Shown here: piece after piece, positions 1-64,000 of the stretch
Position numbering within the stretch: the first letter of the stretch is position 1
Layout of the letters: every line of letters starts with the position of its first letter
Source: Candidatus Bathyarchaeia archaeon
Lineage (GTDB): Archaea; Thermoproteota; Bathyarchaeia; Bathyarchaeales; Bathycorpusculaceae
Assembly (NCBI GenBank): GCA_049512075.1
Contig: JBEKXL010000004.1
Span: 64,001 to 128,000 of the forward strand
Length of the DNA: 64,000 nucleotides
Direction of reading: 5' to 3'
The notes under the pieces: model-generated
What the model saw: only the letters and a program-made list of their open reading frames with translations
The model's database searches: none
What the model was told of the DNA's origin: nothing
Program-made: the position numbers and the translations under genes

Positions 1-149
1 TACCTCGACAGAACTGGCAAACATTCAGGGCAGTCCGTAATTCACAGTTTAATGGAGCTAGGTCAAAAGCTAACAACTCGGACTGGACAAAACGGGCACA
101 AGAAGAGTCCATAACACGATAATGCATGCTGGAATCAAAACACAATTAA

Positions 150-980
150 GTGCAATCTCATTTTTCCTCTCTGGACGGTCAATTCACATTGAATACTTGG
201 CGATTGTTGAGACTCGAAACACACAACGCATTCATGAACATGGCTATCGACGAAGCCATCCTGAATGCCAGAATTGAAGGCCATATCACGGATACCCTGA
301 GATTCTTCCGTTGGAAACCCTCCGCAGTTTCAATCGGGAAATTTCAAAAGGTCCAAAACGAGGTGCAACTGGAAAACTGCAAGCAACGAGGCATCGACGT
401 TGTGAGGCGGATCACGGGAGGAGGCACCGTATATCATGACGCCGAGGATGAGATCACCTACAGCGTAGTCGCGAGTAAAGAGAACTTGAAAGCAGACGAC
501 ATAGCCGACGTCTATGAAAGAATCTACACTGGTCTAACCGAAGCGCTGGGTATCTTGGGCGTGACTGCAGACTTCAATGAAGGCAGTGCGAAGGCATGTC
601 CAAACCTGACGGTCAAAGGCAGAAAAATCTCTGGAAGCGCTCAGTGTCACAAGCGCGGAGTCGTCTTGCAGCATGGAACAATCCTTGCCAACGTCAACCT
701 GGAAAAAATGTTCACATACCTGCGTGTTCCCTGGGCCGAAAGCCGCATGCAGGTTGTAAGCGTCGCAAGACGCAAACATACCTCGCTGTACGACGAACTT
801 GGAAAAAATGTTTCACCGGCGGAATTGATTCATGCCCTAAGAGAAGGCTTTGAGCAAGCCTTGGACATAAGAATCGTTAGCGGTGAACTGACACCTCGTG
901 AACGTGAGCTTGCAGAAAGACTTTGCGAACAAAAATACGCTACCGCAGATTGGAATCTCCACTGTGGAAGCAGCAACTGA
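150..980 (+). CDS. lplA: lipoate-protein ligase / octanoyltransferase (LplA/LipM family)
   Basis: NMAIDEAI, RRITGGGTVYHD, GRKISGSAQ and HGT motifs; true start may be TTG at 189. Confidence 0.88.
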   Translation: MQSHFSSLDGQFTLNTWRLLRLETHNAFMNMAIDEAILNARIEGHITDTLRFFRWKPSAVSIGKFQKVQNEVQLENCKQRGIDVVRRITGGGTVYHDAEDEITYSVVASKENLKADDIADVYERIYTGLTEALGILGVTADFNEGSAKACPNLTVKGRKISGSAQCHKRGVVLQHGTILANVNLEKMFTYLRVPWAESRMQVVSVARRKHTSLYDELGKNVSPAELIHALREGFEQALDIRIVSGELTPRERELAERLCEQKYATADWNLHCGSSN

Positions 981-1061
981 CGGCCAACATTCACAACGTC
1001 TTCTCAACGAATCAGCCTTCTAGATAGAAGAAACCAAGGAAAATACAGTTGTCTGTGAGGC

Positions 1062-1613
1062 TCAGTTTCCGCATCTGACACCTAGAGTCTTTGCCAACCG
1101 CTTGAAGGCAGCGTCGCTCATCCACTCAGTTTTGAGGTACTGGCAAATCCTCTCGTCCTTCAATCCCAGTTTTCTTGCTTCTTCAACCGCATAATTGTAA
1201 GCTTCAACTTCAGTGGGTCTTTCCGTGTAACCGTAGTGGCTGTCAAACAGCTCTTTTCCTTCCATCAACTGCTTCACATGAACAAGCTCATGAACCACAT
1301 CGAGGTAAACGTCTATCCTGTCACCCTTGTTTAGGTACTTGGAGTTAACCATGAGATGCCCGTTTGAGGCATTCACCCCCATGTAGCCTCCTGCCCACAT
1401 GAACTGAACCTCAAGATTTCGAAGCACTTCCTCGGTTCTTTCGCCGAAGAGCCTTCTCACAGTCTCGACCTTCTCGAAGCCTTTGAAGTAATCCGGAAAT
1501 GGGTGCGCCGATCCTCTAAAGAGTAAGATCCTGTCAATGCGCACTGCTCGAGCCAGACGCAGCATTCTAAACATCAGGCGCTCACGCCAATCCATGTTTG
1601 CCATGCTCCTCAC
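1062..1613 (-). CDS. hypothetical protein with zincin-like HEXXH motif
   Basis: HELVH followed by a downstream EVEAY glutamate. Confidence 0.55.
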   Translation of the reverse strand: MRSMANMDWRERLMFRMLRLARAVRIDRILLFRGSAHPFPDYFKGFEKVETVRRLFGERTEEVLRNLEVQFMWAGGYMGVNASNGHLMVNSKYLNKGDRIDVYLDVVHELVHVKQLMEGKELFDSHYGYTERPTEVEAYNYAVEEARKLGLKDERICQYLKTEWMSDAAFKRLAKTLGVRCGN

Positions 1614-1656
1614 GTTCCCTCAGCAGCCATGCTTCTTTGTTCATGGATGAATCGAT

Positions 1657-1680
1657 TTAGTGTTTCTCAATTCTCCATTT
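1657..1680 (-). other. displaced native 3' end of cysS (KWRIEKH*)
   Basis: Minus strand reads AAA TGG AGA ATT GAG AAA CAC TAA; joins cysS in frame through the shared TCTCCATTT. Confidence 0.75.
1672..1680 (+). repeat. E1 left att core TCTCCATTT
   Basis: Identical to 12613-12621. Confidence 0.75.
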
Positions 1681-1799
1681 ACTAGGCTTGTAAGCCACGT
1701 TTGAATGTTGGAAAGTGTATGAGAATAACGGTGTTTCATGCACAACCCTTTCAAAATTCCTTTAGTTGTTGTTGTTTGAGGTAAATAATAATATAAACC

Positions 1800-2927
1800 C
1801 TATCCTCTCGTTTCCTGATTTGTCACTTGCGGGTCCGTCTTAAGCTCACGGATGCCATGCCCCACAGTGGTTTCAGCATACTTGCCATGTGCCCGTTTGC
1901 ATGGAGCACAGAAGCCGCTCCTCTGAACTGACAGGTTGTGCCTGTCAACATGCAGCAGCGGAGTTCTGCTTGAACGGTGAAACCTGCTTGCAAGTTGCAC
2001 GTAACCCATGCCTTCCTCAACGTACGCTAAAATCATCGAAACATGCTCCGCATCACCGACGGTTTTGAAGCGCCCCCTATCAACGGACTCCGTCAACATT
2101 TCGCTATACTCGATTCGGAAGCCTAAGTTTCGCAGTATGTCCTCATTGGCTGTTTTGTGCCATGGAATCTCCTTAAAGACTCCGTAGCCTATTGCTCCTC
2201 GGCGTGACAGTACAACGAACCTTTGCGGCTGCATGTCTCGCAGCATGTTGGCAGAAACAAACTTGTACATCCACCGCAAATCTTTGCCTAAACCTGGCGC
2301 TCCCTGGGACTTCAAAAACGTGAAGTCCGCAACGGTTCGCACATCAACATCAACGCTTGAGAATCGCAGACTGTCCAAGCCCATCGAAACACCCAAATGA
2401 CGACTCTCGCGAAGCAGATATGCAACTTGACTTTTTGCCTCCAACTGATTTTCGGAGACCCTCAACCTCGAATAGAACAAGTTTGCCGCTTCCCTCGCGA
2501 CACAATAGATCAGTTTTGAATAGTGCAGTCTTCTGTACATAACGTCAAGTGTGTGAGCGCCTGCCGAAAACTCTTGAGCTATGTTCGCGAACATCGGACT
2601 TGCAGAGATAATCATGTTGTACGTGTTAAGATCATGCAATGTCAACGAGTCTGCAACTCGCGTTTCATAGGAACAGCTAACATCCACGTTTTCGCCTTTG
2701 AGCAACAGAATTTTTGCGTCTGTTGCAGCGGGACTTCTCAACCATGCCAAGCCCTCGCCGTCCCTGCTGCCGAAGAGGTCTAGGATGGAGTGGCCGCGTT
2801 CGATGAAGGATTCTCCGATGCTTTCAAGCAAACTGCTTTTTCCAGACCCTCTCGTACCCAACACAAAGAAAACTGACGGTGCATCATAATTAATAACGTC
2901 TTTACCCCTGCACCATCGCACAATCAC
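1800..2927 (-). CDS. P-loop NTPase, FtsK/HerA/A32-like (packaging/extrusion-type), with C-terminal HTH-like and CxxC region
   Basis: Walker A GTRGSGKS, atypical Walker B CVAREA, ESRH arginine-finger-like motif. Confidence 0.6.
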   Translation of the reverse strand: MIVRWCRGKDVINYDAPSVFFVLGTRGSGKSSLLESIGESFIERGHSILDLFGSRDGEGLAWLRSPAATDAKILLLKGENVDVSCSYETRVADSLTLHDLNTYNMIISASPMFANIAQEFSAGAHTLDVMYRRLHYSKLIYCVAREAANLFYSRLRVSENQLEAKSQVAYLLRESRHLGVSMGLDSLRFSSVDVDVRTVADFTFLKSQGAPGLGKDLRWMYKFVSANMLRDMQPQRFVVLSRRGAIGYGVFKEIPWHKTANEDILRNLGFRIEYSEMLTESVDRGRFKTVGDAEHVSMILAYVEEGMGYVQLASRFHRSSRTPLLHVDRHNLSVQRSGFCAPCKRAHGKYAETTVGHGIRELKTDPQVTNQETRG

Positions 2928-3364
2928 TTTTCAGAACCGCCTTTTTCGTCTTCGTCTTTCTGTTGTTGTTCCAAATCTTTGAAGTTTCCTGCACCAACTG
3001 GCTCCCAGAACCGCTCTAAATATCCATGTGCCCACAAACTATCTTTGTAGAGGCTAAGCAGCCTTCGCGTTTCGCCGTACAGAAATTTTCTGCAGATCGC
3101 GTTAAACTTATCGTTTGAGACGCCTATGCCGTTAATCGGGCTGTAGGTTTGACGCTTGATTCTGACGATGGTTTGCTGTGCTCTGTCAAAGTCTGCTTTA
3201 CATTCGTGCACGACTTCTGGCGGCGCTACACTATTCAAAGTTTTAATGCACTCCCACGCGCCGACGCTGTTTCCATTGTTCATTTGGCTCACGACATCAT
3301 GCAGAGCTGCCACTAACAAGCTTTGATATGGCGGCTGGTAATTTCGCCGCTCAGGTTCACTCAT
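2924..3364 (-). CDS. hypothetical protein (E1)
   Basis: 146-aa ORF whose stop overlaps the ATPase start. Confidence 0.65.
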   Translation of the reverse strand: MSEPERRNYQPPYQSLLVAALHDVVSQMNNGNSVGAWECIKTLNSVAPPEVVHECKADFDRAQQTIVRIKRQTYSPINGIGVSNDKFNAICRKFLYGETRRLLSLYKDSLWAHGYLERFWEPVGAGNFKDLEQQQKDEDEKGGSEK

Positions 3365-3406
3365 TCTGACGATTCACCTCTTCCTTTTTGTTTTTCAATC
3401 ACACAC

Positions 3407-3592
3407 TCACTTTCTATTTCTTTTTCTCGGCACAGTCGGATTTTGATGGTAAGACTTATGCTCGGTCGCGTTTGCGAGTTCGCGCTCAAAATGCCGTCGG
3501 ATTATTGGATGTGCCTGAACCGTGTCCTGTGCTGCTTTAACTCGTTTCGCTGTGTAGCTTTCGACTGTTTCTTTCCTCACCAAATTTATCAC
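3407..3592 (-). CDS. small basic hypothetical protein (E1)
   Basis: Part of a tightly packed minus-strand operon, GAGGGGG upstream. Confidence 0.5.
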   Translation of the reverse strand: MINLVRKETVESYTAKRVKAAQDTVQAHPIIRRHFERELANATEHKSYHQNPTVPRKRNRK

Positions 3593-3598
3593 CCCCCT

Positions 3599-3787
3599 CT
3601 AAATCGTGTAAGCTTTGCTACCGTCACGCTCTCCAAGTTGTTTCTTAATCTGTTCTCGCTGCCTTTCCAGTTCCAAGCGAAGCTTTGTCTCACACAAGTC
3701 AAGCTTCATAGATTCTAAAGCCAAACGGTCAAACCTGTCTGTCATCCTTCTGTTTTTGCGTCTATGTTTCAGCCAAGCATTGAACAT
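3599..3787 (-). CDS. small coiled-coil hypothetical protein (E1)
   Basis: ATG directly follows the previous stop. Confidence 0.55.
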   Translation of the reverse strand: MFNAWLKHRRKNRRMTDRFDRLALESMKLDLCETKLRLELERQREQIKKQLGERDGSKAYTI

Positions 3788-4096
3788 CTATCTCTTCCTC
3801 CGCTTAGAAGCTGGTTTGCCAGCGAACACTGTGCCCAAATTGTCAACTCGGTGGCTGACCTTCTGTGTGCGTTGGGTGAAAGTTGGCCTCGGTTTAGGAC
3901 GCGCTGCACGTGGCAAAGGTGTATGATGGATTGGTTCGCTTGAGGGTGAGTAAACAATGATTTTCTGCCTTGGCAGATAATTGACCCTATGTTGCGGTTG
4001 CTTCGGTTGCTCTTGCGTCGTCTCTTGTGAAGTGTCGCTCTCGGAAGATTTCCAAACCTTGCCATTGCGTTTCTTTCTCCATGCTGAACCCGACAT
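3788..4096 (-). CDS. basic low-complexity hypothetical protein (E1)
   Basis: Abuts both neighbours; Lys/Arg/Pro rich. Confidence 0.5.
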   Translation of the reverse strand: MSGSAWRKKRNGKVWKSSESDTSQETTQEQPKQPQHRVNYLPRQKIIVYSPSSEPIHHTPLPRAARPKPRPTFTQRTQKVSHRVDNLGTVFAGKPASKRRKR

Positions 4097-4098
4097 GC

Positions 4099-4245
4099 CT
4101 AATCAACCTCTTCAACGGTCACTTCATAATCTCGCAACTTCGCTTTAGCGTGGATTTCAGCCGCAAGCCTCTGGCACTCCAACAAGACACGCCGTCGCGC
4201 CCTCTCTTCGACGCTGATAGGCTCAACCACATCAGACCCACTCAT
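4099..4245 (-). CDS. 48-aa hypothetical protein MSGSDVVEPISVEERARRRVLLECQRLAAEIHAKAKLRDYEVTVEEVD (below track cutoff)
   Basis: Translated by hand; ATGA overlap with the upstream gene; fills the operon gap. Confidence 0.55.
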   Translation of the reverse strand: MSGSDVVEPISVEERARRRVLLECQRLAAEIHAKAKLRDYEVTVEEVD

Positions 4246-4604
4246 TCTTCATTTTCCTCTGAATCAGCAGAATCAATGAAGGCAAATTCCTCGAAGCATT
4301 TGGTATGCGCATAGGCTCTCCTCATTCCCCGGACGCGTCCGTGTTGGCGTTTCGATTCTTGATAGGATAAAGGTCGGTATCGATGCCCTTTGTCCTCTGA
4401 AACCCATAACCGTTTCGAAACTTTAGGCTCATTCGGCTGGATAATTCTGTGACAATAGCGGCATACTTTTGGTGGACTTGTGCGTGTGTGCTTTTTGGGT
4501 TTCTCTTTACTACTCGTTACCGTGTTACTGAGTTTACCGAGTTCCTCCAGAGCGCAGGCATCTTTTTGAGTGTTTTCTCCATGCTTTTCTTCCATTGTGT
4601 CCAT
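4242..4604 (-). CDS. small zinc-finger protein (CxxC...HxxC)
   Basis: CRYC ... AHTKCFE. Confidence 0.6.
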   Translation of the reverse strand: MDTMEEKHGENTQKDACALEELGKLSNTVTSSKEKPKKHTRTSPPKVCRYCHRIIQPNEPKVSKRLWVSEDKGHRYRPLSYQESKRQHGRVRGMRRAYAHTKCFEEFAFIDSADSEENEE

Positions 4605-4662
4605 GCTTTTCCCCCCCTACGCTCCTTCGGAACTTAGTAAACTTGGTAACTTGGTAACGAGT
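4512..4662. repeat. 34-bp imperfect inverted repeat built of GTTAC-like iterons, putative E1 origin
   Basis: 4512-4545 matches the reverse complement of 4629-4662 at 28/34 positions. Confidence 0.65.
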
Positions 4663-6735
4663 TCGTAACCGTACTTCTTTGCTACCCGCCGAAGCTTTTC
4701 TAAAGGAAAAAGGTAGCTTTTGGTTGACGCCCAGTGGCCTTCAGAATCCTTTTCTCTTATGACCTTTGTTTCACCGCTAAGTATCTCTCTGAGCCTATAG
4801 CCCACCCTGTTCTTTGTGATTATTCCAAAGTCGCCAGTATCCATCTCGTTGGGTTTGTTCTCGTTCACTCGACCATTCAACTCGTAACCTAGCTCCTGCC
4901 ATATAGTTCTGAAGGGCAAAGACTCGATGACAAACTTAGCTTCATTGTGGAGGTCTACGACGACCTTAACGATTTTTCCCTCTAACGTGTCCTGCCTGCC
5001 GCTCAACCTAGCTTTGCTCTGCTCATCCACAAACTTGAACAGGTTATCATAGAATGGCAGGCCAACTGTAATTTGTAGAAGAGGCTTCCAGAGTTCCTTG
5101 AGCCTCCCTTTTACGGCAAGTTCAACAGCAGGCAGCTCTAAGCCTCGGGTTTCCATCCGCCATTTCAGAAGCATGTTTCTAAGGGTCTGCATCCGCGCTT
5201 TGTCTTCCTTCGTTAAATCAGCCCATTCTTTTCGCGGGGACCCTTCAACCATTGCGATGAAGAGGAATCTCTCGTTAAATCCCTTCACTTGGGGTATCTG
5301 CTCGCTGGCGCATGATTTGAAACAGAAGGTTCGATAATACTTGATTATCCTGTCGAAACTTGTTATCAGGGTTCTAGGAACCACTGCTCCCGCCTTGTAT
5401 CCGGCTTTGTAAATCTTGATTTTGTCCGTGTCTTTGTGGATGCCTTGCACTTCGTCTTCAAGTATGCAGCCCTGCCCATCAGAATCTTCTAGGTATCCGT
5501 AGAGGTCAGCGGAGGGGATTGTCACGCCGTACATTGGGCGGTAGGACAGGTTCTTTAAGACGTTGAGGACGGTGGATTTTCCGCTTTCATTGTCACCGTA
5601 CAAGAAGAGATAGGGGACTGTAGTAAGCTTCTCTTGTTGATAGGTCAACATGACACATGCGGTTAGAACGTCCTTCCAAATTGGCTCTACATCAACCCAG
5701 GTTTCAAACTCGTCGCGGATCTGTGCGGCTAATTCTTTTTGGCTGGGTGTCTGTCCGATGATGTATCCGTAAGGCTCGTATGGGACATTCTGCATTTCCT
5801 TTGGAGCAAAGGTTTCCTCGCATATGTCTACAGTTTCGATTAGACTGAAGTCTCCGCCATTCAACTTTAGAAAGAAGGGTCTTCCATCATTGTAGACAGC
5901 TTCGAAGCACCCTTCTGCTAGTATGCCCGAGTCCTTCAGTTTCCGCCGTGTTTTCTTCTCGACTGGCTCGGCTATGTTGTCAGTCTTGCTTTTTCTTGCG
6001 AGAGCGTTTTCTACCATGCGTTTTAAGTCGGCCTCATTCATGGGAGGATCGTTTAGTTTGTTCCATTCTTGCATGGCATGAAAGGCTGTTGCCGCATCGA
6101 ATGTTTGAACTCCAACTAGATAGTTAGCGAATTTTATGCCTTGCGCGTGTCTTGTGCCCTGCGGAACTCCTTTTCGCATTTGCTCAAAAGTAATGGGCTG
6201 TTTAGGATCACTGCCTAAGTAGGGTTCAAAAAGCTTCATAAAATCGTCATACCGCATTTTTGCGAAGGGACGGTCTTGGGTGATCGTGTAAGTTCCTATT
6301 TTAGGCTCACTGGTCCTCAAGTCTCTGTAGTGAATTTCTGTTCCTGGAGCTACCAAGTAATAGTTTTGCGCTCGAATTTCTCCGCACCCTTCATCTTCGC
6401 CCTTCAAGTGCAAAGTTTTGTTTTGAACCTGTCCGCCTTCGACAACAACATAGAAATGAGTTAGTCCGCGGCGGGGGCTGCGAACCTCAAACGTGGGGGG
6501 GGAGAATCTGTCTTAGTATTGTGTCCATGCTCACTTTATCCGCGTCAACGAGAACTAACCCGTCTCTGCCGCATATTCCCCAGCAAGGCCAACCCTTCAT
6601 TTCTTGCGGCGTGTACAGTCTGTTTTGCCATTCAGATTCAAACGCTGCTTTTTCATCATTAAGTTTCAAGAATCTTCGTGTGTCGAATCCGGCTTCTTGG
6701 AGTCGTTGGATTAATGTCTGTTGCTCAGCATTCAA
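4617..6735 (-). CDS. Prim-Pol (AEP) - PriCT - P-loop replication protein, frameshifted at a G8/C8 tract (6495-6502)
   Basis: LVDAD motif in 6487-6735; removing one C gives ...ILPPTFEVRSPRRGLTHFYV...EIRAQNYYLVAPG; PriCT-like GTRH...EWN..NDPPM; Walker A GDNESGKST. Confidence 0.75.
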
Positions 6736-6753
6736 AAGGAAGAAGCCCCCAGG

Positions 6754-7056
6754 CTACTTTGGGATTGTAAAGTGTGACGCTCGACCTGCGCTCACGTAAC
6801 TCCCGTTGTATTCACGGACAATCTTAGAGAGTTCTGCAAATGTTGACGGTTGTAAGAAAGCGCGGGGGCGAATTTCCCAGTTGGTTATCATGTCGGAAAC
6901 CGTAACAAGCTCAGACAGGTTTTCAGGGAAAACAGGAGGTTTGATGTTGCTTGGAATCTTTGCCGGTTCACCGACTTTTTGAACATGTAATTTTCCCTCA
7001 TAGAACTTTTGTCCAATCTTCACAAGTATCTCGATTTCTTGAGCCTGTTCGCTCAT
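6754..7056 (-). CDS. conserved ~100-aa element protein, homolog of 48121-48411
   Basis: Shared KIGxxFYEGKLHxQKVGxPAKxPSN and YVSAGxxSHFxIPK. Confidence 0.8.
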   Translation of the reverse strand: MSEQAQEIEILVKIGQKFYEGKLHVQKVGEPAKIPSNIKPPVFPENLSELVTVSDMITNWEIRPRAFLQPSTFAELSKIVREYNGSYVSAGRASHFTIPK

Positions 7057-7157
7057 GCTAATTCACCACGAAGGACTTTTCGGGCCTCTGAAAGTTGTTC
7101 CTGCAAACTCGCAAGCAACTCTCTGACCTTGGCAAGCTTTTCCGCGTCGCTAGACAT
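7053..7157 (-). CDS. 34-aa coiled-coil peptide MSSDAEKLAKVRELLASLQEQLSEARKVLRGELA
   Basis: Translated by hand; starts right after the RHH stop and ends in an ATGA overlap. Confidence 0.55.
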   Translation of the reverse strand: MSSDAEKLAKVRELLASLQEQLSEARKVLRGELA

Positions 7158-7343
7158 TTACGTTATCACCTTGACGCCTAATGCTTTCTTGTCGTCAGCC
7201 GACAGGTATGATAGGCTGGCAAGCTCTTTTCGGACGGCCCGTCTGACAAAATCGCTTAGATCTTCGCCTCTGGACTTTGAAACTTTTTTTAGTAAGTCCT
7301 TGTCTTCTACGCTGATTCGTACACCAATTATGCAGTTGCTCAT
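7158..7343 (-). CDS. ribbon-helix-helix (CopG-like) regulator
   Basis: IGVRISVEDKDLLKKVSKSRGEDLSDFVRRAV pattern. Confidence 0.8.
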   Translation of the reverse strand: MSNCIIGVRISVEDKDLLKKVSKSRGEDLSDFVRRAVRKELASLSYLSADDKKALGVKVIT

Positions 7344-7396
7344 AGTTTGACACTGTCAAACTTTAAATAGATAAGTCTAGTAGCTTACTAAGTAAG
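7344..7396. promoter_or_regulatory. divergent promoter/operator region of E1
   Basis: Perfect palindrome AGTTTGACA-C-TGTCAAACT (7344-7362), TTTAAA box, CTTACT-A-AGTAAG (7384-7396). Confidence 0.65.
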
Positions 7397-7404
7397 GTGA
7401 AAAA

Positions 7405-8202
7405 GTGAAACCCGGCGAATACAAAATCGTAGCACACCTAATGAATGAATATCCAAAAGGCTTAACATTCACAGAACTGAAGGAGAAAACAGGCCTTTCA
7501 GCTCCATCACTCAACGAGTACCGGGTGAGCCTACTCAAAGACGGAATGATTCTGTACAATCCAGCAACGAGACAGTATTCAGTCGCAGCTGCGTATCATC
7601 CAACAGAAAAAGTGTCCACTCACCTAAAACGCAACTTGTCCTATTTGCTCAGTGACATGCCATTTGAAGGCAGTAGAATCGCAATGGTTAAGGATGTTGA
7701 ACTGCGAAAGAGGATCTTCATTAGTTTCCTGTCTTACCATTTGAGCAATGTTTCTGTGTTGGTTCTCGCTGCTATAAGTGATGCGTTGGATCAAACGCTT
7801 GGGCAAAACAAGAAGGCAAAGTATGTAGTTGAAGAAAAGCTTGAATCAGGAAAAAAGGACAAAACGAAGGAGGTGAAAGCATTCTTCAACTATTGGGAAG
7901 GCGAATTAAGTCAGTTCCATTCTGTAATGAATGATAGGATGCAAAACTGGATAATTCCATATATTCAAATGATGGCGTTAGCCGATTTTGGCAATGCAGA
8001 CTTGGGTATGAAACGGATAATTGAGGAATTGACGAAGCGGTTCAGTCCTGAAGCAGAAGAAACCACTCTTTGGTTCCGCGAACTCGAGGCACTGGACCAT
8101 GAGTTCGCAAGTAAGAATCCTGAATTTGCGGAGTTAAAAAGGCAGGCAGATGACCTTAGGAGAGAACGAGCATACGCGCATGAAAATGAAAAGAAGGAAT
8201 AG
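7405..8202 (+). CDS. winged-HTH transcription regulator (putative repressor)
   Basis: GLTFTELKEKTGLSAPSLNEYRVSLLKDGMI at the N-terminus. Confidence 0.7.
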   Translation: MKPGEYKIVAHLMNEYPKGLTFTELKEKTGLSAPSLNEYRVSLLKDGMILYNPATRQYSVAAAYHPTEKVSTHLKRNLSYLLSDMPFEGSRIAMVKDVELRKRIFISFLSYHLSNVSVLVLAAISDALDQTLGQNKKAKYVVEEKLESGKKDKTKEVKAFFNYWEGELSQFHSVMNDRMQNWIIPYIQMMALADFGNADLGMKRIIEELTKRFSPEAEETTLWFRELEALDHEFASKNPEFAELKRQADDLRRERAYAHENEKKE

Positions 8203-8204
8203 GC

Positions 8205-8720
8205 ATGGTGTCCAAAGACGCAACGTATCGTAAGCTCTACGCCACGTGGATCAAAAAGTGGACGATGGAGTGTGCTGTGAAAGGCCTCTCAAAATCAAAG
8301 GCGAAAGAAGAGATAGACTTTCAGCTATCAAAAGAGACTCTGCGACTTGGCGCTAGTGCGCGCGCTAAATATACGATAAAGGAGACTCTGCGACTTCAAG
8401 GAGTTACAATTTACGGTTTAGAGGAAACTTACTATTGTGAGCGTTTTTTGTGCCATGAAAGGACAAACATTATGGCCTGCATGGACCGAGAACCACCTAA
8501 TGTTGGACGTATGGTTTGTCCTAAGCATTTGGAAGAGCTGAAAAGAGAGTACGTTGCCCAGAATAAACCAACGTTAGAGGAACGTGAGAATTTGCAGTCA
8601 ATGAAGAAATTAGAAGAGTCCGAAGCCAGATGGTGGTTTGAAGAAGAGGTCACTAAGAAGCTCTCATCGAAGCCTACTAATCACGGAAAGGGGCGGCGGA
8701 AAACACGCAGAAATTCCTAA
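8205..8720 (+). CDS. hypothetical protein with Cys/His cluster (E1)
   Basis: 171-aa ORF 2 bp after the previous stop; CERFLC...CPKH. Confidence 0.6.
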   Translation: MVSKDATYRKLYATWIKKWTMECAVKGLSKSKAKEEIDFQLSKETLRLGASARAKYTIKETLRLQGVTIYGLEETYYCERFLCHERTNIMACMDREPPNVGRMVCPKHLEELKREYVAQNKPTLEERENLQSMKKLEESEARWWFEEEVTKKLSSKPTNHGKGRRKTRRNS

Positions 8721-8747
8721 GAGTGCCCTTGAGCCACGCGCTCACCC

Positions 8748-8859
8748 TGTTCGGACTGCGAACAAATTAAAATCGTTTACTAACCAATTATTAACCCCAC
8801 AGTTAAATTTATAAGCTCACAACACACAATAAGCTAACAAGGAGAAAAGAGAAAATGAA
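8748..8859 (+). promoter_or_regulatory. conserved promoter/operator/RBS module shared with E2 (46702-46821, minus strand)
   Basis: TGTTCG-N5-CGAACA, AACCAATTATTAA and a 21-nt identical AAGGAGAAAAGAGAAAATGAA. Confidence 0.7.
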
Positions 8860-9133
8860 TTTGTACCTAACACTAGACGAAGAAGGAACAAAGCGCTTCC
8901 AAGCGGTCAAGAAACACACTGGCATGAAGGCCAACAAGAATGTTATGGCTTACTTAATCTACAAGGAATACAGGAGAACACAAACTGGTCACAGGTTGTT
9001 TTTGGGAAGCGAAAGCTACGCTATGGTGGAGAAGGCTGCTGAGGCTAAGGGTGAAAGCATCGAGGAGTTTGTTGAAAACCTTATCGAAAGTGAGATCAAG
9101 AAGGCTGAGGAAGGCGAGAAGCATGAAAACTGA
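8855..9133 (+). CDS. tandem RHH-like DNA-binding protein
   Basis: Two strand-helix-helix patterns, e.g. LFLGSESYAMVEKAAEAKGESIEEFVENLI. Confidence 0.6.
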   Translation: MNLYLTLDEEGTKRFQAVKKHTGMKANKNVMAYLIYKEYRRTQTGHRLFLGSESYAMVEKAAEAKGESIEEFVENLIESEIKKAEEGEKHEN

Positions 9134-9410
9134 AAAGATAGAAACTGTTGACAGAACCATAACCGTCAAGTTGCCCAGGAGATTAGATGAGTACCTTCAA
9201 GGCTTGGCTAGGGCGCTTAACCGAACTGTCGAAAATATGCTCTTGGAAGATCTCTATGCCAAGCTGGAGTGTTTTTTCCAAGGTGGTTTCGCTGAGGACT
9301 GGACACTGGAGATATTAGACGGAAGTGAAGGGAAGAATCTGGAACAAGAAGTCACGGAAGTCGCAAACGTTGTATTGAATCAATCGGTTGAGAGGACCGC
9401 AATCCTCTAA
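9123..9410 (+). CDS. RHH-like DNA-binding protein
   Basis: ITVKLPRRLDEYLQGLARALNRTVENML; ATG at 9123; T-rich tract after the stop. Confidence 0.6.
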   Translation: MKTEKIETVDRTITVKLPRRLDEYLQGLARALNRTVENMLLEDLYAKLECFFQGGFAEDWTLEILDGSEGKNLEQEVTEVANVVLNQSVERTAIL

Positions 9411-9447
9411 CTCTCTCTTTTTTTGTGAATTTATGAAGGCTTAGGCC

Positions 9448-9594
9448 ATGACTGAAACAGAACTTAACGCGGATGATCGTGAGCTGGTTCGTCAAGAACT
9501 TTATTGGATAGCCTGTTATCTACGAAAGAACTATCATGCGCTCACACCTTGGATAAGAAAGCAACTGCACGAAATGATTAGCGTTTCGGTCTAG
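9448..9594 (+). CDS. 48-aa hypothetical protein, possibly a gene remnant
   Basis: Translated by hand: MTETELNADDRELVRQELYWIACYLRKNYHALTPWIRKQLHEMISVSV. Confidence 0.3.
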   Translation: MTETELNADDRELVRQELYWIACYLRKNYHALTPWIRKQLHEMISVSV

Positions 9595-9985
9595 TGCGCG
9601 CTCTATCTATCTGTGATGTGACAAAGTTTCAGAGATTCTGCGAAAGCATCCTGACCTAGTAAACCTTGAAGCATATAAGAAAACCATGCATGAAGCGATA
9701 GATGAATTTTAGGAGATAATTGTTATGGTTGAACATAGCGCGCACTCTGTTTATCATCTAGTTAAAAGCCCTGCGAGTCATTTTATATATGGAAAGGATT
9801 AAATATTGTTTCTATATTCACAACTTATTTAAGCCAAATCAGAACAAGCAAAACCAATAACGAGAAAGATGTGCAATTATGCACGTAGTGAATAGAGAAA
9901 ACCTCTATGCATACATAAATAAGGTACTGGACACTCAACATCAATGGTAAGGTTGGGTATTTTGTTTGTTGAAGGGTGATGAAAA

Positions 9986-10231
9986 ATGACTGAATTATTG
10001 TCTCTTAAAGAAGCACCTATAACCTTCAAAATGAAGTTGATTCAAGAGCTAGGATATGAATCCGATGGAACGTATGTTTTGAACAAAGACGGGACAAGAT
10101 GCCTAGATAGATACACGCAAGAACCTATACAACTAGATAACATGGTAATTCTTCCTGGAAGCGCAATAATACTTGATGACAATGAGTTGAGTATCCTCTG
10201 TTATTTAGAGGAATTTGGAGATGTCCTCTAA
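9986..10231 (+). CDS. small acidic hypothetical cargo protein
   Basis: GGTGA RBS, AT-rich, overlaps the next gene. Confidence 0.65.
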   Translation: MTELLSLKEAPITFKMKLIQELGYESDGTYVLNKDGTRCLDRYTQEPIQLDNMVILPGSAIILDDNELSILCYLEEFGDVL

Positions 10232-10913
10232 AGACCCTCTAAAGAGTGCTGTTGAGGGCGCGGTCAAAGGTGCTCTTGAATATCTTGATGACAAGATAAC
10301 TGGTTACATTACAAAACTTAGTAATAGAGAACTTGCTTTCATTGGAGAAGCTCAAACAATAAAGACTGCGAAAGACTCGAAAAATGCGTCAGAATACAAG
10401 TTTTTCAAACAATACATTGACAACCCTAATTACCGTGTTCAGTTTCTATTAGGGTTAACATTGAGAAAATTTGAGAAAGATAACAAACGCCTCACCCGTT
10501 TGAGAGACAAAATACTACGCAAATATGGTGAGAAAGGACTCCATGTTGCTCAGTTCGTTCAGAATGGGCTTGTTAACAATTACTTTGGAAATGTCCTTGA
10601 GACTTCGACGATTAACCCGGAAGATTTGACGATTGAAATCGAGAAGTTATTCGATAACATAGAGAACATAGTTAACTACATTGAACAATTTGACAATGTG
10701 GACAAAAAGGTCAAAGAGATAGCGACCAAGATAAACGCTTTCTCGCCAAAAACATACATTATCTGCAGTTCAAAATTTGCGATGGAACAAGGGCAGAAAG
10801 TTCTAAAGGGAGTGCAGAAAGAAATCCAAAACTATGAGGTTGAGCTATACAAGACAGACATTAAAGAAGTTTACTTTTTGAGGAGAACCCCGCCTAAGAC
10901 ATCTAGTCATTAG
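10221..10913 (+). CDS. hypothetical cargo protein
   Basis: 230-aa AT-rich ORF; ATG at 10221 preceded by GGAG. Confidence 0.7.
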   Translation: MSSKDPLKSAVEGAVKGALEYLDDKITGYITKLSNRELAFIGEAQTIKTAKDSKNASEYKFFKQYIDNPNYRVQFLLGLTLRKFEKDNKRLTRLRDKILRKYGEKGLHVAQFVQNGLVNNYFGNVLETSTINPEDLTIEIEKLFDNIENIVNYIEQFDNVDKKVKEIATKINAFSPKTYIICSSKFAMEQGQKVLKGVQKEIQNYEVELYKTDIKEVYFLRRTPPKTSSH

Positions 10914-11046
10914 AAAACGAGGAAGTTAGCGCGAGTTAGTGCAAGAGCCATGGATGTGAGGCACTGCTTCTTAGCAGAAAAGCCTAGCCTAAACCACTCA
11001 AACTATGCCACTCGTGCTGGTGGTCGGTGTGATCTACACACTGGCT

Positions 11047-11319
11047 CTATCCAACCCACTCGCGTTTTCCAGCTTGGTTGAGTCTAGTATAGGTTTTAGG
11101 TGTCTGGTCTAGCATCTTTGAAATGGTGTTTGCGGTTCTCAGCATACGCCGACTTGCCCTATCTAAGAACCTGCTTGATCCAGGCAGTCGAACACAGTCA
11201 ATCATTCCACTGGCCTGTTCAAACAAGACGCGGTAAGCGTTCAAGACTGCACGTTCAAAAACCCTTTCAAACTTGGGCTTTTTTCTGCTTCTCATTCTGT
11301 TCACCACTTTCCTGTTCAA
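11047..11319 (-). CDS. small basic protein coupled to the integrase (possible directionality factor)
   Basis: TTG start overlaps the integrase stop; function inferred from position only. Confidence 0.4.
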   Translation of the reverse strand: MNRKVVNRMRSRKKPKFERVFERAVLNAYRVLFEQASGMIDCVRLPGSSRFLDRASRRMLRTANTISKMLDQTPKTYTRLNQAGKREWVG

Positions 11320-12533
11320 TCTACCGTCTTCCGTATTTCCTGAACTGTCCTTTCAATGTCTCCGAGTTTCCTTTCAACCGCCTGCATCCTACCCTTTAGG
11401 TCCATGTTCTCAGTCACAAGCGAGTTAACCAAAACCTGAAGCTGCTTGTTCTGCTGTTCCATTTCGCCTTTGAGCTTCTCTCTGAGTTCTTCAACGTCAA
11501 CCTTGGGCGTACTAATCGAAACAAGCTTCTCTCTGGCTAGATACATCTGTTTCAAAGATTCGAATTGCACGGACTTGTAGGCTTCGTTTAAGGCTCCTAC
11601 TTCATGGCCTAGCCAGAAGTCAACCACGCTGTCCGGAACGCCTGAGTTAGCCATTATTGAACCGAAGGATTCACGCAGAGCATGTGGTCCCAATGGGTTG
11701 TGGCTGTTTCCGTTGTTCGTTTTGTCTATGAATCCGCTTTTCAAAGTCACTTCCCTGAGCATGTCCTGCACGTTGGCGGTTCTAATGCCTTCTCTTCCTC
11801 GGTCTTGAAGGAACAATGGGTCGTTAGGCGTGAGCTGTATGTCTCTTGATTTCAAGTCCGCCAAGTAAGCTCGCAATGCTTCTGTTGCGTCTTTGCCTAT
11901 GAATGTGTAGAATGGAACGCCTGTCTTAGGCCTCTGAAGGTCAAGCTTCAATGGGTGTTCATTCTTTGCTAATCCTTGAGCCACGTCTTTGTATCTCAGA
12001 CTGCACAAGGTCGAAACGTCTAATCCACCTTGGAAGTGTACGAGAATGATGGCTCTGTCTCTTGGTGTTCTAGCATGGTCAACCAAAACTTTGACTTGCT
12101 CCGCCCCAACAATCATCCGCTTGTTTTCTGTTCTTGGCCTTGGAAGTCTCTGTCTTCCCCTCATGTTGACTGTTAACTCATAGGTCTGATAGAAACTTCG
12201 TATAGCTGAAACGAACAGGTGAGCTAGGTTATCTGATAATCCTTTGCCAACAATCCGATGTTCGCCTTGGCCTCTCGACTTCTTTTCATAATCCTTCTTG
12301 AGCCATCCGTAGAAGCCTAGTATCCTAGTCAAGAGAACGTCCTGCTTCTGTCTAGGGTCGTGCTTTGAATCTTCTATGGCTTCGTCAATAAGCTGCGAAG
12401 GCGTTAGGCCAGTGTATAAGGTGTAGGCTCTGAATGCTGTCTTGTAGTTGGCCTTTGTTCCCGGCTTACTTATCGTTCCCAGCCAACGTTTCAAAACTGG
12501 GTCTTCCCAACTGACTGTATCCGCTTTCACCAT
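11316..12533 (-). CDS. tyrosine integrase of E1
   Basis: RDRAII, RPKTG, HALRES, WLGH, AY; first catalytic Arg position reads GLDVST. Confidence 0.88.
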   Translation of the reverse strand: MVKADTVSWEDPVLKRWLGTISKPGTKANYKTAFRAYTLYTGLTPSQLIDEAIEDSKHDPRQKQDVLLTRILGFYGWLKKDYEKKSRGQGEHRIVGKGLSDNLAHLFVSAIRSFYQTYELTVNMRGRQRLPRPRTENKRMIVGAEQVKVLVDHARTPRDRAIILVHFQGGLDVSTLCSLRYKDVAQGLAKNEHPLKLDLQRPKTGVPFYTFIGKDATEALRAYLADLKSRDIQLTPNDPLFLQDRGREGIRTANVQDMLREVTLKSGFIDKTNNGNSHNPLGPHALRESFGSIMANSGVPDSVVDFWLGHEVGALNEAYKSVQFESLKQMYLAREKLVSISTPKVDVEELREKLKGEMEQQNKQLQVLVNSLVTENMDLKGRMQAVERKLGDIERTVQEIRKTVD

Positions 12534-12591
12534 ACATCACATCCGCCTTTCGTATGTGTAAATAACTAAAGGCAGAAGTCATATATAAAAC

Positions 12592-14022
12592 TTAGCTTGT
12601 AGGCTTACTAAATCTCCATTTGACGCCTTGAGAAGTGTCCTCAATCAATATGCCCATGGCCTTGAGCCGTTGCCTAATCTCATCAGCCGTCTTCCAATCT
12701 TTCGCCCTTCTTGCTTCTTCCCTTTTCAGAATAAGCTCCTCAGCCTCTCTTGGCAACTTTTCTTCCTTTTTGATTTCACCTATGACGCCCAAAACCTTGT
12801 CAAACTCGAGCATTGTGTCGTAAACTTCCTTTGCTTCCTCTCTGCTCAGCATGTTTCCATCAATAAGATTGTTGACGTCTCTGATGAAATCAAAGAGTGC
12901 AGCCAAGGCCACGCTTATGTTTAAGTCATCGTCCATGGCTTCCTCAAAACCATTTTGCACCCGGACAGTCAGCTGTTTGAGCTGGTCCCCGCTGCCCTTG
13001 CCGTCAGCGTCCAGCAGGCGGTGTACGAAGTTTGTCAGTCGGTCTAGAGTGTTCCTTGCAGCTTCCAGACCTTCGAAGGTGAAGTTGACCTGCTGCCTGT
13101 AATGCGTTGCGAGGAGGAGATATCGTATGGCCTTCGGGTCATAACCCTTGGCTGTTAAATCCCGTACAGTATAGTAGTTGCCCAGGCTCTTCGCCATTCT
13201 TCTGCCTTCTATGAGCAAGTGCTCGTTGTGAAGCCAGTAGTTTACGAATTTCTTGCCTGTGGCAGCTTCGCTTTGGGCAATCTCGTTTTCGTGATGTGGG
13301 AAGAGGTTGTCCGCACCGCCGCAGTGAATATCCAGTGTTTCACCGAGGTATTTCATTGACATGGCTGAGCATTCAATGTGCCATCCGGGTCTTCCCTTTC
13401 CAAACGGCGTCTCCCAGAAGACATCTCCATCCTCTTCGCTCCACGCCTTCCATAAGGCGAAATCTTGCGCCTGCTCCTTGGCGTACTCGTCAACCTTCAC
13501 TCTTGCGCCGAGCTTTAGGTTTTCGACCTTGATGTTTGCAAGCTTCCCATAGTCCTTGAACTTTGAAATGTCATAGTATATCGAACCGTCTTCACCCTTG
13601 TACGCGTAGCCTTTCTCCATCAACTTCGTGATCAGAGCCACCATCTCTGGCACATGCTCGGTCGCCTTCGGATAAAACTCTGCCTTTTCAATGTTCAACG
13701 TCGCAACATCCTCAAAGAAAGCCCTCGTGTAACGTTCTGTGTATTCCTTGAGCGGCACTCCATTCTTCCTGGAAGCCTTAATCGCCTTGTCATCGACATC
13801 CGTCAGGTTCATGACCTGAGTGACCTTGAAACCGCGATACTCAAGCCACCTCCTCAGCAGATCTTCGAAAATGAACGCTCGATAGTTCCCTATGTGTCCA
13901 TAATCGTAAACAGTAAGCCCACACGTGTACATCTTGACCTTTCCTTTTTCGAGGGGAATGAACTTTCCCTTCTCACGTGCCAGACTATTGAAAAACCGAA
14001 TATTGCCGGGTCGAGATTCCAT
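12592..14022 (-). CDS. cysS: cysteinyl-tRNA synthetase
   Basis: MYTCGLTVYDYGHIGN, DFALWK, GRPGWHIECS, FPHHENE, RMAKS, DALR domain. Confidence 0.97.
   Translation of the reverse strand: MESRPGNIRFFNSLAREKGKFIPLEKGKVKMYTCGLTVYDYGHIGNYRAFIFEDLLRRWLEYRGFKVTQVMNLTDVDDKAIKASRKNGVPLKEYTERYTRAFFEDVATLNIEKAEFYPKATEHVPEMVALITKLMEKGYAYKGEDGSIYYDISKFKDYGKLANIKVENLKLGARVKVDEYAKEQAQDFALWKAWSEEDGDVFWETPFGKGRPGWHIECSAMSMKYLGETLDIHCGGADNLFPHHENEIAQSEAATGKKFVNYWLHNEHLLIEGRRMAKSLGNYYTVRDLTAKGYDPKAIRYLLLATHYRQQVNFTFEGLEAARNTLDRLTNFVHRLLDADGKGSGDQLKQLTVRVQNGFEEAMDDDLNISVALAALFDFIRDVNNLIDGNMLSREEAKEVYDTMLEFDKVLGVIGEIKKEEKLPREAEELILKREEARRAKDWKTADEIRQRLKAMGILIEDTSQGVKWRFSKPTS
12613..12621 (+). repeat. E1 right att core TCTCCATTT (cysS codons K-W-R)
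   Basis: Identical to 1672-1680. Confidence 0.75.
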
Positions 14023-14261
14023 GAACTTCCCAAGAAACTAACAATCAAACATACTTAAGCATTTTACGCCAGAGCCTCAGACTTCCGCCCTTGCTAATCA
14101 AAGCGATAGCACCCATTGTGACAGTCTGAAACAAGCAGCAGCCTACTGAAGACTCGCCCACGCACACCAGTTCACATGCACAGGTACAATGATATACTCC
14201 AACGCCAATAGGACGAGGTAGCTAGCCAAGCTTCTTAGCGCGCGCACAATATCACAAACTG

Positions 14262-14513
14262 AACAAGGGTAGAGGCAGAATGAGCGGACAGGTGAGAATC
14301 CGAATAAGATATGAGATGTACATAGGCAAATGGTTTGACTACTTAATGGTCTCAAGACAAGAGATGGAACAGATTCTACTAGAGACAGGATGGAAGATTA
14401 GGGAATTTCTGAACTCTGGAGGCCCACACTACACAGCGATCATCACGAAGATTCGCACGCCCTTATGGTGTTTAGCACTATTCCGAATAGTTTTTCAAGG
14501 GTTATATGCTTAG
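14262..14513 (+). pseudogene. C-terminal fragment of a class I SAM methyltransferase-like gene
   Basis: GRMSGQVRIRIRY...WFDYLMVSxxEMEQIL..TGW resembles a methyltransferase C-terminus; no SAM-binding N-terminus present. Confidence 0.45.
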
Positions 14514-14537
14514 AAGCAGTAGTATCCTGTCAAAGGT

Positions 14538-15008
14538 GTGCTGCGGTTGTTCAGTAAAATACTAGTTCCATTAGACGGGTCTGAACATTCTTTGAAGGCG
14601 TTGGAAGAGGCAGCTCAGATAGCGAAGAAATTCTCTGGAAATATAACGTTGATACACGTGTACTCCGTGCAGCCTATCATGATGCCAGAGCCATCTACCG
14701 TAGGTTCGCTAAGCATTCCAATCATAACAGGCGCTGAGGTTTCCACAATGATTGAAGCGGCTAAGAAGCTGGGAAACAGGATTCTGGAAGACGGCGAACA
14801 AAGGATCAAGACCTCGGGGCTTCAAGTCGAAAAGATGCTCGTGGAAGGGCACGCCGTTGAAGAAATCGTGAGGGTGGCGAATCAAGGCAGTTTTGATCTA
14901 ATCGTGATAGGTGCTAGAGGTGTAAGCCACATGAGAGAGATGCTTCTGGGAAGCGTAACTGATGGAGTGATGCATCATGTGCGCTGTCCGGTACTAGTGA
15001 TGAAATAG
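14538..15008 (+). CDS. uspA: universal stress protein
   Basis: KILVPLDGS, DLIVIGARG, LLGSVT. Confidence 0.93.
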   Translation: MLRLFSKILVPLDGSEHSLKALEEAAQIAKKFSGNITLIHVYSVQPIMMPEPSTVGSLSIPIITGAEVSTMIEAAKKLGNRILEDGEQRIKTSGLQVEKMLVEGHAVEEIVRVANQGSFDLIVIGARGVSHMREMLLGSVTDGVMHHVRCPVLVMK

Positions 15009-15242
15009 CAGTATTTCCCAAGGACTGTTGGATCTCTCTAACTTGGCCTTTCTGATGAAGGCACAGTGAAAGCAGGCTGCACTTTTTCCACGTTGAACCG
15101 ACGCGTCAAACCCTACCGTGCACGTTGGCATCTAATCTTAATGGGCCCACCTGTCAACGTGCCAAGTCTAATATCCTTCTGGAAAACCTTTTAACGCAAC
15201 AGAGGGCAAACTATTCCTCTACTTCAAGAAGGGGGGAATGTT

Positions 15243-16109
15243 TTGACCGAAATCAAGAAAGTTGCAGTCTTAGGCGCGGGCCTGATGGGGCATGGCATTG
15301 CTCAGGTAGCCGCTCAAACGGGCAAGTACGAGGTGAACCTCAGGGACATCGAACAGCGGTTCATCGACGGAGGTATGGGCATGATTCGGGAGAGTCTTCA
15401 ACGATTTGTCAAAAAAGGAATGCTCACCGAGTTAGACGTGAACGCCATACTCGCAAGGATTCATCCCATGTTGGACTTGGAACAAGCTGTTTGTGACGCT
15501 GACCTGATAATCGAGGCCGTGCCTGAAAACGTTGAGCTAAAAAAGACAATGTCCCGTGAAGTGGACAGTTGCGCTCCGGCCCACGCCATAATCGCCTCCA
15601 ACACGTCCTCTGTAAGCATAACAGAAATAGCCTCATCCACAAAACGACCGGAAAAAGTGTGCGGAATGCACTTCTTCAACCCTCCGCAACTCATGAAACT
15701 CATAGAAGTCATCAGAGGGGCAAAAACCTCAGACGAGACTATCCAAACAGTCCTAGACGTTGCACACAGGATGGAAAAGGAAACCGTTCTCGTCAAGAAA
15801 GACTGTCCTGGGTTCATAGTGAACCGCATACTCATCCCCGCACTCAACGAAGCCGTGGCGATTTATTGGGAAGGCATCGCAGACAGGGACGACATAGACA
15901 AAGCCATAAAGCTCGGACTGAACTGGCCAATGGGCCCACTCATGCTGCTCGACTACATAGGCTCAGACACCACACTGGCCATAGCCGAAGTCCTCACGCG
16001 AGAACTCGATCCCAAGTTCCATCCAACCAACGGACTTAAACAAATGGCAAGAGCCCAACTCCTCGGCAGAAAAACCGGCAAAGGCTTCTACGACTGGACA
16101 CAAAAATAG
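15243..16109 (+). CDS. hbd: 3-hydroxyacyl/3-hydroxybutyryl-CoA dehydrogenase
   Basis: GAGLMGHGIA, EAVPE, SNTSS, GMHFFNP, PGFIVNR. Confidence 0.93.
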   Translation: MTEIKKVAVLGAGLMGHGIAQVAAQTGKYEVNLRDIEQRFIDGGMGMIRESLQRFVKKGMLTELDVNAILARIHPMLDLEQAVCDADLIIEAVPENVELKKTMSREVDSCAPAHAIIASNTSSVSITEIASSTKRPEKVCGMHFFNPPQLMKLIEVIRGAKTSDETIQTVLDVAHRMEKETVLVKKDCPGFIVNRILIPALNEAVAIYWEGIADRDDIDKAIKLGLNWPMGPLMLLDYIGSDTTLAIAEVLTRELDPKFHPTNGLKQMARAQLLGRKTGKGFYDWTQK

Positions 16110-16126
16110 AGGAAGGCAAGGCCACG

Positions 16127-16909
16127 ATGGACTTCAAGTACATAATCTACGAAAAAAGCGAAGGAATCGCCACAATCACCCTGAACCGCCCTGAAGCACT
16201 GAACGCCTTCAGCAAAGAAGTCGTGGAGGAAATCCTGCAGGCACTCGAAGACGTCAAAAACGATGAAAACGTTCGCGTCGTGGTGCTGACAGGAGCCGGC
16301 GAAAAAGCGTTCTCAGCAGGCGCCGACATAAAAGCCATGGCAGGAATGACAGCCCTCAAAGCCCGAGAACTCTCTCTTATGGGAGAAAAACTCTGTCTCG
16401 CCCTCGAAAACCTGGAAAAACCGGTTATCGCGGCCTTGAACGGTTACGCCTTGGGCGGAGGCTTGGAAGTCGCCATGTCATGCGACCTCCGCGTCGCTTC
16501 AGAAAACGCCCGCATGGGACAAACAGAAATCAACATAGGCCTAATCCCCGGATGGGGCGGAACCCAGAGACTCACACGCTTGATTGGCCGGGCAAAGGCG
16601 AAAGAACTCGTCTTCACAGGCAGAATGATTGACGCAAAGACAGCAGAACAACTCGGCATAATAAACATGGTAGCCCCCGCCGACAAGTTCAAGGAAACAG
16701 TCAGACAGTTTGCTCTGGAACTCGCGTCCAAGGCTCCAGTAGCGGTCAGAGTCGCCAAAGCCCTAATCAACAAAGGCGCAGACATAGGTTTGGACTCGGC
16801 ACTGGCGCTAGAACGGGAAGGCTTCGGCGTTGTCGCATCCACAGAAGACCTGAAAGAAGGCGTCTCAGCCTTCACCGAAAAGAGAAAACCGGTCTTTAAA
16901 GGCAAGTAG
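16127..16909 (+). CDS. crt: enoyl-CoA hydratase (crotonase)
   Basis: AFSAGADI, ALGGGLE, PGWGGTQRL. Confidence 0.93.
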   Translation: MDFKYIIYEKSEGIATITLNRPEALNAFSKEVVEEILQALEDVKNDENVRVVVLTGAGEKAFSAGADIKAMAGMTALKARELSLMGEKLCLALENLEKPVIAALNGYALGGGLEVAMSCDLRVASENARMGQTEINIGLIPGWGGTQRLTRLIGRAKAKELVFTGRMIDAKTAEQLGIINMVAPADKFKETVRQFALELASKAPVAVRVAKALINKGADIGLDSALALEREGFGVVASTEDLKEGVSAFTEKRKPVFKGK

Positions 16910-17112
16910 CAGTCTTCAACAATCTCCTGAAGCCCTACTTCGCGCGCGAGGGGCATCACTTGGCTGTTGCTAATAGTGTGGAAGAAGAAGAGTCCCGTAG
17001 AAGCTGGATTTGAGTCGTTTGTGGTTACAGAATGTTGTCCTGTATCTTTCAGAAAAGGAAAACGGCGCACAAACCCTGCGTGTGTCAATACCCGAAGACC
17101 AAGACGTGCGTG

Positions 17113-17663
17113 CTATTCTACTAGCAGGAAAGCGTATCTGTTCATAGTTTGCGAATAGTCACGCAAAACCTCGATAGGGTAGCCGAGCTGTCTGACCGTT
17201 GAAAAAACGTCAACGGCCATTGCTTCGGAAGGTGGACGCGCGGACCGTTTGTTCTTACATCTGACCCTTTCTTTTTTTCCCCCCCCCCGCAGTTCTTGCA
17301 CAGGCTACAGGAATCCATGAAGAGCAGGAACGTCTTTGGATTACCCGCCAAGAATACCTCCCGCTCCAATCCGAGAAGCCTCTCATTGACGCCTCTTGCC
17401 CATTCGTGCCGTTCCTCTGGCTCTTCAACCTTCTTTTCAAAATGAAAGACAACACCCTCGCTATACTCGCCAAAGAAACTTCTGCATTCATCAACGGGCG
17501 GGGTATTTGGAGGGCAGCAGGCGATTTTTCCATATTCTATGCAGCCGAACATGCATTTCATTCTTACCCATTGAGAGACCACAATGCTCTTCGGGTCAAT
17601 CCATCTGAAATCTTTGAGCTGGTACTTGAGGAACAGTTCTTCTAGTTGCCTTCGTTTTCTCAT
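17113..17663 (-). pseudogene. DUF2284 metal-binding protein, frameshifted at a T7-C10 tract (~17272-17288)
   Basis: WVRMKCMFGC..YG..CCPP and CSLC in one frame; C..ARP.SEAMAVDVFSTV in the other. Confidence 0.75.
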
Positions 17664-17903
17664 CTAGATCAGCCTCGAAATTCAGACGCACGATTATGCT
17701 TGCGGTGTTCAAATAACTTTGCGCTCCCGTGTGTAGATGGGAAGAATGTGAGGTCAAGTAGGACTGTGTTACCTAACGCCTTTGACCTATTCTATGAAAC
17801 CCGCAACCGTTTCGAATTTTCAAGATGGGTTCCTCGGGTTTTCCTCAAAAGTGATATATGCAGGTGCATCGAAAGGCCTGTTTCAACTGTCATCCATTGA
17901 CAA

Positions 17904-18578
17904 ATGAAGAGTATGAGTGGGATGATGAAGTTCATAATCTTCGGTCCGCCAGGTTCAGGCAAAGGCACCTACGCTTCTCGCCTGCAAACGAAGCTGGGTG
18001 TGGAGGTAATCGCTACGGGAGACCTGCTGCGTGAGATAATGAAGGAAGACACGCCGCTGGGCAGAAAGGTGAAGGGATTTGTGGAGAAAGGCCTGCTAGG
18101 GCCAAGTGAAGTTGTGACAGAAGTTCTGATGCAGCGCTTAGCAAGATCCACGGGCAAGAAGGGCTTCATCCTGGACGGCTATCCACGGACGATTGACCAG
18201 GCCAAAGCTCTAGAAAAACTCGCCAAAATAGACGGTGTCATCCTGTTAACCGTGCCCGAAAAGATAATAGTCGAACGGCTCTCCAGCCGAAGAATATGCA
18301 AGAACTGCGGAGAAGTGTACAACATACGCTTCCTAAAACCCAAAGTGGAAGGAGTGTGCGATAAGTGCGGCGGACAACTCTACCAACGTTCCGACGACAA
18401 ACCAGAAGTCATAAAAGACCGCATAGCCGTCTACGAGAAACAGACCGAACCCGTCCTGAAATACTACAAAGAGAAAAAAACTCCATTCATCGAGTTCAAA
18501 TGCGACAGCCTCGACATGCCACCAGAATTGGCCGTTGAAAACATCCTGAAACAACTCAAACATTTAAAACTGGCCTAG
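17904..18578 (+). CDS. adk: adenylate kinase (long form, Zn lid)
   Basis: GPPGSGKGT, LDGYPRT, CKNC...CDKC, QRSDD. Confidence 0.95.
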   Translation: MKSMSGMMKFIIFGPPGSGKGTYASRLQTKLGVEVIATGDLLREIMKEDTPLGRKVKGFVEKGLLGPSEVVTEVLMQRLARSTGKKGFILDGYPRTIDQAKALEKLAKIDGVILLTVPEKIIVERLSSRRICKNCGEVYNIRFLKPKVEGVCDKCGGQLYQRSDDKPEVIKDRIAVYEKQTEPVLKYYKEKKTPFIEFKCDSLDMPPELAVENILKQLKHLKLA

Positions 18579-18775
18579 AAGCCGCAACATAAATCAAACA
18601 GAAAAATCAGTCAATCATGAACTTAAGCACCAAAAATCACACATCAGACGTTCACACAATGGCTCAAACCCAACAAGAAACCTACTGGCCCATGGCAGCT
18701 TCGAGCTTCCCGCAGACCAACCTTAACAGTGTCCTAGAACGTGTCGACTGCTGCCTCTTGAAAAAAGGAAGAAGC

Positions 18776-20218
18776 TTAGGCATTGCCTATCTCTTTCTTG
18801 AACGCTTCCTTCAGGTTCAGTCCCCAGTCGTCCAGGGCCTTCAGTTTTCCGAGGAAGAACCTGAGAACGGGCGGTTCGGAGACGAACCTCAGTCCTTTCA
18901 CCAGGTCCCTGTGCTTGTACAGCCACTTTATCCTGTCAATCGCGTATTCGATGTGAGACACGGTGTAGACTCTTCTGGGCAGGGCTATCCTCGTCAGTTC
19001 AATGTCTGCGAAAACCTCTTTTCCCTCTTTGTCTCTGTCCATTGATATCGTGCCTCTTTCCATGCTTCTTATTCCAGAAGCTATGTAAAGCGCCGTTGCG
19101 AGCGCGCCCGCAGGATACTGGGACTGTGGGATGCTCGGGAGGAACCTCATTGCGTCAAGGTGGCAGGCCAATCCACCTGGCGGGGTGACGACGGGGATGC
19201 CTGCTTTGACGAGCTTGTTGACGAAGTATTTGATTTGCTCAACTGAGCAGCCTGCAACGTCCGGGTCGACCATTTCTCTCATTCCGACGGACATGGCGCC
19301 GATTTCTCTCATCGACATGCCGCCGTAAGTGAAGAAGCCTTCGTACACGGGCAGCCACGGTTGTATCAGCTCGAACAGCTTCAGGTTGTTGGTCGCTATG
19401 CAGCCGCCTCTGACGCACGTGTTCTTTCTTCCACTCATGTAGTAGATGTCCGCCATGCTGCACATCTCCTTCACTATTTCCGCGACCGTCTTGTTCTCGT
19501 ACCCTTTCTCCCGTTGTCTTATGAAATACGCATTTTCGGAAATCAGGCTTCCGTCTATGACGAGAAGAAGACCGTTCTCGGTGCAGATTTGCCTTATCTC
19601 CTTCAGGTTCTTCATAGAGAAGGGTTGTCCGCCGATGAGGTTGGTCGTGGCTTCCATCCGCACGAAGCCTATTTTGTCTTTTCCGTATTTCTTGATAACA
19701 TTCTTCAGCTTGTTCGGGTCCATGTTGCCCTTGAACTGGTTCGTGCTCTCAGTCTTTAACGCCTCATCATAATAAATCTCTAGAACCTGCATGCCCTGGA
19801 GTTCAATGTGGGCCTTAGTCGTGGTGAAATGATAGTTAGTGGGGACTACTCCGCCGGGTTTGGCGAAGATCTTCGCTAGAAGGTGTTCAGCCGCTCTGCC
19901 CTGGTGGGTGTTCATGACGTGCTTGTAGCCTAACACGTCTTCCACTGCCTTCGCGAACTCGTAGAAGGTCATGCTTCCTGCGTAAGCGTCGTCCGTCTTC
20001 ATCATGCCTGCGAACTGGTTGTCGCTCATAGCGTTGACGCCGCTGTCGGTGAGCATGTCTAGGAATATGTCTTTCGTCTTGAGCAGGAACGTGTTGTAGC
20101 CCGCTTCTTCTATGGCCTTGAGCCGTTCGTCAACCGGGACCAGCTGGATTTTCTGTACCATTCTTGCCTTGTGCATCTCTATCGGGATTTCTTCACCTGT
20201 GGATAGTTTTATGGACAT
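18776..20218 (-). CDS. tryptophanase / tyrosine phenol-lyase family beta-eliminating lyase
   Basis: DMLTDSG, DDAYAGS, HQGRAAE, SGRK (PLP lysine), YEGFFTYGG, PRRVY. Confidence 0.92.
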   Translation of the reverse strand: MSIKLSTGEEIPIEMHKARMVQKIQLVPVDERLKAIEEAGYNTFLLKTKDIFLDMLTDSGVNAMSDNQFAGMMKTDDAYAGSMTFYEFAKAVEDVLGYKHVMNTHQGRAAEHLLAKIFAKPGGVVPTNYHFTTTKAHIELQGMQVLEIYYDEALKTESTNQFKGNMDPNKLKNVIKKYGKDKIGFVRMEATTNLIGGQPFSMKNLKEIRQICTENGLLLVIDGSLISENAYFIRQREKGYENKTVAEIVKEMCSMADIYYMSGRKNTCVRGGCIATNNLKLFELIQPWLPVYEGFFTYGGMSMREIGAMSVGMREMVDPDVAGCSVEQIKYFVNKLVKAGIPVVTPPGGLACHLDAMRFLPSIPQSQYPAGALATALYIASGIRSMERGTISMDRDKEGKEVFADIELTRIALPRRVYTVSHIEYAIDRIKWLYKHRDLVKGLRFVSEPPVLRFFLGKLKALDDWGLNLKEAFKKEIGNA

Positions 20219-20371
20219 AACTCAAACCTCGTGAGTTTGGTCATATCTTGCACACGTTTTATAATGCTTTCGGTCTCCCTTTTTTCATCGGTCTTTGCGT
20301 CTTTCCCACCAAAACCTATATGTGAAACCCGAAGACTGTCACAATCTTCAATCAACTTGGAGAGAAACTCT

Positions 20372-22249
20372 TTGCCTGACCGGAAAGTTTTGTTGCAGGA
20401 CGCGCCGGGAAAACGGGTGCTCCTGCTCGGCAACGAAGCCATCGCGCGGGGAATTCTAGAAGCCGGAGTGAGTGTGGTAACCACTTATCCAGGCACACCC
20501 GCGTCTGAAATAGGCGACTCCATTTCAGAAATCGCTTCTCAAGTCGGGTTGTACATGGAGTACTCGGTCAACGAGATGGTCGCCGTTGAAGTTGCAGCTG
20601 GCGCTGCAAACTGTGGAGTGAGAGCCCTCACGGCCATGAAGCATGTTGGACTCAACGTGGCCGCCGACTTAGTCATGACGCTAGCCTACACGGGCGTAAG
20701 AGGAGGCTACGTAATCGTCACAGCGGACGATCCAGAATGCTACAGCTCCCAGAACGAGCAGGACAACCGCTTCTACGCTCTGCTCGCAAACCTGCCCTGC
20801 TTGGAGCCCTCAGATGCTCAGGAAGCGAAGGAAATGACAGTTTACGCCGTCGATATCTCGGAGAAGCTTGAGCTGCCCGTGCTCCTGAGAACCACAACCC
20901 GCGTGAGCCACACACGCGGACCCGTCGTGTACGGGGAATTAAGGAAACCAAACTTGAAAGGCGATTTCGTGAGAGACGTGAAACGCTTGGTCATGGTGCC
21001 CGCCAACTCCAGACCCAAGCATGAAGTTCTACTGAAGCAGGCGGCAAAAGCCATGGAAATCAGCGAAGAATCACCCTTCAACAAGGTCACGCGAAGGGGC
21101 GCGGAAATGGGCATGATCTCGTCAAGCTCAGCCTATAACTGCGCGGTCGAAGCGGCGAGTCTGCTCGGCTTGGATGCGGGCGTTCTCAAGCTCGGCATGA
21201 CCCATCCGCTTCCAGAAAAGATGATTGCAGAGTTCTTGAAGAGTTACGACCGAGTAGTTGTTGTGGAGGAGCTTGAACCCTACTTGGAGATGCAGATCAA
21301 AGCAATAGCCAAAGACTACGCCCCCGACACGGTCATATGCGGAAAGATGAACGGGCAATATTTCCCAAGGGAAGGAGAGCTCACAACTCGCCTTGTTGCA
21401 ACAGGCCTTTCCGAGATAACCGCCAAAAAACTTCCCATAGATTTCCGGAAGATTGAGGAGAAGTACGGCGGGGTGGTCAAGGATTTGCCGTCGAGGCCTC
21501 CAATCCTCTGCGCTGGTTGCCCACACAGGGCGTCCTTCTACGTCATAAAGAAGGTTGGAGGGGAGATGGCGGTGTATCCGGATGATATAGGCTGTTACGC
21601 GTTGGGAATCGCTCCGCCGTTGGGCGTGGGTGATATCATGATTTGCATGGGGGCAAGCGTAGGCACTGCCCAGGGAATAAGCAGGGTGACGGGCAGAGAC
21701 ACCGTGGCCACGATTGGAGACTCGACGTTTTTCCACGCCGGGATTCCTGGGCTGGTGAACGCCGTTTACAATAATAGCAGGATAGTCGTGGTTGTGTTGG
21801 ACAATCTTGCCACGGCCATGACTGGGCATCAGCCGCACCCTGGAACGGGCCTGACTGGCATGCAGAATCCGGCCGAGAGGATTCTCATCGAAAAAGTCGC
21901 GGAAGGATGCGGCGTCAAGTACGTCAGAGTCGTGGACCCCTTTAGGACGAAGGAGGCCGCGACGACGTTGAAGGGAGCATTGCAGCAGCCAGGGCCTTCG
22001 GTCGTGGTTTTCCGCGCTCCGTGTACATTGATGGACGCGAGAGAAAAGAGGCGCAGGGGCATGGCACCCGCGCCCTCCAGAATCACCGAAAAGTGCACAA
22101 ACTGCATGGCCTGCATCAAACTGTTGGGCTGTCCGGCCATAGTGGTTGAAGAAGGAAAGGTGAGAATCGATGAGAACTCTTGCACCGCGTGCGGGCTCTG
22201 TATTTCTGTCTGCCCTTACGGCGCGATAGAGGGGAGTTGTGCAGAATGA
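20372..22249 (+). CDS. iorA: indolepyruvate:ferredoxin oxidoreductase alpha subunit
   Basis: GNEAIARG, YPGTP, MKHVGLNVAAD, LCAGCPHR, IGDSTFFH, C-terminal ferredoxin; start set at TTG 20372. Confidence 0.93.
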   Translation: MPDRKVLLQDAPGKRVLLLGNEAIARGILEAGVSVVTTYPGTPASEIGDSISEIASQVGLYMEYSVNEMVAVEVAAGAANCGVRALTAMKHVGLNVAADLVMTLAYTGVRGGYVIVTADDPECYSSQNEQDNRFYALLANLPCLEPSDAQEAKEMTVYAVDISEKLELPVLLRTTTRVSHTRGPVVYGELRKPNLKGDFVRDVKRLVMVPANSRPKHEVLLKQAAKAMEISEESPFNKVTRRGAEMGMISSSSAYNCAVEAASLLGLDAGVLKLGMTHPLPEKMIAEFLKSYDRVVVVEELEPYLEMQIKAIAKDYAPDTVICGKMNGQYFPREGELTTRLVATGLSEITAKKLPIDFRKIEEKYGGVVKDLPSRPPILCAGCPHRASFYVIKKVGGEMAVYPDDIGCYALGIAPPLGVGDIMICMGASVGTAQGISRVTGRDTVATIGDSTFFHAGIPGLVNAVYNNSRIVVVVLDNLATAMTGHQPHPGTGLTGMQNPAERILIEKVAEGCGVKYVRVVDPFRTKEAATTLKGALQQPGPSVVVFRAPCTLMDAREKRRRGMAPAPSRITEKCTNCMACIKLLGCPAIVVEEGKVRIDENSCTACGLCISVCPYGAIEGSCAE

Positions 22250-22854
22250 AGGAGTTCAACATCGTTCTGGCCGGTGTAGGTGGACAGGGCACGTTGTTAG
22301 CCGCCGAGGTCATAGGCTCTGCTGCTGTCAGGGACGGTTTGAATGTTCGGGTGAGCGAAATCCACGGTATGGCTCAACGTGGCGGGTCCGTGGTTTCAAA
22401 CGTGAGGATAGGTGAAGGTGTTCTCGCGTCTACTGTGTTGGAAGGCCAAGCAGACGTTCTCCTAGGATTTGAGCCTCTGGAAACAGTGCGGAACTTGAAG
22501 AGTGCATCAGAAAAAACGCTCGTCATAATGAACACTCAGCGAATCCCTCCCACCGAGCTTGCCGCCAAGAACACGGAGTATCCGAGCGTTGAGGAGGTCT
22601 TGGCGAAGATTCGTCTGTTCACGGGCGAGGTGATCGTCATTGAAGCGGGTGAGCTGGCCAAGAAAGCTGGGAGCAGGTTGACGCAGAACAGTGTGTTGTT
22701 GGGGGCTTTGGCTGCGGCTAAAGATTTTCCAGTGAATGCTCAGAGTGTGGTTGAGGTTTTGCGGGAGCTCGTTCCAAAAAAGTACGTGGAAATGAACGTT
22801 AAGGCGTTCGAGCTTGGCCGTGACAGTGTGAGAAAGGAGCAGAAGCGATTCTAG
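22246..22854 (+). CDS. iorB: indolepyruvate:ferredoxin oxidoreductase beta subunit
   Basis: GVGGQG, SEIHGMAQRGGSV; ATGA overlap with iorA. Confidence 0.93.
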   Translation: MKEFNIVLAGVGGQGTLLAAEVIGSAAVRDGLNVRVSEIHGMAQRGGSVVSNVRIGEGVLASTVLEGQADVLLGFEPLETVRNLKSASEKTLVIMNTQRIPPTELAAKNTEYPSVEEVLAKIRLFTGEVIVIEAGELAKKAGSRLTQNSVLLGALAAAKDFPVNAQSVVEVLRELVPKKYVEMNVKAFELGRDSVRKEQKRF

Positions 22855-23216
22855 CTATCCTTGGTTTTTGAGTGTGTCTGGTCTGTCTTCTCGTTGTCTA
22901 GGATGGCTTTGAGTATGCCTTGGAAGAGTTTCATGTCGGAGACGTTTACGACTGGTATCTGGAAGCTTTTGACGATTTCGTAGAGTTTTTCGTATTTTGG
23001 GAACTTTGCGTAGCAGACTTGGCTTATGGGAAACTCTTTGTTCTTCAGCTCGTGCTCGAAGGATTTTTCGTACACTTCTAGGCACAGCAGGTAGCCGTTT
23101 ATCCAGTAGAGTCTGCTGACGCTGTAGGTTGCGGCGCACCAGGCGATGTTTTCGACTGAGCGGTTGTCTAGGCCTAGAATGTTGACTTTGTTAGTTGGCG
23201 TGACTTGGACGTCCAT
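22851..23216 (-). CDS. conserved archaeal hypothetical protein
   Basis: 121-aa ORF in operon position after XPF. Confidence 0.6.
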   Translation of the reverse strand: MDVQVTPTNKVNILGLDNRSVENIAWCAATYSVSRLYWINGYLLCLEVYEKSFEHELKNKEFPISQVCYAKFPKYEKLYEIVKSFQIPVVNVSDMKLFQGILKAILDNEKTDQTHSKTKDS

Positions 23217-23222
23217 GTTTGT

Positions 23223-23933
23223 TCACTCTGTGAAGGGTGTATTGAGGACGTCTTTAACTTTGCTGCTTATTTTGGGTCCGAGTCCATGGACGGTTTCGGA
23301 CCAGTCGTCCACGTTTATTAGGGCGTTCAACGGTGTCTGATAGGATTTGAGTATGGCTAATGCCTTTTCTCTTCCGACGTTGGGTAGGCTGGCGATGAGG
23401 TATATCTGCGCGTCGGCTGTTGTGTCGACTCTCTTGAAGGGGTGGACTGTGGGAGCTCTTTTTTCGATTATCTGTTCTTGGCGTGCGGCTACGTAGAGAA
23501 AGTCGACCGTTTCCTTGTATGATGTGGTGTTTATTATTGCAACTCCGTTTTTTGCGAGGCTGAACAGTGCTCCCCAGACCGATGCTGGTTGGATTCGGCT
23601 GTACTTGTAGATTATGGGCAGATATCCTTCTAGGAGGATGAGTGATTTTGGGTAGACTTCCTTCAGTTTGAACAGTTGCTCAAAGAGGAAGCGTCGGGTG
23701 AGCGTGTAAACGAAGTCGTGGACGGTTTTTCTTTCAACGGCGCACTGATCAGATAAAATGTAATCCCCTTTTTCTAGGGTTTCTGTTCTGATGTTGGCAC
23801 CGCGTTCTGCGAGTCCTTTGACGATTTTTGCCGCCGTGTTGGCCTCGCGGCTGTCCACGATAATCGTTGGTTGCTCACGTTCACTTTCCTTTTTTTCTTT
23901 GAGGTAAGGAAGCAAGGTTTCGGTTCCGGACAT
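23223..23933 (-). CDS. xpf: XPF/ERCC4 structure-specific nuclease (short form)
   Basis: IVDSRE, GDY, VERKT.HDF, two HhH motifs. Confidence 0.9.
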   Translation of the reverse strand: MSGTETLLPYLKEKKESEREQPTIIVDSREANTAAKIVKGLAERGANIRTETLEKGDYILSDQCAVERKTVHDFVYTLTRRFLFEQLFKLKEVYPKSLILLEGYLPIIYKYSRIQPASVWGALFSLAKNGVAIINTTSYKETVDFLYVAARQEQIIEKRAPTVHPFKRVDTTADAQIYLIASLPNVGREKALAILKSYQTPLNALINVDDWSETVHGLGPKISSKVKDVLNTPFTE

Positions 23934-24133
23934 CTTGTCCACTCCAGTAGCGTATCTTTCACTCTGGCACTTATCCTTATTTGCATTTGCGGAAACGTCG
24001 AAAGAATCAGCGTTCCGAAGATGCAACGCCCTTGGTCTGTGCTGCGCAGTCTTACAACGTTGGAGTTATGTTAAGTCTTATATTATTGACTGTTAGAATA
24101 GGAGTGTGCCTCGCTTGTTGGAACGTGTGTTTG

Positions 24134-25459
24134 ATGAGAAAGACAATATTCAAGAAGCTTGAGGCTCAGGGACTGATTGCGAATTACAATCATCTGAGAA
24201 GGAACTTGCCTCCGAAGCTTCCTGAGAAAGTTTTCATCTGGGACGAAACCCTGAGGGAAGGAGTTCAGGCTCCCGCTGTTTTTCTGACGTACGTTGAAAA
24301 AGTCAAACTCGCCAAGATGATGGACGAGACAGGCGTGAGCCTAATAACCGTGGGTTTTCCTGCACTCTCAGAGGAAGAAAAAAGCACCGTTAAAAAAATC
24401 GCCAACGAAGGCTTTCAGCAAGCAAGCCTCGCCGCTTCAGCGCGCATCCTCAAAAGCGACATAGACCTTTGCCTAGAATGCGGCATACGAGAGATTCCAG
24501 TATTCACGCCCTTCAACGGACTCAACCTACAACACAGACTGAAAATGACCAAAGAAGAAGTACTGAAAAGAACAGTCGAGTGCATTGAGTACGCGAAAAA
24601 ACATGGCGTGAAGGTGGATTTTGTCCTCGAAGATGCTTCAAGGACACCTTTGCCCGAGATTTTGCAGATTTTCGAGGCGGCAGTGAAAGCTGGGGCGGAC
24701 CGACTGGTGGTCGCAGACACTGTGGGTTTCTTGAGGCCACTGTCGATGCGTTATCTCATTTCTCACGTTAGAGACGGTTTATCAGAGCTGCTTAAGAAGG
24801 ATGTTCCTCTCTCAGTTCACTGTCACAATGATTTCGGCCTGGCGACGGCGAACAGTCTAGCTGCTGTTGAAGAAGGCGTAGCCTACGTGCACACGTGCGT
24901 TGCCGGGTACGGTGAAAGGGCAGGATGCACACCCCTGGAAGAAGTGTGCACCGCTCTAGAACTGCTCTACGACGTGGACACCGGCGTAGACTTGGACAAA
25001 CTCTACAGGCTTTCGCAGCTGGCTGAGAAAGCTTTTGCCTTGCCCATCCAGTTTCACAAGCCGCTCATAGGAGAGAACGCCTTTTCATACGAAGAAGACG
25101 AAAACGTTAAGGACGTGCTTTCAGATCCACTCACAATTGTACCGTTTCCGCCGGAAATCATCGGAAGAGAAACCCTGTTTTACCTCGGCAGGCGCGCAGG
25201 CAAGAACATGGTTGCGAACCGTTTGGCACAGGCAGGAATCAAGGCCACCCCCATGCAGATAGAAGAAATCGTTAGAAGGATCAGGGGAGCACATGAAAGC
25301 TTGGACAAAGGCGAGGCCCAGATGACCTTCTACCAAATAAAGAAACTGCTGAAGGACCTCAGGAAAGGCTTGACAGAAGAAGAATTCTGGAAAATAGTTG
25401 AGCAAGTCACAAGGCAGAAGCCCAAGCTTCCCCAGGAAGAGAAAACTGCAAATTCTTGA
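24134..25459 (+). CDS. isopropylmalate/homocitrate/citramalate synthase family (DRE-TIM) protein lacking the regulatory domain
   Basis: DETLREGVQ, DTVG, HCHNDFGLATAN, GERAG. Confidence 0.85.
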   Translation: MRKTIFKKLEAQGLIANYNHLRRNLPPKLPEKVFIWDETLREGVQAPAVFLTYVEKVKLAKMMDETGVSLITVGFPALSEEEKSTVKKIANEGFQQASLAASARILKSDIDLCLECGIREIPVFTPFNGLNLQHRLKMTKEEVLKRTVECIEYAKKHGVKVDFVLEDASRTPLPEILQIFEAAVKAGADRLVVADTVGFLRPLSMRYLISHVRDGLSELLKKDVPLSVHCHNDFGLATANSLAAVEEGVAYVHTCVAGYGERAGCTPLEEVCTALELLYDVDTGVDLDKLYRLSQLAEKAFALPIQFHKPLIGENAFSYEEDENVKDVLSDPLTIVPFPPEIIGRETLFYLGRRAGKNMVANRLAQAGIKATPMQIEEIVRRIRGAHESLDKGEAQMTFYQIKKLLKDLRKGLTEEEFWKIVEQVTRQKPKLPQEEKTANS

Positions 25460-25547
25460 AGTGTTCAGCGCGCACTCAGCCTGACCCCGGAGCTTCACCC
25501 AGCACGCCGACAATAGTTTACGGAGTTCGCAAGAACCAATCTTATAT

Positions 25548-26750
25548 ATGTGCTTCCTTTTAAGAATCGAGCGGGTGAGCTTTTTGGATTTGGAACTGAC
25601 TGCTGAGCAGAAAATGGTAGTTAAAGCAGCTTCCGAAGTGGCGAAGGATTTCGATCCAGAATACTGGAGGAATAAAGACAAGAATCACGAGTTTCCTGAA
25701 GATTTCTGGAAGGCCCTGGTTGACGCCGGTTTTGTGGGTATCCTTATACCTGAAAAATACGGCGGAGGTGGCATGGGAATGTTTGAGATGATTTTGGCGA
25801 TGGAGACTTTGACCTCTGAAAGCTGCGGGTTAGCAGGAGAATGGTTTTTGTGTTTAACCTCTGTTTTCGGAGGTTTGTCCATATTGAAACATGGAAATGA
25901 GCTTCAGAAAGACAATTATCTGCCCAGAATTTCCAAAGGCATGGAGTTCTGTTTGGGTTTGACTGAACCAGACGCGGGAAGCAACACTCTGAACATCCAA
26001 ACAGCAGCAGTGGAAACTGGAGACGAATACGTGATAAACGGAAGAAAGACCCTCATTTCAGGAGCAGACAGGGCAAAAGGAATGCTGCTCGTAACAAGAA
26101 CAACTCCGTTGGAAAAGGCGGCGAAAAGAACCCTAGGGTTAAGTCTGTTCCTCGTGGATCTGCCCAACCAAGCAGTGGAAGTAACTCCGATAGAGAAACA
26201 CGGAATCAACTACTCAAATACCTGTGACGTCTACATCACGGATCTCCGAGTCCCTCGGGAAAACCTGTTGGGTGAGAAGGACAAGGGCTGGTACCTAGTA
26301 CTGGACACTCTGAACCCTGAAAGAATGTCCTTCTCAGCAGCCGCTGCAGGGCTAGGGCTGTTGGCGATCAAAAAGGCAGTTGAACACGCGAAGCAGAGGA
26401 AGGTTTTCGGGGCTCCAATCGGCTCTTACCAGGCACTGCAGTTTCCGCTTGCAGAAGCAAAGGCCAAGATTGAGGCTGCTAGGTTGCTCAATTACAAGGC
26501 CGCGTGGCTTTACGACCGAGGACAGCCCTGTGGCGCCGAGGCGAACATGGCCAAGGTTGTCGCAGTAGAAGCAGGCATCCAAGCCGTATACCATGCCATG
26601 CAGACTTTCGGCGGCTACGGCTATGCAGTGGACTATGACGTGGAGCGTTGGTGGAGAGAAGTGAATCTAACTAGACTGGCACCAGTAACACATGAAATGG
26701 CTCTGTCATTCATAGGTGAACATGTTCTGGGCCTACCAAAATCCTACTAA
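25548..26750 (+). CDS. acyl-CoA dehydrogenase
   Basis: GLTEPDAGS, INGRK, FGAPIG.YQALQF, QTFGGYGY; start uncertain. Confidence 0.93.
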   Translation: MCFLLRIERVSFLDLELTAEQKMVVKAASEVAKDFDPEYWRNKDKNHEFPEDFWKALVDAGFVGILIPEKYGGGGMGMFEMILAMETLTSESCGLAGEWFLCLTSVFGGLSILKHGNELQKDNYLPRISKGMEFCLGLTEPDAGSNTLNIQTAAVETGDEYVINGRKTLISGADRAKGMLLVTRTTPLEKAAKRTLGLSLFLVDLPNQAVEVTPIEKHGINYSNTCDVYITDLRVPRENLLGEKDKGWYLVLDTLNPERMSFSAAAAGLGLLAIKKAVEHAKQRKVFGAPIGSYQALQFPLAEAKAKIEAARLLNYKAAWLYDRGQPCGAEANMAKVVAVEAGIQAVYHAMQTFGGYGYAVDYDVERWWREVNLTRLAPVTHEMALSFIGEHVLGLPKSY

Positions 26751-26843
26751 ATCTCCGAATATTCCCATCTCGGCATCCAGTGTTCAACACTATTAGTAAT
26801 GGCTACACACACATGACAGTCATGCGTTAGCCTTTGGTGCACG

Positions 26844-27635
26844 CTATTTGGTTCTCGGTATGTAGATTCCGTTGGGGTCTATCGCTCTCAGAAGCGCCAG
26901 TTCCTCACAGGTGGGCAGTTCGGTTGTCGGCACGTCTCTCGGTACTACCAGGTCAAACTCTGTGTTTTCTAGCACTTGTTGAACTGAAACGCGGGGATGA
27001 ACCGTGGTCAGTCTGATGTGTTTTGTTCTGGGTTCAAAGTCCATTTGGCAAAGGTTGGTTACTACAAGTGTTGGACCGCCGCCGAGCAACCCCGCTTTTT
27101 GCCTGGCTTCAGGTCCGTCCAAGAACCCGGGGCTTGTCAGGTAGTCGAGCTTTTTGACCATTTTCCTTTTCTCATGAGTCATTATAACCACCGTGCGTCG
27201 GGCTGATGACATTATGTCGTTTCCTCCTCCGCTTCCAGGCAGTCTCACGGTTGGTTTTTCGAAGCTTCCAATGTAGGTCGTGTTCAGGTTTCCGTACATA
27301 TCGATTTGCGCCGCTCCGACAAAGCCTACATCCACGTGTCCACCTTGAAGCATGAGCCCTAGGGTTTCGATTAGACCGATGGCCGCGGAAGCGCGGTGGC
27401 CCAGCCTAGAGTCAGCTATTGACAGGGCGACGTCTCTGGCGTTTGAATCTATGAAACCTGCTTCAAAAACGATTTTTGCTCCCGGCGCATGCGTTCTCTT
27501 GGCCAGCAAGGCTGCAATCATGGGCAAGCCTGTGCCGACGAAGACAACCTCGCAGTTCTTTATCGCTCTTGACCCGCACACGGCCATGAGCTCAAGTGTG
27601 GAAAATTCGTCGATGTCTGCAAGTTTGTTAGTCAT
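26844..27635 (-). CDS. family I CoA-transferase beta subunit (GctB-like)
   Basis: VGTGLP, GAAQID.YGNLN, LPGSGGGND. Confidence 0.9.
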   Translation of the reverse strand: MTNKLADIDEFSTLELMAVCGSRAIKNCEVVFVGTGLPMIAALLAKRTHAPGAKIVFEAGFIDSNARDVALSIADSRLGHRASAAIGLIETLGLMLQGGHVDVGFVGAAQIDMYGNLNTTYIGSFEKPTVRLPGSGGGNDIMSSARRTVVIMTHEKRKMVKKLDYLTSPGFLDGPEARQKAGLLGGGPTLVVTNLCQMDFEPRTKHIRLTTVHPRVSVQQVLENTEFDLVVPRDVPTTELPTCEELALLRAIDPNGIYIPRTK

Positions 27636-27650
27636 TTTCGTTCTTTCCCC

Positions 27651-28571
27651 TCAGTAGGCAAACGGTTTCTTGGCTCTGAACTTCATGAGTCGTTCGATGC
27701 CTATTTTGGTAAGGAACTCTATATGGTCCTTCGGGCCCGTTATGTATTCGTTGCAGTATTTTTGCCACCCTTCCTCGGTTTTGCACTGGTCATAGTACAT
27801 GCGTACGTGTTCAATGTCGTAATCGTAATAGTTGTAAACCATCATCGGAAACGAACCCCATGGACACTCAACGACATGGGTCACATAAATGTTGGGTATC
27901 ACTGTTTGGTCTGGCTGAGACCTAATGAACTCCGTGTCAACAATTTCTTCAGCCAAAACTATTACTTTCTTGCCGGCCCTGGCGCCTTCCACATCCTCGC
28001 CTTTGATGCCGTCAATCTGAACGTTTCCCTCTCTGTCCACCCGTGAGGCATGCACGATGCTGAAGTCTGGGCGGACAGATGGAACGAGTACTACCCTTTC
28101 TCCGCTGAATGGGCAGTCCATGACCTCTGCCTTCTTAGTTCTGAACCTCTTTTTTGCAAGAACATCTGTGCCGAGCATGCTTTTCAAGGGCATGAATGGC
28201 ACACCGAGCGCGCCACCCATGAATCGCAAGGCCATAGCCAGGTTTGAATAGTCCTCGATCTCTATTGCCCCTTCACGGATTCTGCGTTGAATATTGGGTA
28301 CCAACCCTATGCCTTCAATTGCAAAAAACGCCAGTTCAAGGCGCGACACAACCTTTGCCCCGCACAGGATATCCATGTCCATTTCCGAACCGCATGTGTA
28401 AATGGTCAAACCACGCTTGTTCTGCCTTACAAGCTCATGTGCGAAAGCCATGGGGGGACGTTGAAAACCAAAGCCTCCCCAGAAAAGATGTGCCCCATCT
28501 GGAACGAGCTTCACAGCTTCCTTAAGCGTTATTCTCTTGTCTTCTACGGGCGCCTCAACCAAACTCTTCAC
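27651..28571 (-). CDS. family I CoA-transferase alpha subunit (GctA-like)
   Basis: GGFGFQRPPMA, GALGVPFMP, HASRVD.EGN; start set at GTG 28571. Confidence 0.88.
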   Translation of the reverse strand: MKSLVEAPVEDKRITLKEAVKLVPDGAHLFWGGFGFQRPPMAFAHELVRQNKRGLTIYTCGSEMDMDILCGAKVVSRLELAFFAIEGIGLVPNIQRRIREGAIEIEDYSNLAMALRFMGGALGVPFMPLKSMLGTDVLAKKRFRTKKAEVMDCPFSGERVVLVPSVRPDFSIVHASRVDREGNVQIDGIKGEDVEGARAGKKVIVLAEEIVDTEFIRSQPDQTVIPNIYVTHVVECPWGSFPMMVYNYYDYDIEHVRMYYDQCKTEEGWQKYCNEYITGPKDHIEFLTKIGIERLMKFRAKKPFAY

Positions 28572-28770
28572 CAGCAATCTAGCAATGCATAGATGCGCAT
28601 CCCCCACATAGATTTTTCGACTTAAACGCTGCAAAACTCCGTGCATGTGAAGTTCTTTGGAAGAGAGAGTTCTCCATGGCGTTCATGAAGCATATTCAGA
28701 GATACGTTTCAATGTGTTCTCTGCGCCCTTCTCAGCAGCCTTTTTGGTTATCCGAGTAAGCGCGCTATTT

Positions 28771-29835
28771 TCATTCTAGGCTTAGTTGCTTTTTTGCTGT
28801 CGAAAGTTCTGTAGGCGTTAGTTCTCTTGGGAAGTTGTAGATTGGGCCGCTGGGTTTCTCGTTGTAGAACGGACGATTACAGTCGGGGCATCCAGAAGTG
28901 AGAAAAGGCTCACCTTTTCGGATAATCACTGTCAGTCTCTTCTTGCTAATTCTGAAATCGGTGACAAGGCCATTCTCATCAAAACTCATGTCCTCGTACC
29001 GCACGATTCTGTGCAAGATCAGGTGCCTTGCAGTTTGAATTCGCCTGTATTTCGCAATTTGCGGCTGTGCTTGGTTTCTCAAGGCTGTTCCCGGTATCGG
29101 TGTGAAAGCAAACAGCGCTGGGAATATAGCCATGTCCACACATTTCTGAATTGTTCTAACCATTTCTTCGTCGGTCTCGCCCAATCCGACAATCAAATGC
29201 GTGCTGACCCTGCCTTCTCCGAAAACTTCCTTCGCCTGATTCAGAAGTTGCCACTGCTTTTTCCAGCTGTAAGGGCCTGCCGCACCGACTCCCTTCGTCC
29301 TGTCAAAAGCCTCTCTTGTGGCTCCATCCAAGGGTATCCCAATCCTTTCGGCACCTGCATTTGCCAATTGACGTATGTTTTCGATGTTGAGAGGCTGGCA
29401 CGAGACTGAAATCGGCACTTTCGCAGAATGACTCACTGCTCGTACTATAACGTGCAACTCGGTAAAGACTTGTGGATAGTTTAGAGCTTGGATGCAAACA
29501 CGTTTGATCTTGCTATTCCCCGCGGCATCGACGATTCCTTTGAGCACTTCTTGGGTTCGATAAGCTGGCCACGAAACTCTGGAAAGCATGTCTGCTCGTG
29601 TGTTGCTTCCACGGGCCTGCGGGCAGAACCCACAGTTTGCAGTGCACTTTTTTTGGCGGTACGTCATCAGGTAGGCTGTTGTCGGCGCGGCATCCAGCTT
29701 TGCGTCTGCCAATCCCAAGACAACAGCAGAACCGAGAGAAACACGAATCTGTTCAGGCAAGTTTTCACACAAGCTGATGACCCCCATCACACGTCTCCCC
29801 GCAGACACTGAACCCTGAGTATCGCTCTTACGCAA
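28771..29835 (-). CDS. lipS2: radical SAM protein, archaeal lipoyl synthase LipS2-like
   Basis: CTANCGFC plus TSGCPDCNRP motif; start uncertain. Confidence 0.8.
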   Translation of the reverse strand: MRKSDTQGSVSAGRRVMGVISLCENLPEQIRVSLGSAVVLGLADAKLDAAPTTAYLMTYRQKKCTANCGFCPQARGSNTRADMLSRVSWPAYRTQEVLKGIVDAAGNSKIKRVCIQALNYPQVFTELHVIVRAVSHSAKVPISVSCQPLNIENIRQLANAGAERIGIPLDGATREAFDRTKGVGAAGPYSWKKQWQLLNQAKEVFGEGRVSTHLIVGLGETDEEMVRTIQKCVDMAIFPALFAFTPIPGTALRNQAQPQIAKYRRIQTARHLILHRIVRYEDMSFDENGLVTDFRISKKRLTVIIRKGEPFLTSGCPDCNRPFYNEKPSGPIYNFPRELTPTELSTAKKQLSLE

Positions 29836-29953
29836 TGCGTGAAGTGTTGCACCACGTTAAAAAGCTTGTCACATCAAACAGAAATCTGAACTACACTTAA
29901 ATAAGCCGAGGCCTCCGAGCTAGGTGTAATCCTTCGAAGGAGTTCAGCGCAAA

Positions 29954-30430
29954 ATGTCCGTGAAAGAGATGACTTGCGAAGAAATTGATCAGTTTCTCAC
30001 GTGCACAAGAATAGGCCGACTCGGCATGGTTCTTGAAGACGGCCCATACGTAGTTCCGGTAGGATTTGCCTACGCTGAGGGGAAGGTGTTCTTTCACACA
30101 TGCTGCAAGGGCTTGAAGATGGAAAGCCTCAGGAAGAATACTAATGTCTGCTTCGAAGTGGACGAGGCTCTCTCGGATGCAACAATGTCCAAGAGCGTAA
30201 TAATCTTCGGTACAGCGGAAATCATCGAGGACGAACAGAGAATGATACCATACCTACAGAAGCTCATCGACAAATACAGGGTTCCACTCAACTTCGACGA
30301 GTACATGCGCAAACCGGGAAGAAACCGAGAAAGTGAGCTCAAGGCCGCAAGGATTTGCCTCATCACACCCACGAAGATCACAGGCAGAAAACTACTTCCC
30401 ACAGAAGGACTTCATCCCACTTCGACATGA
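29954..30430 (+). CDS. pyridoxamine 5'-phosphate oxidase / NimA-like flavin-binding protein
   Basis: GRLG...PYVVP, FHT..G.K, NVCFEVD, SVIIFG. Confidence 0.85.
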   Translation: MSVKEMTCEEIDQFLTCTRIGRLGMVLEDGPYVVPVGFAYAEGKVFFHTCCKGLKMESLRKNTNVCFEVDEALSDATMSKSVIIFGTAEIIEDEQRMIPYLQKLIDKYRVPLNFDEYMRKPGRNRESELKAARICLITPTKITGRKLLPTEGLHPTST

Positions 30431-30601
30431 CCCAACCTTTCGTATTGGTCCAACAATATGCAAGCAATTTCTAGGCGATTCACAGGGGTCTCGATCCCAC
30501 TTAACTCGGAAAACAAGGTCACCTGCGTACGTGTTCTCGACTAAGGATTCAGAATTCACAAACAATTTATCCGTAGCAAGACAAAGCCACACGCAAGGTG
30601 C

Positions 30602-30958
30602 ATGTACATGCGCAGGTCAAAGCTTGAAACATATGAGGCAATACTGGGAGCCCTGGCAAAGAAACCAATGAAAATCGACAGGCTCGCATACAAGGTTGGC
30701 CTGGACTGCACTGGTCTAAGGAGAAACCTGGATTTTCTGATTGAAAACGGACTGGTTGAAGAAATATTCCTCCCAAAAGGAACATCCTACGCCGCAACAG
30801 AGAGAGGAATATCCGTTTTCAAGACTCTTGACTTCCAGAAATACTTCAAGAAGATACAAGACACTCTCATAGCTATAGACAAAGCCATGAGAATAGTGCC
30901 GGAAGTGTCAAAGCGTACGGAAAAGTCAGAAAAAGAACTGTCTGACGAAAAGTATTAA
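30602..30958 (+). CDS. archaeal winged-HTH regulator
   Basis: RRSKLE.Y..IL, L.FLIENGLVE, Y.ATERG. Confidence 0.8.
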   Translation: MYMRRSKLETYEAILGALAKKPMKIDRLAYKVGLDCTGLRRNLDFLIENGLVEEIFLPKGTSYAATERGISVFKTLDFQKYFKKIQDTLIAIDKAMRIVPEVSKRTEKSEKELSDEKY

Positions 30959-30989
30959 ACAGTTGACCGTGCCTTCCTGACGGAGAACG

Positions 30990-31979
30990 ATGAAGCAGAT
31001 TTCCCCCGAAGCCATCTGGAACATGAATGAGAAGGAACTTTCAGCCTTTCTTGAGAAGAACCTACTGCGTTCCAGAACAAAGGAAATCCGCTTCTACGCC
31101 CCGAGTTTCATGTACTACAAGACGAGTTATTATCGCTCTTCACCGACAATTTTTCCAACAATCTCAGTAACTGGTAAGAGCTGTGCGCTCAACTGTAAAC
31201 ACTGCGGCGGCCTGGTTCTGGAAACGATGCACCCAGTTAAGTCATCTGAAGAATTGTTTGAACTGTGCGTCCAGCTGAAGAAAAAAGGCGCCCTAGGATG
31301 CTTGATAAGCGGTGGATGCCTGCCCAACGGGTCAGTGCCAGTTGGAAAATTCATCGACAGCATAGCCAGAGTCAAACGGGAGCTAGGCTTGACAATTCTG
31401 GTGCACACAGGCATAATCGACGAGACTACTGCCAAGGCGCTGGCGGAGGCCAAGGTGGATTCAGCCCTGGTAGACATTATCGGTTCCAACGACACCATCA
31501 AGGAAATATGCAAGCTGAACGTCACAGTCGACGATTATTCTCGTTCATTGAAAGCCCTGCAGGAATCGGGCCTCTCATTTGTTCCGCACGTCATCGTCGG
31601 GCTTCATTATGGAAGACTCGAAGGCGAATTGCAGGCTCTGCAGATGATACGAAATTACAGGCCTTCAGCCTTAGTCGTGATCGCGTTCATGCCCATACGT
31701 AAAACAGAAATGGAAAAAATCGACCCACCAAAACCTGCGGAGATAGCCAAGGTGATAGCAGCTACGAGACTGATATTTCCTGAGACTCCGTTGGTTCTAG
31801 GTTGTATGCGTCCTAAGGGCAGGCATAGGGTCGAAACGGACACCATGGCTATTAAGGCAGGCGTCGATGCCATAGCCTTTCCATCAGAGGAGGCAGTCAG
31901 GTTCGCTGAACAACATGGGAGGACAGTGGCCTTCTCATCTCTTTGCTGCTCACAGATATACGTGGACTTAACAAGCTGA
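30990..31979 (+). CDS. lipS1: radical SAM protein, archaeal lipoyl synthase LipS1-like
   Basis: CALNCKHC, GCMR and C-terminal CC motifs. Confidence 0.8.
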   Translation: MKQISPEAIWNMNEKELSAFLEKNLLRSRTKEIRFYAPSFMYYKTSYYRSSPTIFPTISVTGKSCALNCKHCGGLVLETMHPVKSSEELFELCVQLKKKGALGCLISGGCLPNGSVPVGKFIDSIARVKRELGLTILVHTGIIDETTAKALAEAKVDSALVDIIGSNDTIKEICKLNVTVDDYSRSLKALQESGLSFVPHVIVGLHYGRLEGELQALQMIRNYRPSALVVIAFMPIRKTEMEKIDPPKPAEIAKVIAATRLIFPETPLVLGCMRPKGRHRVETDTMAIKAGVDAIAFPSEEAVRFAEQHGRTVAFSSLCCSQIYVDLTS

Positions 31980-31980
31980 T

Positions 31981-33636
31981 CTACTTCTGAATGGCCACGA
32001 TCGCCGTCATCACCGCAAACTCTGAGGCAGCCATCGTAAAGAAGATGGGCAGAACAAGGTTTTCAGCATAGAGAAACGCAACGAACGCAGTAACGATTGG
32101 CAGCGCAACCATCACGAACCCGGGTATCAGGGTCAGGATGTAAGTGGTGAGTTTTGAGTAGATGTTGCCAACAGCGAAGCCTTCCTTCCAGAACTTTCTT
32201 GCGAGAAGCGTGAGTTCAAGCATAATGCCAGCAGACACTGCGAGCGCATGTACTAACCCGTAAGTCAATATCAAGGTAAAGTCTCTTTTCAGGTATACTG
32301 CAACAAAGAAGAGCACGACCAGAGAAATCAGGTACGTGACGATTGACAACAATGTTTTCGCCGATATCAGCGTTCTCTTTTTCATCGGAAGGCTTCTTGT
32401 GAACGCAGAGGCTAACCCTTCCATTGACAGCAAAGTCGGTGGAAGCAAGAGCGTGATCATCGATATTCCGATCAAAGCGCTCAGGGTGACTATTAGGGTC
32501 AGACTGCTTAGGGAAGAGAACGATATTGAAAGGATGATTGTTTGCATGGCTGGAAGTAGAAAGAGGCTTGCAAACGAGGGCACTCTAGAAGCGACTCTCA
32601 AGTCCTTGCGAATTATGCCGAGCCAAGGGATTTGGGGCTTGATCTGCGTGTCTTTGACAATTCCTTTTGCCCTCGGAATGGCTCCGCCTCCGCCGATTGT
32701 TCTCACCGTTTGCGTGACCCACCTGTAGCAGAAGAGCGCGACAAATACGTACGCAATGGATGCTGCTATGGAAGAACCGAGCACAGTGTAATCTGGGGCT
32801 CTGGGAAAAGTCAGGTAGGAAGCGAGGAAGCTGTATGAAAATGGATAAATCAGGACTATGAACTGTAGAATTGAAGAAAAAGACTGAGTCAGAGACGTGA
32901 GGTATTGAACGATGTTCCCCGCGAAGCTTACGACTAGGTATGCGCCGAAAGTTGGAAGTATCCAGACTATCATGAAGAGAAGTCTGACAAGGGTTTGCCA
33001 TCTTGATCTTCCGCCGCCTCCTGCAACTCTAGAATAGAAGAACTTGGCTGAACCGATAGTGAGTGCAACGGCAAAAATCTCTGTTATCACCGTGGCCATA
33101 AGCAATATCAGGCCGCCGAGGAGTGAACCGCCGACAAGAAAATAGGCTGAAAGAAACACTACCGCTGCGGCTATAAGGGGGATGTCGAACATCCTCAGGA
33201 AAGACACGAACAGGATGCTTGAGATATCTTGTTTTGTGAGTGGAAAGGCACCTAACACATCGCTCATCTTCGATGAGACGAAGCCTGTTGAAACCTGCAG
33301 TCCCATGAAGACTATCAGGAAGAGCACGACTGCAAGAAAGGCTGTAACGCTCCCCATAAGTGTGGGCCAGCTGGCCACATCTCTAGTGGCGGAAGGTGTC
33401 GACGAAGTCATGAAGCCGGTCATGGGGAGAAACACTGTGAACCCGAAGATTGCTATGAAGAAGGTTGTTACGAGTTTGCTGATGAGCGTGCTCGTTCGAG
33501 CATTAGCTACAAGTCTCTTGATGTCTGTTCTGCCCCTCTGAGGCAGGGATGAGCCGACGCGGAGGGAAAAGATAGATTGAAACGATATTTCCTTGTACAC
33601 GATGCTTGAGAGCTTCCAAATCTCGCGAAGTTTCAA
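31981..33636 (-). CDS. polytopic membrane protein, ABC permease-like
   Basis: Many hydrophobic segments; 2 bp downstream of the ABC ATPase. Confidence 0.8.
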   Translation of the reverse strand: MKLREIWKLSSIVYKEISFQSIFSLRVGSSLPQRGRTDIKRLVANARTSTLISKLVTTFFIAIFGFTVFLPMTGFMTSSTPSATRDVASWPTLMGSVTAFLAVVLFLIVFMGLQVSTGFVSSKMSDVLGAFPLTKQDISSILFVSFLRMFDIPLIAAAVVFLSAYFLVGGSLLGGLILLMATVITEIFAVALTIGSAKFFYSRVAGGGGRSRWQTLVRLLFMIVWILPTFGAYLVVSFAGNIVQYLTSLTQSFSSILQFIVLIYPFSYSFLASYLTFPRAPDYTVLGSSIAASIAYVFVALFCYRWVTQTVRTIGGGGAIPRAKGIVKDTQIKPQIPWLGIIRKDLRVASRVPSFASLFLLPAMQTIILSISFSSLSSLTLIVTLSALIGISMITLLLPPTLLSMEGLASAFTRSLPMKKRTLISAKTLLSIVTYLISLVVLFFVAVYLKRDFTLILTYGLVHALAVSAGIMLELTLLARKFWKEGFAVGNIYSKLTTYILTLIPGFVMVALPIVTAFVAFLYAENLVLPIFFTMAASEFAVMTAIVAIQK

Positions 33637-33638
33637 GC

Positions 33639-34412
33639 CTACTCCTCTTCCAGAGCCTTGATTACGTCCTGCATCCCTGCTTCCTGCTCTGTCACCTTCA
33701 AGAAAATGTCTTCTAATGAACCCTCAGCGTCTTTCACAAGCCTGCGAAGATCGTCAACCGTCCCTTCCCCCACGATTTTTCCCTTGTTTATTATCGCCAC
33801 CTTTGTGCAGAGCTTTTCAGCAACTTCCATTATGTGTGTTGAGAATATCACGGCGCCGCCCTTTTTCGCGTGGAAGGTTATTAGTTCTTTGAGGATTTTG
33901 GAGGAGCGTGCATCCAAGCCCACCAAAGGCTCGTCCAAGATTAGCAGTTTAGGGTCGTGCAACAAGGCTGCAACAATGGCTACCTTCTGTTTGTTTCCCA
34001 TGGACAAAGCCGCGATTGGAGTGTCAAAGTACTGTTTGAGTTCGAAGGCAGACACGAATCTTTCAAGCCTAGGGTTCGTTACGCTAGCTTCTAACCGTCT
34101 TATCGAGGATATGAACTCGAAAAACTCCCGGGGGGTAAGAGAATCTATTAGAATAACCTCTTCTGGAACGTAGCCAACCTGACTCTTTGCAGCCACTTCG
34201 TTTGAAATGGGTGTGTCGTAAATTTTAACGCTGCCCGCGTGGGGTGTAAGAACGCCCACCAAAACCTTAATGGTGCTTGTTTTGCCTGCGCCGTTAGGGC
34301 CAAGCAGCCCGTAAATCTCGCCATTATTAACCGTGAACGATAGGTTCTCAACAGCTACAAAAGTGCCGTAAGTAATAGCAAGTCCTTCTACTTTCACAGC
34401 AACCTCTTCCAT
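33639..34412 (-). CDS. ABC transporter ATP-binding protein
   Basis: GPNGAGKT, LSMGNKQK, ILDEP, STH; start set at ATG 34412. Confidence 0.93.
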   Translation of the reverse strand: MEEVAVKVEGLAITYGTFVAVENLSFTVNNGEIYGLLGPNGAGKTSTIKVLVGVLTPHAGSVKIYDTPISNEVAAKSQVGYVPEEVILIDSLTPREFFEFISSIRRLEASVTNPRLERFVSAFELKQYFDTPIAALSMGNKQKVAIVAALLHDPKLLILDEPLVGLDARSSKILKELITFHAKKGGAVIFSTHIMEVAEKLCTKVAIINKGKIVGEGTVDDLRRLVKDAEGSLEDIFLKVTEQEAGMQDVIKALEEE

Positions 34413-34709
34413 ACCCAACCTTCCCTGATTGAACCATACGTGCGTTGTCAGTTGCCTTAATACGTTTCTGTCAGCACCAACCAACAACAACGTCTCGATT
34501 TTCGAACTGTTTCGAAGTGACCATAAAACCGAGTTTTTCACATAATGAACGAACTAACTGCCGAGCCCTCAGAGTGTGAAGCCTCTCCGAGCATCAATAA
34601 ACCCTGCTCGCCCCAATATCCAGCACGCCTCGTTGACCTGAGTATGCACCGACACCCGTCTGCTCCATATTGCTTCTTTACAAAAAAAAATTACCATAGA
34701 CACAAGATC

Positions 34710-34952
34710 AAAAGCCGGGGGTCCTCACCTCCCCCGTAGCCCCGGCTGCTCCGATCATTCAAGAACTGTTACCAGACAATGTTACATCTGACGTTACCGA
34801 CAGGGGAGGGCGGTCAACGACAAAACATCACGAAACAACATTGCGGTCTTGTAGTCCAACATAATGTTAGACCTAAACAAAAAAAGCCGGGGGTGGGGGT
34901 CAACAACTCAACGCTGCAGCAGATTGCAGTTACAGATTACATCTGACCTTAC
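34710..34952. repeat. two related non-coding units (possible sRNAs or operator arrays)
   Basis: AAAAGCCGGGGGT at 34710 and 34882; TTACATCTGAC(G/C)TTAC at 34782 and 34937. Confidence 0.5.
34713..34747 (-). terminator. GC hairpin followed by a T tract on the minus strand
   Basis: AGCCGGGG / CCCCGGCT arms with A runs at 34710 and 34682. Confidence 0.45.
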
Positions 34953-34992
34953 AACGCAGAGGGGGCAATTCTGAAGCTCTGCTGGTCACTGA

Positions 34993-35711
34993 TTACGTCT
35001 CTGTGGTGGGCATGCTGTCAGGAACGAATCGCATGAGCTTTTGTAACGAACGCATTTTCTCCCTCTCTCCAACTCTTGCATTCTGTACCGCTTGCCTGAG
35101 AATTTGAATGGACTCGTCCATGGCTCTTCTGTCAACTGGACGGGGAACGCCGTCCTTTCCGCCGTACGCGAAAGAGTATTTCACTGGGTCTTTCCAGCTC
35201 GGCTTTTCGCCGTAAATCACTTCTGCAACCAAGGCTAGGCCCCTAACCGTCGCGGGTCCGACACCTCTGAATCCGAGCAGTTCTTCATAGTTAGAGGGCT
35301 GGAACTCGTAGACGTCGCGCAGAGTCTTCCAGTTTGTGTTTCTAGGCATCGACAAATTGTCAAATGGATATTCTTTCCAATCGTCTTCCGCGCTTCTGGG
35401 CAGCCATTCGCCCAGCGACTTCTGGAATTCGGGCCTCAGAGATTGTAGCATTCGGATCAACCTTTTCGGCTCTTCCTTCGTAAGATCGACTGAGGCCTTT
35501 CGACAGCCCTCACTCTCTTCTGCGGTCATGTCCAAGACCGTGTCATGTTTCACGTCGCCCACTATCGCACTGTGCGGTTCAACGACAAAGCTTCTAACAT
35601 TGTCTGAGAGCCAATGATAGCGCCTCGCCGTCCGGTCTTCGGTGCACATGCCCTGTTGCACGACCGCCCACTTCCTATTATCGGCAATGAAGAATGCGTG
35701 GTGATAAAGCT
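34993..35711 (-). pseudogene. DUF763 gene, 3' half (separated by E2)
   Basis: Reads LYHHAFFIADNRKWAVVQQGM...ARRYHW...GVGPATVR.L.LVAE...FAYGGKDG from the junction. Confidence 0.9.
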
Positions 35712-35808
35712 ATCATTCGGCAAGTGGTGACATCTCCCGCACAATCCCCATTTTTTCTAACGTAAAGACTGCATCGTTAGCGGGTCTCACTTCTGGAAGG
35801 CGTGAACC

Positions 35809-36033
35809 ATGAGTGAAACACAAGAGAAACAGAAGAAAGAGCAAACAGAATGCGGATGGTTTGGCCACGCGGGTTGGTCAGCTAATCCCAATGACAAAGG
35901 CCTGCCTTTCGAATACTGCAAAGATTGTTCGAAACAGGAAAAATGCCGGAACAAGGACTTAGGCAACCAGGAAGAGAATGCAATAGAGTCAGCCTATGAT
36001 CAGATGTATGGACAAGAGGCTGAACAAGAATGA
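35809..36033 (+). CDS. small Cys-rich hypothetical protein
   Basis: C..GH...CKDC....C; first gene of a coupled four-gene operon. Confidence 0.6.
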   Translation: MSETQEKQKKEQTECGWFGHAGWSANPNDKGLPFEYCKDCSKQEKCRNKDLGNQEENAIESAYDQMYGQEAEQE

Positions 36034-36236
36034 GTGAAAAGGACCAAATCATTAAGCCTCTAGGGTTTTTGAACAGAAAAGGCAGTAGACTCGGCAACTC
36101 AAAAGAGGCCACTCATTTCCATGCAACCGAAAAATATGATGATGGTTTGGAAATTAGAGCCAGGTGTGTTAAGCTGGCGTGTGAAATGTTGGCAGAAGAC
36201 ATCCTGGTAAAAGAGTACATGAAGGTGAAGAAATGA
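36030..36236 (+). CDS. small hypothetical protein
   Basis: ATGA overlaps on both sides. Confidence 0.6.
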   Translation: MSEKDQIIKPLGFLNRKGSRLGNSKEATHFHATEKYDDGLEIRARCVKLACEMLAEDILVKEYMKVKK

Positions 36237-36355
36237 ACAAGCTAAAAGAAGCAATGTTGACCCTAGCAGCGATTTTGGGTTTAATTTGGATTTTAGCCAC
36301 AGACCTTAACGAATTTTCCGAGTGGTTGGAACAACGCGCCGGGAGCTGGCTCTAA
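36233..36355 (+). CDS. 40-aa single-TM peptide MNKLKEAMLTLAAILGLIWILATDLNEFSEWLEQRAGSWL
   Basis: Translated by hand; exactly bridges 36236 and 36356. Confidence 0.6.
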   Translation: MNKLKEAMLTLAAILGLIWILATDLNEFSEWLEQRAGSWL

Positions 36356-36667
36356 ATGAAGACACGACTCGAAGTGACTGAGAAATTCGTTATCATCCAC
36401 TCCCGAAATCATGACGACTTCAGCAGCCAATGCGGAAAGATTGAACATGAAGTCTCAGCGCGCTTTGAAATTGAAATTCCAGCAGAAGTCATAGCCTTGC
36501 TTCAGAACCTCAGACAATCTGGAAAGCTGGACCTGATAATTTCCTTGGAAGGCCAGCGCATGATCGACCTGAGAGATAAGGAACAAAAGAGTCCTTTCAT
36601 TTCGGACGGCAGCAACGTTGTCAAGGGCAAAAACATTCTGCAAAGAATAGTCGCTTGGGTTCTATGA
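36356..36667 (+). CDS. hypothetical protein
   Basis: ATG immediately after the previous stop. Confidence 0.55.
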   Translation: MKTRLEVTEKFVIIHSRNHDDFSSQCGKIEHEVSARFEIEIPAEVIALLQNLRQSGKLDLIISLEGQRMIDLRDKEQKSPFISDGSNVVKGKNILQRIVAWVL

Positions 36668-37296
36668 CAGTAAATAGGGTAAATAAACAGGTGAACAGCT
36701 TTCAATTCTTAATATCAGCTATCTTGCTTCATAGCGTGGAATGTTTGATGAAATTTGTACCCCAAGACCTTTAGCTTTGTTAACATTTATTTCTTTACTT
36801 ACAGCAGCAACGACTACACAGAGACACCTTGAGACTCAGTAAATAGTTTTGAAACATCAAGGCACGGAAGTTTAAGGATAGATAAATAAGAATAAACTTA
36901 CGAATAAAAGGATTCACGGGTTCATGGCAGCCCACGTTTTGTAGGATTGAGAAACACCAAAGTTTGCAGGGCTATTTACTGGTAAATAGCCGTGTTTTCC
37001 ATGCAGCCGAATAGGTTTAACATTCATAAGTAGTCGGGACGAGAGCTACAAGTGCGGGGTTAAGACTGAATAAAGAATGAAGGTCAACGTGGCAAGTAAT
37101 TTCGATGTCGAAAATAGTTGCCATGATGAATTTCCAGCAAAGAAGGAAGGGTCCGCGTATGGAGTCCGAGACCGAAACAAAGAAGGGCGGTTCATTATGG
37201 AGATTGACGGTGAACTTAGCACGGTGCTAATTATCTCTCAGCAGCCGAATAGGTAAATGAATAAGTAAATAAAAGGTTAGCAGAAAGGCTATTCGG
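36668..37296. repeat. repeat-rich locus between convergent operons
   Basis: CAGTAAATAG at 36668, 36837 and inverted at 36972; palindrome GCTATTTAC-TG-GTAAATAGC 36971-36990; GCAGCCGAATAGGT at 37003 and 37241; inverted CCGAATAG at 37289. Confidence 0.7.
37077..37256 (+). CDS. 59-aa ORF between 14-bp direct repeats
   Basis: Translated by hand MKVNVASNF...IISQQPNR; ends on the second repeat copy. Confidence 0.35.
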   Translation: MKVNVASNFDVENSCHDEFPAKKEGSAYGVRDRNKEGRFIMEIDGELSTVLIISQQPNR

Positions 37297-37349
37297 TATC
37301 TTTCTCGGTAAGTAAAAATATTAATAGGCATTGGGCTAGCCTAGTTCCT

Positions 37350-37442
37350 TCATATAATTCCTAGCCAGATTAGAACGATTCCAAGAGCTAAAACAGAGAA
37401 GCCTACAGCCATGCAGACATTTTCTAACATGTATTCGCTCAT
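37350..37442 (-). CDS. 30-aa single-TM peptide MSEYMLENVCMAVGFSVLALGIVLIWLGII
   Basis: Translated by hand; GAGG RBS; follows the recombinase. Confidence 0.5.
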   Translation of the reverse strand: MSEYMLENVCMAVGFSVLALGIVLIWLGII

Positions 37443-37462
37443 TGGATCCTCTTCAAGAAAAC

Positions 37463-38344
37463 TTAGCGATAACTCGGATTAGCCCTATTCATCTTTTCAG
37501 TCAATCCACGCCACCCGCGCTTTGCATAGCGGTTCGCAGTTTGCCAATCTTCCCATGAGAAATAGGCTAACAGATCAATGATTTCAAATTGGTAGTCATC
37601 GACTAACTGCGAGCTTCGCTGACTACGAAACCAATGAATCCATAGATGCAGCTCATCCGCGATTTTAACCTGTTCTTTTTTGCCGAGAACTGAAACCATG
37701 AAAGGTTCGTCAAGGCCCAGGCGCTGCTTCAGGTTCTTGGATGCTAGCCTATTTGTTTGCCGAATACACAGATAGGCCCACGTTGAAGTGTATGGCAGCT
37801 TCTTGTTAACGTCAAGTCTATCCGTGTCCACTGGTCCGTGAACTTTTTTAAAGTTTCTAGTATGCCGTTGCGGTGACGGAAACAAAAGGGCCTCAGGCTG
37901 TTCAATGCTGTTCAAGTGCTGCACGAGAAGAGCTGCCAGGGGTTCTCTTAACTGAATAGCGAATGGCTTCCTAGTCTTATAGAGTGTTTGAGTGTGCCAG
38001 CGTTTCTTCCCTTCCCCATCCACGTAAGAATCAAGTTTCACGTACCTTTTCAGCAGCCGCATTTTAGAAACCTTGACTACTCCCTCTTTTTCCATGACCT
38101 CAAAATTGTTCCGTTTCAACTGAAGAACTTCAGAAACCCTTCCTCCAGTTAGAAAGAGCGTAGCGAAAAACGCCTTTTGAATCGGCACTGTTATGAGGCT
38201 GAACAGTTCCAGCAGCGCGGTCCAGCCTACAAACTCTTCAATGTTCTCCGTTACTGAAAGCCTAAAATAGTCATGGCTGGCCCAGTATCCAACTCTGCTG
38301 GGTTCAAGAGAAGTTAAAGTTTCTATTTCAGAAATCACAATCAC
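37463..38344 (-). CDS. second tyrosine recombinase of E2 (catalytic domain with insertions)
   Basis: LTGGRVSE, HWFRSQR, FSW, ANRY; start uncertain (GTG 38344 or 38338). Confidence 0.85.
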   Translation of the reverse strand: MIVISEIETLTSLEPSRVGYWASHDYFRLSVTENIEEFVGWTALLELFSLITVPIQKAFFATLFLTGGRVSEVLQLKRNNFEVMEKEGVVKVSKMRLLKRYVKLDSYVDGEGKKRWHTQTLYKTRKPFAIQLREPLAALLVQHLNSIEQPEALLFPSPQRHTRNFKKVHGPVDTDRLDVNKKLPYTSTWAYLCIRQTNRLASKNLKQRLGLDEPFMVSVLGKKEQVKIADELHLWIHWFRSQRSSQLVDDYQFEIIDLLAYFSWEDWQTANRYAKRGWRGLTEKMNRANPSYR

Positions 38345-38346
38345 CT

Positions 38347-38574
38347 TCAGAAATACAAAGCTTCGAAACACGACTTGTGATAGTGCTTCACTGATTGATG
38401 ACCTAGAATGTTTGTGCAACGTGCGCAAGATTTTGAAACTATCACGTCGCCAACTTCCAAAGGCTTGCCACATTTCTGTGAGGCACACAGACGGTGCTTG
38501 AAGCGGTTAATGTTGTTAGGTTCAAGCGTGACTGTTCTTTCAGAATGTGCCGTTTCCTTCCATCTCCTTTCAAT
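38347..38574 (-). CDS. zinc-finger ORF without a canonical start (not in track)
   Basis: Open frame ...CASQKCGKPLEVGDVIVSKSCARC...KHYHKSCFEALYF*; ATT overlaps the upstream stop. Confidence 0.55.
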   Translation of the reverse strand: MERRWKETAHSERTVTLEPNNINRFKHRLCASQKCGKPLEVGDVIVSKSCARCTNILGHQSVKHYHKSCFEALYF

Positions 38575-41503
38575 GCTTCCTTCTATAGTCTATTATTGCG
38601 ATCAGCAACACGATCAGGATGACAATTATGAGGCCTCCAACAAGGTATTGAGGAGGCACAAGCTGCCGGGTGTTTTTCACCGTTATGTTGATTTGAGAGT
38701 AACTTGTCAAAATGTTTCCCCAGGGGTCGCTAGAGGTAATGGTTATCTGGCCTTGGTAAACTCCGTCCTTCACATCGGGTACGTTAATCGTTAAGGGTAT
38801 TGTTCCTGAACTGTTTGTGATTAGTGGAAGTTTCAAGGGCTGAACCCATGCGTTAATGGGCTGTGGAAAGTCTAAGCCTTCAATGACGAAAATGCTTTGG
38901 TTTGTGTAAGCTACGCTAGATGTGAAAGCGAAGGTGAAGTTAGCCATTACCCTGCTTGAAGGGTTAGAAGTGAAGTTAATATCGTTCACCTTGAGCGTTG
39001 AAACTATTGACGTGTAGCCGCCATCCGTTGTTGGTCCGGTCGGAGAACCTATGATTATTGGAATTGTGAAGCTGTCTTGACCGTTAATAGCGGAAACAGT
39101 CAAGGTTACAGGATAGACTCCCGCGGATTGGTAAGCGTGGGTGATTGTTGCCGTGTTGTTGTTTACGCCGGGTGTGCCGTCACCGAAATTCCAAAGATAA
39201 TTAGAGATTGTCGCGGTAGCATTAGACTGTTGAGCGTTGAAGGTTACGGTTTGGCCTGGACTCGGATTGAAAGGCGTGTAGGTGAATCGTGCATAGATGT
39301 AGTTGTTCCAGAAGTAAGCGGTAATGTTCACGCTGTCTATAAGCTGAGTTTGTTCTGAATTGCTATACCCTAATTCTTTTCCGATTTGGGTTAGGCCTGA
39401 TGTGCTGATGGTTGCTGAGATTAAAAAGCCTTTTTCTTTTCCTATTATGACGGTGCTGGACGGAGTTATAGTGTTGCTGGAAGTGTAGGCTTTCTCTATT
39501 CCGCTGGATTGTGTGCTTGAAATCTTTGGAGTTTCAAACAGAAAGTAAAAGAAGTTTAATCCTGCCGAATAAATTTGATTGACCGTATTTGTAAAACCTG
39601 AAATTATAATAGATTCTGAAGGCGAATAGTTTGTTTCAATTCCAGAAGTCGCGGTGAAGCTTGTGGTTATGATTCCTGAAGCTGTAAAACCTTTTTCAAT
39701 ACCTGAAGTTGAAGTGCTTGTTATGGTCACGGTGCTACTGGGAGAGTAGCCTATTTCTTTGGAAAAGCTAGAGCTGGAAGCTAAAGAGAGCGTGTTCGCG
39801 GGTGCAAACAGTCTTTCCAGTCCGCTAACAACCATTGAGGATAGGCTTAATGCTTCTGAAGATGTGAATCCTCTCTCGATGCCAGAACTTGAAAGACTCG
39901 AAACGGCTAGAGTGCCAGAAGGTGAAAAGGCTCTTTCTATTCCGCTGGAGATTATGGCTGAAATGGTTAGCTGATTCGAAAGTGAAAAAGCGTTTTCTGC
40001 CGCTTTGCTTGTGCTTCCTTGAACGGTTAAGGCTTCGTTTGGACTATAACTATACTGCGCTCCTCCTGCGCTTGCTTGCATGATGGCATCGGCAATTATA
40101 ATCCAATAAGCTGAACCACAAGTGAAATTAACTGCTGCGGCAGACTGAGTAGCTGAAACAACCTCATACTCTGTACCAATCTTGGCAGTGCATTGGATGG
40201 TTGTAAACCCAGCACCTACTGAAGGCACATTTGCGCTAGGACTTGCCATTCCAATTATGAAGTCATTAGCGTTAGAAGTTGTAATTGAAACTGTAGGATC
40301 AGCACTTAACCCACCACTTGCAGAAGGGTTGGCTCCCGCATTAGAATCGAAAATAGTTGTGGTATCAGCCCCGCTGATTCCGAATGCTACTCCCCTTTGA
40401 TATTCATTTGGTGTGCTAGTCATTGTGACGGTTACATTGATTCCACCATGACTTGCCCAAGTTGCATACCATTCCTCTATGACGTAGCGATAAGAATGGT
40501 ACATGACTATGGTTTTTCTTTGCGCCCAAGTAGAAGTCGAAACATTGGCGGATATGCTACTGACATTTACATAGAGATTATCATCAATCGCGACGGAAGA
40601 AACAATTAGCACATCATTATCTGTTGAAGTCGAGAAAACCAATGAGTATATAGTTGCGGTGAAATTGGTTTTTAATACGCTTCCGTCAAGAGCTGTAGGG
40701 TCTAGGTACACTGGAAAAACAGCACCGTCAATGAAGGCTTTAGGAATCCTTATGTTCACAATTAAAATGCCGTTGTTAGCCGTGACCGCGTAAACTCCGA
40801 GCGTCTTGTTTCCAGCACTATCCTCAATGTATGGTTGCGGAAGCCAATAGACCGTGTTGTTCTGAGCATCATTAAAGTCTACCGTGCCATTAGTCATGAA
40901 TTTCTGGTTAGTCGGATGAAGATAGCCAACACCGTTAGCATAAATCGTTAAGGAATTATTGAAGTAACAGTTAGCAACGTACTGGAGATAATCAGGTTTT
41001 ATGGAGCTTGAAGGCGCACTAACATTGTGAATTATCAAAGTTTCCTTTAGCTGGTCTTGAAAGGCTTGATACTGCAAGTCCGTGTTTATCCATGCTCCAG
41101 AATAGGTTAAGACGCTACTTCCTTCTGTAGTGTTGGCTTGAGTATTTTGAGGGTTCATTTCCTGAACCATGCCAATTATCGCGTCATAGCTGGAATTGTA
41201 CCAGTGCAGTTGGCTTGTGCTAATGTCCATGTCAAACGTGTAGCCTTGATATTGAAATCTCACGGCTTTCGAGCTTTTAGAATCATTCTTGAAGTACGCT
41301 TGATACGTTCCGTTTGCCATAAACGCATAACTCACATTGTCACTGTTAATTATGGGAATAAACGGTATGCTAGAACTTGCTTGACCGTCAATAGTTGCAG
41401 AAGCATGAACAGAAGGCACAAACTCGGAAACACTTAGGAAGCTAACAAGTAACAAAACCGTTATGAAGACTGTGAATGTTCGTTTTCTTTTCATTTTCTG
41501 CAC
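38570..41503 (-). CDS. large membrane-anchored surface/adhesin-like protein with 20-aa repeats and a PKD domain
   Basis: Signal peptide ending VHA; FPVYLDPT-ended N-domain; ~11 20-aa repeats; YLWNFGDG...HAY..AGVY.VTLTV; C-terminal TM followed by RRKH. Confidence 0.85.
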   Translation of the reverse strand: MQKMKRKRTFTVFITVLLLVSFLSVSEFVPSVHASATIDGQASSSIPFIPIINSDNVSYAFMANGTYQAYFKNDSKSSKAVRFQYQGYTFDMDISTSQLHWYNSSYDAIIGMVQEMNPQNTQANTTEGSSVLTYSGAWINTDLQYQAFQDQLKETLIIHNVSAPSSSIKPDYLQYVANCYFNNSLTIYANGVGYLHPTNQKFMTNGTVDFNDAQNNTVYWLPQPYIEDSAGNKTLGVYAVTANNGILIVNIRIPKAFIDGAVFPVYLDPTALDGSVLKTNFTATIYSLVFSTSTDNDVLIVSSVAIDDNLYVNVSSISANVSTSTWAQRKTIVMYHSYRYVIEEWYATWASHGGINVTVTMTSTPNEYQRGVAFGISGADTTTIFDSNAGANPSASGGLSADPTVSITTSNANDFIIGMASPSANVPSVGAGFTTIQCTAKIGTEYEVVSATQSAAAVNFTCGSAYWIIIADAIMQASAGGAQYSYSPNEALTVQGSTSKAAENAFSLSNQLTISAIISSGIERAFSPSGTLAVSSLSSSGIERGFTSSEALSLSSMVVSGLERLFAPANTLSLASSSSFSKEIGYSPSSTVTITSTSTSGIEKGFTASGIITTSFTATSGIETNYSPSESIIISGFTNTVNQIYSAGLNFFYFLFETPKISSTQSSGIEKAYTSSNTITPSSTVIIGKEKGFLISATISTSGLTQIGKELGYSNSEQTQLIDSVNITAYFWNNYIYARFTYTPFNPSPGQTVTFNAQQSNATATISNYLWNFGDGTPGVNNNTATITHAYQSAGVYPVTLTVSAINGQDSFTIPIIIGSPTGPTTDGGYTSIVSTLKVNDINFTSNPSSRVMANFTFAFTSSVAYTNQSIFVIEGLDFPQPINAWVQPLKLPLITNSSGTIPLTINVPDVKDGVYQGQITITSSDPWGNILTSYSQINITVKNTRQLVPPQYLVGGLIIVILIVLLIAIIDYRRKH
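39320..40057 (-). repeat. 20-aa tandem protein repeats
   Basis: ERAFSPSGTLAVSSLSSSGI / ERGFTSSEALSLSSMVVSGL / EIGYSPSSTVTITSTSTSGI and others; limits approximate. Confidence 0.8.
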
Positions 41504-41742
41504 TTCTCCATCATTTCTCGGTACTTGTGTTTTGCGAAATATCCAATGTAAACGATTGTTGGAAAAACCAGGGCAAATTCAACGGAGATTATGACCATGT
41601 TAGGTTCAACACCGTAGAAATAGCCTAAGAAGAATATGCTTGTGATCACAACTATTCCGAGAGCTGAAAAGACGATTATCAGCGACATGCCTATTGCATG
41701 GACTAAAACTTTCTTCCAGTCTAACGGACGAAGATTTTTCAT
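41491..41742 (-). CDS. small two-TM membrane protein
   Basis: Two hydrophobic segments; overlaps the next gene. Confidence 0.7.
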   Translation of the reverse strand: MKNLRPLDWKKVLVHAIGMSLIIVFSALGIVVITSIFFLGYFYGVEPNMVIISVEFALVFPTIVYIGYFAKHKYREMMEKCRK

Positions 41743-41744
41743 TT

Positions 41745-41942
41745 CTATATTTCTCCCAAAGCATCAAAATTGCCCTTGATAAGCGTCAGGTTGCCGTTTG
41801 AAAAAAGAACCATAATGCAAGATTCACCCATTGGACTATCTAGGAAGCCACAGAGAACACCGCTGACCCTGTAGTCTTCGATAACGACTTGAACCTGACG
41901 ATTTTTGAAAAGACAAACCAAATCGCTGTTCATGTTTTTCAT
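41745..41942 (-). CDS. putative Sm/LSm-fold protein
   Basis: KNRQVQVVI..YRVSGVLCGF.D....MVL...GNLTLIKG resembles Sm1/Sm2 motifs; 65 aa. Confidence 0.5.
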   Translation of the reverse strand: MKNMNSDLVCLFKNRQVQVVIEDYRVSGVLCGFLDSPMGESCIMVLFSNGNLTLIKGNFDALGEI

Positions 41943-42061
41943 TCCTCAGAAGGTAGTTTAGAGTGTTTCTTATTCCCGATTCTGGAAAGCTCTCCACGAG
42001 TTAGAAGGCCGACTACGAAGCTGAGGAAGGCTATCACGAGAACGTATGTATCTTCAATCAT
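41939..42061 (-). CDS. 40-aa single-TM peptide MIEDTYVLVIAFLSFVVGLLTRGELSRIGNKKHSKLPSEE
   Basis: Translated by hand; ATGA overlaps at both ends. Confidence 0.6.
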   Translation of the reverse strand: MIEDTYVLVIAFLSFVVGLLTRGELSRIGNKKHSKLPSEE

Positions 42062-42270
42062 CTGTGTGGACCTCTCTTTTTGGAAAGCATCATCATTGAA
42101 ACGATTAAGCCGAAGCTTATGCAGACTAAACCAAATGCAAAGCTTTCATGGTGAAGAAACTGGCTCCAATCCCACCAGTTGTTCCAAACCAAGTATTGTT
42201 GAAACATGACAAAGAAGGCTACTGTAACAAGAAGAACAGCAAGAAACTTCACGTTGCTTTGCTTGGTCAT
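42058..42270 (-). CDS. small two-TM membrane protein
   Basis: Two hydrophobic segments with a Trp-rich loop. Confidence 0.7.
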   Translation of the reverse strand: MTKQSNVKFLAVLLVTVAFFVMFQQYLVWNNWWDWSQFLHHESFAFGLVCISFGLIVSMMMLSKKRGPHR

Positions 42271-42536
42271 TGGTTGAGACTTCTCCCACTTTTGTTTCGA
42301 GTCTGAAGGATCCTAAGGAAGACGAATGCACCTATCGTGAAGCAGAACATGAAGGCTAGTAGCTGAAAGTTACCAACTAGAAAAGACATGAAATCTTTCA
42401 AACTTTGAGGAATTATATGTAAGCTGTCTCCAATTATGTAGAACAGTCCATAAACAAGGCCTGCTAAGGCTATTTTTGATATTACGCTTGCCCAGATTTT
42501 CGATTGAACACTTTTCTTAGGCATTCTATATACCAA
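42267..42536 (-). CDS. small two-TM membrane protein
   Basis: Two hydrophobic segments, basic termini. Confidence 0.7.
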   Translation of the reverse strand: MVYRMPKKSVQSKIWASVISKIALAGLVYGLFYIIGDSLHIIPQSLKDFMSFLVGNFQLLAFMFCFTIGAFVFLRILQTRNKSGRSLNQ

Positions 42537-42599
42537 GCCTACTTTTGTTGTTCATTCTCGGACAAGCATTGCATTTGAAAAGCCTTTCATTCAATCGCC

Positions 42600-43316
42600 T
42601 CAAGTCGGTACTGTCACGTAGGAGACAGCTAGACTCGTGAAACTGTATGGACTCGCATAATAGAATATCCAAGCCGGGCTACCAGTTGTTGCTGTCCGGA
42701 CGGCAGACGTGCCGTCTGGAAAGACGATGGTCATCGTTATCGCGCTGAAGGCCACAGCCCAGTAATATTTAGTATTAGGCGTCCATCCTGCATAGAGGGT
42801 CTGAAGTGCCGCTGAAGTCATTGGAAACGATGCTAGGCAAAATTGCAACCCGCTCGTTAAAGATGATGGTCCAGAAAGCGTAAGTGGTGTTGTAGAGTTT
42901 TTGTATAGAAAAACGGACGTGTTTGGAATGCTTGAACCCGCAACAATTGTGCCGACAATAGAATAGTATGACGTTGAAATTGAGTATGAGGATATTGGAC
43001 CAGTGAAGGTTGCGGTAAGGTAAAAGTTGAATTGAACGTTTGAGACGGTTTTGTTAGCGTCTGCAGGATCCACGATCAAGAGAGGGTTGAACATAGTGAT
43101 TGTTGAAAGGTCAAACGTGCGCTTTGTTCCGTCTGAGTAGGACACCACGCCTTGCACGTCTGAGTTAAGACCCAGTCTTGATGTACTCGGTTTAGAAGCG
43201 AACATTCCCCGGTTCACCGCATACGCAAAGAATAGCATTCCTGCAAAGGCAAAAAAGACAATGATGTTTCGCGTGGTGTGTGACACGTTTGTTTTTGTTC
43301 CTCTATTTGGATTCAT
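42600..43316 (-). CDS. N-terminally anchored Ser/Thr-rich beta protein
   Basis: One N-terminal TM, then charge-poor S/T/Y-rich sequence. Confidence 0.75.
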   Translation of the reverse strand: MNPNRGTKTNVSHTTRNIIVFFAFAGMLFFAYAVNRGMFASKPSTSRLGLNSDVQGVVSYSDGTKRTFDLSTITMFNPLLIVDPADANKTVSNVQFNFYLTATFTGPISSYSISTSYYSIVGTIVAGSSIPNTSVFLYKNSTTPLTLSGPSSLTSGLQFCLASFPMTSAALQTLYAGWTPNTKYYWAVAFSAITMTIVFPDGTSAVRTATTGSPAWIFYYASPYSFTSLAVSYVTVPT

Positions 43317-43318
43317 GG

Positions 43319-43423
43319 CTACACCTTTTGTTCATTCAGAGAAAGTTCCTGTTTCTTTTTGGCCTTCTGATCTCTCCAATATTGTCGCACTGCAGGATGT
43401 GAGCGACCCCACAGTTTAGCCAT
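43319..43423 (-). CDS. 34-aa basic peptide MAKLWGRSHPAVRQYWRDQKAKKKQELSLNEQKV
   Basis: Translated by hand; ends 2 bp before the next start. Confidence 0.45.
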   Translation of the reverse strand: MAKLWGRSHPAVRQYWRDQKAKKKQELSLNEQKV

Positions 43424-43707
43424 TATTTCTCACATGATTGCTCGTGATATGTTGGTGACGGTAATAGTGAGCAGTAATACCGTTCATCACCAACATCACT
43501 ATAGCCAGGTCCACTTATAAGACTTTCCAAGACTCTAGGAAAAAAGAGTCACCATCACGAGTGGCATAGTTTGAACGAAAAAGCCTAGGTATTCCGTTGA
43601 AAAAGTCAAACATAACTGAAGCACATTCGAGCATATTGTCGTAAAGCTTAAGATATACTTTTATAGGTCGCTGATGTATCGTTGCGGAAAAGGTTTGAAT
43701 GGCATGA

Positions 43708-43830
43708 ATGGTGAAAAAGAGAACAGTGCGTTCCAAAGCTTCAAGTCTGAATGCACTAGAAAAAGACGAAAAAGAAAACTTGCGAGATTGGCTACTCGAT
43801 ATAGACCTGCTCAAATGGGATAATCATTAA
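43708..43830 (+). CDS. 40-aa hypothetical peptide
   Basis: Translated by hand MVKKRTVRSKASSLNALEKDEKENLRDWLLDIDLLKWDNH. Confidence 0.3.
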   Translation: MVKKRTVRSKASSLNALEKDEKENLRDWLLDIDLLKWDNH

Positions 43831-43887
43831 GGTTTTTCAGTGAAAAAGTGCTAAGTCTTGAACATGGAACAGAAAAAAAGGAAAGGA

Positions 43888-44328
43888 TTAGGATTTCTCT
43901 TTTTTATGCTTCACGATTAATTGAACGTTGGTTGTGTATATTGGGATTCCGCGCTCATCATGTTTACTAGTGCGTGCTGCTGAAACCAGAATACCTTTTA
44001 TTGATAACAGGATTTTTTCTGATGGTAACTCATACTCATTCCAGTGATCCGTGAGTTGAGTGAATTTCAAATCATCGGCTTCTATGAAGTTCTCTGGTTT
44101 TTCATCAGATTTCAATGGTAGCGATGGGATTCCCATATATTTCTCGTTTGGTCTAACGCTGAATACAGGCGAATGTGAAAATGTGAATTTTTCATCAGCC
44201 TCTTTGATTACCGCAGCTAGGACCACTTTCACTCTCAAAACTGTTCCATCCTCAAGTTTATATTCATTCCAAGGCTCTTTTGCAACCTTGAACTCAAGAA
44301 AGTTTATCCTCCCAGTCTGTAGCGTCAC
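43888..44328 (-). CDS. hypothetical protein with an internally duplicated WNEY-x-L domain
   Basis: EPWNEYKLEDGTVLRVK and DHWNEYELPSEKILLSIK; GTG 44328 after GAGGT. Confidence 0.7.
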   Translation of the reverse strand: MTLQTGRINFLEFKVAKEPWNEYKLEDGTVLRVKVVLAAVIKEADEKFTFSHSPVFSVRPNEKYMGIPSLPLKSDEKPENFIEADDLKFTQLTDHWNEYELPSEKILLSIKGILVSAARTSKHDERGIPIYTTNVQLIVKHKKEKS

Positions 44329-44333
44329 TTTGT

Positions 44334-44885
44334 TTACCTCAGTTTTGTATATTTGGTCCCGCTTGTTGATGAAGCATATTTGTCTTTCAAATTTGAGCGT
44401 GCGCGCCCTGTTATAGAGCAGGTTGGAGCGGTCACAGGAATAGACACCTTTACACCACTCTCCAAGTATAAGGTTTTGCAAGGTTCAACATGGCGTTGAA
44501 ATGTCTCATAAGTTTTGGCCATTGTTTCTTCTCTTACCGCTTTTTCGAATGGCACTTCAGGAATCAGCAACATGATTAAGCCATTGAGAAAACGTTCACC
44601 AAGCTTCGTGATAGAATAGTATGAGTATTCTTTGTTTCCTAGTTTATGTTCAAAATAGTGGTCAATCAGACCAGAAGAATACAGTTTCTTCAAATGATAG
44701 TTTAGGGTTAACTTGTCAAGTCCTAGTCGCTCTTTAATCGTTGAAAATGAAAGTTTTTCAGTTTGTTCCAGTAATACGAGAATAGCCTGCCGTATAGAGT
44801 TGTCTAGAGATGAAATTATCAGTCGAGTTTCTTCCGGAAGTTCTTTTGCATATTGCTCATAGAGCACTTGCTCACATTTTTTCAC
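44334..44885 (-). CDS. ArsR-like winged-HTH regulator
   Basis: LDNSIRQAIL, LSFSTIK, TLNYHLKKLYSSGLI, YSITKLG. Confidence 0.85.
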   Translation of the reverse strand: MKKCEQVLYEQYAKELPEETRLIISSLDNSIRQAILVLLEQTEKLSFSTIKERLGLDKLTLNYHLKKLYSSGLIDHYFEHKLGNKEYSYYSITKLGERFLNGLIMLLIPEVPFEKAVREETMAKTYETFQRHVEPCKTLYLESGVKVSIPVTAPTCSITGRARSNLKDKYASSTSGTKYTKLR

Positions 44886-45014
44886 CGTATTTGCCTCCTA
44901 ATGGTTGTAGTAGTGAGGTATAATTCAATTTATACCTAGTCTTAATAAGACTTGTTGAGTCTATATAAAGATTCAGGAATAATCTTCTAGTAGAATGTTC
45001 AAGGGAATTCATTA

Positions 45015-45515
45015 ATGTCGTTTGCACAATATCGAGAAATGCAGGGAAGGCTGCAAATTCTCATTCTAGGTCCCTACGCACCAAAGCGTGCGTTAGAAAG
45101 GCTGGAAATCCTTCAAAAATGCCTGATTGGAAAAGGTTTTTCCCAGACAAGTCTGGTCAAAGACTTCAGCGACAAAGAGACTTACAGCCAAGATCCTGAT
45201 GAACACTTCACACTTAAGAGCCAAAAACTCATCAAGGAATGGGCACATGTTCCAATCTTCATTTTCTTAAAAGATGCTGATAACCAAGGGGTTACTATCG
45301 AGCTTACTTACACATGTGTGACTTTGACTGACAAGCAATCTTGTTGCGCAACCTTTTTTGAAGGTGATTGGGAGAATTTCAGTCGGCTGATGAGAGGTCA
45401 GGTGAAACTTACAAAGAGGGTGAGTTTTAGCGATTTTGACAACGACGCAGATCTCTGTGACTTGGCTGGAGGCCACGCTTTGAAAATACTCGATAGATTG
45501 TACTACTTCCTCTAG
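45015..45515 (+). CDS. nucleoside 2-deoxyribosyltransferase-like / flavodoxin-fold cargo protein
   Basis: ILILGPY...IFIF....NQGVTIEL pattern. Confidence 0.45.
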   Translation: MSFAQYREMQGRLQILILGPYAPKRALERLEILQKCLIGKGFSQTSLVKDFSDKETYSQDPDEHFTLKSQKLIKEWAHVPIFIFLKDADNQGVTIELTYTCVTLTDKQSCCATFFEGDWENFSRLMRGQVKLTKRVSFSDFDNDADLCDLAGGHALKILDRLYYFL

Positions 45516-45610
45516 TTGAATCGAACTACTCTTCTCATTCGAATCTAATCTAGCGACTTTCACATTTCTTTGAACATGCGACAGAGAAAAAAAGGGAGAT
45601 AGAGGTTTTC

Positions 45611-45814
45611 TTAAAACCTTTCGTCCTTGAGTATCTCACGGAAAACAGGCCCTAACTCGTTCCACTTTATGACCTCTTCGCCGGTGGTTGCTTCCAAGTC
45701 TGACCTTATCGCGTCCACGATGTTGTATTCAAGGAAGGGAATTGGGTCCAGGCCGTAGTGGGTAGGTGTGTTTCTCAGAAATTCCATAAGGATCCTTGGA
45801 ACCTTCAACGTCAC
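45611..45814 (-). CDS. small RHH-like protein
   Basis: VTLKVPRILMEFL; T-rich tract downstream. Confidence 0.5.
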   Translation of the reverse strand: MTLKVPRILMEFLRNTPTHYGLDPIPFLEYNIVDAIRSDLEATTGEEVIKWNELGPVFREILKDERF

Positions 45815-45865
45815 CGTTTCATACTCGATGGGCTGTCGGACATTTTCTTTTGATGCTTTCGTGTT

Positions 45866-46444
45866 CTATTTCTCCTCTTCGTCTGGATTATAGCCATGTG
45901 TCCTTTCATTGAACCGTTCAAGCCAATCGGAAGGGTTCAGGCCATGCGTTCCAGCGAACTTTTCAAGATCACCGTTCAAGCTTTGCACCCTGGCATAGAT
46001 GGCTTTCATGCAGAAAGTTTCTACGTCGTCCTTGCAACCGAAGAACCGCAGGTACTCTTTAATGAAGTCTAGGAAGGGACTGATCACGGTTATTTTGAGC
46101 TGCACCATTTCACCCATTAGGTCATGTTTCCAGTTTGGATGATTCTTTCGCCAGAGCTGCTGACTGTTGAAAACCGTTGCTTTTTCTGTCCCGGACCCAG
46201 TGACGATCTCGATGAAGTCTCCTGCATCGAGCCAACTTCTTAGTTTCGCATATTGTTCAGCGTTCAAGGGGACCTCTAGGAAAGGCTCGTTCTGTTCAGG
46301 CTGATCAAACGTGGTCGCAGACTTGAAAAGAAACGCAACGTATTCCTCGACAGTCATGTTCTTGTTGTCTGCAAGCTCTTTCAGAGCCTTGTAGGTTGCG
46401 CCTTCTACACAGATTTTCTTAGTGGCTTCTGTTTCAGTTTCCAT
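45866..46444 (-). CDS. multi-RHH-like hypothetical protein
   Basis: ICVEGATYKALKELADNKNMTVEEYVAFL; start set at ATG 46444. Confidence 0.6.
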   Translation of the reverse strand: METETEATKKICVEGATYKALKELADNKNMTVEEYVAFLFKSATTFDQPEQNEPFLEVPLNAEQYAKLRSWLDAGDFIEIVTGSGTEKATVFNSQQLWRKNHPNWKHDLMGEMVQLKITVISPFLDFIKEYLRFFGCKDDVETFCMKAIYARVQSLNGDLEKFAGTHGLNPSDWLERFNERTHGYNPDEEEK

Positions 46445-46706
46445 GCTTTGAATCCTCCACCTTTGCCGGTTCTTCTTTTTGCTCTGACCAGAATATGCCA
46501 AGCTTCTTTTTGACCTCTTCATCATACCTTTTGGCTGCGATGCAATAGGCGTCTTCTATACGGCTGTGCAGAATGTCGAACAGTTTGGGAGCTGGAATGG
46601 GGTGGGGTATGGCTTGGGCCTCGCCTTCTAATAGACTCGCGCAGTCAAGGAAGCCTCGCAAGTAGTCAAGCTCTTTCTCTTGAAGTGTGTCTTCAGCGTC
46701 TTTCAT
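46434..46706 (-). CDS. hypothetical protein
   Basis: Starts at the conserved AAGGAGAAAAGAGAAAATG. Confidence 0.65.
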   Translation of the reverse strand: MKDAEDTLQEKELDYLRGFLDCASLLEGEAQAIPHPIPAPKLFDILHSRIEDAYCIAAKRYDEEVKKKLGIFWSEQKEEPAKVEDSKHGN

Positions 46707-46821
46707 TTTCTCTTTTCTCCTTTTGTGTGAAAGCTAGTATATCTGACCAAGTATATAAGTTAAATCCACAGTTTAATAATTGGTTTGTAACTGGGTTTAG
46801 TATTGTTCGCGGTCCGAACAA
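46702..46821 (-). promoter_or_regulatory. conserved promoter/operator/RBS module shared with E1
   Basis: TTGTTCG-N5-CGAACAA 46803-46821, AACCAATTATTAA 46773-46785, RBS block 46702-46722. Confidence 0.7.
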
Positions 46822-46833
46822 GAATAAGCAAAG

Positions 46834-47787
46834 CTACCGTTCCTTCTTTTCTTCTGTTTCTAATTTTTCCGATTCAGAAGAACCCGGAGGAGTCGAAATA
46901 ATCGTTTCCTCAGTCATGCCTGAAGTAATGGGTTTTCGAGAGCGTTTTATCCGCTTCCAATAACGACTCCAATGCTTCATCACTTCACGGTCATGTTCAC
47001 ACCGTTCTGTCATCTGTTCCAAGGTAGTATCAGCTAAGGCGGTCAGTTCCTTGTCAAGTTTGAAGACTGGTAGAAAATCCTCTCGGCTGTCTGGATGGAA
47101 AAGAACTATTCTAACAAATGTTTCCTTTCTTATTTCTTCAGCACGTGCAAGTGCTTTTTTGGTTCCCCATTTAATGAGTGCTCTCTCTTCAGCAGTGTCA
47201 ATTTGAGCATTAAACAGGGAAATGCCAAAATCTTCTATGAGTGACGATATATTCATAGCTTTTTGTTCCTCAGTCTTTTCCCGGGGCACAGGAACAAATT
47301 CTAAGTCGCCTTGTGATGTTATGTTCTTTTCTTTCTCAATCAGCGTTAGGGGATAATAATAATTTCTGAAATAGTTTTTCACGTTCTCGATGATCCTGTT
47401 CTTCAGGCCATGAACAGTGAAGAATTGCCACTTTCCGAGTACCGGGGGAAGTAATTTCTCGTGTTGACAGGCGATAGCATCAAAATCCTTTTCCTGTAAT
47501 TTATCAAGAGTTAGAGCAAAATATTGGAGCAGCCCCTCCAGTGTCATATCATAAGAGTCAACCTTCAAGCTGGGGTTTTTCGATGATGGCTCAGATTTTG
47601 CTTTCACTATTAAGTGATTCTCAAGTAAATCGCTGATCGTGTCATGTATGTTACCGTAACTTCTATGCAAAAGGCGTTTGAGTTCCCATCGGTTTTTAGG
47701 TTCTCCTGTTGCTAGGAGTTGTAGAATAGCTAGGTTTGTTGGTTCTTTGGTTCGTGGTTTTCTTTCATGGGATACTATCTTTGTCAT
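46834..47787 (-). CDS. winged-HTH regulator (putative repressor) of E2
   Basis: ILQLLA...NRWELKRLLHRSYGNIHDTISDLLENHLI...Y.MTLEG. Confidence 0.7.
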   Translation of the reverse strand: MTKIVSHERKPRTKEPTNLAILQLLATGEPKNRWELKRLLHRSYGNIHDTISDLLENHLIVKAKSEPSSKNPSLKVDSYDMTLEGLLQYFALTLDKLQEKDFDAIACQHEKLLPPVLGKWQFFTVHGLKNRIIENVKNYFRNYYYPLTLIEKEKNITSQGDLEFVPVPREKTEEQKAMNISSLIEDFGISLFNAQIDTAEERALIKWGTKKALARAEEIRKETFVRIVLFHPDSREDFLPVFKLDKELTALADTTLEQMTERCEHDREVMKHWSRYWKRIKRSRKPITSGMTEETIISTPPGSSESEKLETEEKKER

Positions 47788-47820
47788 AGTCTACTGATAA
47801 GTGACAAAAGATATATATAC
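47780..47820. promoter_or_regulatory. divergent promoter/operator of E2
   Basis: TTTGTCA (47780-47786) / TGACAAA (47802-47808) inverted repeat next to ATATATATA. Confidence 0.5.
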
Positions 47821-47858
47821 TTATCGCTGTACGTACTACTATCTTAGAGGAAAGACAG

Positions 47859-48128
47859 ATGCCCGCAAAAATATTCAGAAAGGTTCTCAAATCCGGCGCT
47901 TCAAAATGCGCTGCGTTACCACCTGATTGGCTACGCATGTTCAACCTACGGGTAGGCGACGACCTTGACATTATCTACAATTCCATAGTTATCGTGAAAG
48001 CAAAAGACTTCAAAATTGACCCAGAATTTCTGAAAAAAGAATTCAAGTTGATTCTTGATTTGGAAAAGAATGCTCAGGACCGCGTTGGACTGAGAAAGAA
48101 GAGCCAGGAGGCCAAGGCCATTGAGTGA
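47859..48128 (+). CDS. AbrB/MazE-like DNA-binding protein
   Basis: RKVLKSGASKCAALPPDWLRMFNLRVGDDL. Confidence 0.8.
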   Translation: MPAKIFRKVLKSGASKCAALPPDWLRMFNLRVGDDLDIIYNSIVIVKAKDFKIDPEFLKKEFKLILDLEKNAQDRVGLRKKSQEAKAIE

Positions 48129-48411
48129 AGACACGGTTGATGTCCTTCTCAAAATTGGAAACCGATTCTACGAAGGCAAACTACACCCTCAAAAAGTAGG
48201 ATCACCCGCAAAGCTTCCAAGCAACAAACCCGTTTTTCCAGAGCCCTATCAGCAAATGTTGGATACAACAGATCAAGGAACATACTGGCAGATAAAACCG
48301 AGAACTTTCTTACAAACTTTCGATTTTGCAGAAATCGCTAGAATTGTAAAGCAGTATGGCGGAGCTTACGTTTCTGCTGGAAAGTCCTCCCATTTTCGTA
48401 TACCAAAATGA
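48121..48411 (+). CDS. conserved ~100-aa element protein, homolog of 6754-7056
   Basis: Direct visual alignment to the E1 protein. Confidence 0.8.
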   Translation: MSEDTVDVLLKIGNRFYEGKLHPQKVGSPAKLPSNKPVFPEPYQQMLDTTDQGTYWQIKPRTFLQTFDFAEIARIVKQYGGAYVSAGKSSHFRIPK

Positions 48412-48432
48412 AATACCGCTGGGGGTCACAGC

Positions 48433-49248
48433 ATGACATGGAAGCCTAACGCTGAAACCAAACAGCTCCTAGATTTTTGCGTTGCCACAATAAAGAGCGT
48501 TCCGTACAAACCTAATCTCCGCTGGCTGTTCTATCGTGCGCTACAGAGTGGCCTCCTGAAGGATAAGGGAGAAGCCAGCGTTCACAAGTTTGACTATGCC
48601 CTTTCCCGCGCTCGCAAAGAGTTTTATGATGAATGGAAACCCGACAGCCTAGAAGATAGTGTACGGCAAGGATTCTGGAAGGGAGAGTTTTTCGCTGGCT
48701 ACGATGTAAGGCTAGATAACATTGAAGAACAGGAGAACTATGTTCAGGTTTGGTTTGAAGCCTACGCCATGTTCCAACAGTTCACCCATTACACGCAACC
48801 TTACCGGGTGTCCTTAGTTCCGTTTCGCGGTGACTGTTCTATTCCGTTGAAATGGGAATTGGCTAAGAAGCTGGAAGAAATCAACGGATCCTATCACAAG
48901 CCAACCAAGATTCTATACTTTGGAGATTATGACCTTAAAGGCTTCCAGATTCTTGAGGCTGCATTGAAGGATATTAAGGCATGGTGCAACGTGCCTTTCA
49001 CCGTTGAACGTGTTGGCCTCACACTAGAACAGGTCAAGGAGTACGGCATACCTGAAAACCCTGAGCACCCTGACGCATATCAGTGGGAAGCATTGAACGA
49101 TAAACAAGCTGGAACATTGATAATCAACAGTATAGCCAGCCTAGTCAAACCAGTTTTACCCGGGTTGGAAGAGCAGGAGAAGCTGATAAAATCCAAGATT
49201 AACACCGCTATGGTCACGATTCTGCAACAGGAAGGCGTTATCGAATGA
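48433..49248 (+). CDS. wHTH + Toprim protein (Topo VI-A/Spo11-like Toprim)
   Basis: LRWLFY, VWFE, RG.CS, ILYFGDYDLKG, ERVGLT.EQV, WEAL. Confidence 0.7.
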   Translation: MTWKPNAETKQLLDFCVATIKSVPYKPNLRWLFYRALQSGLLKDKGEASVHKFDYALSRARKEFYDEWKPDSLEDSVRQGFWKGEFFAGYDVRLDNIEEQENYVQVWFEAYAMFQQFTHYTQPYRVSLVPFRGDCSIPLKWELAKKLEEINGSYHKPTKILYFGDYDLKGFQILEAALKDIKAWCNVPFTVERVGLTLEQVKEYGIPENPEHPDAYQWEALNDKQAGTLIINSIASLVKPVLPGLEEQEKLIKSKINTAMVTILQQEGVIE

Positions 49249-49337
49249 ACGACCCCAAAGACGCCGACATTAAAGCTGCAGCTCAACGCGCGCTACGAGT
49301 ATCTCAGCGGAGACGGAGACTAACAAACCATGACTGA
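49245..49337 (+). CDS. 30-aa basic peptide MNDPKDADIKAAAQRALRVSQRRRRLTNHD
   Basis: Translated by hand; overlaps both neighbours. Confidence 0.4.
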   Translation: MNDPKDADIKAAAQRALRVSQRRRRLTNHD

Positions 49338-51939
49338 AAACTCCGCCATACCTGAGCAACTTAGAACATGGTGTTTCATACTTCTCTCAGGACACACTAA
49401 GATTCCAACGGCTGAAATGAAAGGATGGGCTAAAGACCGAGCAAACAAAACATTCACGTATGATGATAAGCGGTTCATAGAACATATCACCGCGCATGAA
49501 AACTACGGTGCTGTGACTGGCGAGGACCGCTTTGTCGTGGCCGCCGACACTAAGGAAGTTGAAACAGCCATTGAAGAGCATCTACCTAAAACCTTCACTG
49601 TGCAGAGTCCAAGACATAAGACTAAACATTTTTACTTCTATGGAAAACTCAGTCGAACAATACTCTGTAAACCGACAACTGAAGGCGATCCTTGCGCTGA
49701 CATTAAAACTGGAAATGCCTATGTACTCAGTGCTGGAGACATTTTTGAAAATTACGGCAAATACACCGTGATAGACAATGTGCCAATAGCAACAATCACG
49801 GAAGAGCAATTACTAGCCGCGATAGATGAGTTTATACTACCTAAAAAGGAAACACGTTTTCTAACCATAACAAGCGAAAAACACGATAAGAACTTGGACT
49901 TTCCAATCACCTCTATTCTTCCAAACCTTGACGCTTTAACACAGAACAACGATGAAATGTTTGGTCCTCATCCTCTACATGGCAGCACAACAGGAGCCAA
50001 CTTTCACGTAAACACGGCTAAGAATGTGTGGCACTGTTTCAGATCGGGACATGAAAGCGGCGGCGGCCCCCTGGAACTATTCGCGGTTCTAAACGGAATC
50101 GTCAACTGTGAGGACTGTCATAAAGGCGTACTACATGGAGAGCTATTCAAAAAAACCGTTATGCTAGCACATGAAAAAGGCTTAGTGGCCTCTATATCTT
50201 TTCAAGATTCAGAAGAGCAAGAGGATAAAGAACATGAACTTATGCGAAAAGTCGTAACAGGCCTTCAGTCTCAATTCACGTTCAAAACGCCTAGCGATAT
50301 TGAAGAAATCTATGTTTTTAATAAGGGCGTTTATGAAGAGGCTGAAACGATGATTAAAGGCCAGGTTGAACAGTGGCTAGGGACCGAGGCAACCACACAT
50401 TTTATTGAGGAAGTTCTCGGACATATACGCCGTAGTAGTTACGTTAAGCGCTCAGAGTTTAACAAACCATCAGCTATTATCCCGGTGCAGAATGGCCTTT
50501 TAGACTTGAACAGTGGTGAGGTCAGTCCATTCGATAAAGAACAAATCTTCACATTCAAACTAAATATGGTCTATGATAAGACAAAGAAGTCTCTCAAATT
50601 TCTGAAAGCTGTACATGAATGGCTAAACTCTCAAGACGTTATTACCCTGCAGGAAGTCTCAGGATATTGCTTACTTCCAGCTATGCCTTTTCATAAGTTG
50701 TTTTTCCTTCATGGAACGGGATTCAATGGGAAAGGGAGCTTCATAAGAACATTAATCGCCATTTTTGGAATTGACAACTGTTCAAACCTGAATCTGGAAG
50801 AGTTTGACGGTAACCACCGATTCGCTACGGCTCTACTCTATGGTAAAATGATAAACACGTCTAGCGAGCCAAAAACAGATAAACAATTACAAACGAATTT
50901 ATTGAAAAAGGTATGCGGCGAAGACTACATAGACTCTGAAGTGAAAAACAAACAGAGAAGAATACACCATGTGAGCGCCGCTAAACCTTTCATTCTTGGA
51001 AACAGATTCCCACGAGTAAACGATAACACAGTGGCCTTTTGGGAACGCGTAACAATACTCAAGTTTCCATCAAATTTCATAGGAGACAAACAAATACCAT
51101 GCATCTGGAACACATGGATAAACGATCCTGATGAAATGAGCGGGATCCTAAACTGGATGATTGAAGGGCTACAGAGACTAATAAAAAACAACAAGTTCAC
51201 CGAAAGCAAAGATTCTGAAGAGACAAAGCTGGAATTTCAAAGAGCCAGTGACACAACATTAGCGTTTCTCAATGAATGTTGCACTATTGACCGAGTAACT
51301 CAAAACATAAAATCCGACTTCTACGACCAGTACAAAACCTATTGCGAAAAGCTCAACGTAGAAATAGACCCTGAGAACATGTTTTCAGCAAAACTCAAGC
51401 AACAGTCAGGGGTCAGAAGTACAAGACAGCATGTAGAAAAAAAACTTGAACATTTATGGGTCGGCATAAAATTCAACGATTATCCTAAAGAAGAGGGAGA
51501 GGAAGAAAAATCTGAAAAGTCAGGGAAACAAAAAAATCATGGAACTCAAAAGAAACTAGACCAAAGTGTTCCACCTGTTCCAACTGTTCCACCCTTTACA
51601 AAGTCAAACGCTGTAGAAGATAGTAAGGGTATAGAAAAGAGAAGTAGTAAAAGGTATGGAACACCTGGAACAGGTGGAACAGTCATCGAGTCAATAGGGA
51701 AGACTGTTCCAGACGTTCCAACAGAAATAAGCAAACAATTAGAAAAGGAAAACTTGACCGTTAACCGCTGTAAGAAGCATCGTACAGCAACCTGCCCACA
51801 TCCTAATCGCGACTGCATAGCGCCGACTAATTCGTGTCCAAAGACTTGTGGAGATTTTGTTTCTGTGGAGGATGACGCTAAGGCTAAGGGTGCAGCTCTC
51901 GAGTTGAATGGTGACAGTGGGAGGCTAGGGCATGACTGA
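49330..51939 (+). CDS. Prim-Pol - Zn-binding - D5/SF3 primase-helicase (P4-like)
   Basis: NYG, PKTFTVQSP..TKHFYF, HPLHGS..G.NF...WHCFR, VQNGLLDL, GTGFNGKGS, AFWER. Confidence 0.9.
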   Translation: MTENSAIPEQLRTWCFILLSGHTKIPTAEMKGWAKDRANKTFTYDDKRFIEHITAHENYGAVTGEDRFVVAADTKEVETAIEEHLPKTFTVQSPRHKTKHFYFYGKLSRTILCKPTTEGDPCADIKTGNAYVLSAGDIFENYGKYTVIDNVPIATITEEQLLAAIDEFILPKKETRFLTITSEKHDKNLDFPITSILPNLDALTQNNDEMFGPHPLHGSTTGANFHVNTAKNVWHCFRSGHESGGGPLELFAVLNGIVNCEDCHKGVLHGELFKKTVMLAHEKGLVASISFQDSEEQEDKEHELMRKVVTGLQSQFTFKTPSDIEEIYVFNKGVYEEAETMIKGQVEQWLGTEATTHFIEEVLGHIRRSSYVKRSEFNKPSAIIPVQNGLLDLNSGEVSPFDKEQIFTFKLNMVYDKTKKSLKFLKAVHEWLNSQDVITLQEVSGYCLLPAMPFHKLFFLHGTGFNGKGSFIRTLIAIFGIDNCSNLNLEEFDGNHRFATALLYGKMINTSSEPKTDKQLQTNLLKKVCGEDYIDSEVKNKQRRIHHVSAAKPFILGNRFPRVNDNTVAFWERVTILKFPSNFIGDKQIPCIWNTWINDPDEMSGILNWMIEGLQRLIKNNKFTESKDSEETKLEFQRASDTTLAFLNECCTIDRVTQNIKSDFYDQYKTYCEKLNVEIDPENMFSAKLKQQSGVRSTRQHVEKKLEHLWVGIKFNDYPKEEGEEEKSEKSGKQKNHGTQKKLDQSVPPVPTVPPFTKSNAVEDSKGIEKRSSKRYGTPGTGGTVIESIGKTVPDVPTEISKQLEKENLTVNRCKKHRTATCPHPNRDCIAPTNSCPKTCGDFVSVEDDAKAKGAALELNGDSGRLGHD
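51567..51681. repeat. 3+3 inverted 9-bp iterons, putative E2 origin
   Basis: TGTTCCA(C/A)C x3 at 51567-51593 and NNTGGAACA x3 at 51655-51681. Confidence 0.7.
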
Positions 51940-53158
51940 AAACTCCACTAAATCAGTCATTAACGCAGTGCTCACAAAGGTACTAAGGACATGTGATAAA
52001 TGCCAAATAAAAACTGTTTTGTGCTGTCCTCAATGCAATTCTGATAAAATCGTGAAGGACGGTATGAGGCAATCCGTCTATGGAGAACAGCAACGTTACC
52101 TATGCAAGTCGTGTTATCTCCGATTCAGCAACAGCGACCCCGAAACAAAGGTGCAGAATCTGCACAATTCTTTTAAGGAAAGTCAGACAGAAAGCGGATG
52201 CGTCCAAATATGCGCTGAAAAGAAAGGAGTAGCGAAAAACTTGGACAACGCAACCATTGAGAAGGTTGCGGGAGAAACTCCAGATATTAAAGGCAAATTG
52301 GTACAGTACGCTTGGCAACTGACGAAACGCGGATTAGCTGAAGAAACCGTGAAGCATCGCCTTTACCGTTTGAACGTGCTTGTAAAGAAAGGAGCTGACC
52401 TAACTAATCCTGAAACCGTAGAAACAATCCTGGCAACGGAACAATGGACACCTGGAAACAAACGGTTCTTTATCATGGCATACCAAAGTTTCTGTCGAAC
52501 TATGAACATTGAATGGGTAGCCCCCCGAAACAAGTGGCAACCTCCACAGCCCTTCATACCCTTGGAATCAGAAATAGACGCATTGATTTCTGGCACTGGA
52601 AAAAGAACGGCCACACTACTGCAAATTTTGAAGGATACCGGGGCACGAATAGGAGAAGCCTCACACCTACGATGGACAGACGTAAACATGGAAAACAGCA
52701 CCATAGCCATAAACAACCCTGAAAAAGGATCATCATCTAGGACGCTGAAAGTGTCAAGCAAAACTATCGCTATGCTTAACGCCCTGCCAAAGAAAGGCCC
52801 TTTCATATTCAACGTCAAACCGCGCACCCTGGAAAGCACGTTTGACCGTCAACGGAATAGGTTAGCCCTTAAACTTCAGAACCCAAGACTGAAACAAATC
52901 CACTTTCACACCTTCCGGCACTGGAACGCAACAATGACATACCACAAAACCCGAAACATACTGCTAGTCAAATACCGACTGGGACATAAACGCTTAGAAA
53001 ACACGGAAGTTTACACGCACTTGGTAGATTTTGAGAACGACGAATACGACAGTGCAGCAGCTCAAACAAAGAATGAGGCAAGACAACTTATAGACACAGG
53101 ATTCGACTACGTGACCACAACCCCGGACGGTTTCATGCTGTTCAGAAAACGGAAGTGA
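51932..53158 (+). CDS. tyrosine integrase of E2 with N-terminal zinc ribbon
   Basis: CPQC...CKSC; TGARIGE, PEKG, HTFRH, LGH, VY; ends 34 bp from the att repeat. Confidence 0.92.
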   Translation: MTENSTKSVINAVLTKVLRTCDKCQIKTVLCCPQCNSDKIVKDGMRQSVYGEQQRYLCKSCYLRFSNSDPETKVQNLHNSFKESQTESGCVQICAEKKGVAKNLDNATIEKVAGETPDIKGKLVQYAWQLTKRGLAEETVKHRLYRLNVLVKKGADLTNPETVETILATEQWTPGNKRFFIMAYQSFCRTMNIEWVAPRNKWQPPQPFIPLESEIDALISGTGKRTATLLQILKDTGARIGEASHLRWTDVNMENSTIAINNPEKGSSSRTLKVSSKTIAMLNALPKKGPFIFNVKPRTLESTFDRQRNRLALKLQNPRLKQIHFHTFRHWNATMTYHKTRNILLVKYRLGHKRLENTEVYTHLVDFENDEYDSAAAQTKNEARQLIDTGFDYVTTTPDGFMLFRKRK

Positions 53159-53189
53159 AAAGCATGGTATCCAATCAAAAAACAATGTA

Positions 53190-53624
53190 TCAAAGCTGAT
53201 ACCCTGCCTGTACGGCCGTGTTGTCAACTTTGGCGCTCATTCTGCTGGCTCGGCGCAGAGCCTCGACGTTGTCGTCTGAAAACCCAAATTCTTCTCCGAC
53301 TGTGCCTATTTCCATTGGTGCCTTTCGAGAGGCTCTGCCTTTTCCGCCGCACACAGCGATACCGTGCTGCTGAGATGAGATGGCTTGTTTCAGAATTCCT
53401 GTCACAACCGTGGTTACTCCTGAAGAATGCCAGTCGTAACCTAGGACGCAACCCAATGCTTGGAACCAAAATGGATCTGAAACTCGTCTCAGAAACTCGT
53501 CTGAGCCGTACTCGTCAACGATGATTGTCACTATTTCTTTGGCCATCTTTTGCATGCGTACAATTAGATATTGAGGCGCCCTACCATAATGAAGTGGGAG
53601 TCTGGCAATGCCTGTTCTTTGCAC
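53190..53624 (-). pseudogene. DUF763 gene, 5' half (truncated by E2)
   Basis: LPLHYG, DPFWFQALGCVLGYDWHSSG.TT, GGKG, AKVDNTA.Q.GYQL then an element-derived TGA. Confidence 0.92.
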
Positions 53625-53666
53625 GGCAACACCGCTTGTAATACAAGTGCTGAAGAAGTGGTTTAA

Positions 53667-54155
53667 TCATTTTGCTTTTTTCTTAAGAACATGTCCTTCG
53701 CGGTCAATTTCGCCATTGCGGATCCGAGTCGTTGAGATCGCCTTTTGATTCTCGGAGGGAACCATGTCGATGACAATTATTTCAAGCGGATTTATACCGA
53801 TTTCTTTTCTCTTTTCGTTGATCCTGAGCGCGACGGGCTCAGTATCCCTGCTGACCACCAGTGCTTCAATGGGATCCTTAGACAGAAGCACCCCTCCATA
53901 GGCATCATCTATCGGAATTATTTCAGCCTTCTGCAGCATTCCCTGATCTCTTAAGAAGTCTCTCAGTTCCCTTGTACGTTGCTCGTAAGTTGCCGTTCTG
54001 TGCGGCTTGTTCATCTTCTTGGCAAATTCGTCTGAGGAGACACCAATCATTACGCGTTCGCCTATGTCGAAGGCTTTCATGAGCAATGCTCTGTGTCCCT
54101 TGTGAAGCTCGTCAAAAGTGCCGCCAAGGCCGACAGTTCTGAACCTTTTCTGCAT
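53667..54155 (-). CDS. coaD: archaeal phosphopantetheine adenylyltransferase
   Basis: GGTFDELHKGH, LVVS, ISTTRIR.GEID. Confidence 0.9.
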   Translation of the reverse strand: MQKRFRTVGLGGTFDELHKGHRALLMKAFDIGERVMIGVSSDEFAKKMNKPHRTATYEQRTRELRDFLRDQGMLQKAEIIPIDDAYGGVLLSKDPIEALVVSRDTEPVALRINEKRKEIGINPLEIIVIDMVPSENQKAISTTRIRNGEIDREGHVLKKKAK

Positions 54156-54193
54156 CGGATTCCACGTCTAACGCGGCTGAACTGCATATAAGA

Positions 54194-55447
54194 CTATTTT
54201 GGTTTGATCTTGTTAATCGTGACATCCAGTATCTTCGCTGCAACTTCTCGCTTCTTGGCCAGTGGCAAGTGCACTACGTTCTTTTTCTTGTCCACGATGA
54301 AGACCTCGTTCGTGACGGTTCCGAAACCAGCTCCTTTCTTTCCCACGTCGTTGACGACGATGAGATCAGCTTTGGCTTCCAGCAGCCTCTTGTGTGCACT
54401 CTCAATCAACTCCCCCTTAGGCAGCTTGTACTCTGCACGAAAAGCCACCAGAAAAGTTCTTGGACTGACTTTCTTCACGCTATCGATTATCTTCACGGTG
54501 GGTTTCAGCTTCAACTCAAGCGAATGCAGCTCGTGTGACGAAACCTTGTATGGATATGGCTTTTCAGGCATCCAGTCAGCAGCTGCAGCGACAGCTATGA
54601 CCACGTCGTAGTTCCCTGATTTCAGTTCAGAAACGACCGCTTCGTACATCTGCTCCGTCGTTTCAACAGTGAGCAGACGGGCTCCTGGGGGAGCAGCTTC
54701 GGTTCCTGAGCCGTAGACAAGTGTCACTTCTGCGCCACGGCTTAAGGCTTCTTCTGCAATTGACACGCCCATTTTTCCGGAGCTTCTGTTTGTGACAACG
54801 CGAACAGGGTCTATGTACTCTGCGGTTGCGCCCGCGGTTATCAACACTCTTAGTCCCGAGAAATCGTTTTTGACCACAAGTTTGCGAATCACTGTCTCAA
54901 CGATGTCTCTGGTTTTAGCGATTTTTGCCTTTCCTTCTTCGATTCTTGGGCCCACGAATTCGACCCCTAATGCTTTGAGTTCCTTAATGTTCTTCGCCAA
55001 TATCGGGTGGTTGTACATGGATTCATGCATCGCTGGAACGATGATTATGGGACGGTTTGAGCCGAAGGCTGTTGAGGCGACGGATGTGACGGTGGTATCG
55101 TCGATTCCGCAGGCGATTTTGCTTATGGTGTTTGCTGTAGCAGGTGCTACCAGAACAAGATCAGCCGATAAGGAATGCTCGCCGACCAAGGCCACGTGTT
55201 CAATCTTTCCAGTCAGTTCCGTTACGACTTCGTTTCCGGTCGCCCATTCCATCAGATACGGATGGACGATTTTCCCTGCCATCATGGACATCACGGGGAA
55301 CACGTCAGCTCCGTGTCGCATCAAAGCTCTGGCAATTTCTGGGCTTTGCACAGCTGCGACGCTGCCCGTTACGCACAGAACTATACGTTTTCCCTTCAGC
55401 TCGTTACCCTCAGTTCCAACGATGTGTTTGGATGGATGTGTCGACAA
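54194..55447 (-). CDS. coaBC: bifunctional phosphopantothenoylcysteine decarboxylase/synthetase
   Basis: TGSVAA, APATANT, PAMHESM, IDPVRVVTNRSSGKMG. Confidence 0.95.
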   Translation of the reverse strand: MSTHPSKHIVGTEGNELKGKRIVLCVTGSVAAVQSPEIARALMRHGADVFPVMSMMAGKIVHPYLMEWATGNEVVTELTGKIEHVALVGEHSLSADLVLVAPATANTISKIACGIDDTTVTSVASTAFGSNRPIIIVPAMHESMYNHPILAKNIKELKALGVEFVGPRIEEGKAKIAKTRDIVETVIRKLVVKNDFSGLRVLITAGATAEYIDPVRVVTNRSSGKMGVSIAEEALSRGAEVTLVYGSGTEAAPPGARLLTVETTEQMYEAVVSELKSGNYDVVIAVAAAADWMPEKPYPYKVSSHELHSLELKLKPTVKIIDSVKKVSPRTFLVAFRAEYKLPKGELIESAHKRLLEAKADLIVVNDVGKKGAGFGTVTNEVFIVDKKKNVVHLPLAKKREVAAKILDVTINKIKPK

Positions 55448-55463
55448 GGCTTAGTCCTCCTAT

Positions 55464-56642
55464 CTAACCTCCTAACTCATTGACTATCTTTTTTAGATCT
55501 TGCAGGAATTCGTCAATATGCTTTTCTTGAACATGAGGCATGATGACGATGCAAATGTGACGTGGAAAGAGTGATATCGCCCATTTTCTGAGCCTAAGCT
55601 CTTCAGCTATTCTGCGAATGTCAAACGCGTCGGATTTTAGTCCAACAACGTTCATCGTTGGTTCTGTTGCCACACTTAAACCCCTAATCTTAGGGATTTC
55701 TTCTGCGAGTTTGAGCGTTAGGCGCATGCACTTTCTCACGATTTTTCTGTAGCCTTCGCGTCCCAGATGCTTCATCACGGCCCAGACCGCGATGGCTGAA
55801 GCGCCAGAACGTGTTCCCACCAGCGTGGCTTGTTCGGTTTCTCCGCCTGACAGATACGAAATGCCCCTTGACACCGCCTTTCTGAAGTTTTCGTTGCGGA
55901 ACACTATCCCGCCGGCTGGGATGGGAGCCAAGCCCATCTTGTGCGGATCAACCGTGATAGAACAGACTTTGGGAACTGCAAAGTCAAAGTTGGGAGTCTT
56001 GTATCCCAGGTCTTTCAGGAAGGGGAGCACGAATCCTCCGAAGGCGGCATCTACATGAAAATACAGGTCTTTTTCCAAGGCGAGTTCGGACAGGTCGTCT
56101 ATAGGGTCGACTACACCCAATGCCGTTGTTCCTGCCATGCCCACGACCGCAATAGTCTTCGGATTCACCGCTTTCTTAACAGATCCTACATCGACTTGAA
56201 ACCTGTCATTCAACCTTGCCTTGATGATTTTCAAGCCTAGCAAATCTGCGGCCTTGTCGAAGGAGCAGTGGGCAGAACGGGGCACTATCACTTCTGGGTT
56301 GGTTTTCTTGGCAAGTGCCCTAGCAGCCCACAGGGCAAGAACGTTTGCTTCTGTTCCACCCGTGACAATGTGCCCCGAGGCTTCTGTGTTCGAAAGAACG
56401 GTGCCGAGCATCTTCAGCGTTTCTCTCTCTATTTCAGCCACAGCCGGGAAGAGCCCTGAGTCGCCAAGGTTCTTTTCGAGAAAACGGGCGAACACTTTTC
56501 TAGCTAGCGGATGTGGGCTGGTGCACATGGATCCCACGATTCTTCCAGAATTGTACGTGAAGTCTCTTCGAAGCCTCGATTCAAGCTCCTCGCGAAGTGT
56601 TTTTTCAGGCACCCCTTTGACCTGCATTTTCACGGCTCCCAT
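55464..56642 (-). CDS. mfnA: PLP-dependent aspartate/tyrosine decarboxylase
   Basis: GSMCT.PH, NLGD.GLF, GGTEAN, HVDAAFGG, DPHK; CoA-operon context suggests beta-alanine synthesis. Confidence 0.9.
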   Translation of the reverse strand: MGAVKMQVKGVPEKTLREELESRLRRDFTYNSGRIVGSMCTSPHPLARKVFARFLEKNLGDSGLFPAVAEIERETLKMLGTVLSNTEASGHIVTGGTEANVLALWAARALAKKTNPEVIVPRSAHCSFDKAADLLGLKIIKARLNDRFQVDVGSVKKAVNPKTIAVVGMAGTTALGVVDPIDDLSELALEKDLYFHVDAAFGGFVLPFLKDLGYKTPNFDFAVPKVCSITVDPHKMGLAPIPAGGIVFRNENFRKAVSRGISYLSGGETEQATLVGTRSGASAIAVWAVMKHLGREGYRKIVRKCMRLTLKLAEEIPKIRGLSVATEPTMNVVGLKSDAFDIRRIAEELRLRKWAISLFPRHICIVIMPHVQEKHIDEFLQDLKKIVNELGG

Positions 56643-56647
56643 GCGAT

Positions 56648-57418
56648 CTAATGGTAGGTATGCTCATCGTCCGGGTACTTGCCCGTGGAGACTTCCTCAA
56701 TGAACTTGGCCACGGCGTCCTTTATCGTCTTGTTCAAGTTCGCGTACGTCTTTACATATTTTGGTTTGAAGTTCTCATCAAAACCAAGCATGTCATTTAT
56801 GACAAGAACCTGCCCATCGCAGTGTTTGCCGGCACCGATGCCTATCGTTGGCACTTTTACGGAGTTGGTTATTATCTTGGCTAAACTTTCAGGAATGCAT
56901 TCTAGTACTATGGAAAACACGCCGAGCCCGTCTAGCTCTAGGGCATCTTGCAGAATCTCTTGGGCTTCCTCAGGCTTTTTCCCCTTCACATGATAAGTTT
57001 CAGCCATCTGAGGAAGCATTCCCACGTGACCCATCACGGGGATTCCCGCTTTTATCAAGGCTTTTATGGCGTCTGTTTTCTTTCCTTCGATTTTTACCCC
57101 GTTTGCTCCTGCTTCAACAAACTTTTTCGCGTTCTCAAGGCAGTCTTCCACTGTGTTGCAACTGTCTATCGGCATATCTCCGATGATCGGCGCGGATGTG
57201 GCTCTGCTTGCCACTGCCTTGATGTGGAATATCATGTCTCCCATCGTTACGCTCTTGGTATCCTTGTGGCCTTGCACGACCATGCCTGAACTGTCGCCGA
57301 CGAGTATCATGTCTATGCCAGTCTGATCCAGTATTCTTGCCATTTGAGAGTCGTAGGCTGTCAACATTATGATTTTTTCCTTGCCCTTCTTCTGCTTAAT
57401 TCTTTCCTGAAAGCTCAT
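56648..57418 (-). CDS. panB: ketopantoate hydroxymethyltransferase
   Basis: MLTAYD, LVGDS, VKIEG, GHVG..PQ, IGIGAG. Confidence 0.95.
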   Translation of the reverse strand: MSFQERIKQKKGKEKIIMLTAYDSQMARILDQTGIDMILVGDSSGMVVQGHKDTKSVTMGDMIFHIKAVASRATSAPIIGDMPIDSCNTVEDCLENAKKFVEAGANGVKIEGKKTDAIKALIKAGIPVMGHVGMLPQMAETYHVKGKKPEEAQEILQDALELDGLGVFSIVLECIPESLAKIITNSVKVPTIGIGAGKHCDGQVLVINDMLGFDENFKPKYVKTYANLNKTIKDAVAKFIEEVSTGKYPDDEHTYH

Positions 57419-58301
57419 TGTTTTCCTCCAGAAATTTTATGAAACTAACGATGGTTTCGTTGACCGGTGTTGGAATATGATGTTTTCCACCTAGCTCAAT
57501 TATCTTTCCGTTGAGAAAGTCAATTTCCGTCCTATTCCCTTTTATTATATCTTGGCACATGGAAGAGAAATTCGTGTATCCGACAATCTCTCTATCTATT
57601 CCTTTCTCCAAATCCCCCTGAAAAGCTATCCCCTCAGCCTTTCCGACATGGACGCACTCTCTGACAATCTGATGTCTGACAGGTGCCAAGGTTTGCGTGC
57701 CGATTTCACGATTTCTAACGCGGAAAATCGCCGTCAGCGGGTTCACCACGCTGTTAACCACAACTTTGCCCCATATCCTATCTCTAATATTCCTGCAAAG
57801 ACTTGTCTTCAAGCCGCATGCATTCAGGACATCTGCGATCTCCTCTGACGCAACGTCATTCTCTATGAATGTGTCCCCTTTCCAATATTTCACTTGTCCC
57901 GCCTTGAAGAACTCCACAGCCATGGTTGTTATTCCTCTCAGAACCCTGGCTTTGCCGCTCACGGCGCGTTTGACGACCTCTTCGTTTCCGAGGCCATTCT
58001 GCAAAACCAAAACGACGGTGTCTTCCCTGAGAAGTTTGCTTATTCCTCTCATTGTACTTTCCGAGTCGTACGCCTTTGTTGTTAGGAAGATCAGCGTTTT
58101 TTGAGGTATTTCTCGAATTTGGGTGTCAGCGCGCAACTGGAAAGTTTCATTCACATCGCCCGAAACTGAAAGACCGCTTGAGTCTAAAGCTTCCACGTGT
58201 GCTCTGTTTCCGATTAGTGTTATATCATTCTTCTTGGATAGCAAAGCGCCGACGACACTTCCTATGGCGCCAGCGCCTAGAATGAAAGTCCTGTCAAACA
58301 T
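57396..58301 (-). CDS. panE: ketopantoate reductase
   Basis: GAGAIG, TKAYD, LQNGLG, SSMCQD...TEIDFLNG; start set at ATG 58301. Confidence 0.92.
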   Translation of the reverse strand: MFDRTFILGAGAIGSVVGALLSKKNDITLIGNRAHVEALDSSGLSVSGDVNETFQLRADTQIREIPQKTLIFLTTKAYDSESTMRGISKLLREDTVVLVLQNGLGNEEVVKRAVSGKARVLRGITTMAVEFFKAGQVKYWKGDTFIENDVASEEIADVLNACGLKTSLCRNIRDRIWGKVVVNSVVNPLTAIFRVRNREIGTQTLAPVRHQIVRECVHVGKAEGIAFQGDLEKGIDREIVGYTNFSSMCQDIIKGNRTEIDFLNGKIIELGGKHHIPTPVNETIVSFIKFLEENNELSGKN

Positions 58302-58305
58302 CACA

Positions 58306-59100
58306 TCACTCGCCTTCGCCTGCGGTGTGTGCACTTTGCGTCGCGAGCTTTGAGAGGTTTTCTTTTATTACAGTGATGGATGCGGCCAGGTTTTTCTTGT
58401 TGTCATATTTCCGCAATATCTCTCTACATTTTTTGGGGTCCTGTTTTTTGAGCTTTTCAGCGGTTTCTACCAGCTTGGGCGCTGATCTCGCGATGTTGTC
58501 GACTATTGTGATGGTCGCTTTTTGTGCAGTCCGCGACAGGGGGTTCAGGTCTACTGCTATTACCTTTTTTCCCATTTTGACGAGAGCTTCCGTTCTGTCA
58601 CCATCCTCCAACGGCACCATGACAACATCGGCTACTAGTATTCCCCGAGGATCAACGTGCCGCCTCTCACTGCTCAACTCTGGAATCTTTGCAGATGCCT
58701 TCTTGCCTATTCCAAACACTTCATGCGCGCCAGCTTTCTTGAGCAACTTCTCTATTGCAAGGTCCCTTTCAGGGGATCTGTAGAAAAGATTGACTTCAAT
58801 CTTCGATTCTGTAACATCAGCGAGTTTCACGACTTCTTCAGCAACCAGAGCCGCCGTGTTGCCATTGACCGAGATAACCGGATTTTCTGCCGTCAGAAGG
58901 ATGGCAGCGGTTGCCGAGATAGCTTCTAGCGCCGGTTTGCTTGTTTTTTCGCCTAGCAAGTAATCGAAAGCTTCTCCACGACCGTGCGCAATAAGGCCCG
59001 AAGCAGCCACGATTCCTTCGAGATAGCGTGCTATCAGCCTCTCTCGTAATTGCAGGGATTCTGCTCTAGGGTGATCAGGGGGGATCTTGATGTCTGTCAC
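58306..59100 (-). CDS. pps: phosphopantothenate synthetase
   Basis: HPR..SL, AHGRGEAFDYL, SVNGN, VPLEDGDR, DLNPLSRT. Confidence 0.95.
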   Translation of the reverse strand: MTDIKIPPDHPRAESLQLRERLIARYLEGIVAASGLIAHGRGEAFDYLLGEKTSKPALEAISATAAILLTAENPVISVNGNTAALVAEEVVKLADVTESKIEVNLFYRSPERDLAIEKLLKKAGAHEVFGIGKKASAKIPELSSERRHVDPRGILVADVVMVPLEDGDRTEALVKMGKKVIAVDLNPLSRTAQKATITIVDNIARSAPKLVETAEKLKKQDPKKCREILRKYDNKKNLAASITVIKENLSKLATQSAHTAGEGE

Positions 59101-60011
59101 TGAAGAAGTCGCGCTCCTTCATGATTCACTTTGCTTACGATAGTTTGACCGCTTAGGGCACTTTTGCGGAAGACCTGCAGAATCCGCTCGACCCCATTTT
59201 GGTCGGTTACAGTAAAAGCGGATTCTCCGAACATTGGCATGCTGCAGACCACGCCGGCTTTGTCCGCTGCGTCTAGGATGCCTCTCACCTTTTCAGTTAT
59301 TAGTCCAACGTGTTCGGCGAATTGCCGAGAGAGCTTCATGAAGTTTATGATGGTCGGTGCGTTGACCAGTTCCTTGACTAACTCACCGCCGAATCTGTTT
59401 ATGCGAGCGCGTGTTTCGGGGTTGGTCAAGGATTCCCTTGTGGAGAGAGGCCCGAAAACATGGCACGCCACCAAAGTGTCGTCAGGGACTGACAGACGCT
59501 TTATTTCTCCGATTCCTGGGGCTCCTGGCTTGACCCTGACCTCAAACCCGCCGAACGTTTCAGCTATGATTGTTCCAAGCCCAGTCTTGCATTCGACTTC
59601 TGCAATGTGCGCTATCTGGGCAGCCTCTAATTTTGACATTCCCAACCCGGAAGCCTCGTTCAAGGCTAGAGCCAAACTCAACGCTGCAGCCCCGCTAGTG
59701 CCGAATCCCGCGCCTATTGGAGCTTCTATATGATGTTCTACTGAGATTTCAAAAGGGGGTGTGTCGCTGAAGCGGGAAAGGAAAGCGTCGACAACACGCC
59801 CCGAGACTTGTGCGGAGTTCGCTGTGTGATTGTTGATGCTGACTTTCAAATTGTACTTGGAACCTTTTTTGACTTTGACGGTTGTCTTGGCTCCTAAATC
59901 CAGTGAAACGCCAGCGCCTTTTGACCCTGCGAGTAGGGCATCTGCTGATTGATCAAATATCTGGAAGACTCCAGTGATGTGGCAGGGTGCGAACGCCGCA
60001 GCCTCTTCCAT
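59097..60011 (-). CDS. pok: pantoate kinase (GHMP family)
   Basis: P.HITG.F, GSKGAG, PIGAGFGTSG, AH.AEV..TGLG. Confidence 0.93.
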   Translation of the reverse strand: MEEAAAFAPCHITGVFQIFDQSADALLAGSKGAGVSLDLGAKTTVKVKKGSKYNLKVSINNHTANSAQVSGRVVDAFLSRFSDTPPFEISVEHHIEAPIGAGFGTSGAAALSLALALNEASGLGMSKLEAAQIAHIAEVECKTGLGTIIAETFGGFEVRVKPGAPGIGEIKRLSVPDDTLVACHVFGPLSTRESLTNPETRARINRFGGELVKELVNAPTIINFMKLSRQFAEHVGLITEKVRGILDAADKAGVVCSMPMFGESAFTVTDQNGVERILQVFRKSALSGQTIVSKVNHEGARLLQ

Positions 60012-60268
60012 TTTCGACGCCCAGACGTCAAGTTTAATGAAAGGGCTTCAAATAAGAATTCTGTATGAACAGTTTAAACATGTTTAGATTCTCCATCGTT
60101 TTTGTCGTACCACCACATAAAATCATCATTAGCGTGCAGTGAGAAAGTCGAGTTCTGACACGAAATATTTGTGTTCCTCTGCTGTTGACGTCGTTGAGCA
60201 GCGGATGCTAAACCCTTATTTGTTACACTGGTTTCCTAACATCCCCCTAAGATGTGCGTCCGACGAGA

Positions 60269-61056
60269 ATGAGGATTCTGAATTATCGAGAGTTCGAGCG
60301 AAAGAGCGCGTTGCTCCCTTTAATGGAGCAGGCATTCGGTTGGCCATTTGACCCCATAGACTTTGATAGGACCATCAAGTTGGACCCAAGACTGAGGGAT
60401 GGCCGTATAGGATTCTGTGCCGTGGAAGAAAATAGAGCACTCGGATACGTTGACCTCATGGACTTGACGATGAGAACTGAAAATGGCAAATTGGAAAAGT
60501 TGGGGCATCTACAATGTTGCCACCTTGCCTGGACAGACGAGAAAGGGTATCTGCACCACGCTGCTAGACAGGACACATGAACATTTCTTGGAAAAGGGCA
60601 TCGTTTCTCTTTTCTCACAACAAGCCCGACAATCGTGGCTTATGCTCTGTATGAAAAACTAGGCTATTTTAGCGTGACATCGTTTCCGGGAGCGTACAAA
60701 GTGCAAGAGAAGGTGGGAAAAAAGGCGGCTTTACAACGTGAAAAAGCAAAGCTTGATGTTGACAGAATGTTGGAAATCTAAAGAAAGAGAAGAAGCAAAT
60801 CAGAATAAGTGAGCTCATTGCTCACGACCGGAAGAAAATGAATCAGCTTGTCGGGCTAGTCTGGGACAAAGCGAAGAACGTGGTCTTCGCCAGAGCAATC
60901 CTGGATCCCATGTTGCGCCGAGTCTATAGAGCACGTGGTTTCTCGGTTCTTGAAGCTGGACACGGCGTGCTCATGGTCAAGGAACTAACTGCTGAGGTCT
61001 CATACAACGAAGTGTATGGCGACAGATTCTACATGAGTGCCCTGGACCAGTTCTGA
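60269..61056 (+). pseudogene. GNAT acetyltransferase, frameshifted and probably internally deleted
   Basis: VATLPGQTRKGI and AYALYEKLGY lie in different frames from the N-terminal ORF. Confidence 0.7.
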
Positions 61057-61281
61057 CCTTTCCACTATCCAAGTTTCGCGGTGATTCTCAAACATCTGCA
61101 GAAGTGCGGGCTCAGGCTATCCATGCAGGGACTATAGGTTCTGAAGAAGCATGATACAGGACAAGGTTTCGTCTGTCAAGGTTTTCTCTGACAAATTGTC
61201 GAAAATGTTGAAGAAGAGTGGACAAGTGTTCCTTAAGCTTTTTAAAGGTCTGACAGCCCTTAGCTAAAGGGGGAGAAGAAG

Positions 61282-61644
61282 ATGGGCGATATTCCGGTTC
61301 CTCTCATAAATTACATACACCTCATAAAAGAGCGTAGGTCGCCTTACTACGACATCGTTGAGCACGTTATGAAAGAGATGGAAATGCGTTACACCACGAA
61401 GGGGCAGGGTTCGGAAGCGGTTTACACGATTAACCCAAGAGTGTTGCAGGAACAGATTGAGCAAAAAATGAGGGACGAGCGGCTGACTACGGTGAATGTT
61501 TGCCGCACTATTTTGGCTATGTTGTACGGGGCTAAGCTTGACGAAGAGAAGGATTTCTTCGTGACCACAACGAGCAGTGGACGGAGAAACTATCACATTA
61601 GGGTGAGTAACCGTACTCTGAATTCAATGTCGAAAATGTTGTGA
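61282..61644 (+). CDS. conserved hypothetical protein
   Basis: 120-aa ORF with purine-rich RBS. Confidence 0.7.
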   Translation: MGDIPVPLINYIHLIKERRSPYYDIVEHVMKEMEMRYTTKGQGSEAVYTINPRVLQEQIEQKMRDERLTTVNVCRTILAMLYGAKLDEEKDFFVTTTSSGRRNYHIRVSNRTLNSMSKML

Positions 61645-61878
61645 ACTGTTCCCTATTCGATTTGTGTCGTGAGCCAATAGGGCGAGGGATTCTCTGCTCT
61701 TTGTCCAATACTATGGCGGTCTTCGTTGCATCACTGTAACCCATTATCTTAGACTTGACTTTGTCGCTTAGGAGCTTTTTGCCTGTGACGTAACTCCCGT
61801 CGCCTGCGCTCTGTCGAGTGCTCAGCCATTTAAATACGTGGGTAATTCTCTTACAAGTCAGAATTGGTTGGGTCTTGC

Positions 61879-62568
61879 ATGTCTGAAACGTATGCATGTC
61901 GCCATCTTTTCACGCTGTTGAAGCTGGCTGAAATGGGAGCGCATCGCAGGACGGCAAAGATCTCCACGGAATATTTGGCCGGAAAGCTGGGCGCTTCTCA
62001 GCAGACGGCATCACGTTACATGATTGAGCTGGAAGGCAAAGGATGGATTGAACGGACGATAACGCCCGAAGGCTGTCTCGTAGGAATTACAGGTGCGGGA
62101 ATGAAGGAGCTGAACAAGCTCTATTCAACCCTGCGCGCGTTGATGGAAGCGGCCTATCCACCATCAATAACCCTGGAGGGCACGGTTTTCACTGGGTTCG
62201 GGGAGGGCGCCTACTACATATCGAGGGAAAGCTATAGAAAACAGTTCATCGAGAAACTGGGCTTTGATCCGTACCCGGGTACGCTTAACCTGAAACTCGT
62301 CACCGACTACGACCTCAAAGCCAGAAACGAACTGGAAGCCTACCCCGGCGTGGAAATCGAGGGCTTCAAAGACGAGGATCGCACTTTTGGCTCAGTGAAA
62401 TGCTACCCCGTGATAATGGAGAACGAAGTGAAGGGCGCTCTCATCTTGGCTCTGAGAAGCCACTACGACGCATCCGTGTTGGAGATCATCGCTCCCGTTC
62501 CCTTGAGGAAACGCCTCAAGCTAAAAGACGGACAAAAAGTGAAAGTCGAAGTGTTGACACTCCCCTGA
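61879..62568 (+). CDS. ribK: CTP-dependent riboflavin kinase with N-terminal wHTH (RbkR-type)
   Basis: SQQTASR HTH; G.GEGAYY, PYPGTLN. Confidence 0.93.
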   Translation: MSETYACRHLFTLLKLAEMGAHRRTAKISTEYLAGKLGASQQTASRYMIELEGKGWIERTITPEGCLVGITGAGMKELNKLYSTLRALMEAAYPPSITLEGTVFTGFGEGAYYISRESYRKQFIEKLGFDPYPGTLNLKLVTDYDLKARNELEAYPGVEIEGFKDEDRTFGSVKCYPVIMENEVKGALILALRSHYDASVLEIIAPVPLRKRLKLKDGQKVKVEVLTLP

Positions 62569-62602
62569 GACTCATGTTCCACATCAGTACACGCGATGTT
62601 TT

Positions 62603-63241
62603 TCAGGCATCGGTTTCAACGGCATAGCCAGCCTTGCCCCACGAATTAGGATAGTTATATTCGTTCGTGACCCGTTTGTATCGGCGGGAAGCCGCCAGTG
62701 CATAACCTATCAACAGTCCTGTCGCTAAGCCGCCGAGGTGAGCCAAGTAGTTTACGTTAGTCCCAAGGTTGATGATGAAAAAGAAGAAAGCGTATATCAA
62801 CGCGCCCATTATCGACTGTCCTATCGAGTGTCTAGCGTATATTATGGTCGCTCCTAGAACTCCGAAGATGGCGCCTGAGGCTCCGATGGAAAGGGTTTCG
62901 GGCGGCCAGAGGGCCAGTGTAAGCAGGCCTCCGGACAACCCGCTCAGAAAATAAATGAGCAAGTATTCTTTGATGTCAAACATGTCTTCTGCTCTCAACC
63001 CGAAGATCAAGAGGAAAAACATGTTGCCGAAAATGTGCAGAATGTCCGCATGGACAAAAATGGCTGTGAAGAGCCTCCAGACCTCACCATTCCACACGTT
63101 AGTGTTGATTTGTCCTAAGGCGCCAACGACGTCATCGTTCGTAGCCAAGCTCCCGCTGAGGATCGAAGTGAATGCGTAAACGGCGACGTTTGCCGCTATG
63201 AACACGTAAGTAGGCATGTACTGTCTGGAGCTTTTGGACAT
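62603..63241 (-). CDS. rhomboid intramembrane serine protease
   Basis: WRLFT, H...H...NM, GASG, AHLGG; start set at ATG 63241. Confidence 0.92.
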   Translation of the reverse strand: MSKSSRQYMPTYVFIAANVAVYAFTSILSGSLATNDDVVGALGQINTNVWNGEVWRLFTAIFVHADILHIFGNMFFLLIFGLRAEDMFDIKEYLLIYFLSGLSGGLLTLALWPPETLSIGASGAIFGVLGATIIYARHSIGQSIMGALIYAFFFFIINLGTNVNYLAHLGGLATGLLIGYALAASRRYKRVTNEYNYPNSWGKAGYAVETDA

Positions 63242-63245
63242 CCAC

Positions 63246-63719
63246 TCACCTTCTGTAGTCTTCAATGATTCTCTGTTTGATCTTCGAGGAACTGTCCAAC
63301 TCGTCTGAGCTGAACTTTCCAACCCGAACAATCTTAATCTTCAACCCGTGCTGCTTCACGTAGTCTCTAACAGTTCTCTCCATTCCCAGCTGGTCGTACC
63401 CGAAAGCAACGACGTCAGGACTGATTTTTCCAACAACCTTTGCGACGTCGAACTTCTCGTAGCCCAGAATCGCCTCGTCAACAACCTTCAACGAGGCGAC
63501 GAGAGCGCACCGTTGGTTCTCAGGCATAATGGGTTTTTCACCCTTCCTGCTCTCAACCGTGCTGTCTCGGCCGATTATGACCACTAGCTCGGCGTTCGGG
63601 CCGCCGACCTTCTTTGCTTCCTCTAGGAAGCGTACGTGTCCGAGGTGCAGCAGGTCGAACACCCCTGAAGCAAGAACTATCTTCCGCTTGGTTTTCTTTC
63701 CATTTTTGTCGTCGGCCAC
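63246..63719 (-). CDS. ribL: archaeal FAD synthase (cytidylyltransferase family)
   Basis: GVFDLLHLGH, GYDQ, SSSKIK; near ribK. Confidence 0.8.
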   Translation of the reverse strand: MADDKNGKKTKRKIVLASGVFDLLHLGHVRFLEEAKKVGGPNAELVVIIGRDSTVESRKGEKPIMPENQRCALVASLKVVDEAILGYEKFDVAKVVGKISPDVVAFGYDQLGMERTVRDYVKQHGLKIKIVRVGKFSSDELDSSSKIKQRIIEDYRR

Positions 63720-63970
63720 TCAAACCTCACGGCTCCCAACAGTCTCAGGGCGTCAAGTAGCCCCTCACAGTAGGCGATTGAAGTAAGACTCACCTCGAAT
63801 TTCTTCTTTTCCCTGTAATGTCTCGCATCCTCTAGGTAGGCTTTGGCGAAATCCATAACGTTACTGACGTGGGAGAAGTCAAGCGTTATCGGAGTTTCGG
63901 CAACCTCCATATGGTTGAACACGTGCTCTGCAGAGCTGATGTACTTTGAGGCCAGCTCGTTCAGGCTCAT
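63677..63970 (-). CDS. DUF357 family protein
   Basis: AKAYLEDA.HY, Y.EGLLDAL..LG. Confidence 0.85.
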   Translation of the reverse strand: MSLNELASKYISSAEHVFNHMEVAETPITLDFSHVSNVMDFAKAYLEDARHYREKKKFEVSLTSIAYCEGLLDALRLLGAVRFEWPTTKMERKPSGR

Positions 63971-64000
63971 TTCGAGACTGTCCCCAATCCTTCAGGTGCT

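Follow-up and report, generated by a model that had tools for sequence, protein, structure and literature searches.

Two integrated elements of a Bathyarchaeia chromosome probably lie within a loose gene-sharing network

Gene content and ends of E1 and E2

The window, which is the whole stretch of 64,000 nucleotides that was analysed (GCA_049512075.1, JBEKXL010000004.1:64001-128000), carries two integrated elements with exact ends, E1 and E2. The host is a peat archaeon of the Bathyarchaeia, and the proteins of the elements' chromosomal neighbours are 96% identical to those of a named Bathyarchaeia MAG. E1 (1672-12621, 10,941 bp) occupies the 3' end of cysS and has a 9-bp direct repeat, AAATGGAGA on the minus strand, present at 1672-1680 and 12613-12621. 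E2 (35706-53197, 17,486 bp) interrupts a DUF763 gene, and its core, of 6 bp, reads AGCTTT on the minus strand in both copies.

Features of E1 and its target
1672-1680, no strand: left att core, 9 bp; adjoins the displaced original cysS 3' end; G402 flanks unbroken across the core
1800-2927, minus: P-loop ATPase, 375 aa; HerA/FtsK-like predicted fold, as a lead only
2924-4604, minus: small genes (ORFs) of 146 aa, 62 aa, basic 102 aa (23 K+R) and 120 aa
4512-4662, no strand: inverted iterons, putative origin; 47-nt arms at 4512-4558 and 4616-4662, 77% complementary, GGTAAC-type units
4617-6735, minus: Prim-Pol/helicase replicase, frameshifted; one gene, break in the C8 run at 6495-6502
6754-7056, minus: ~100-aa protein with a conserved ~70-aa C-terminal domain
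7158-7343, minus: RHH protein, whose gene opens the replicase operon
7405-8202, plus: putative wHTH regulator, divergent from the RHH operon
8745-8859, plus: promoter-block copy; palindrome at 8748-8764, TATA-like box, ribosome-binding site and ATG
8855-10913, plus: operon after the block, ORFs of 92, ~119, 81 and 232 aa
10998-11022, plus: 25-nt block copy, 24/25 identical to the E2 copy
11316-12533, minus: tyrosine integrase, 405 aa, XerA-like, without Zn ribbon; Pfam Phage_integrase 2.5e-14
12592-14022, minus: cysS, by Pfam assignment
12613-12621, no strand: right att core, 9 bp, within the last codons of cysS

Features of E2 and its target
34993-35705, minus: C-terminal part of the interrupted DUF763 gene
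35706-35711, no strand: left att core, 6 bp, adjoining the C-terminal DUF763 piece
37463-38488, minus: second, divergent recombinase-like ORF, 341 aa; Phage_integrase 3.3e-4, 20.9 bits, under the cut-off
38570-41503, minus: surface protein, 977 aa, PKD domain; Pfam PKD_4 3.7e-17
41491-42536, minus: small proteins of 83, 70 and 89 aa, with two hydrophobic segments each, and of 65 aa
42600-43316, minus: 238-aa protein, single N-terminal hydrophobic segment
43550-43574, minus: 25-nt block copy, partner of the E1 copy
43888-44885, minus: HTH protein of 183 aa (Pfam HTH_20 6e-8) and 197-aa protein
45611-46706, minus: operon after the block, ORFs of 90, 219 and 67 aa
46702-46820, minus: promoter-block copy; palindrome at 46804-46820
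46834-47787, minus: wHTH regulator, 317 aa; Pfam HVO_A0114 6.6e-7, 29.5 bits, above the cut-off
47859-48128, plus: AbrB/MazE-type DNA-binding protein; MazE_antitoxin 1.9e-5, 25.0 bits (cut-off 24.7)
48121-48411, plus: ~100-aa domain protein, homologue of the E1 copy
48433-49248, plus: Toprim-like protein, 271 aa; phrog_6247 'DNA topoisomerase' 1.1e-18 (PHROGs)
49330-51939, plus: Prim-Pol and D5-type SF3 helicase replicase, 869 aa (Pfam)
51567-51720, no strand: inverted iterons within the replicase 3' end, with GTTCCA units in the order 3 forward, 3 reverse, 2 forward
51932-53158, plus: tyrosine integrase, 408 aa, N-terminal Zn ribbon; Pfam Phage_integrase 8.9e-20
53190-53624, minus: N-terminal piece of the split DUF763 gene
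53192-53197, no strand: right att core, 6 bp, where the N-terminal DUF763 piece ends

Both elements have direct-repeat flanks, and both sites are empty in a genome of the same genus (G402), where cysS runs straight into a gene for a 183-aa protein and DUF763 is unbroken. Comparison with G402 placed the crossovers inside the 9-bp core of E1 and the 6-bp core of E2. Of the 18 other genomes with a match, 17 have DUF763 as a single open frame of 372-409 aa, compared with 158 aa here. A tyrosine recombinase gene lies beside one end of each element, 80 bp from the att core in E1 and 34 bp in E2, with Phage_integrase scores of 53.9 and 71.6 bits, respectively (Pfam cut-off 27.1). The G+C content is 45.2% in E1, 42.8% in E2 and 49-50% in the flanks. 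The ends given in the initial annotation (1672 and 53197) coincided exactly with att cores, and its proposals that these were integrative elements of a Bathyarchaeia host and that both had protein-coding targets were borne out by the cores, the empty G402 sites, the neighbouring proteins and the identity of the target genes. A contig of another metagenome (X7) starting at 12613 has nine extra letters, which are those of window positions 1663-1671. Among the contigs of the four runs compared with E1, no back-joint of an excised E1 circle was found. We infer that E1 and E2 can be excised.

The E1 ATPase had no match in Pfam or INPHARED, and its only match in PHROGs was a weak one to the terminase large subunit (E = 0.0043). 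Its structural neighbours in the ESM Atlas were DUF87/HerA clusters (TM 0.57-0.67). The RHH protein matched TacA1 at 21.1 bits (cut-off 21), DUF6290 (8e-5) and RHH_1 (0.0015) in Pfam. No Pfam match was found for the 146-, 102- and 120-aa proteins, for the wHTH protein or for the operon after the block. Contig C10, from the same genome, encodes a 46% homologue of this operon's 92-aa protein. Residues 1-60 of the 7405-8202 product were predicted by AF2 to have an H-b-H-H-b-b topology (pLDDT 70-90, the remainder being of low confidence), and this gene is a putative wHTH by that predicted topology. The integrase matched XerA_Arch in NCBIfam at 8e-23, under the cut-off. The iterons were the longest inverted pair found inside E1.

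The two frames of the E1 replicase meet at the C run. When the gene was read through, with an X at the break, its match to the E2 Prim-Pol spanned the break (E = 4e-9 in a five-sequence search), and its match to an element-like locus of another genome (L050) reached 8e-155. The Prim-Pol domain was visible only after this read-through. For the candidate D5-type SF3 helicase of E1, a Walker A-like GKS motif can be seen by eye, and there was no sequence match in Pfam, NCBIfam or PDB. Since the gene is broken in all three runs matching this genome (X1, X5 and X6), E1 may not replicate alone. X7 holds a replication module 98% like that of E1, with one C fewer (C7) and the replicase frame open. No virus capsid or conjugation hallmark genes were found in E1 by Pfam, and PHROGs, which covered three E1 proteins, gave only the weak terminase match. 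E1 has the look of a cryptic, plasmid-like element, with a replicase that is frameshifted in this lineage.

In the E2 replicase, Prim-Pol, D5_N, DUF5906 and Pox_D5 were all over their Pfam cut-offs, with Prim-Pol at 28.2 bits (cut-off 22.8). The Toprim-like protein matched JetD_C weakly in Pfam, and the 341-aa recombinase-like ORF matched XerA in NCBIfam at 0.009. The integrase is 37-43% identical to those of loci L050, L051 and L052 of other genomes, and the wHTH protein is related to those of L051 (9e-7) and L050 (1.4e-5). L056 carries the same pair of HTH and 197-aa genes, with the 197-aa proteins 31.5% identical (E = 6e-19), and the 67-aa protein has homologues in L048 as well as on two contigs, C9 and C10. 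C10 also carries a copy, 93% identical, of the 289 nt (43577-43855) that adjoin the 25-nt block. The 977-aa protein has hydrophobic segments at residues 7-34 (N-terminal, signal-like) and 947-977 (C-terminal anchor). There was no Pfam match for the 83- and 65-aa proteins, no PHROGs match for the 83-, 70- and 89-aa proteins, no INPHARED match for the 83-aa protein and no relative of the 238-aa protein in searches that included all three databases. E2 has no visible damage, and all long ORFs of both elements are open except the frameshifted E1 replicase. Searches of Pfam, PHROGs and INPHARED found neither a capsid protein nor any further virus hallmark in E1 or E2. With its membrane and surface-protein module, E2 may be a virus.

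What the two elements have in common

In E1, the wHTH gene (plus) is divergent from the RHH gene, which is followed by the ~100-aa gene and the Prim-Pol/helicase gene, all on the minus strand. In E2, the wHTH gene (minus) is divergent from the AbrB gene, followed by the ~100-aa gene, the Toprim-like gene and the Prim-Pol/D5 helicase gene, all on the plus strand. This common layout had been described in the initial annotation, as had the inverted iterons, which lie at the 3' end of each replicase gene, and the homology of the ~100-aa proteins. The latter are 56% identical (E = 2.7e-40), and no other pair was clearly significant when 76 E1 ORFs were compared with 103 E2 ORFs by BLASTP. A Prim-Pol replicase had also been assigned to both elements; Pfam supports it for E2, and the E1 gene is frameshifted, which the earlier reading did not mention. 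The two Prim-Pol domains match weakly. The wHTH genes correspond by position only, with no detectable relationship between their proteins (hhalign E 0.22-0.24), and the integrases are unrelated by BLASTP. Gene families and target sites agree with the earlier view that integrase, target gene, helicase and late module all differ.

Two non-coding blocks are common to E1 and E2, one of 25 nt and a promoter block of ~115 nt. The promoter block holds a 17-nt palindrome with 16/17 positions in agreement, a 13-nt box and, over the ribosome-binding site and ATG, a perfect 21-mer. It is real, but to call it near-identical was too strong, as its identity averages 76% over the alignment; genes do lie downstream of it, but the name 'RHH-like' found no family match. 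The palindrome has two matches in the window against 0.21 expected, and within this genome the palindrome block occurs in E1 and E2 only. The E1 and E2 copies of the 25-nt block, which has no significant structure, are likewise the only two in the genome. Both blocks were absent from the other fetched loci, IMG/VR contigs and independent metagenome contigs. They may reflect recent exchange between co-resident elements and not common descent. The layout that E1 and E2 share is real but thin.

Recurrence of the core in other genomes

The ~70-aa domain belongs to a family of 798 representative clusters (profile search, E ≤ 1e-3). The E1, E2 and chromosomal copies align with 61 relatives in a conserved C-terminal motif, in which the F, G, Y, G, S and F columns are invariant. 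Residues 41-100 of the E1 protein were modelled by AF2 with pLDDT > 90, and no clear structural match was found for the domain. There was no Pfam family in the 64 members scanned. A chromosomal paralogue adjoins RtcA.

Eleven loci with extra copies were taken from other genomes, three of them chromosomal (L053, L057 and L058) and eight element-like. The core, which is a wHTH gene divergent from an AbrB or RHH gene, the ~100-aa gene, a primase/helicase gene and often a Zn-ribbon integrase gene, was found in five of the eight element-like loci, in other Bathyarchaeia. A divergent wHTH gene was present in L050, L051, L052, L054 and L055 (5/8), AbrB or RHH immediately upstream in L048, L051, L054 and L055 (4/8), a primase/helicase immediately downstream in L050, L051, L052 and L054 (4/8) and a Zn-ribbon integrase within 5 kb in L050, L051 and L052 (3/8). 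The wHTH Pfam matches in these loci were mostly under the gathering scores, and the HxlR match of L052 alone passed. L050 is a mosaic of an E1-type helicase (54% identity) and an E2-type integrase (39%). Further elements in the same genome as E1 and E2 have other single genes in common with one or the other.

The initial annotation had proposed the ~100-aa protein, among others, as a probe, and in other genomes the markers shared by E1 and E2 were indeed associated with integrases and primases. The mosaic part of its 'mosaic family' stands, as L050 mixes E1 and E2 modules, but 'one family' overstated the case for elements that have in common one clear homologous gene, two short DNA blocks and Prim-Pol domains that match weakly. 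No described group containing E1 and E2 was found in the literature, INPHARED, PLSDB or IMG/VR, as had been suggested, but the general kind has been described in the sister lineage (PMC6563490). E1 and E2 are within a loose gene-sharing network of Bathyarchaeia elements, not a tight family.

Interpretation and comparison with known systems

We think it likely that E1 and E2 are separate mobile elements with a common replication-and-control core, within a loose Bathyarchaeia network that exchanges modules. What was observed comprises the insertions and where exactly they end, the gene families, the gene and the DNA blocks common to both elements, and the reappearance of the core in other genomes. 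Each element lies in a protein-coding gene of the chromosome and would owe its insertion to its own tyrosine recombinase. The core consists of a wHTH regulator divergent from an operon for an RHH or AbrB repressor-type binder, the ~100-aa protein and the Prim-Pol/helicase. An excised circle could replicate as an episome, whether of virus or plasmid nature, with the primase-helicase starting at the iterons at the replicase 3' end as the likely origin. The small DNA binders and a presumed palindromic operator in the promoter block may set the choice between quiescence and expression, and network elements would swap integrase, helicase and late modules.

Another possible explanation, though a clearly less likely one, is that E1 and E2 are unrelated, with no family behind them, and that their likeness comes from a short cassette (~100-aa gene, promoter block and 25-nt block) exchanged by recombination in the same cell, as local gene flow. 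The single significant protein pair in the ORF comparison and the restriction of both DNA blocks to E1 and E2 are in keeping with this, and other resident elements share single genes or DNA with them, for example the 289-nt copy on C10. However, the shared gene is 56% and the block ~76% identical, so such an exchange was not recent. Also, the same gene order, with very different sequences, is found in five of the eight element-like loci, and the Prim-Pol domains match weakly too. It is unlikely that both regions are decaying remnants (genomic islands) that have lost mobility. The E1 frameshift in X1, X5 and X6 and the lack of a circular form in the contigs compared with E1 would fit, but the att cores are intact with empty sites in the same-genus genome, the other long ORFs are all open, E2 is undamaged and X7 has the restored frame.

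In the Sulfolobales, pSSVx and pSSVi depend on fuselloviruses as helpers for spread. A comparable arrangement, in which E2 or a different virus-like resident would have E1 as its satellite or dependent partner, seems quite unlikely to us. The shared operator block would then place both elements under one repressor, and the 25-nt block would be a common recognition site, for example for packaging. The two are co-resident, E2 has a membrane and surface module and E1 has none, and the two shared non-coding blocks are better conserved than nearly all E1 and E2 proteins. Yet the ATPase, integrase and replicase of E1 are its own, the 25-nt block lacks significant structure, and run X7, whose contigs were compared with E1, holds a replication module like that of E1. 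An equally long shot is that the two are wired together through the shared palindromic operator and 25-nt site, by which the regulator or packaging machinery of one could act on the other. E1, with its broken replicase and no envelope genes, would then depend on a virus-like E2 to persist and spread. If so, the two would form a helper-satellite pair whose host belongs to an uncultured archaeal class, and the ~70-aa domain protein could be a new replication or nucleic-acid-handling factor taken from the cell. We favour separate elements in a module-exchanging network.

The pRN plasmids and pSSVi/pSSVx have a small RHH (CopG-type) gene upstream of, and co-transcribed with, a Prim-Pol/SF3-helicase replicase gene. 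The pRN family has a separate winged-helix DNA binder, and some of its members are integrative. On these general descriptions, the Bathyarchaeia core is similar in its small RHH gene directly before the Prim-Pol replicase and its separate winged-helix binder, but has an extra ~100-aa gene and, in half of the cases, AbrB for RHH. The E1 and E2 integrase genes are also not split by integration, unlike those systems. Splitting of an SSV-type integrase gene is a feature of the Fuselloviridae; this type was rejected for E1 and E2, in which the 405- and 408-aa ORFs are whole and the att cores lie outside them. Of the 523 records that PLSDB gave for the E2 replicase, four are from Sulfolobus, all with less than 60% identity.

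The E2 replicase matched, over its helicase portion, ORF21 of NMM1, a Nitrosopumilaceae spindle-shaped virus (BK067790.1), with 26% identity and E = 1e-20; the L052 helicase matched it with 30%. No other match to this 34-kb genome was seen at E ≤ 0.05 with 56 queries from E1, E2, the neighbouring host and related loci. As described, Huangdivirus ('Huangdiviridae'), a spindle-shaped provirus, resembles our elements in its Bathyarchaeia host and tyrosine integrase (PMC10848311). In the same account, spindle-virus capsid proteins are small with two hydrophobic segments, which is the shape of the 83-, 70- and 89-aa proteins of E2 (PMC10848311). No homology of E2 to virus structural families was found in Pfam, PHROGs or INPHARED, nor was an ATV-like AAA+ ATPase or VP2 found.

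The closest described kind, compared by description, is the cryptic integrated elements (CIE) of Thaumarchaeota, a sister lineage. According to Krupovic et al. 2019 (PMC6563490), CIE are 2.6-98 kb, mostly below 20 kb, with a tyrosine integrase, att sites down to 8 bp (median 17) and, in some, Prim-Pol fused to an SF3 helicase. Since 14 of 68 CIE are inserted in 3'-distal parts of protein genes, targeting such genes is not unusual. All CIE are joined in a gene-sharing network, their virus or plasmid nature is left unresolved and they are stated to have no signature gene. By that account, E1 and E2 are alike in their tyrosine integrase, short att, protein-gene targets and Prim-Pol replicase, but differ in host class and in having a recurring core with an unnamed ~70-aa domain protein. 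E2 differs further in cutting its target mid-gene (after residue 144 of ~395), not near the 3' end, and in its 6-bp core. E1 fits the operational class of CIE, with an integrase, att sites and no capsid or conjugation hallmark found by Pfam and by PHROGs on three proteins; the fit is uncertain for E2 because of its membrane and surface module. Since the replication-and-control core is also present in related archaea, E1 and E2 are new examples of a known archaeal kind of integrated plasmid or virus.

Insertion sites and genomic setting

Two integrated elements lie in the window, E1 (1672-12621) in the 3' end of cysS and E2 (35706-53197) within a DUF763 gene. The att cores were located by reading the split genes, and they coincide exactly with the ends proposed for both elements in the initial annotation. 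An exact-word search (k = 10) for long att repeats at the element ends gave nothing useful; the cores are shorter than this.

Insertion-site features of E1 and E2
11316-12533, minus: E1 tyrosine integrase (Pfam Phage_integrase, 2.5e-14), adjoining the cysS 3' end
12592-14022, minus: cysS, the target gene of E1
12613-12621 and 1672-1680: E1 att core, the 9-mer AAATGGAGA (minus strand), within the last cysS codons and with its second copy at the left end
53190-53624, minus: DUF763 piece, profile positions 1-139 (profile match)
34993-35661, minus: DUF763 piece, profile positions 156-319 (profile match)
35706-35711 and 53192-53197: E2 att core, AGCTTT, the only sequence common to both junctions

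In the same-genus genome G402, cysS continues through the 9-mer directly into the sequence found here to the left of 1672, and is followed by a 183-aa gene that corresponds to the window gene at 1062-1613. Since cysS of G402 is uninterrupted across the 9-mer, E1 is 10,941 bp long. Its insertion swaps the C-terminal tail of cysS, with six substitute residues compared to four original ones. A contig from the independent sequencing run X7, placed from 12613 onward, is preceded by nine letters matching 1663-1671, and this gives a small piece of added support for an empty E1 site in nature. On E1 itself, contigs of this run cover only ~4300-7460 and the flanks and none spans the element, which was not counted as absence.

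E2 is 17,486 bp long. It interrupts DUF763 after residue 144, and a stop codon comes immediately past the core. The DUF763 gene of G402 is whole; as far as the core its sequence is that of the right junction, and beyond the core that of the left junction. Two misplaced alignment rows, G403 at the DUF763 site and G404 at the cysS site (wrong strand or position), were disregarded. Of 18 other genomes in which DUF763 was matched, 17 have it as a single open frame of 372-409 aa, compared to 158 aa here; the exception, G401, has it as two adjacent pieces. The proposal that both elements target protein-coding genes is borne out. The window contains no tRNA genes, and no Rfam family reached gathering score in it.

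The G+C content is 45.2% for E1 and 42.8% for E2, compared to 49-50% around both elements. The window lies in contig C4 of a 2.73-Mb genome in 86 contigs, and RtcA and GuaA proteins encoded elsewhere on the same chromosome are 96-97% identical to those of a MAG titled Candidatus Bathyarchaeia, so the host is a Bathyarchaeia archaeon. The runs in which window sequence occurs are metagenomes of peat, wetland and sediment; no RNA run is listed among them.

Layout, replicases and non-coding DNA shared by E1 and E2

The layout described in the initial annotation was found in both elements: a wHTH gene divergent from a small DNA-binding gene (RHH in E1, AbrB in E2), followed by the ~100-aa gene, a replicase and inverted iterons.

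Genes of the shared layout
7405-8202, plus: E1 putative wHTH gene, divergent from the RHH gene
7158-7343, minus: E1 RHH gene (TacA1, DUF6290 and RHH_1 matches)
6754-7056, minus: E1 ~100-aa gene, after the RHH gene
4617-6735, minus: E1 replicase, after the ~100-aa gene
46834-47787, minus: E2 wHTH gene (HVO_A0114 match), divergent from the AbrB/MazE-type gene
47859-48128, plus: E2 AbrB/MazE-type gene, the first gene on the replicase side
48121-48411, plus: E2 ~100-aa gene, after the AbrB/MazE-type gene
After the ~100-aa gene: E2 Toprim-like gene (phrog_6247, 1.1e-18)
49330-51939, plus: E2 replicase (Prim-Pol/D5_N/DUF5906/Pox_D5)
51932-53158, plus: E2 integrase (Zn ribbon and Phage_integrase), overlapping the replicase gene by 8 nt

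The E1 wHTH protein had no Pfam match. In its AF2 model, residues 1-60 follow the winged-helix order (helix-strand-helix-helix-strand-strand) at pLDDT 70-90; the model is poor beyond these residues and has a mean pLDDT of 58. Homology between the two wHTH proteins was not supported, either by profile comparison (E-values of 0.22 and 0.24) or by BLASTP of the ORFs. An ORF of 34 codons that looks like a coiled coil was seen at 7053-7157 (minus), between the E1 RHH and ~100-aa genes, its 3' end overlapping the start of the latter. It may be the counterpart of the N-terminal coiled coil in the 140-aa chromosomal form of the ~100-aa protein.

When 76 E1 ORFs (at least 40 aa) were compared with 103 E2 ORFs by BLASTP, the ~100-aa proteins were the single strong pair (56% identity, 2.7e-40), in agreement with their proposed homology; the runner-up, at 0.001, involved an antisense ORF. 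The integrases and helicases of the two elements did not match each other. That both elements encode a Prim-Pol replicase holds directly for E2, by Pfam, and by a weak match for E1, where the gene is frameshifted. The E1 frame changes within a run of eight C (6495-6502). Read through with an X at the break, the protein is 705 aa long, and its residues 54-158 match E2 Prim-Pol residues 62-163 across the break, with only 23 bits and an E-value of 4e-9 that comes from a five-sequence search. Because the match runs across the break, we regard this weak homology as real.

Contigs of three runs keep all eight C: X1, which may be the source of the genome, and also X5 and X6. One contig of X7, another peat metagenome (1,689 nt, on 5897-7089, with 24 other differences), has one C fewer. 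Loss of one base restores the register of the two frames, since 6735-6413 = 322, and the X7 contig thus represents an open version of an E1-type replicase in another population. This homopolymer difference within a replicase gene between natural populations raises the idea that the C run may be a slippage switch.

Shared non-coding features
Replicase 3' end, E1: inverted iterons with 47-nt arms and GGTAAC-type units
Replicase 3' end, E2: inverted iterons of GTTCCA units, three forward, three reverse and two forward
8745-8859 (E1) and 46702-46820 (E2): shared promoter block, mean identity 76% across the alignment
10998-11022, plus (E1), and 43550-43574, minus (E2): second shared block, 25 nt, 24/25 identical, not listed in the initial annotation

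Both elements have inverted iterons, as described; these lie at the 3' ends of the replicase genes, and their unit sequences differ. The promoter block is also present in both elements, but a mean identity of 76% does not make it near-identical, as had been stated. Within it lie the 17-nt palindrome TGTTCGGACYGCGAACA, a 13-nt box and a TATA-like box, as well as a perfect 21-mer spanning the ribosome-binding site and start codon. The palindrome pattern has two matches in the window compared to 0.21 expected, and together with the 13-nt box the palindrome (with these spacer letters) occurs in the whole genome only at the E1 and E2 blocks. The 25-nt block has just two copies in the genome, one in each element, and each is followed by a hairpin; the hairpins differ. 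We rejected this block as a structured RNA, the folding z-scores (-0.25 to -1.68) not being significant. No conserved block was seen when the divergent intergenic regions were aligned. The shared regulatory DNA hints at cross-talk between the co-resident elements.

The ~100-aa domain and the recurring core

The C-terminal ~70 residues of the ~100-aa protein form a small alpha/beta domain that is well predicted in the AF2 model. A profile search with this domain gave 798 representative clusters at E <= 1e-3, including 481 at <= 1e-10, and many of the proteins carry two domain copies. No Pfam family was found for the domain on 10 relatives or on the 64 members of alignment A3; Pfam matched just N-terminal zinc ribbons in a few members. 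The ~100-aa protein had no Foldseek match in the PDB at E <= 1e-3, and the best Z of 5.8 in a wide VIA structure search is inside the stated noise range.

A 140-aa chromosomal paralogue lies on contig C1 of the source genome (137836-138258), between RtcA and an acylphosphatase gene. The same neighbours flank the homologue in 11 of 12 genome_contigs loci, 10 of which are titled Bathyarchaeia or Bathyarchaeota; the exception, L016, is a contig of 3 kb that lacks both. Across 401 genomes of the class, a profile search found a homologue in 183, including 101 of the 103 in the host's family. This unnamed small domain thus occurs in chromosomes and mobile elements alike, and because it is so widespread in chromosomes the ~100-aa marker alone is no sign of a mobile element; context is. 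One database contig titled Krumholzibacteriaceae (DATKLC010000139.1) carries a Bathyarchaeia-type RtcA, the domain gene, an acylphosphatase and GuaA at 60-63% protein identity, and is probably a mis-binned archaeal contig.

The domain profile found two IMG/VR contigs, whose copy is nearer to the cellular form; neither has a further E1 or E2 gene. Their homologue (143 aa, 47% to the chromosomal form) sits just upstream of a 564-aa ORF, within a run of large same-strand ORFs.

Eleven extra-copy loci from other genomes were compared, three of them chromosomal (L053, L057 and L058) and eight resembling mobile DNA.

Gene order in five of the mobile-like loci
L051: wHTH divergent from AbrB, domain gene, 855-aa primase-helicase, Zn-ribbon integrase, host genes
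L052: as L051, minus the small binder
L050: wHTH, domain gene, helicase 54% identical to that of E1, integrase 39% identical to that of E2
L054: wHTH, AbrB, domain gene, Pfam Prim-Pol protein
L055: RHH, domain gene, divergent wHTH

Among the eight, a divergent wHTH is present in five (its Pfam matches in these loci being mostly under gathering score), AbrB or RHH upstream of the domain gene in four, a primase or helicase downstream of it in four, and a Zn-ribbon integrase at most 5 kb away in three. The Zn-ribbon integrases of E2, L050, L051 and L052 share 37-47% identity. An integrase profile search of IMG/VR placed this clade on five contigs, with no other gene shared with E1 or E2 within 10 kb. 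L055 is a 6.2-kb contig (G396:C5) on which a Cas1 gene (3905-4984, Pfam Cas_Cas1 5.3e-46) directly follows the wHTH gene, between two domain-gene copies and with the RHH gene nearby. Such a locus could be a relative of the core of the Cas1-solo or casposon-like type.

With the ~100-aa domain as probe, the core was found with primase or integrase elsewhere, and this recurring core can be used to look for more elements. The promoter block found none outside the source: no IMG/VR contig matched, and the one metagenome contig that did is 100% identical to the window, and so is the same source rather than an independent occurrence.

Within the source genome, tblastn gave ~17 further matches to the E2-type Zn-ribbon integrase on ten contigs, a sign that the genome may hold many integrated elements or remnants of them. 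Homologues, full or partial and of 27-47% identity, were noted on C1, C3, C4 (25458-26117), C6, C9, C10, C12, C18 and C40. A third element-like region, on C10 (~16289-35000), has a Zn-ribbon integrase, an RHH gene divergent from a 474-aa wHTH gene, a 1,092-aa surface protein and homologues of the E1 92-aa and E2 67-aa proteins. Non-coding DNA of E2 (window 43577-43855) also has a copy on C10, 289 nt long and 93% identical. Four further links through single genes lead from E1 or E2 to contig C9; homologues of the E2 74-aa protein (85%) and of the E1-type helicase and integrase were seen there. What the initial annotation observed is confirmed in nearly every point. Its reading of a mosaic family was right in kind but overstated in degree: the picture is a loose network of gene sharing in which a replication core recurs, not a tight family.

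Relation to viruses, plasmids and known integrated elements

The left arm of E1 encodes a P-loop ATPase and small basic proteins; neither capsid nor conjugation genes were recognised in E1. As a lead only, an Atlas model of the ATPase resembles HerA/DUF87 ATPases. E2 encodes a 977-aa protein that has a PKD domain, a signal-like segment and an anchor segment. It also encodes three small proteins in which two hydrophobic segments occur, and a 238-aa protein that has a single such segment. These make E2 look like an enveloped or spindle-shaped archaeal virus, a likeness that no homology backs. INPHARED had no match to the ATPase of E1 or to the 238-aa and 83-aa proteins of E2, ESM Atlas nothing usable for the 238-aa protein, and INPHARED and PLSDB together gave helicase or integrase matches only, at ~25%.

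The Bathyarchaeia lineage is very abundant in sediments and peat and has no genetic system, and the literature on their non-tailed mobile elements is sparse. In the part available to us, a Bathyarchaeia virus survey proposes four families and defines its single spindle-shaped provirus by VP1-3 and an ATV-like ATPase (PMC10848311); unlike that provirus, E2 has neither that we could find. The proviruses mentioned in the accessible portions of two further papers are tailed or hallmark-bearing only (PMC11697101; PMC13573593). As the initial annotation had it, no described group was matched in the literature searched, INPHARED, PLSDB or IMG/VR. An earlier description of the recurring core was likewise not met in the literature, as far as its text was available, or in the databases searched; supplementary tables may list such elements.

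E1 and E2 reveal no new mechanism. With base-exact ends, attB sites, putative origins and regulators, they offer starting material for building a shuttle vector or an integration tool. Their features include a newly defined recurring core, a mid-gene insertion at a 6-bp core, a polymorphic replicase frameshift and shared regulatory DNA. The elements themselves are new members of an already known kind of archaeal integrated element. Thaumarchaeal cryptic elements, as described in the available part of PMC6563490, are integrase-bounded and mostly <20 kb, some with Prim-Pol/SF3 helicase, have att sites down to 8 bp, and in 14 of 68 cases lie in 3'-distal parts of protein genes. Compared by that description, E1 and E2 are of the same general kind.

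What the first reader, a model, noticed from the sequence alone, without database searches (positions are those of the whole stretch)
34993..53624. DUF763 gene cleanly split by E2, a candidate excision-controlled gene switch
The 5' half ends QAGYQL-TGA at 53190 and the 3' half resumes YHHAFF 17.5 kb away. Recombining the two AAAGCT copies gives CAG GCA GGG TAT CAG CTT TAT CAC CAC in frame. Unlike E1, E2 supplies no repair sequence. Both halves are free of stops and frameshifts, and the integrase has all catalytic residues. This is either a recent knockout or reversible active lysogeny like bacterial skin or comK elements. The gene follows the CoA operon on the same strand.
Basis: partly seen in the sequence, partly recalled or inferred. 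Interest (0 to 1): 0.8.

Follow-up and report, generated by a model that had tools for sequence, protein, structure and literature searches.

The report
Mobile element splitting archaeal DUF763 gene
A 17.5-kb mobile element sits exactly inside a conserved gene of unknown function in a Bathyarchaeia genome, and related elements hit the same codon in other species, so this is a dedicated landing site whose use as a gene switch remains unproven.

Summary
The genome's only DUF763 gene is cut between Leu144 and Tyr145 by a 17,486-bp low-GC element (about 35706-53197). The element is flanked by a 6-bp direct repeat. It carries an intact tyrosine integrase and a primase-helicase. Its first bases put a TGA stop straight after Leu144, and it supplies no substitute C-terminus.

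An independent metagenome holds a 29-kb contig of a ~99.6% identical host with the exact empty site.

New here: the site is a recurrent attB.
- Seven of 401 genomes of the order carry an insertion at this codon (six with both junctions, one with one junction).
- Four elements compared with each other share only the integrase and ~55 bp at one end.
- 33 of the 120 best short DUF763 N-fragments in the protein database end or diverge exactly after Leu144.
- A second site (RRYHW|LS) is used by an unrelated integrase.

All halves examined are open, and their pairwise dN/dS (0.04-0.14) matches intact alleles (0.05-0.11). Carriers are scattered among intact sister species, so insertions look recent or transient.

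Regulated, host-serving excision is not shown. The occupied runs gave no rejoined or circle junction, and only assembled contigs were available. DUF763's function is unknown.

Verdict: a real integrative element with a dedicated attB in mid-gene. It is reversible in principle. The switch idea stays open but unlikely.

The parts
53190..53624 (-). DUF763 5' half: 144 codons ending ...QAGYQL, then a TGA stop at 53192-53190 supplied at the element junction
   Evidence: Pfam PF05559 profile 1-139/319, E 8.7e-62.
53192..53197 (.). Copy of the 6-bp core AAAGCT (+ strand) at the junction next to the integrase (attL in gene orientation)
   Evidence: ruler. joint with 6 letters fitting both sides.
51932..53158 (+). 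Tyrosine integrase, 408 aa, with an N-terminal Cys4 zinc ribbon. It is convergent with the DUF763 5' half, and its stop lies about 33 bp from the core.
   Evidence: PF00589 E 8.9e-20 and Zn_ribbon_InsA E 3.5e-4, which is below that model's cut-off. NCBIfam XerA-like E 1e-23, below cut-off. Aligns to XerA chains 5hxy/4a8e with the R, K, HxxR, H and Y motifs.
49330..51939 (+). Primase-polymerase fused to a D5/P4-type helicase (replication module), 869 aa
   Evidence: Prim-Pol, D5_N, DUF5906 and Pox_D5. TIGR01613 E 1.9e-51. phrog_864 E 8.4e-67.
48433..49248 (+). 271-aa protein with a weak Toprim/JetD-C-like region
   Evidence: phrog_6247 'DNA topoisomerase' E 1.1e-18. JetD_C E 0.008. PADLOC JetD E 8e-4.
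46834..47787 (-). 317-aa protein with an HVO_A0114-like N-terminal domain
   Evidence: PF25212 E 6.6e-7.
44334..44885 (-). Winged-helix (ArsR/MarR-like) DNA-binding protein, a candidate element regulator
   Evidence: HTH_20 E 6e-8, HTH_5, MarR.
38570..41503 (-). 977-aa protein with a PKD domain (cargo, possibly a surface protein)
   Evidence: PKD_4 E 3.7e-17. No PHROG match.
37463..38488 (-). 341-aa ORF with a weak, partial match to integrases (a second or degenerate recombinase)
   Evidence: PF00589 E 3.3e-4, below cut-off. phrog_1 E 5.4e-7.
35706..35711 (.). Second copy of the 6-bp core AAAGCT (+ strand) at the distal junction (attR in gene orientation)
   Evidence: ruler..
34993..35706 (-). 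DUF763 3' half: 237 codons from YHHAFF to the native stop. Two in-frame stops lie just upstream in the element.
   Evidence: Pfam PF05559 profile 140-319/319, E 8e-63.
53667..56642 (-). Host genes upstream of DUF763 on the same strand: PPAT-like cytidylyltransferase, CoaBC and a PLP-dependent decarboxylase

Best explanation
E2 is a true integrated mobile element of a Bathyarchaeia host. It is plasmid-like or cryptic, and I detected no virion genes.

Mechanism (inferred). Its tyrosine integrase recombines a site on the element with a 6-bp core inside the DNA that encodes the invariant DUF763 motif QAGYQL|YHH. Integration cuts the host's single DUF763 gene into two parts. One is a 144-residue N-terminal helical domain, ended by a stop at the element's first bases. 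The other is a promoterless 3' half. In this genome the gene is therefore off. The crossover lies within identical 6-bp cores, so excision by the same integrase would restore the reading frame exactly.

The site is a dedicated attB. At least three kinds of integration module use DUF763 in this order. Two hit this codon and one hits a second invariant motif.

Shown: the anatomy, the precise empty site, the recurrence, the intact halves and the intact integrase.

Inferred: that the integrase catalyses both reactions; that the insertion is recent or transient; and that the gene loss is tolerated because DUF763 is dispensable.
For: 1. Split and junctions.

2. Foreign composition: GC is 0.38-0.45 across 36-53 kb against 0.47-0.51 in the flanks.

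3. Integrase motifs are intact.

4. Not an assembly artefact. In run X1, contigs bridge both junctions: record 1 spans 34300-36008 and record 7 spans 43823-54200.

5. Empty site. Run X7, from another study, has a 29,138-bp contig at depth 39.6 that joins 35705 to 53192. No letters lie between, and 6 letters are shared. It differs from the window at 10 of about 2,414 aligned letters.

6. Recurrence among genomes. Seven of the 401 genomes scanned carry an insertion at this codon.
- Both junctions were read in the own genome, G238, G264, G290, G312 and G155.
- Only the integrase-side junction was read in G183.
- Sources.
- A pattern scan of 185,579 species genomes for the junction gave 13 stretches. 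Five were Bathyarchaeia, the same G183, G238, G264, G290 and G312. Eight were bacterial chance matches.

7. Recurrence among proteins. One search found 793 short DUF763 N-fragments and listed the best 120. Of those 120, 16 end exactly after Leu144 and 17 diverge right after it.

8. The four genus-g17 inserts (4.3-14.5 kb), compared with each other, share only about 1 kb of integrase gene (68-82% nucleotide identity); in addition G238 and G290 share ~55 bp at the far end. No pair that included the window's element reached the E 1e-10 threshold.

9. The four g17 carriers are scattered among intact sisters in the DUF763 tree.

10. Pairwise dN/dS is 0.04-0.14 for pairs with a split allele and 0.05-0.11 for intact pairs. 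Medians are 0.077 (26 pairs) and 0.082 (28 pairs).

11. DUF763 is dispensable in some lineages. It was not found in 98 of 401 genomes, including 42 of 238 high-quality ones. Frameshifted copies without any element occur in G359 and G387; adjacent overlapping pieces in G184, G001 and G373 look like the same thing.

12. The nearest relatives of the integrase sit beside tRNA genes. Nine of 15 loci scanned have a tRNA gene within about 120 bp of the integrase 3' end. The DUF763 specificity is therefore a retargeted variant of an ordinary tRNA-targeting family.
Against: - No excision product (empty site or circle junction) appeared in the three runs that hold the element (X1, X5, X6). Only assembled contigs were available, and these drop rare variants.
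- Integrase activity is inferred from motifs only.
- The att identity is only 6 bp. That is shorter than the 8-bp minimum reported for thaumarchaeal elements (PMC6563490, section 6 passages), so extra arm sites must carry the specificity. Conserved arm sequences are visible but untested.
- The dN/dS test has little power for recent insertions, because most comparisons have dS near 1.
- The integrases linked to DUF763 do not form one supported clade. 'One family with inherited specificity' is thus only partly true. Deep nodes have 67-69% support.
- In G238 the integrase reading frame is broken. This could be decay or a long-read assembly error.
Confidence: 0.85

Rival explanations
1. Host-serving switch (active lysogeny or a developmental excision element). 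The element stays integrated to keep DUF763 off. It excises under defined conditions so that the host can express DUF763, as with comK, sigK, spsM or nifD elements in bacteria.
For: - Excision would restore the frame exactly.
- None of the six carriers with both junctions has decayed halves.
- dN/dS of split alleles is as low as that of intact ones.
- DUF763 is a single-copy gene under strong purifying selection, about 0.08.
- The break lies at a domain boundary in the model, between helix 117-137 and strand 143-152.
Against: - No excision product was seen in the occupied runs.
- Carriers are rare (7 of 401) and scattered, and the inserts compared have unrelated cargo. This pattern fits independent infections, not an inherited regulatory device.
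- The element keeps a full replication module. Domesticated switches have usually lost theirs, according to the review PMC8987985 (passage in section 8).
- No directionality factor or sensor was found.
- No cell differentiation is known for this group (my knowledge).
- The gene is missing from about a quarter of the genomes.
Confidence: 0.12
2. Sabotage that benefits the element. DUF763 hinders mobile elements or their replication, for example as a DNA-binding or repair factor. Elements gain by landing in it and switching it off, which would explain why several integration modules converge on this one gene.
For: - At least three kinds of module target the same gene. One has a convergent integrase and a 6-bp core. 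The G155 type has a co-directional integrase and a 20-bp repeat at the same codon. The G085 type uses a different integrase at a second motif, RRYHW|LS.
- None of them repairs the gene, unlike the thaumarchaeal elements that land in the 3' ends of genes (PMC6563490, section 8).
- The C-terminal part carries a G-V-G-P-A-T-V-R-G-L-A stretch that looks like a helix-hairpin-helix motif. This is my recall, not a test.
Against: - DUF763 matches no PADLOC defence model.
- It matches no solved structure by sequence or by fold (none of 229 matches at E <= 0.001).
- It matches no NCBIfam model.
- Convergence has a simpler explanation. The gene is dispensable yet nearly invariant at the nucleotide level, which makes it a safe landing pad across many hosts.
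- In 15 of 26 loci DUF763 sits directly behind a CoA-pathway gene, which does not suggest defence.
Confidence: 0.15
3. The two halves still work as separate polypeptides, so the insertion is functionally silent.
For: - The break falls between a confidently modelled helical N-domain and the following beta-sheet.
- In four of five carriers with the convergent-type element, the frame upstream of Tyr145 is open for at least 18 codons into the element.
Against: - In the window two in-frame stops directly precede Tyr145. The first possible start is a GTG 15 codons inside, which would remove the first strand.
- The invariant motif itself is cut.
- No start codon is conserved among the carriers.
Confidence: 0.03
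4. Assembly or binning artefact: a free element wrongly joined into a host contig.
For: The genome is a metagenome assembly of 86 contigs.
Against: - Independent contigs in run X1 bridge both junctions.
- The same junction type recurs in six other genomes, some on contigs of 0.35-2.5 Mb.
Confidence: 0.02

Closest known systems
Bacterial intervening elements and active lysogeny: the Listeria comK prophage, Bacillus skin in sigK, SPbeta in spsM, Anabaena nifD/fdxN/hupL elements, SpyCIM1 in mutL
   Same: The element lies in the middle of a reading frame. It is flanked by short direct repeats and carries its own recombinase. Precise excision would rebuild the gene. The principle is described in PMC8987985 (passage in section 8); the individual examples beyond comK are from my knowledge.
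   Different: - The host is an archaeon and the target is a gene of unknown function.
- Excision has not been observed and no triggering condition is known.
- The element keeps a replication module.
- Occupancy is rare and scattered rather than fixed in a lineage.
Thaumarchaeal integrated elements in protein-coding genes (Krupovic et al. 2019, PMC6563490; sections 6 and 8 read)
   Same: - These are archaeal elements with tyrosine integrases and very short att sites (as short as 8 bp, median 17 bp).
- The cryptic elements often carry primase-helicase genes (this point is my recall, not read in the paper).
- Their integration sites were checked against empty sites in relatives.
   Different: All 14 of those insertions lie in the 3'-distal part of the target gene. 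In the worked example the element rebuilds the reading frame. Here the insertion is at codon 144 of 381 with an immediate stop and no rebuilding. DUF763 is not among the named targets, though three 'conserved hypothetical' targets are given only by accession and the supplementary tables could not be read.
tRNA-targeting integrases of the same protein family in the same archaeal order
   Same: They are 43-52% identical to the window's integrase and have the same zinc-ribbon plus catalytic-domain layout. The att site lies within about 120 bp of the integrase 3' end.
   Different: They land in tRNA genes: 9 of 15 loci scanned have a tRNA gene beside the integrase end. The window's integrase and its nearest DUF763-linked relatives land inside a protein-coding motif.
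SSV-type 'suicidal' archaeal integrases (PMC8371274, abstract and section 6 passages)
   Same: An archaeal tyrosine recombinase whose integration splits a gene.
   Different: In that type the split gene is the integrase itself. Here the integrase stays whole and a host gene is split.

Membership tests
Integrative element with a tyrosine recombinase | Recombinase with the conserved R, K, HxxR, H/W and Y motifs | tested here: met
   PF00589 E 8.9e-20. The alignment to XerA chains keeps all the motifs. Which residues are catalytic is recalled, not tested.
Integrative element with a tyrosine recombinase | Direct repeats (att) at both ends, and an exact empty site in a relative | tested here: met
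   6-bp repeat. Uninterrupted gene in G002, G003 and G004. Empty-site contig in run X7.
Integrative element with a tyrosine recombinase | Excised circular form (attP junction) detectable | tested here: inconclusive
   No 'goes back' joint at the ends in X1, X5 or X6, but only assembled contigs were available. Scans with the integrase protein of the viral collection (nothing) and of the metagenome collection (only the window's own DNA, 100% identical) gave no free form.
Active lysogeny / excision-controlled gene switch | The element interrupts a reading frame, and precise excision restores it | tested here: met
   In silico only: Pfam 1-139 / 140-319, orthologue comparison and the empty site.
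Active lysogeny / excision-controlled gene switch | Excision occurs within the carrier population and is tied to a condition or cell state | not testable with these tools
   All 24 runs listed are kept as contigs and none is on record as RNA.
Active lysogeny / excision-controlled gene switch | The element is inherited with the host lineage (fixed), often with loss of autonomous functions | tested here: not met
   Carriers are 7 of 401 and scattered. The inserts compared have unrelated cargo. Full primase-helicase and integrase genes are present.
Archaeal elements in the 3'-distal part of protein genes, with rebuilding of the frame (PMC6563490) | The insertion lies near the 3' end and the target gene stays functional | tested here: not met
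   The break is at codon 144 of 381 with an immediate TGA.
SSV-type suicidal integrase | The att site lies inside the integrase gene, which is split on integration | tested here: not met
   The integrase ORF is whole at 408 aa, and the core lies about 33 bp beyond its stop.
DUF763 (PF05559) | Match over the Pfam gathering score across the whole profile | tested here: met
   The two halves together cover profile positions 1-319 at 209.6 and 213 bits against a cut-off of 35.5.

The most novel reading that the evidence does not exclude
DUF763 in Bathyarchaeia is a gene whose on/off state is set by mobile elements. Several unrelated integration modules have evolved to land in two invariant coding motifs of this one gene without repairing it. 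They would do so either because switching DUF763 off helps the element establish itself, or because hosts exploit reversible occupancy as a population-level switch. Either case would be the first archaeal counterpart of bacterial active lysogeny. It would also give a handle on the function of a widespread family of unknown function.
Probability: 0.2. Interest if true: 0.8.

Novelty: new variant of a known kind. Interest (0 to 1): 0.55.

Why it matters
Integration of a mobile element into the middle of a gene, with exact restoration on excision, is well known in bacteria. My searches of the held papers found no archaeal counterpart. The thaumarchaeal survey reports only 3'-distal insertions that spare the gene (PMC6563490).

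This locus shows three things:
- A lineage within a tRNA-targeting integrase family of Bathyarchaeia has been retargeted to an invariant coding motif.
- The same gene is hit by other integrases at the same motif and at a second one.
- The phenomenon is common in metagenomes, with dozens of distinct truncated alleles.

This yields a concrete and testable attB/attP/integrase set for an uncultured, globally abundant archaeal class. It supplies a natural knock-out series for a conserved gene of unknown function. It also gives annotators a simple marker: 144-residue DUF763 fragments flag an integrated element.

Tried and rejected
**Function of DUF763**
- The first AlphaFold model, built from 15 sequences, was poor (mean pLDDT 53.5). 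A second model from 96 sequences reached pLDDT 79.7.
- The fold search against PDB gave 229 matches, none at E <= 0.001.
- Sequence searches against PDB gave nothing credible (best E 0.022, none).
- NCBIfam, PADLOC and the protein atlas gave nothing. The function stays unknown.

**Selection test**
- I asked iqtree for ancestral sequences in order to count changes per branch. I used pairwise Nei-Gojobori dN/dS and a plain tree instead. These have little power for recent insertions.

**'Decayed integrase but intact halves' in G155**
- One search listed 4 stops in that integrase match. Reading the locus showed an intact 279-aa integrase, so the stops came from the alignment running into the neighbouring gene. 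I dropped the argument.

**G324 and G148 as further carriers**
- Both were rejected. Their contigs end 9-14 codons past the site and read straight through QAGYQLYHH / QAGYPLYHH.

**Genomes with other partial matches**
- G059, G257, G342, G331, G118, G053 and G039 have matches cut by, or lying at, contig ends. They are uninformative.
- G265 and G245 have only 3' remnants in mid-contig, with no partner found within the stretch fetched. They remain unexplained.
- Of the 401 genomes, I re-examined only 25 by handle. I chose those with two pieces or half-sized scores. Other partial matches (for example G225, G279, G288, G112, G182, G190) were not inspected, so 7 of 401 is a lower bound.

**Searches for free or related elements**
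- The integrase protein found only the window's own DNA in metagenome contigs and nothing in viral contigs.

**RNA evidence**
- No RNA holder is listed among the 24 runs, so nothing can be said about expression.

**Reads**
- No empty-site or circle joint was seen in X1, X5 or X6. These are contigs only, so rare excision was not tested.

**Other**
- Supplementary tables of PMC6563490, which list all integration targets, could not be read. They might name the three 'hypothetical' targets.
- 'Not in print' rests on searches and on passages read.
Full report
**1. The observation**

On the minus strand the window encodes two pieces of one DUF763 gene.
- Piece 53624-53193 ends ...NTAVQAGYQL and runs into TGA.
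- Piece 35706-34993 starts YHHAFFIADNRK and runs to a normal stop.
- Pfam places them on profile positions 1-139 and 140-319 of PF05559, at E 8.7e-62 and 8e-63.
- The whole 2.73-Mb genome (completeness 99.76%) holds no other DUF763 match.
- Three genomes of the same genus read ...VQAGYQLYHHAFF... without a break. The closest, G002, is 94% identical to the window's halves. No residue is lost or gained.
- The 6-bp repeat AAAGCT (+ strand) stands at 35706-35711 and 53192-53197. A hexamer repeat is worthless as statistics, since it occurs 38 times in the window. The codon-exact fit is what counts.

**2. What lies between**

The 17,486 bp between the halves have GC 0.38-0.45 against 0.47-0.51 outside. 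They encode:
- a 408-aa tyrosine integrase with an N-terminal zinc ribbon, convergent with the 5' half and ending about 33 bp from the core;
- a primase-polymerase fused to a D5/P4-type helicase;
- a Toprim/JetD-like protein;
- winged-helix proteins;
- a 977-aa PKD-domain protein;
- a weak second integrase-like ORF;
- many small ORFs with no family match.

I found no capsid or packaging gene, so I call it a cryptic, plasmid-like integrative element. It supplies a stop directly after Leu144. Two in-frame stops lie just before Tyr145. It therefore neither repairs the gene nor provides a start for the 3' half.

**3. Is it real, and is the site ever empty?**

All 24 public runs found with the host flank are kept as assembled contigs. 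I laid four of them on 34300-54200.
- In X1, a possible source sample, separate contigs bridge each junction. The join is therefore not a binning artefact.
- X5 and X6 hold the element at low depth.
- X7, a freshwater study, has a 29,138-bp contig (depth 39.6) that runs from 35705 straight to 53192. No letters lie between, and 6 letters fit either side. It differs from the window at 10 of about 2,414 letters.

This is the exact empty site in a nearly identical host.

The same run holds a 16.6-kb contig at similar depth (41.3). It carries the cargo part of the element (36.8-43.4 kb at about 97.6% identity, plus further pieces up to 46.8 kb). It lacks the primase and integrase end, and it diverges about 80 bp inside the distal junction. 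The cargo thus travels with a different integration module there.

No empty-site or circle joint was seen in X1, X5 or X6. Contigs cannot show rare forms.

**4. The site is recurrent**

Distribution of the gene:
- Record titles name the group as Bathyarchaeota/Bathyarchaeia.
- DUF763 was found in 303 of 401 genomes of the order, and in 196 of 238 high-quality ones, nearly always as one intact copy.

Carriers at this codon (7 of 401 in all):
- I re-examined 25 genomes with split or half-sized matches and read the loci.
- G238, G264, G290 and G312, all of one other genus, have insertions of 14.5, 4.3, 13.5 and 4.6 kb.
- G155, of another family, has one of about 3.9 kb.
- G183, of a third genus, shows the integrase-side junction at a contig start.
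- The window's own genome makes up the seventh.
- In five of the six convergent-type carriers the element starts with TGA; in G183 it starts with TAA.
- The 6-bp identity follows the host's own codons: AGCTTT or AACTCT in gene orientation.

The inserts themselves:
- Compared with each other, the four g17 inserts share only about 1 kb of integrase gene (68-82% nucleotide identity).
- G238 and G290 also share ~55 bp at the far end.
- No pair that included the window's element passed the blastn threshold.
- The junction arms of the window's element nevertheless resemble those of the others by eye.

Wider counts:
- A pattern scan of 185,579 species genomes returned the same five foreign carriers (G183, G238, G264, G290, G312) plus 8 bacterial chance hits.
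- The 5.8-billion-protein collection held 793 short DUF763 N-fragments. Of the best 120 clusters, 16 end exactly after Leu144 and 17 diverge right after it. Another 3 diverge after RRYHW.

Other modules:
- G155's element has a 20-bp repeat at the same codon. Its 279-aa integrase points the same way as the gene, starting 15 bp after the truncated ORF.
- G085 has a 14-kb insertion at the second invariant motif, RRYHW|LS, with a different 457-aa integrase.

**5. Where the specificity comes from**

- The integrase family is everywhere in the order: 236 of 301 genomes at E <= 1e-20, often in several copies.
- Among the 15 loci nearest to the window's integrase, 9 have a tRNA gene within about 120 bp of the integrase 3' end.
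- In a tree of 33 integrases, the four genus-g17 DUF763-linked ones form a clade with 100% support.
- The window's integrase stands alone. G183's groups with G184's (98%), next to integrases that target tRNA-Val and tRNA-Glu. Deep nodes are weak, at 67-69%.
- My reading is that one or a few retargeting events took this family from tRNA genes to a coding motif that is just as invariant. The motif columns A137, Q139, A140, G141, Y142, L144, Y145, H146, H147, A148 and F149 are invariant in 15 orthologues.

**6. Knockout or switch?**

- The four carriers of one genus are scattered among intact sister species in the DUF763 tree. These are independent and probably young insertions.
- All halves examined are open.
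- Pairwise dN/dS is 0.04-0.14 for split alleles and 0.05-0.11 for intact ones. Medians are 0.077 and 0.082. The window against G002 gives 14 non-synonymous and 28 synonymous differences.
- Relaxed selection is therefore not detectable. With dS near 1 in most pairs, the test could not see a recent loss of constraint.
- The gene can be lost. It was not found in 98 of 401 genomes. Frameshifted or fragmented copies without any element occur (G359, G387; probably G184, G001, G373). No carrier shows such decay. This mildly favours short-lived or reversible occupancy.
- Nothing shows regulated excision or a benefit to the host.
- The element keeps its own replication genes, occupancy is rare, and the cargo is unrelated between carriers. 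These are marks of an infectious element rather than a domesticated switch.

**7. DUF763 itself**

- A model from 96 sequences (pLDDT 79.7, pTM 0.77) shows an N-terminal helical domain (18-137). A beta-sheet (143-194) and a helical C-terminal part follow. The insertion site is at the domain boundary.
- No solved structure resembles it. No defence, NCBIfam or atlas lead appeared.
- In 15 of 26 loci a PPAT-like gene sits directly upstream on the same strand. This is a hint of a link to CoA metabolism and nothing more.

**8. Comparison with what is known**

- Bacterial intervening elements work in the way this one could (PMC8987985, passage in section 8). The defining evidence, excision tied to a condition, is missing here.
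- The thaumarchaeal survey found 14 elements in protein genes, all 3'-distal. In its worked example the element rebuilt the reading frame. Att sites were as short as 8 bp (PMC6563490, sections 6 and 8).
- The archaeal recombinase review describes integrases that split their own gene, not a host gene (PMC8371274, passages).
- 'DUF763' occurs in one held paper, which is unrelated.
- Searches for Bathyarchaeia integrases or att sites, and for active lysogeny in archaea, gave no report of this site (passages).

**9. Verdict**

E2 is one member of a set of Bathyarchaeia integrative elements that use invariant coding motifs of DUF763 as landing sites in mid-gene, and they leave the gene unrepaired. 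Occupancy is reversible in principle and evolutionarily young. The gene-switch reading is not excluded but has no positive support. I put it at about 0.12, and the element-benefit reading at about 0.15.

Noticed in passing
L092 (G085:C5:5800-24900), junctions near 2527 and 16600: A second integration site in DUF763. A 14-kb insertion lies at the invariant RRYHW|LS motif, with a different 457-aa tyrosine integrase next to the 3' piece. Three of the 120 short protein clusters also diverge after RRYHW.
   Followed up: partly
L061 (G155:C59:19500-29000), 2478-3805: An element of about 3.9 kb at the same codon, but with a 20-bp att repeat. Its 279-aa integrase lacks the zinc ribbon and starts 15 bp after the truncated DUF763 ORF on the same strand, so the host operon may read into it. 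A 458-aa ORF on the other strand (4481-5857) has no assigned family.
   Followed up: partly
window 35788-46822, as seen in run X7: A 16.6-kb contig, at about the same depth as the empty-site host contig, carries the element's cargo at about 97.6% identity. It lacks the primase/integrase end and diverges about 80 bp inside the distal junction. This suggests modular exchange of integration modules.
   Followed up: no
window 37463-38488 (-): A second, weak integrase-like ORF inside the element (PF00589 E 3.3e-4, phrog_1 E 5.4e-7). It may be a degenerate recombinase or the trace of a nested element.
   Followed up: no
window 53667-54155 and 15 of 26 related loci: A PPAT-like cytidylyltransferase gene lies directly upstream of DUF763 on the same strand in several families of the order, though not in genus g17. 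This could be a functional link to CoA metabolism.
   Followed up: partly
L062/L063 (G324) and L064 (G148): Contigs break 9-14 codons after the att site even though the gene reads through intact. This might reflect mixed occupied and empty populations in those assemblies, or it might be chance.
   Followed up: no
L066 (G359), L067 (G387), L054/L056 (G184), L018 (G001), G373:C7: DUF763 copies appear as adjacent overlapping pieces with no element between them. Frameshifts were read directly in G359 and G387. The gene was not found at all in 98 of 401 genomes, including whole genera (for example 0 of 5 in g42).
   Followed up: partly
L057 (G238:C14), first 1.4 kb of the insert: The integrase reading frame is broken into a 138-codon piece and a 267-codon piece. 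This is either decay of the element or a frameshift error in a long-read assembly.
   Followed up: no
L024 (G184:C6), downstream of the integrase: A 55-57% identical integrase has a similar end arm, but the DNA next to it is not DUF763. A short stretch there reads ...SHHA*, resembling the YHHAF side of the site. G184's own DUF763 lies on another contig as overlapping pieces, with three stop codons inside the larger match.
   Followed up: no
I did not examine it.
   Followed up: no
window 34923-34954 and 45614-45645: Unrelated long contigs of run X1 match these two 32-bp stretches. One lies in the host flank and one inside the element. Each stretch thus recurs elsewhere in that run.
   Followed up: no
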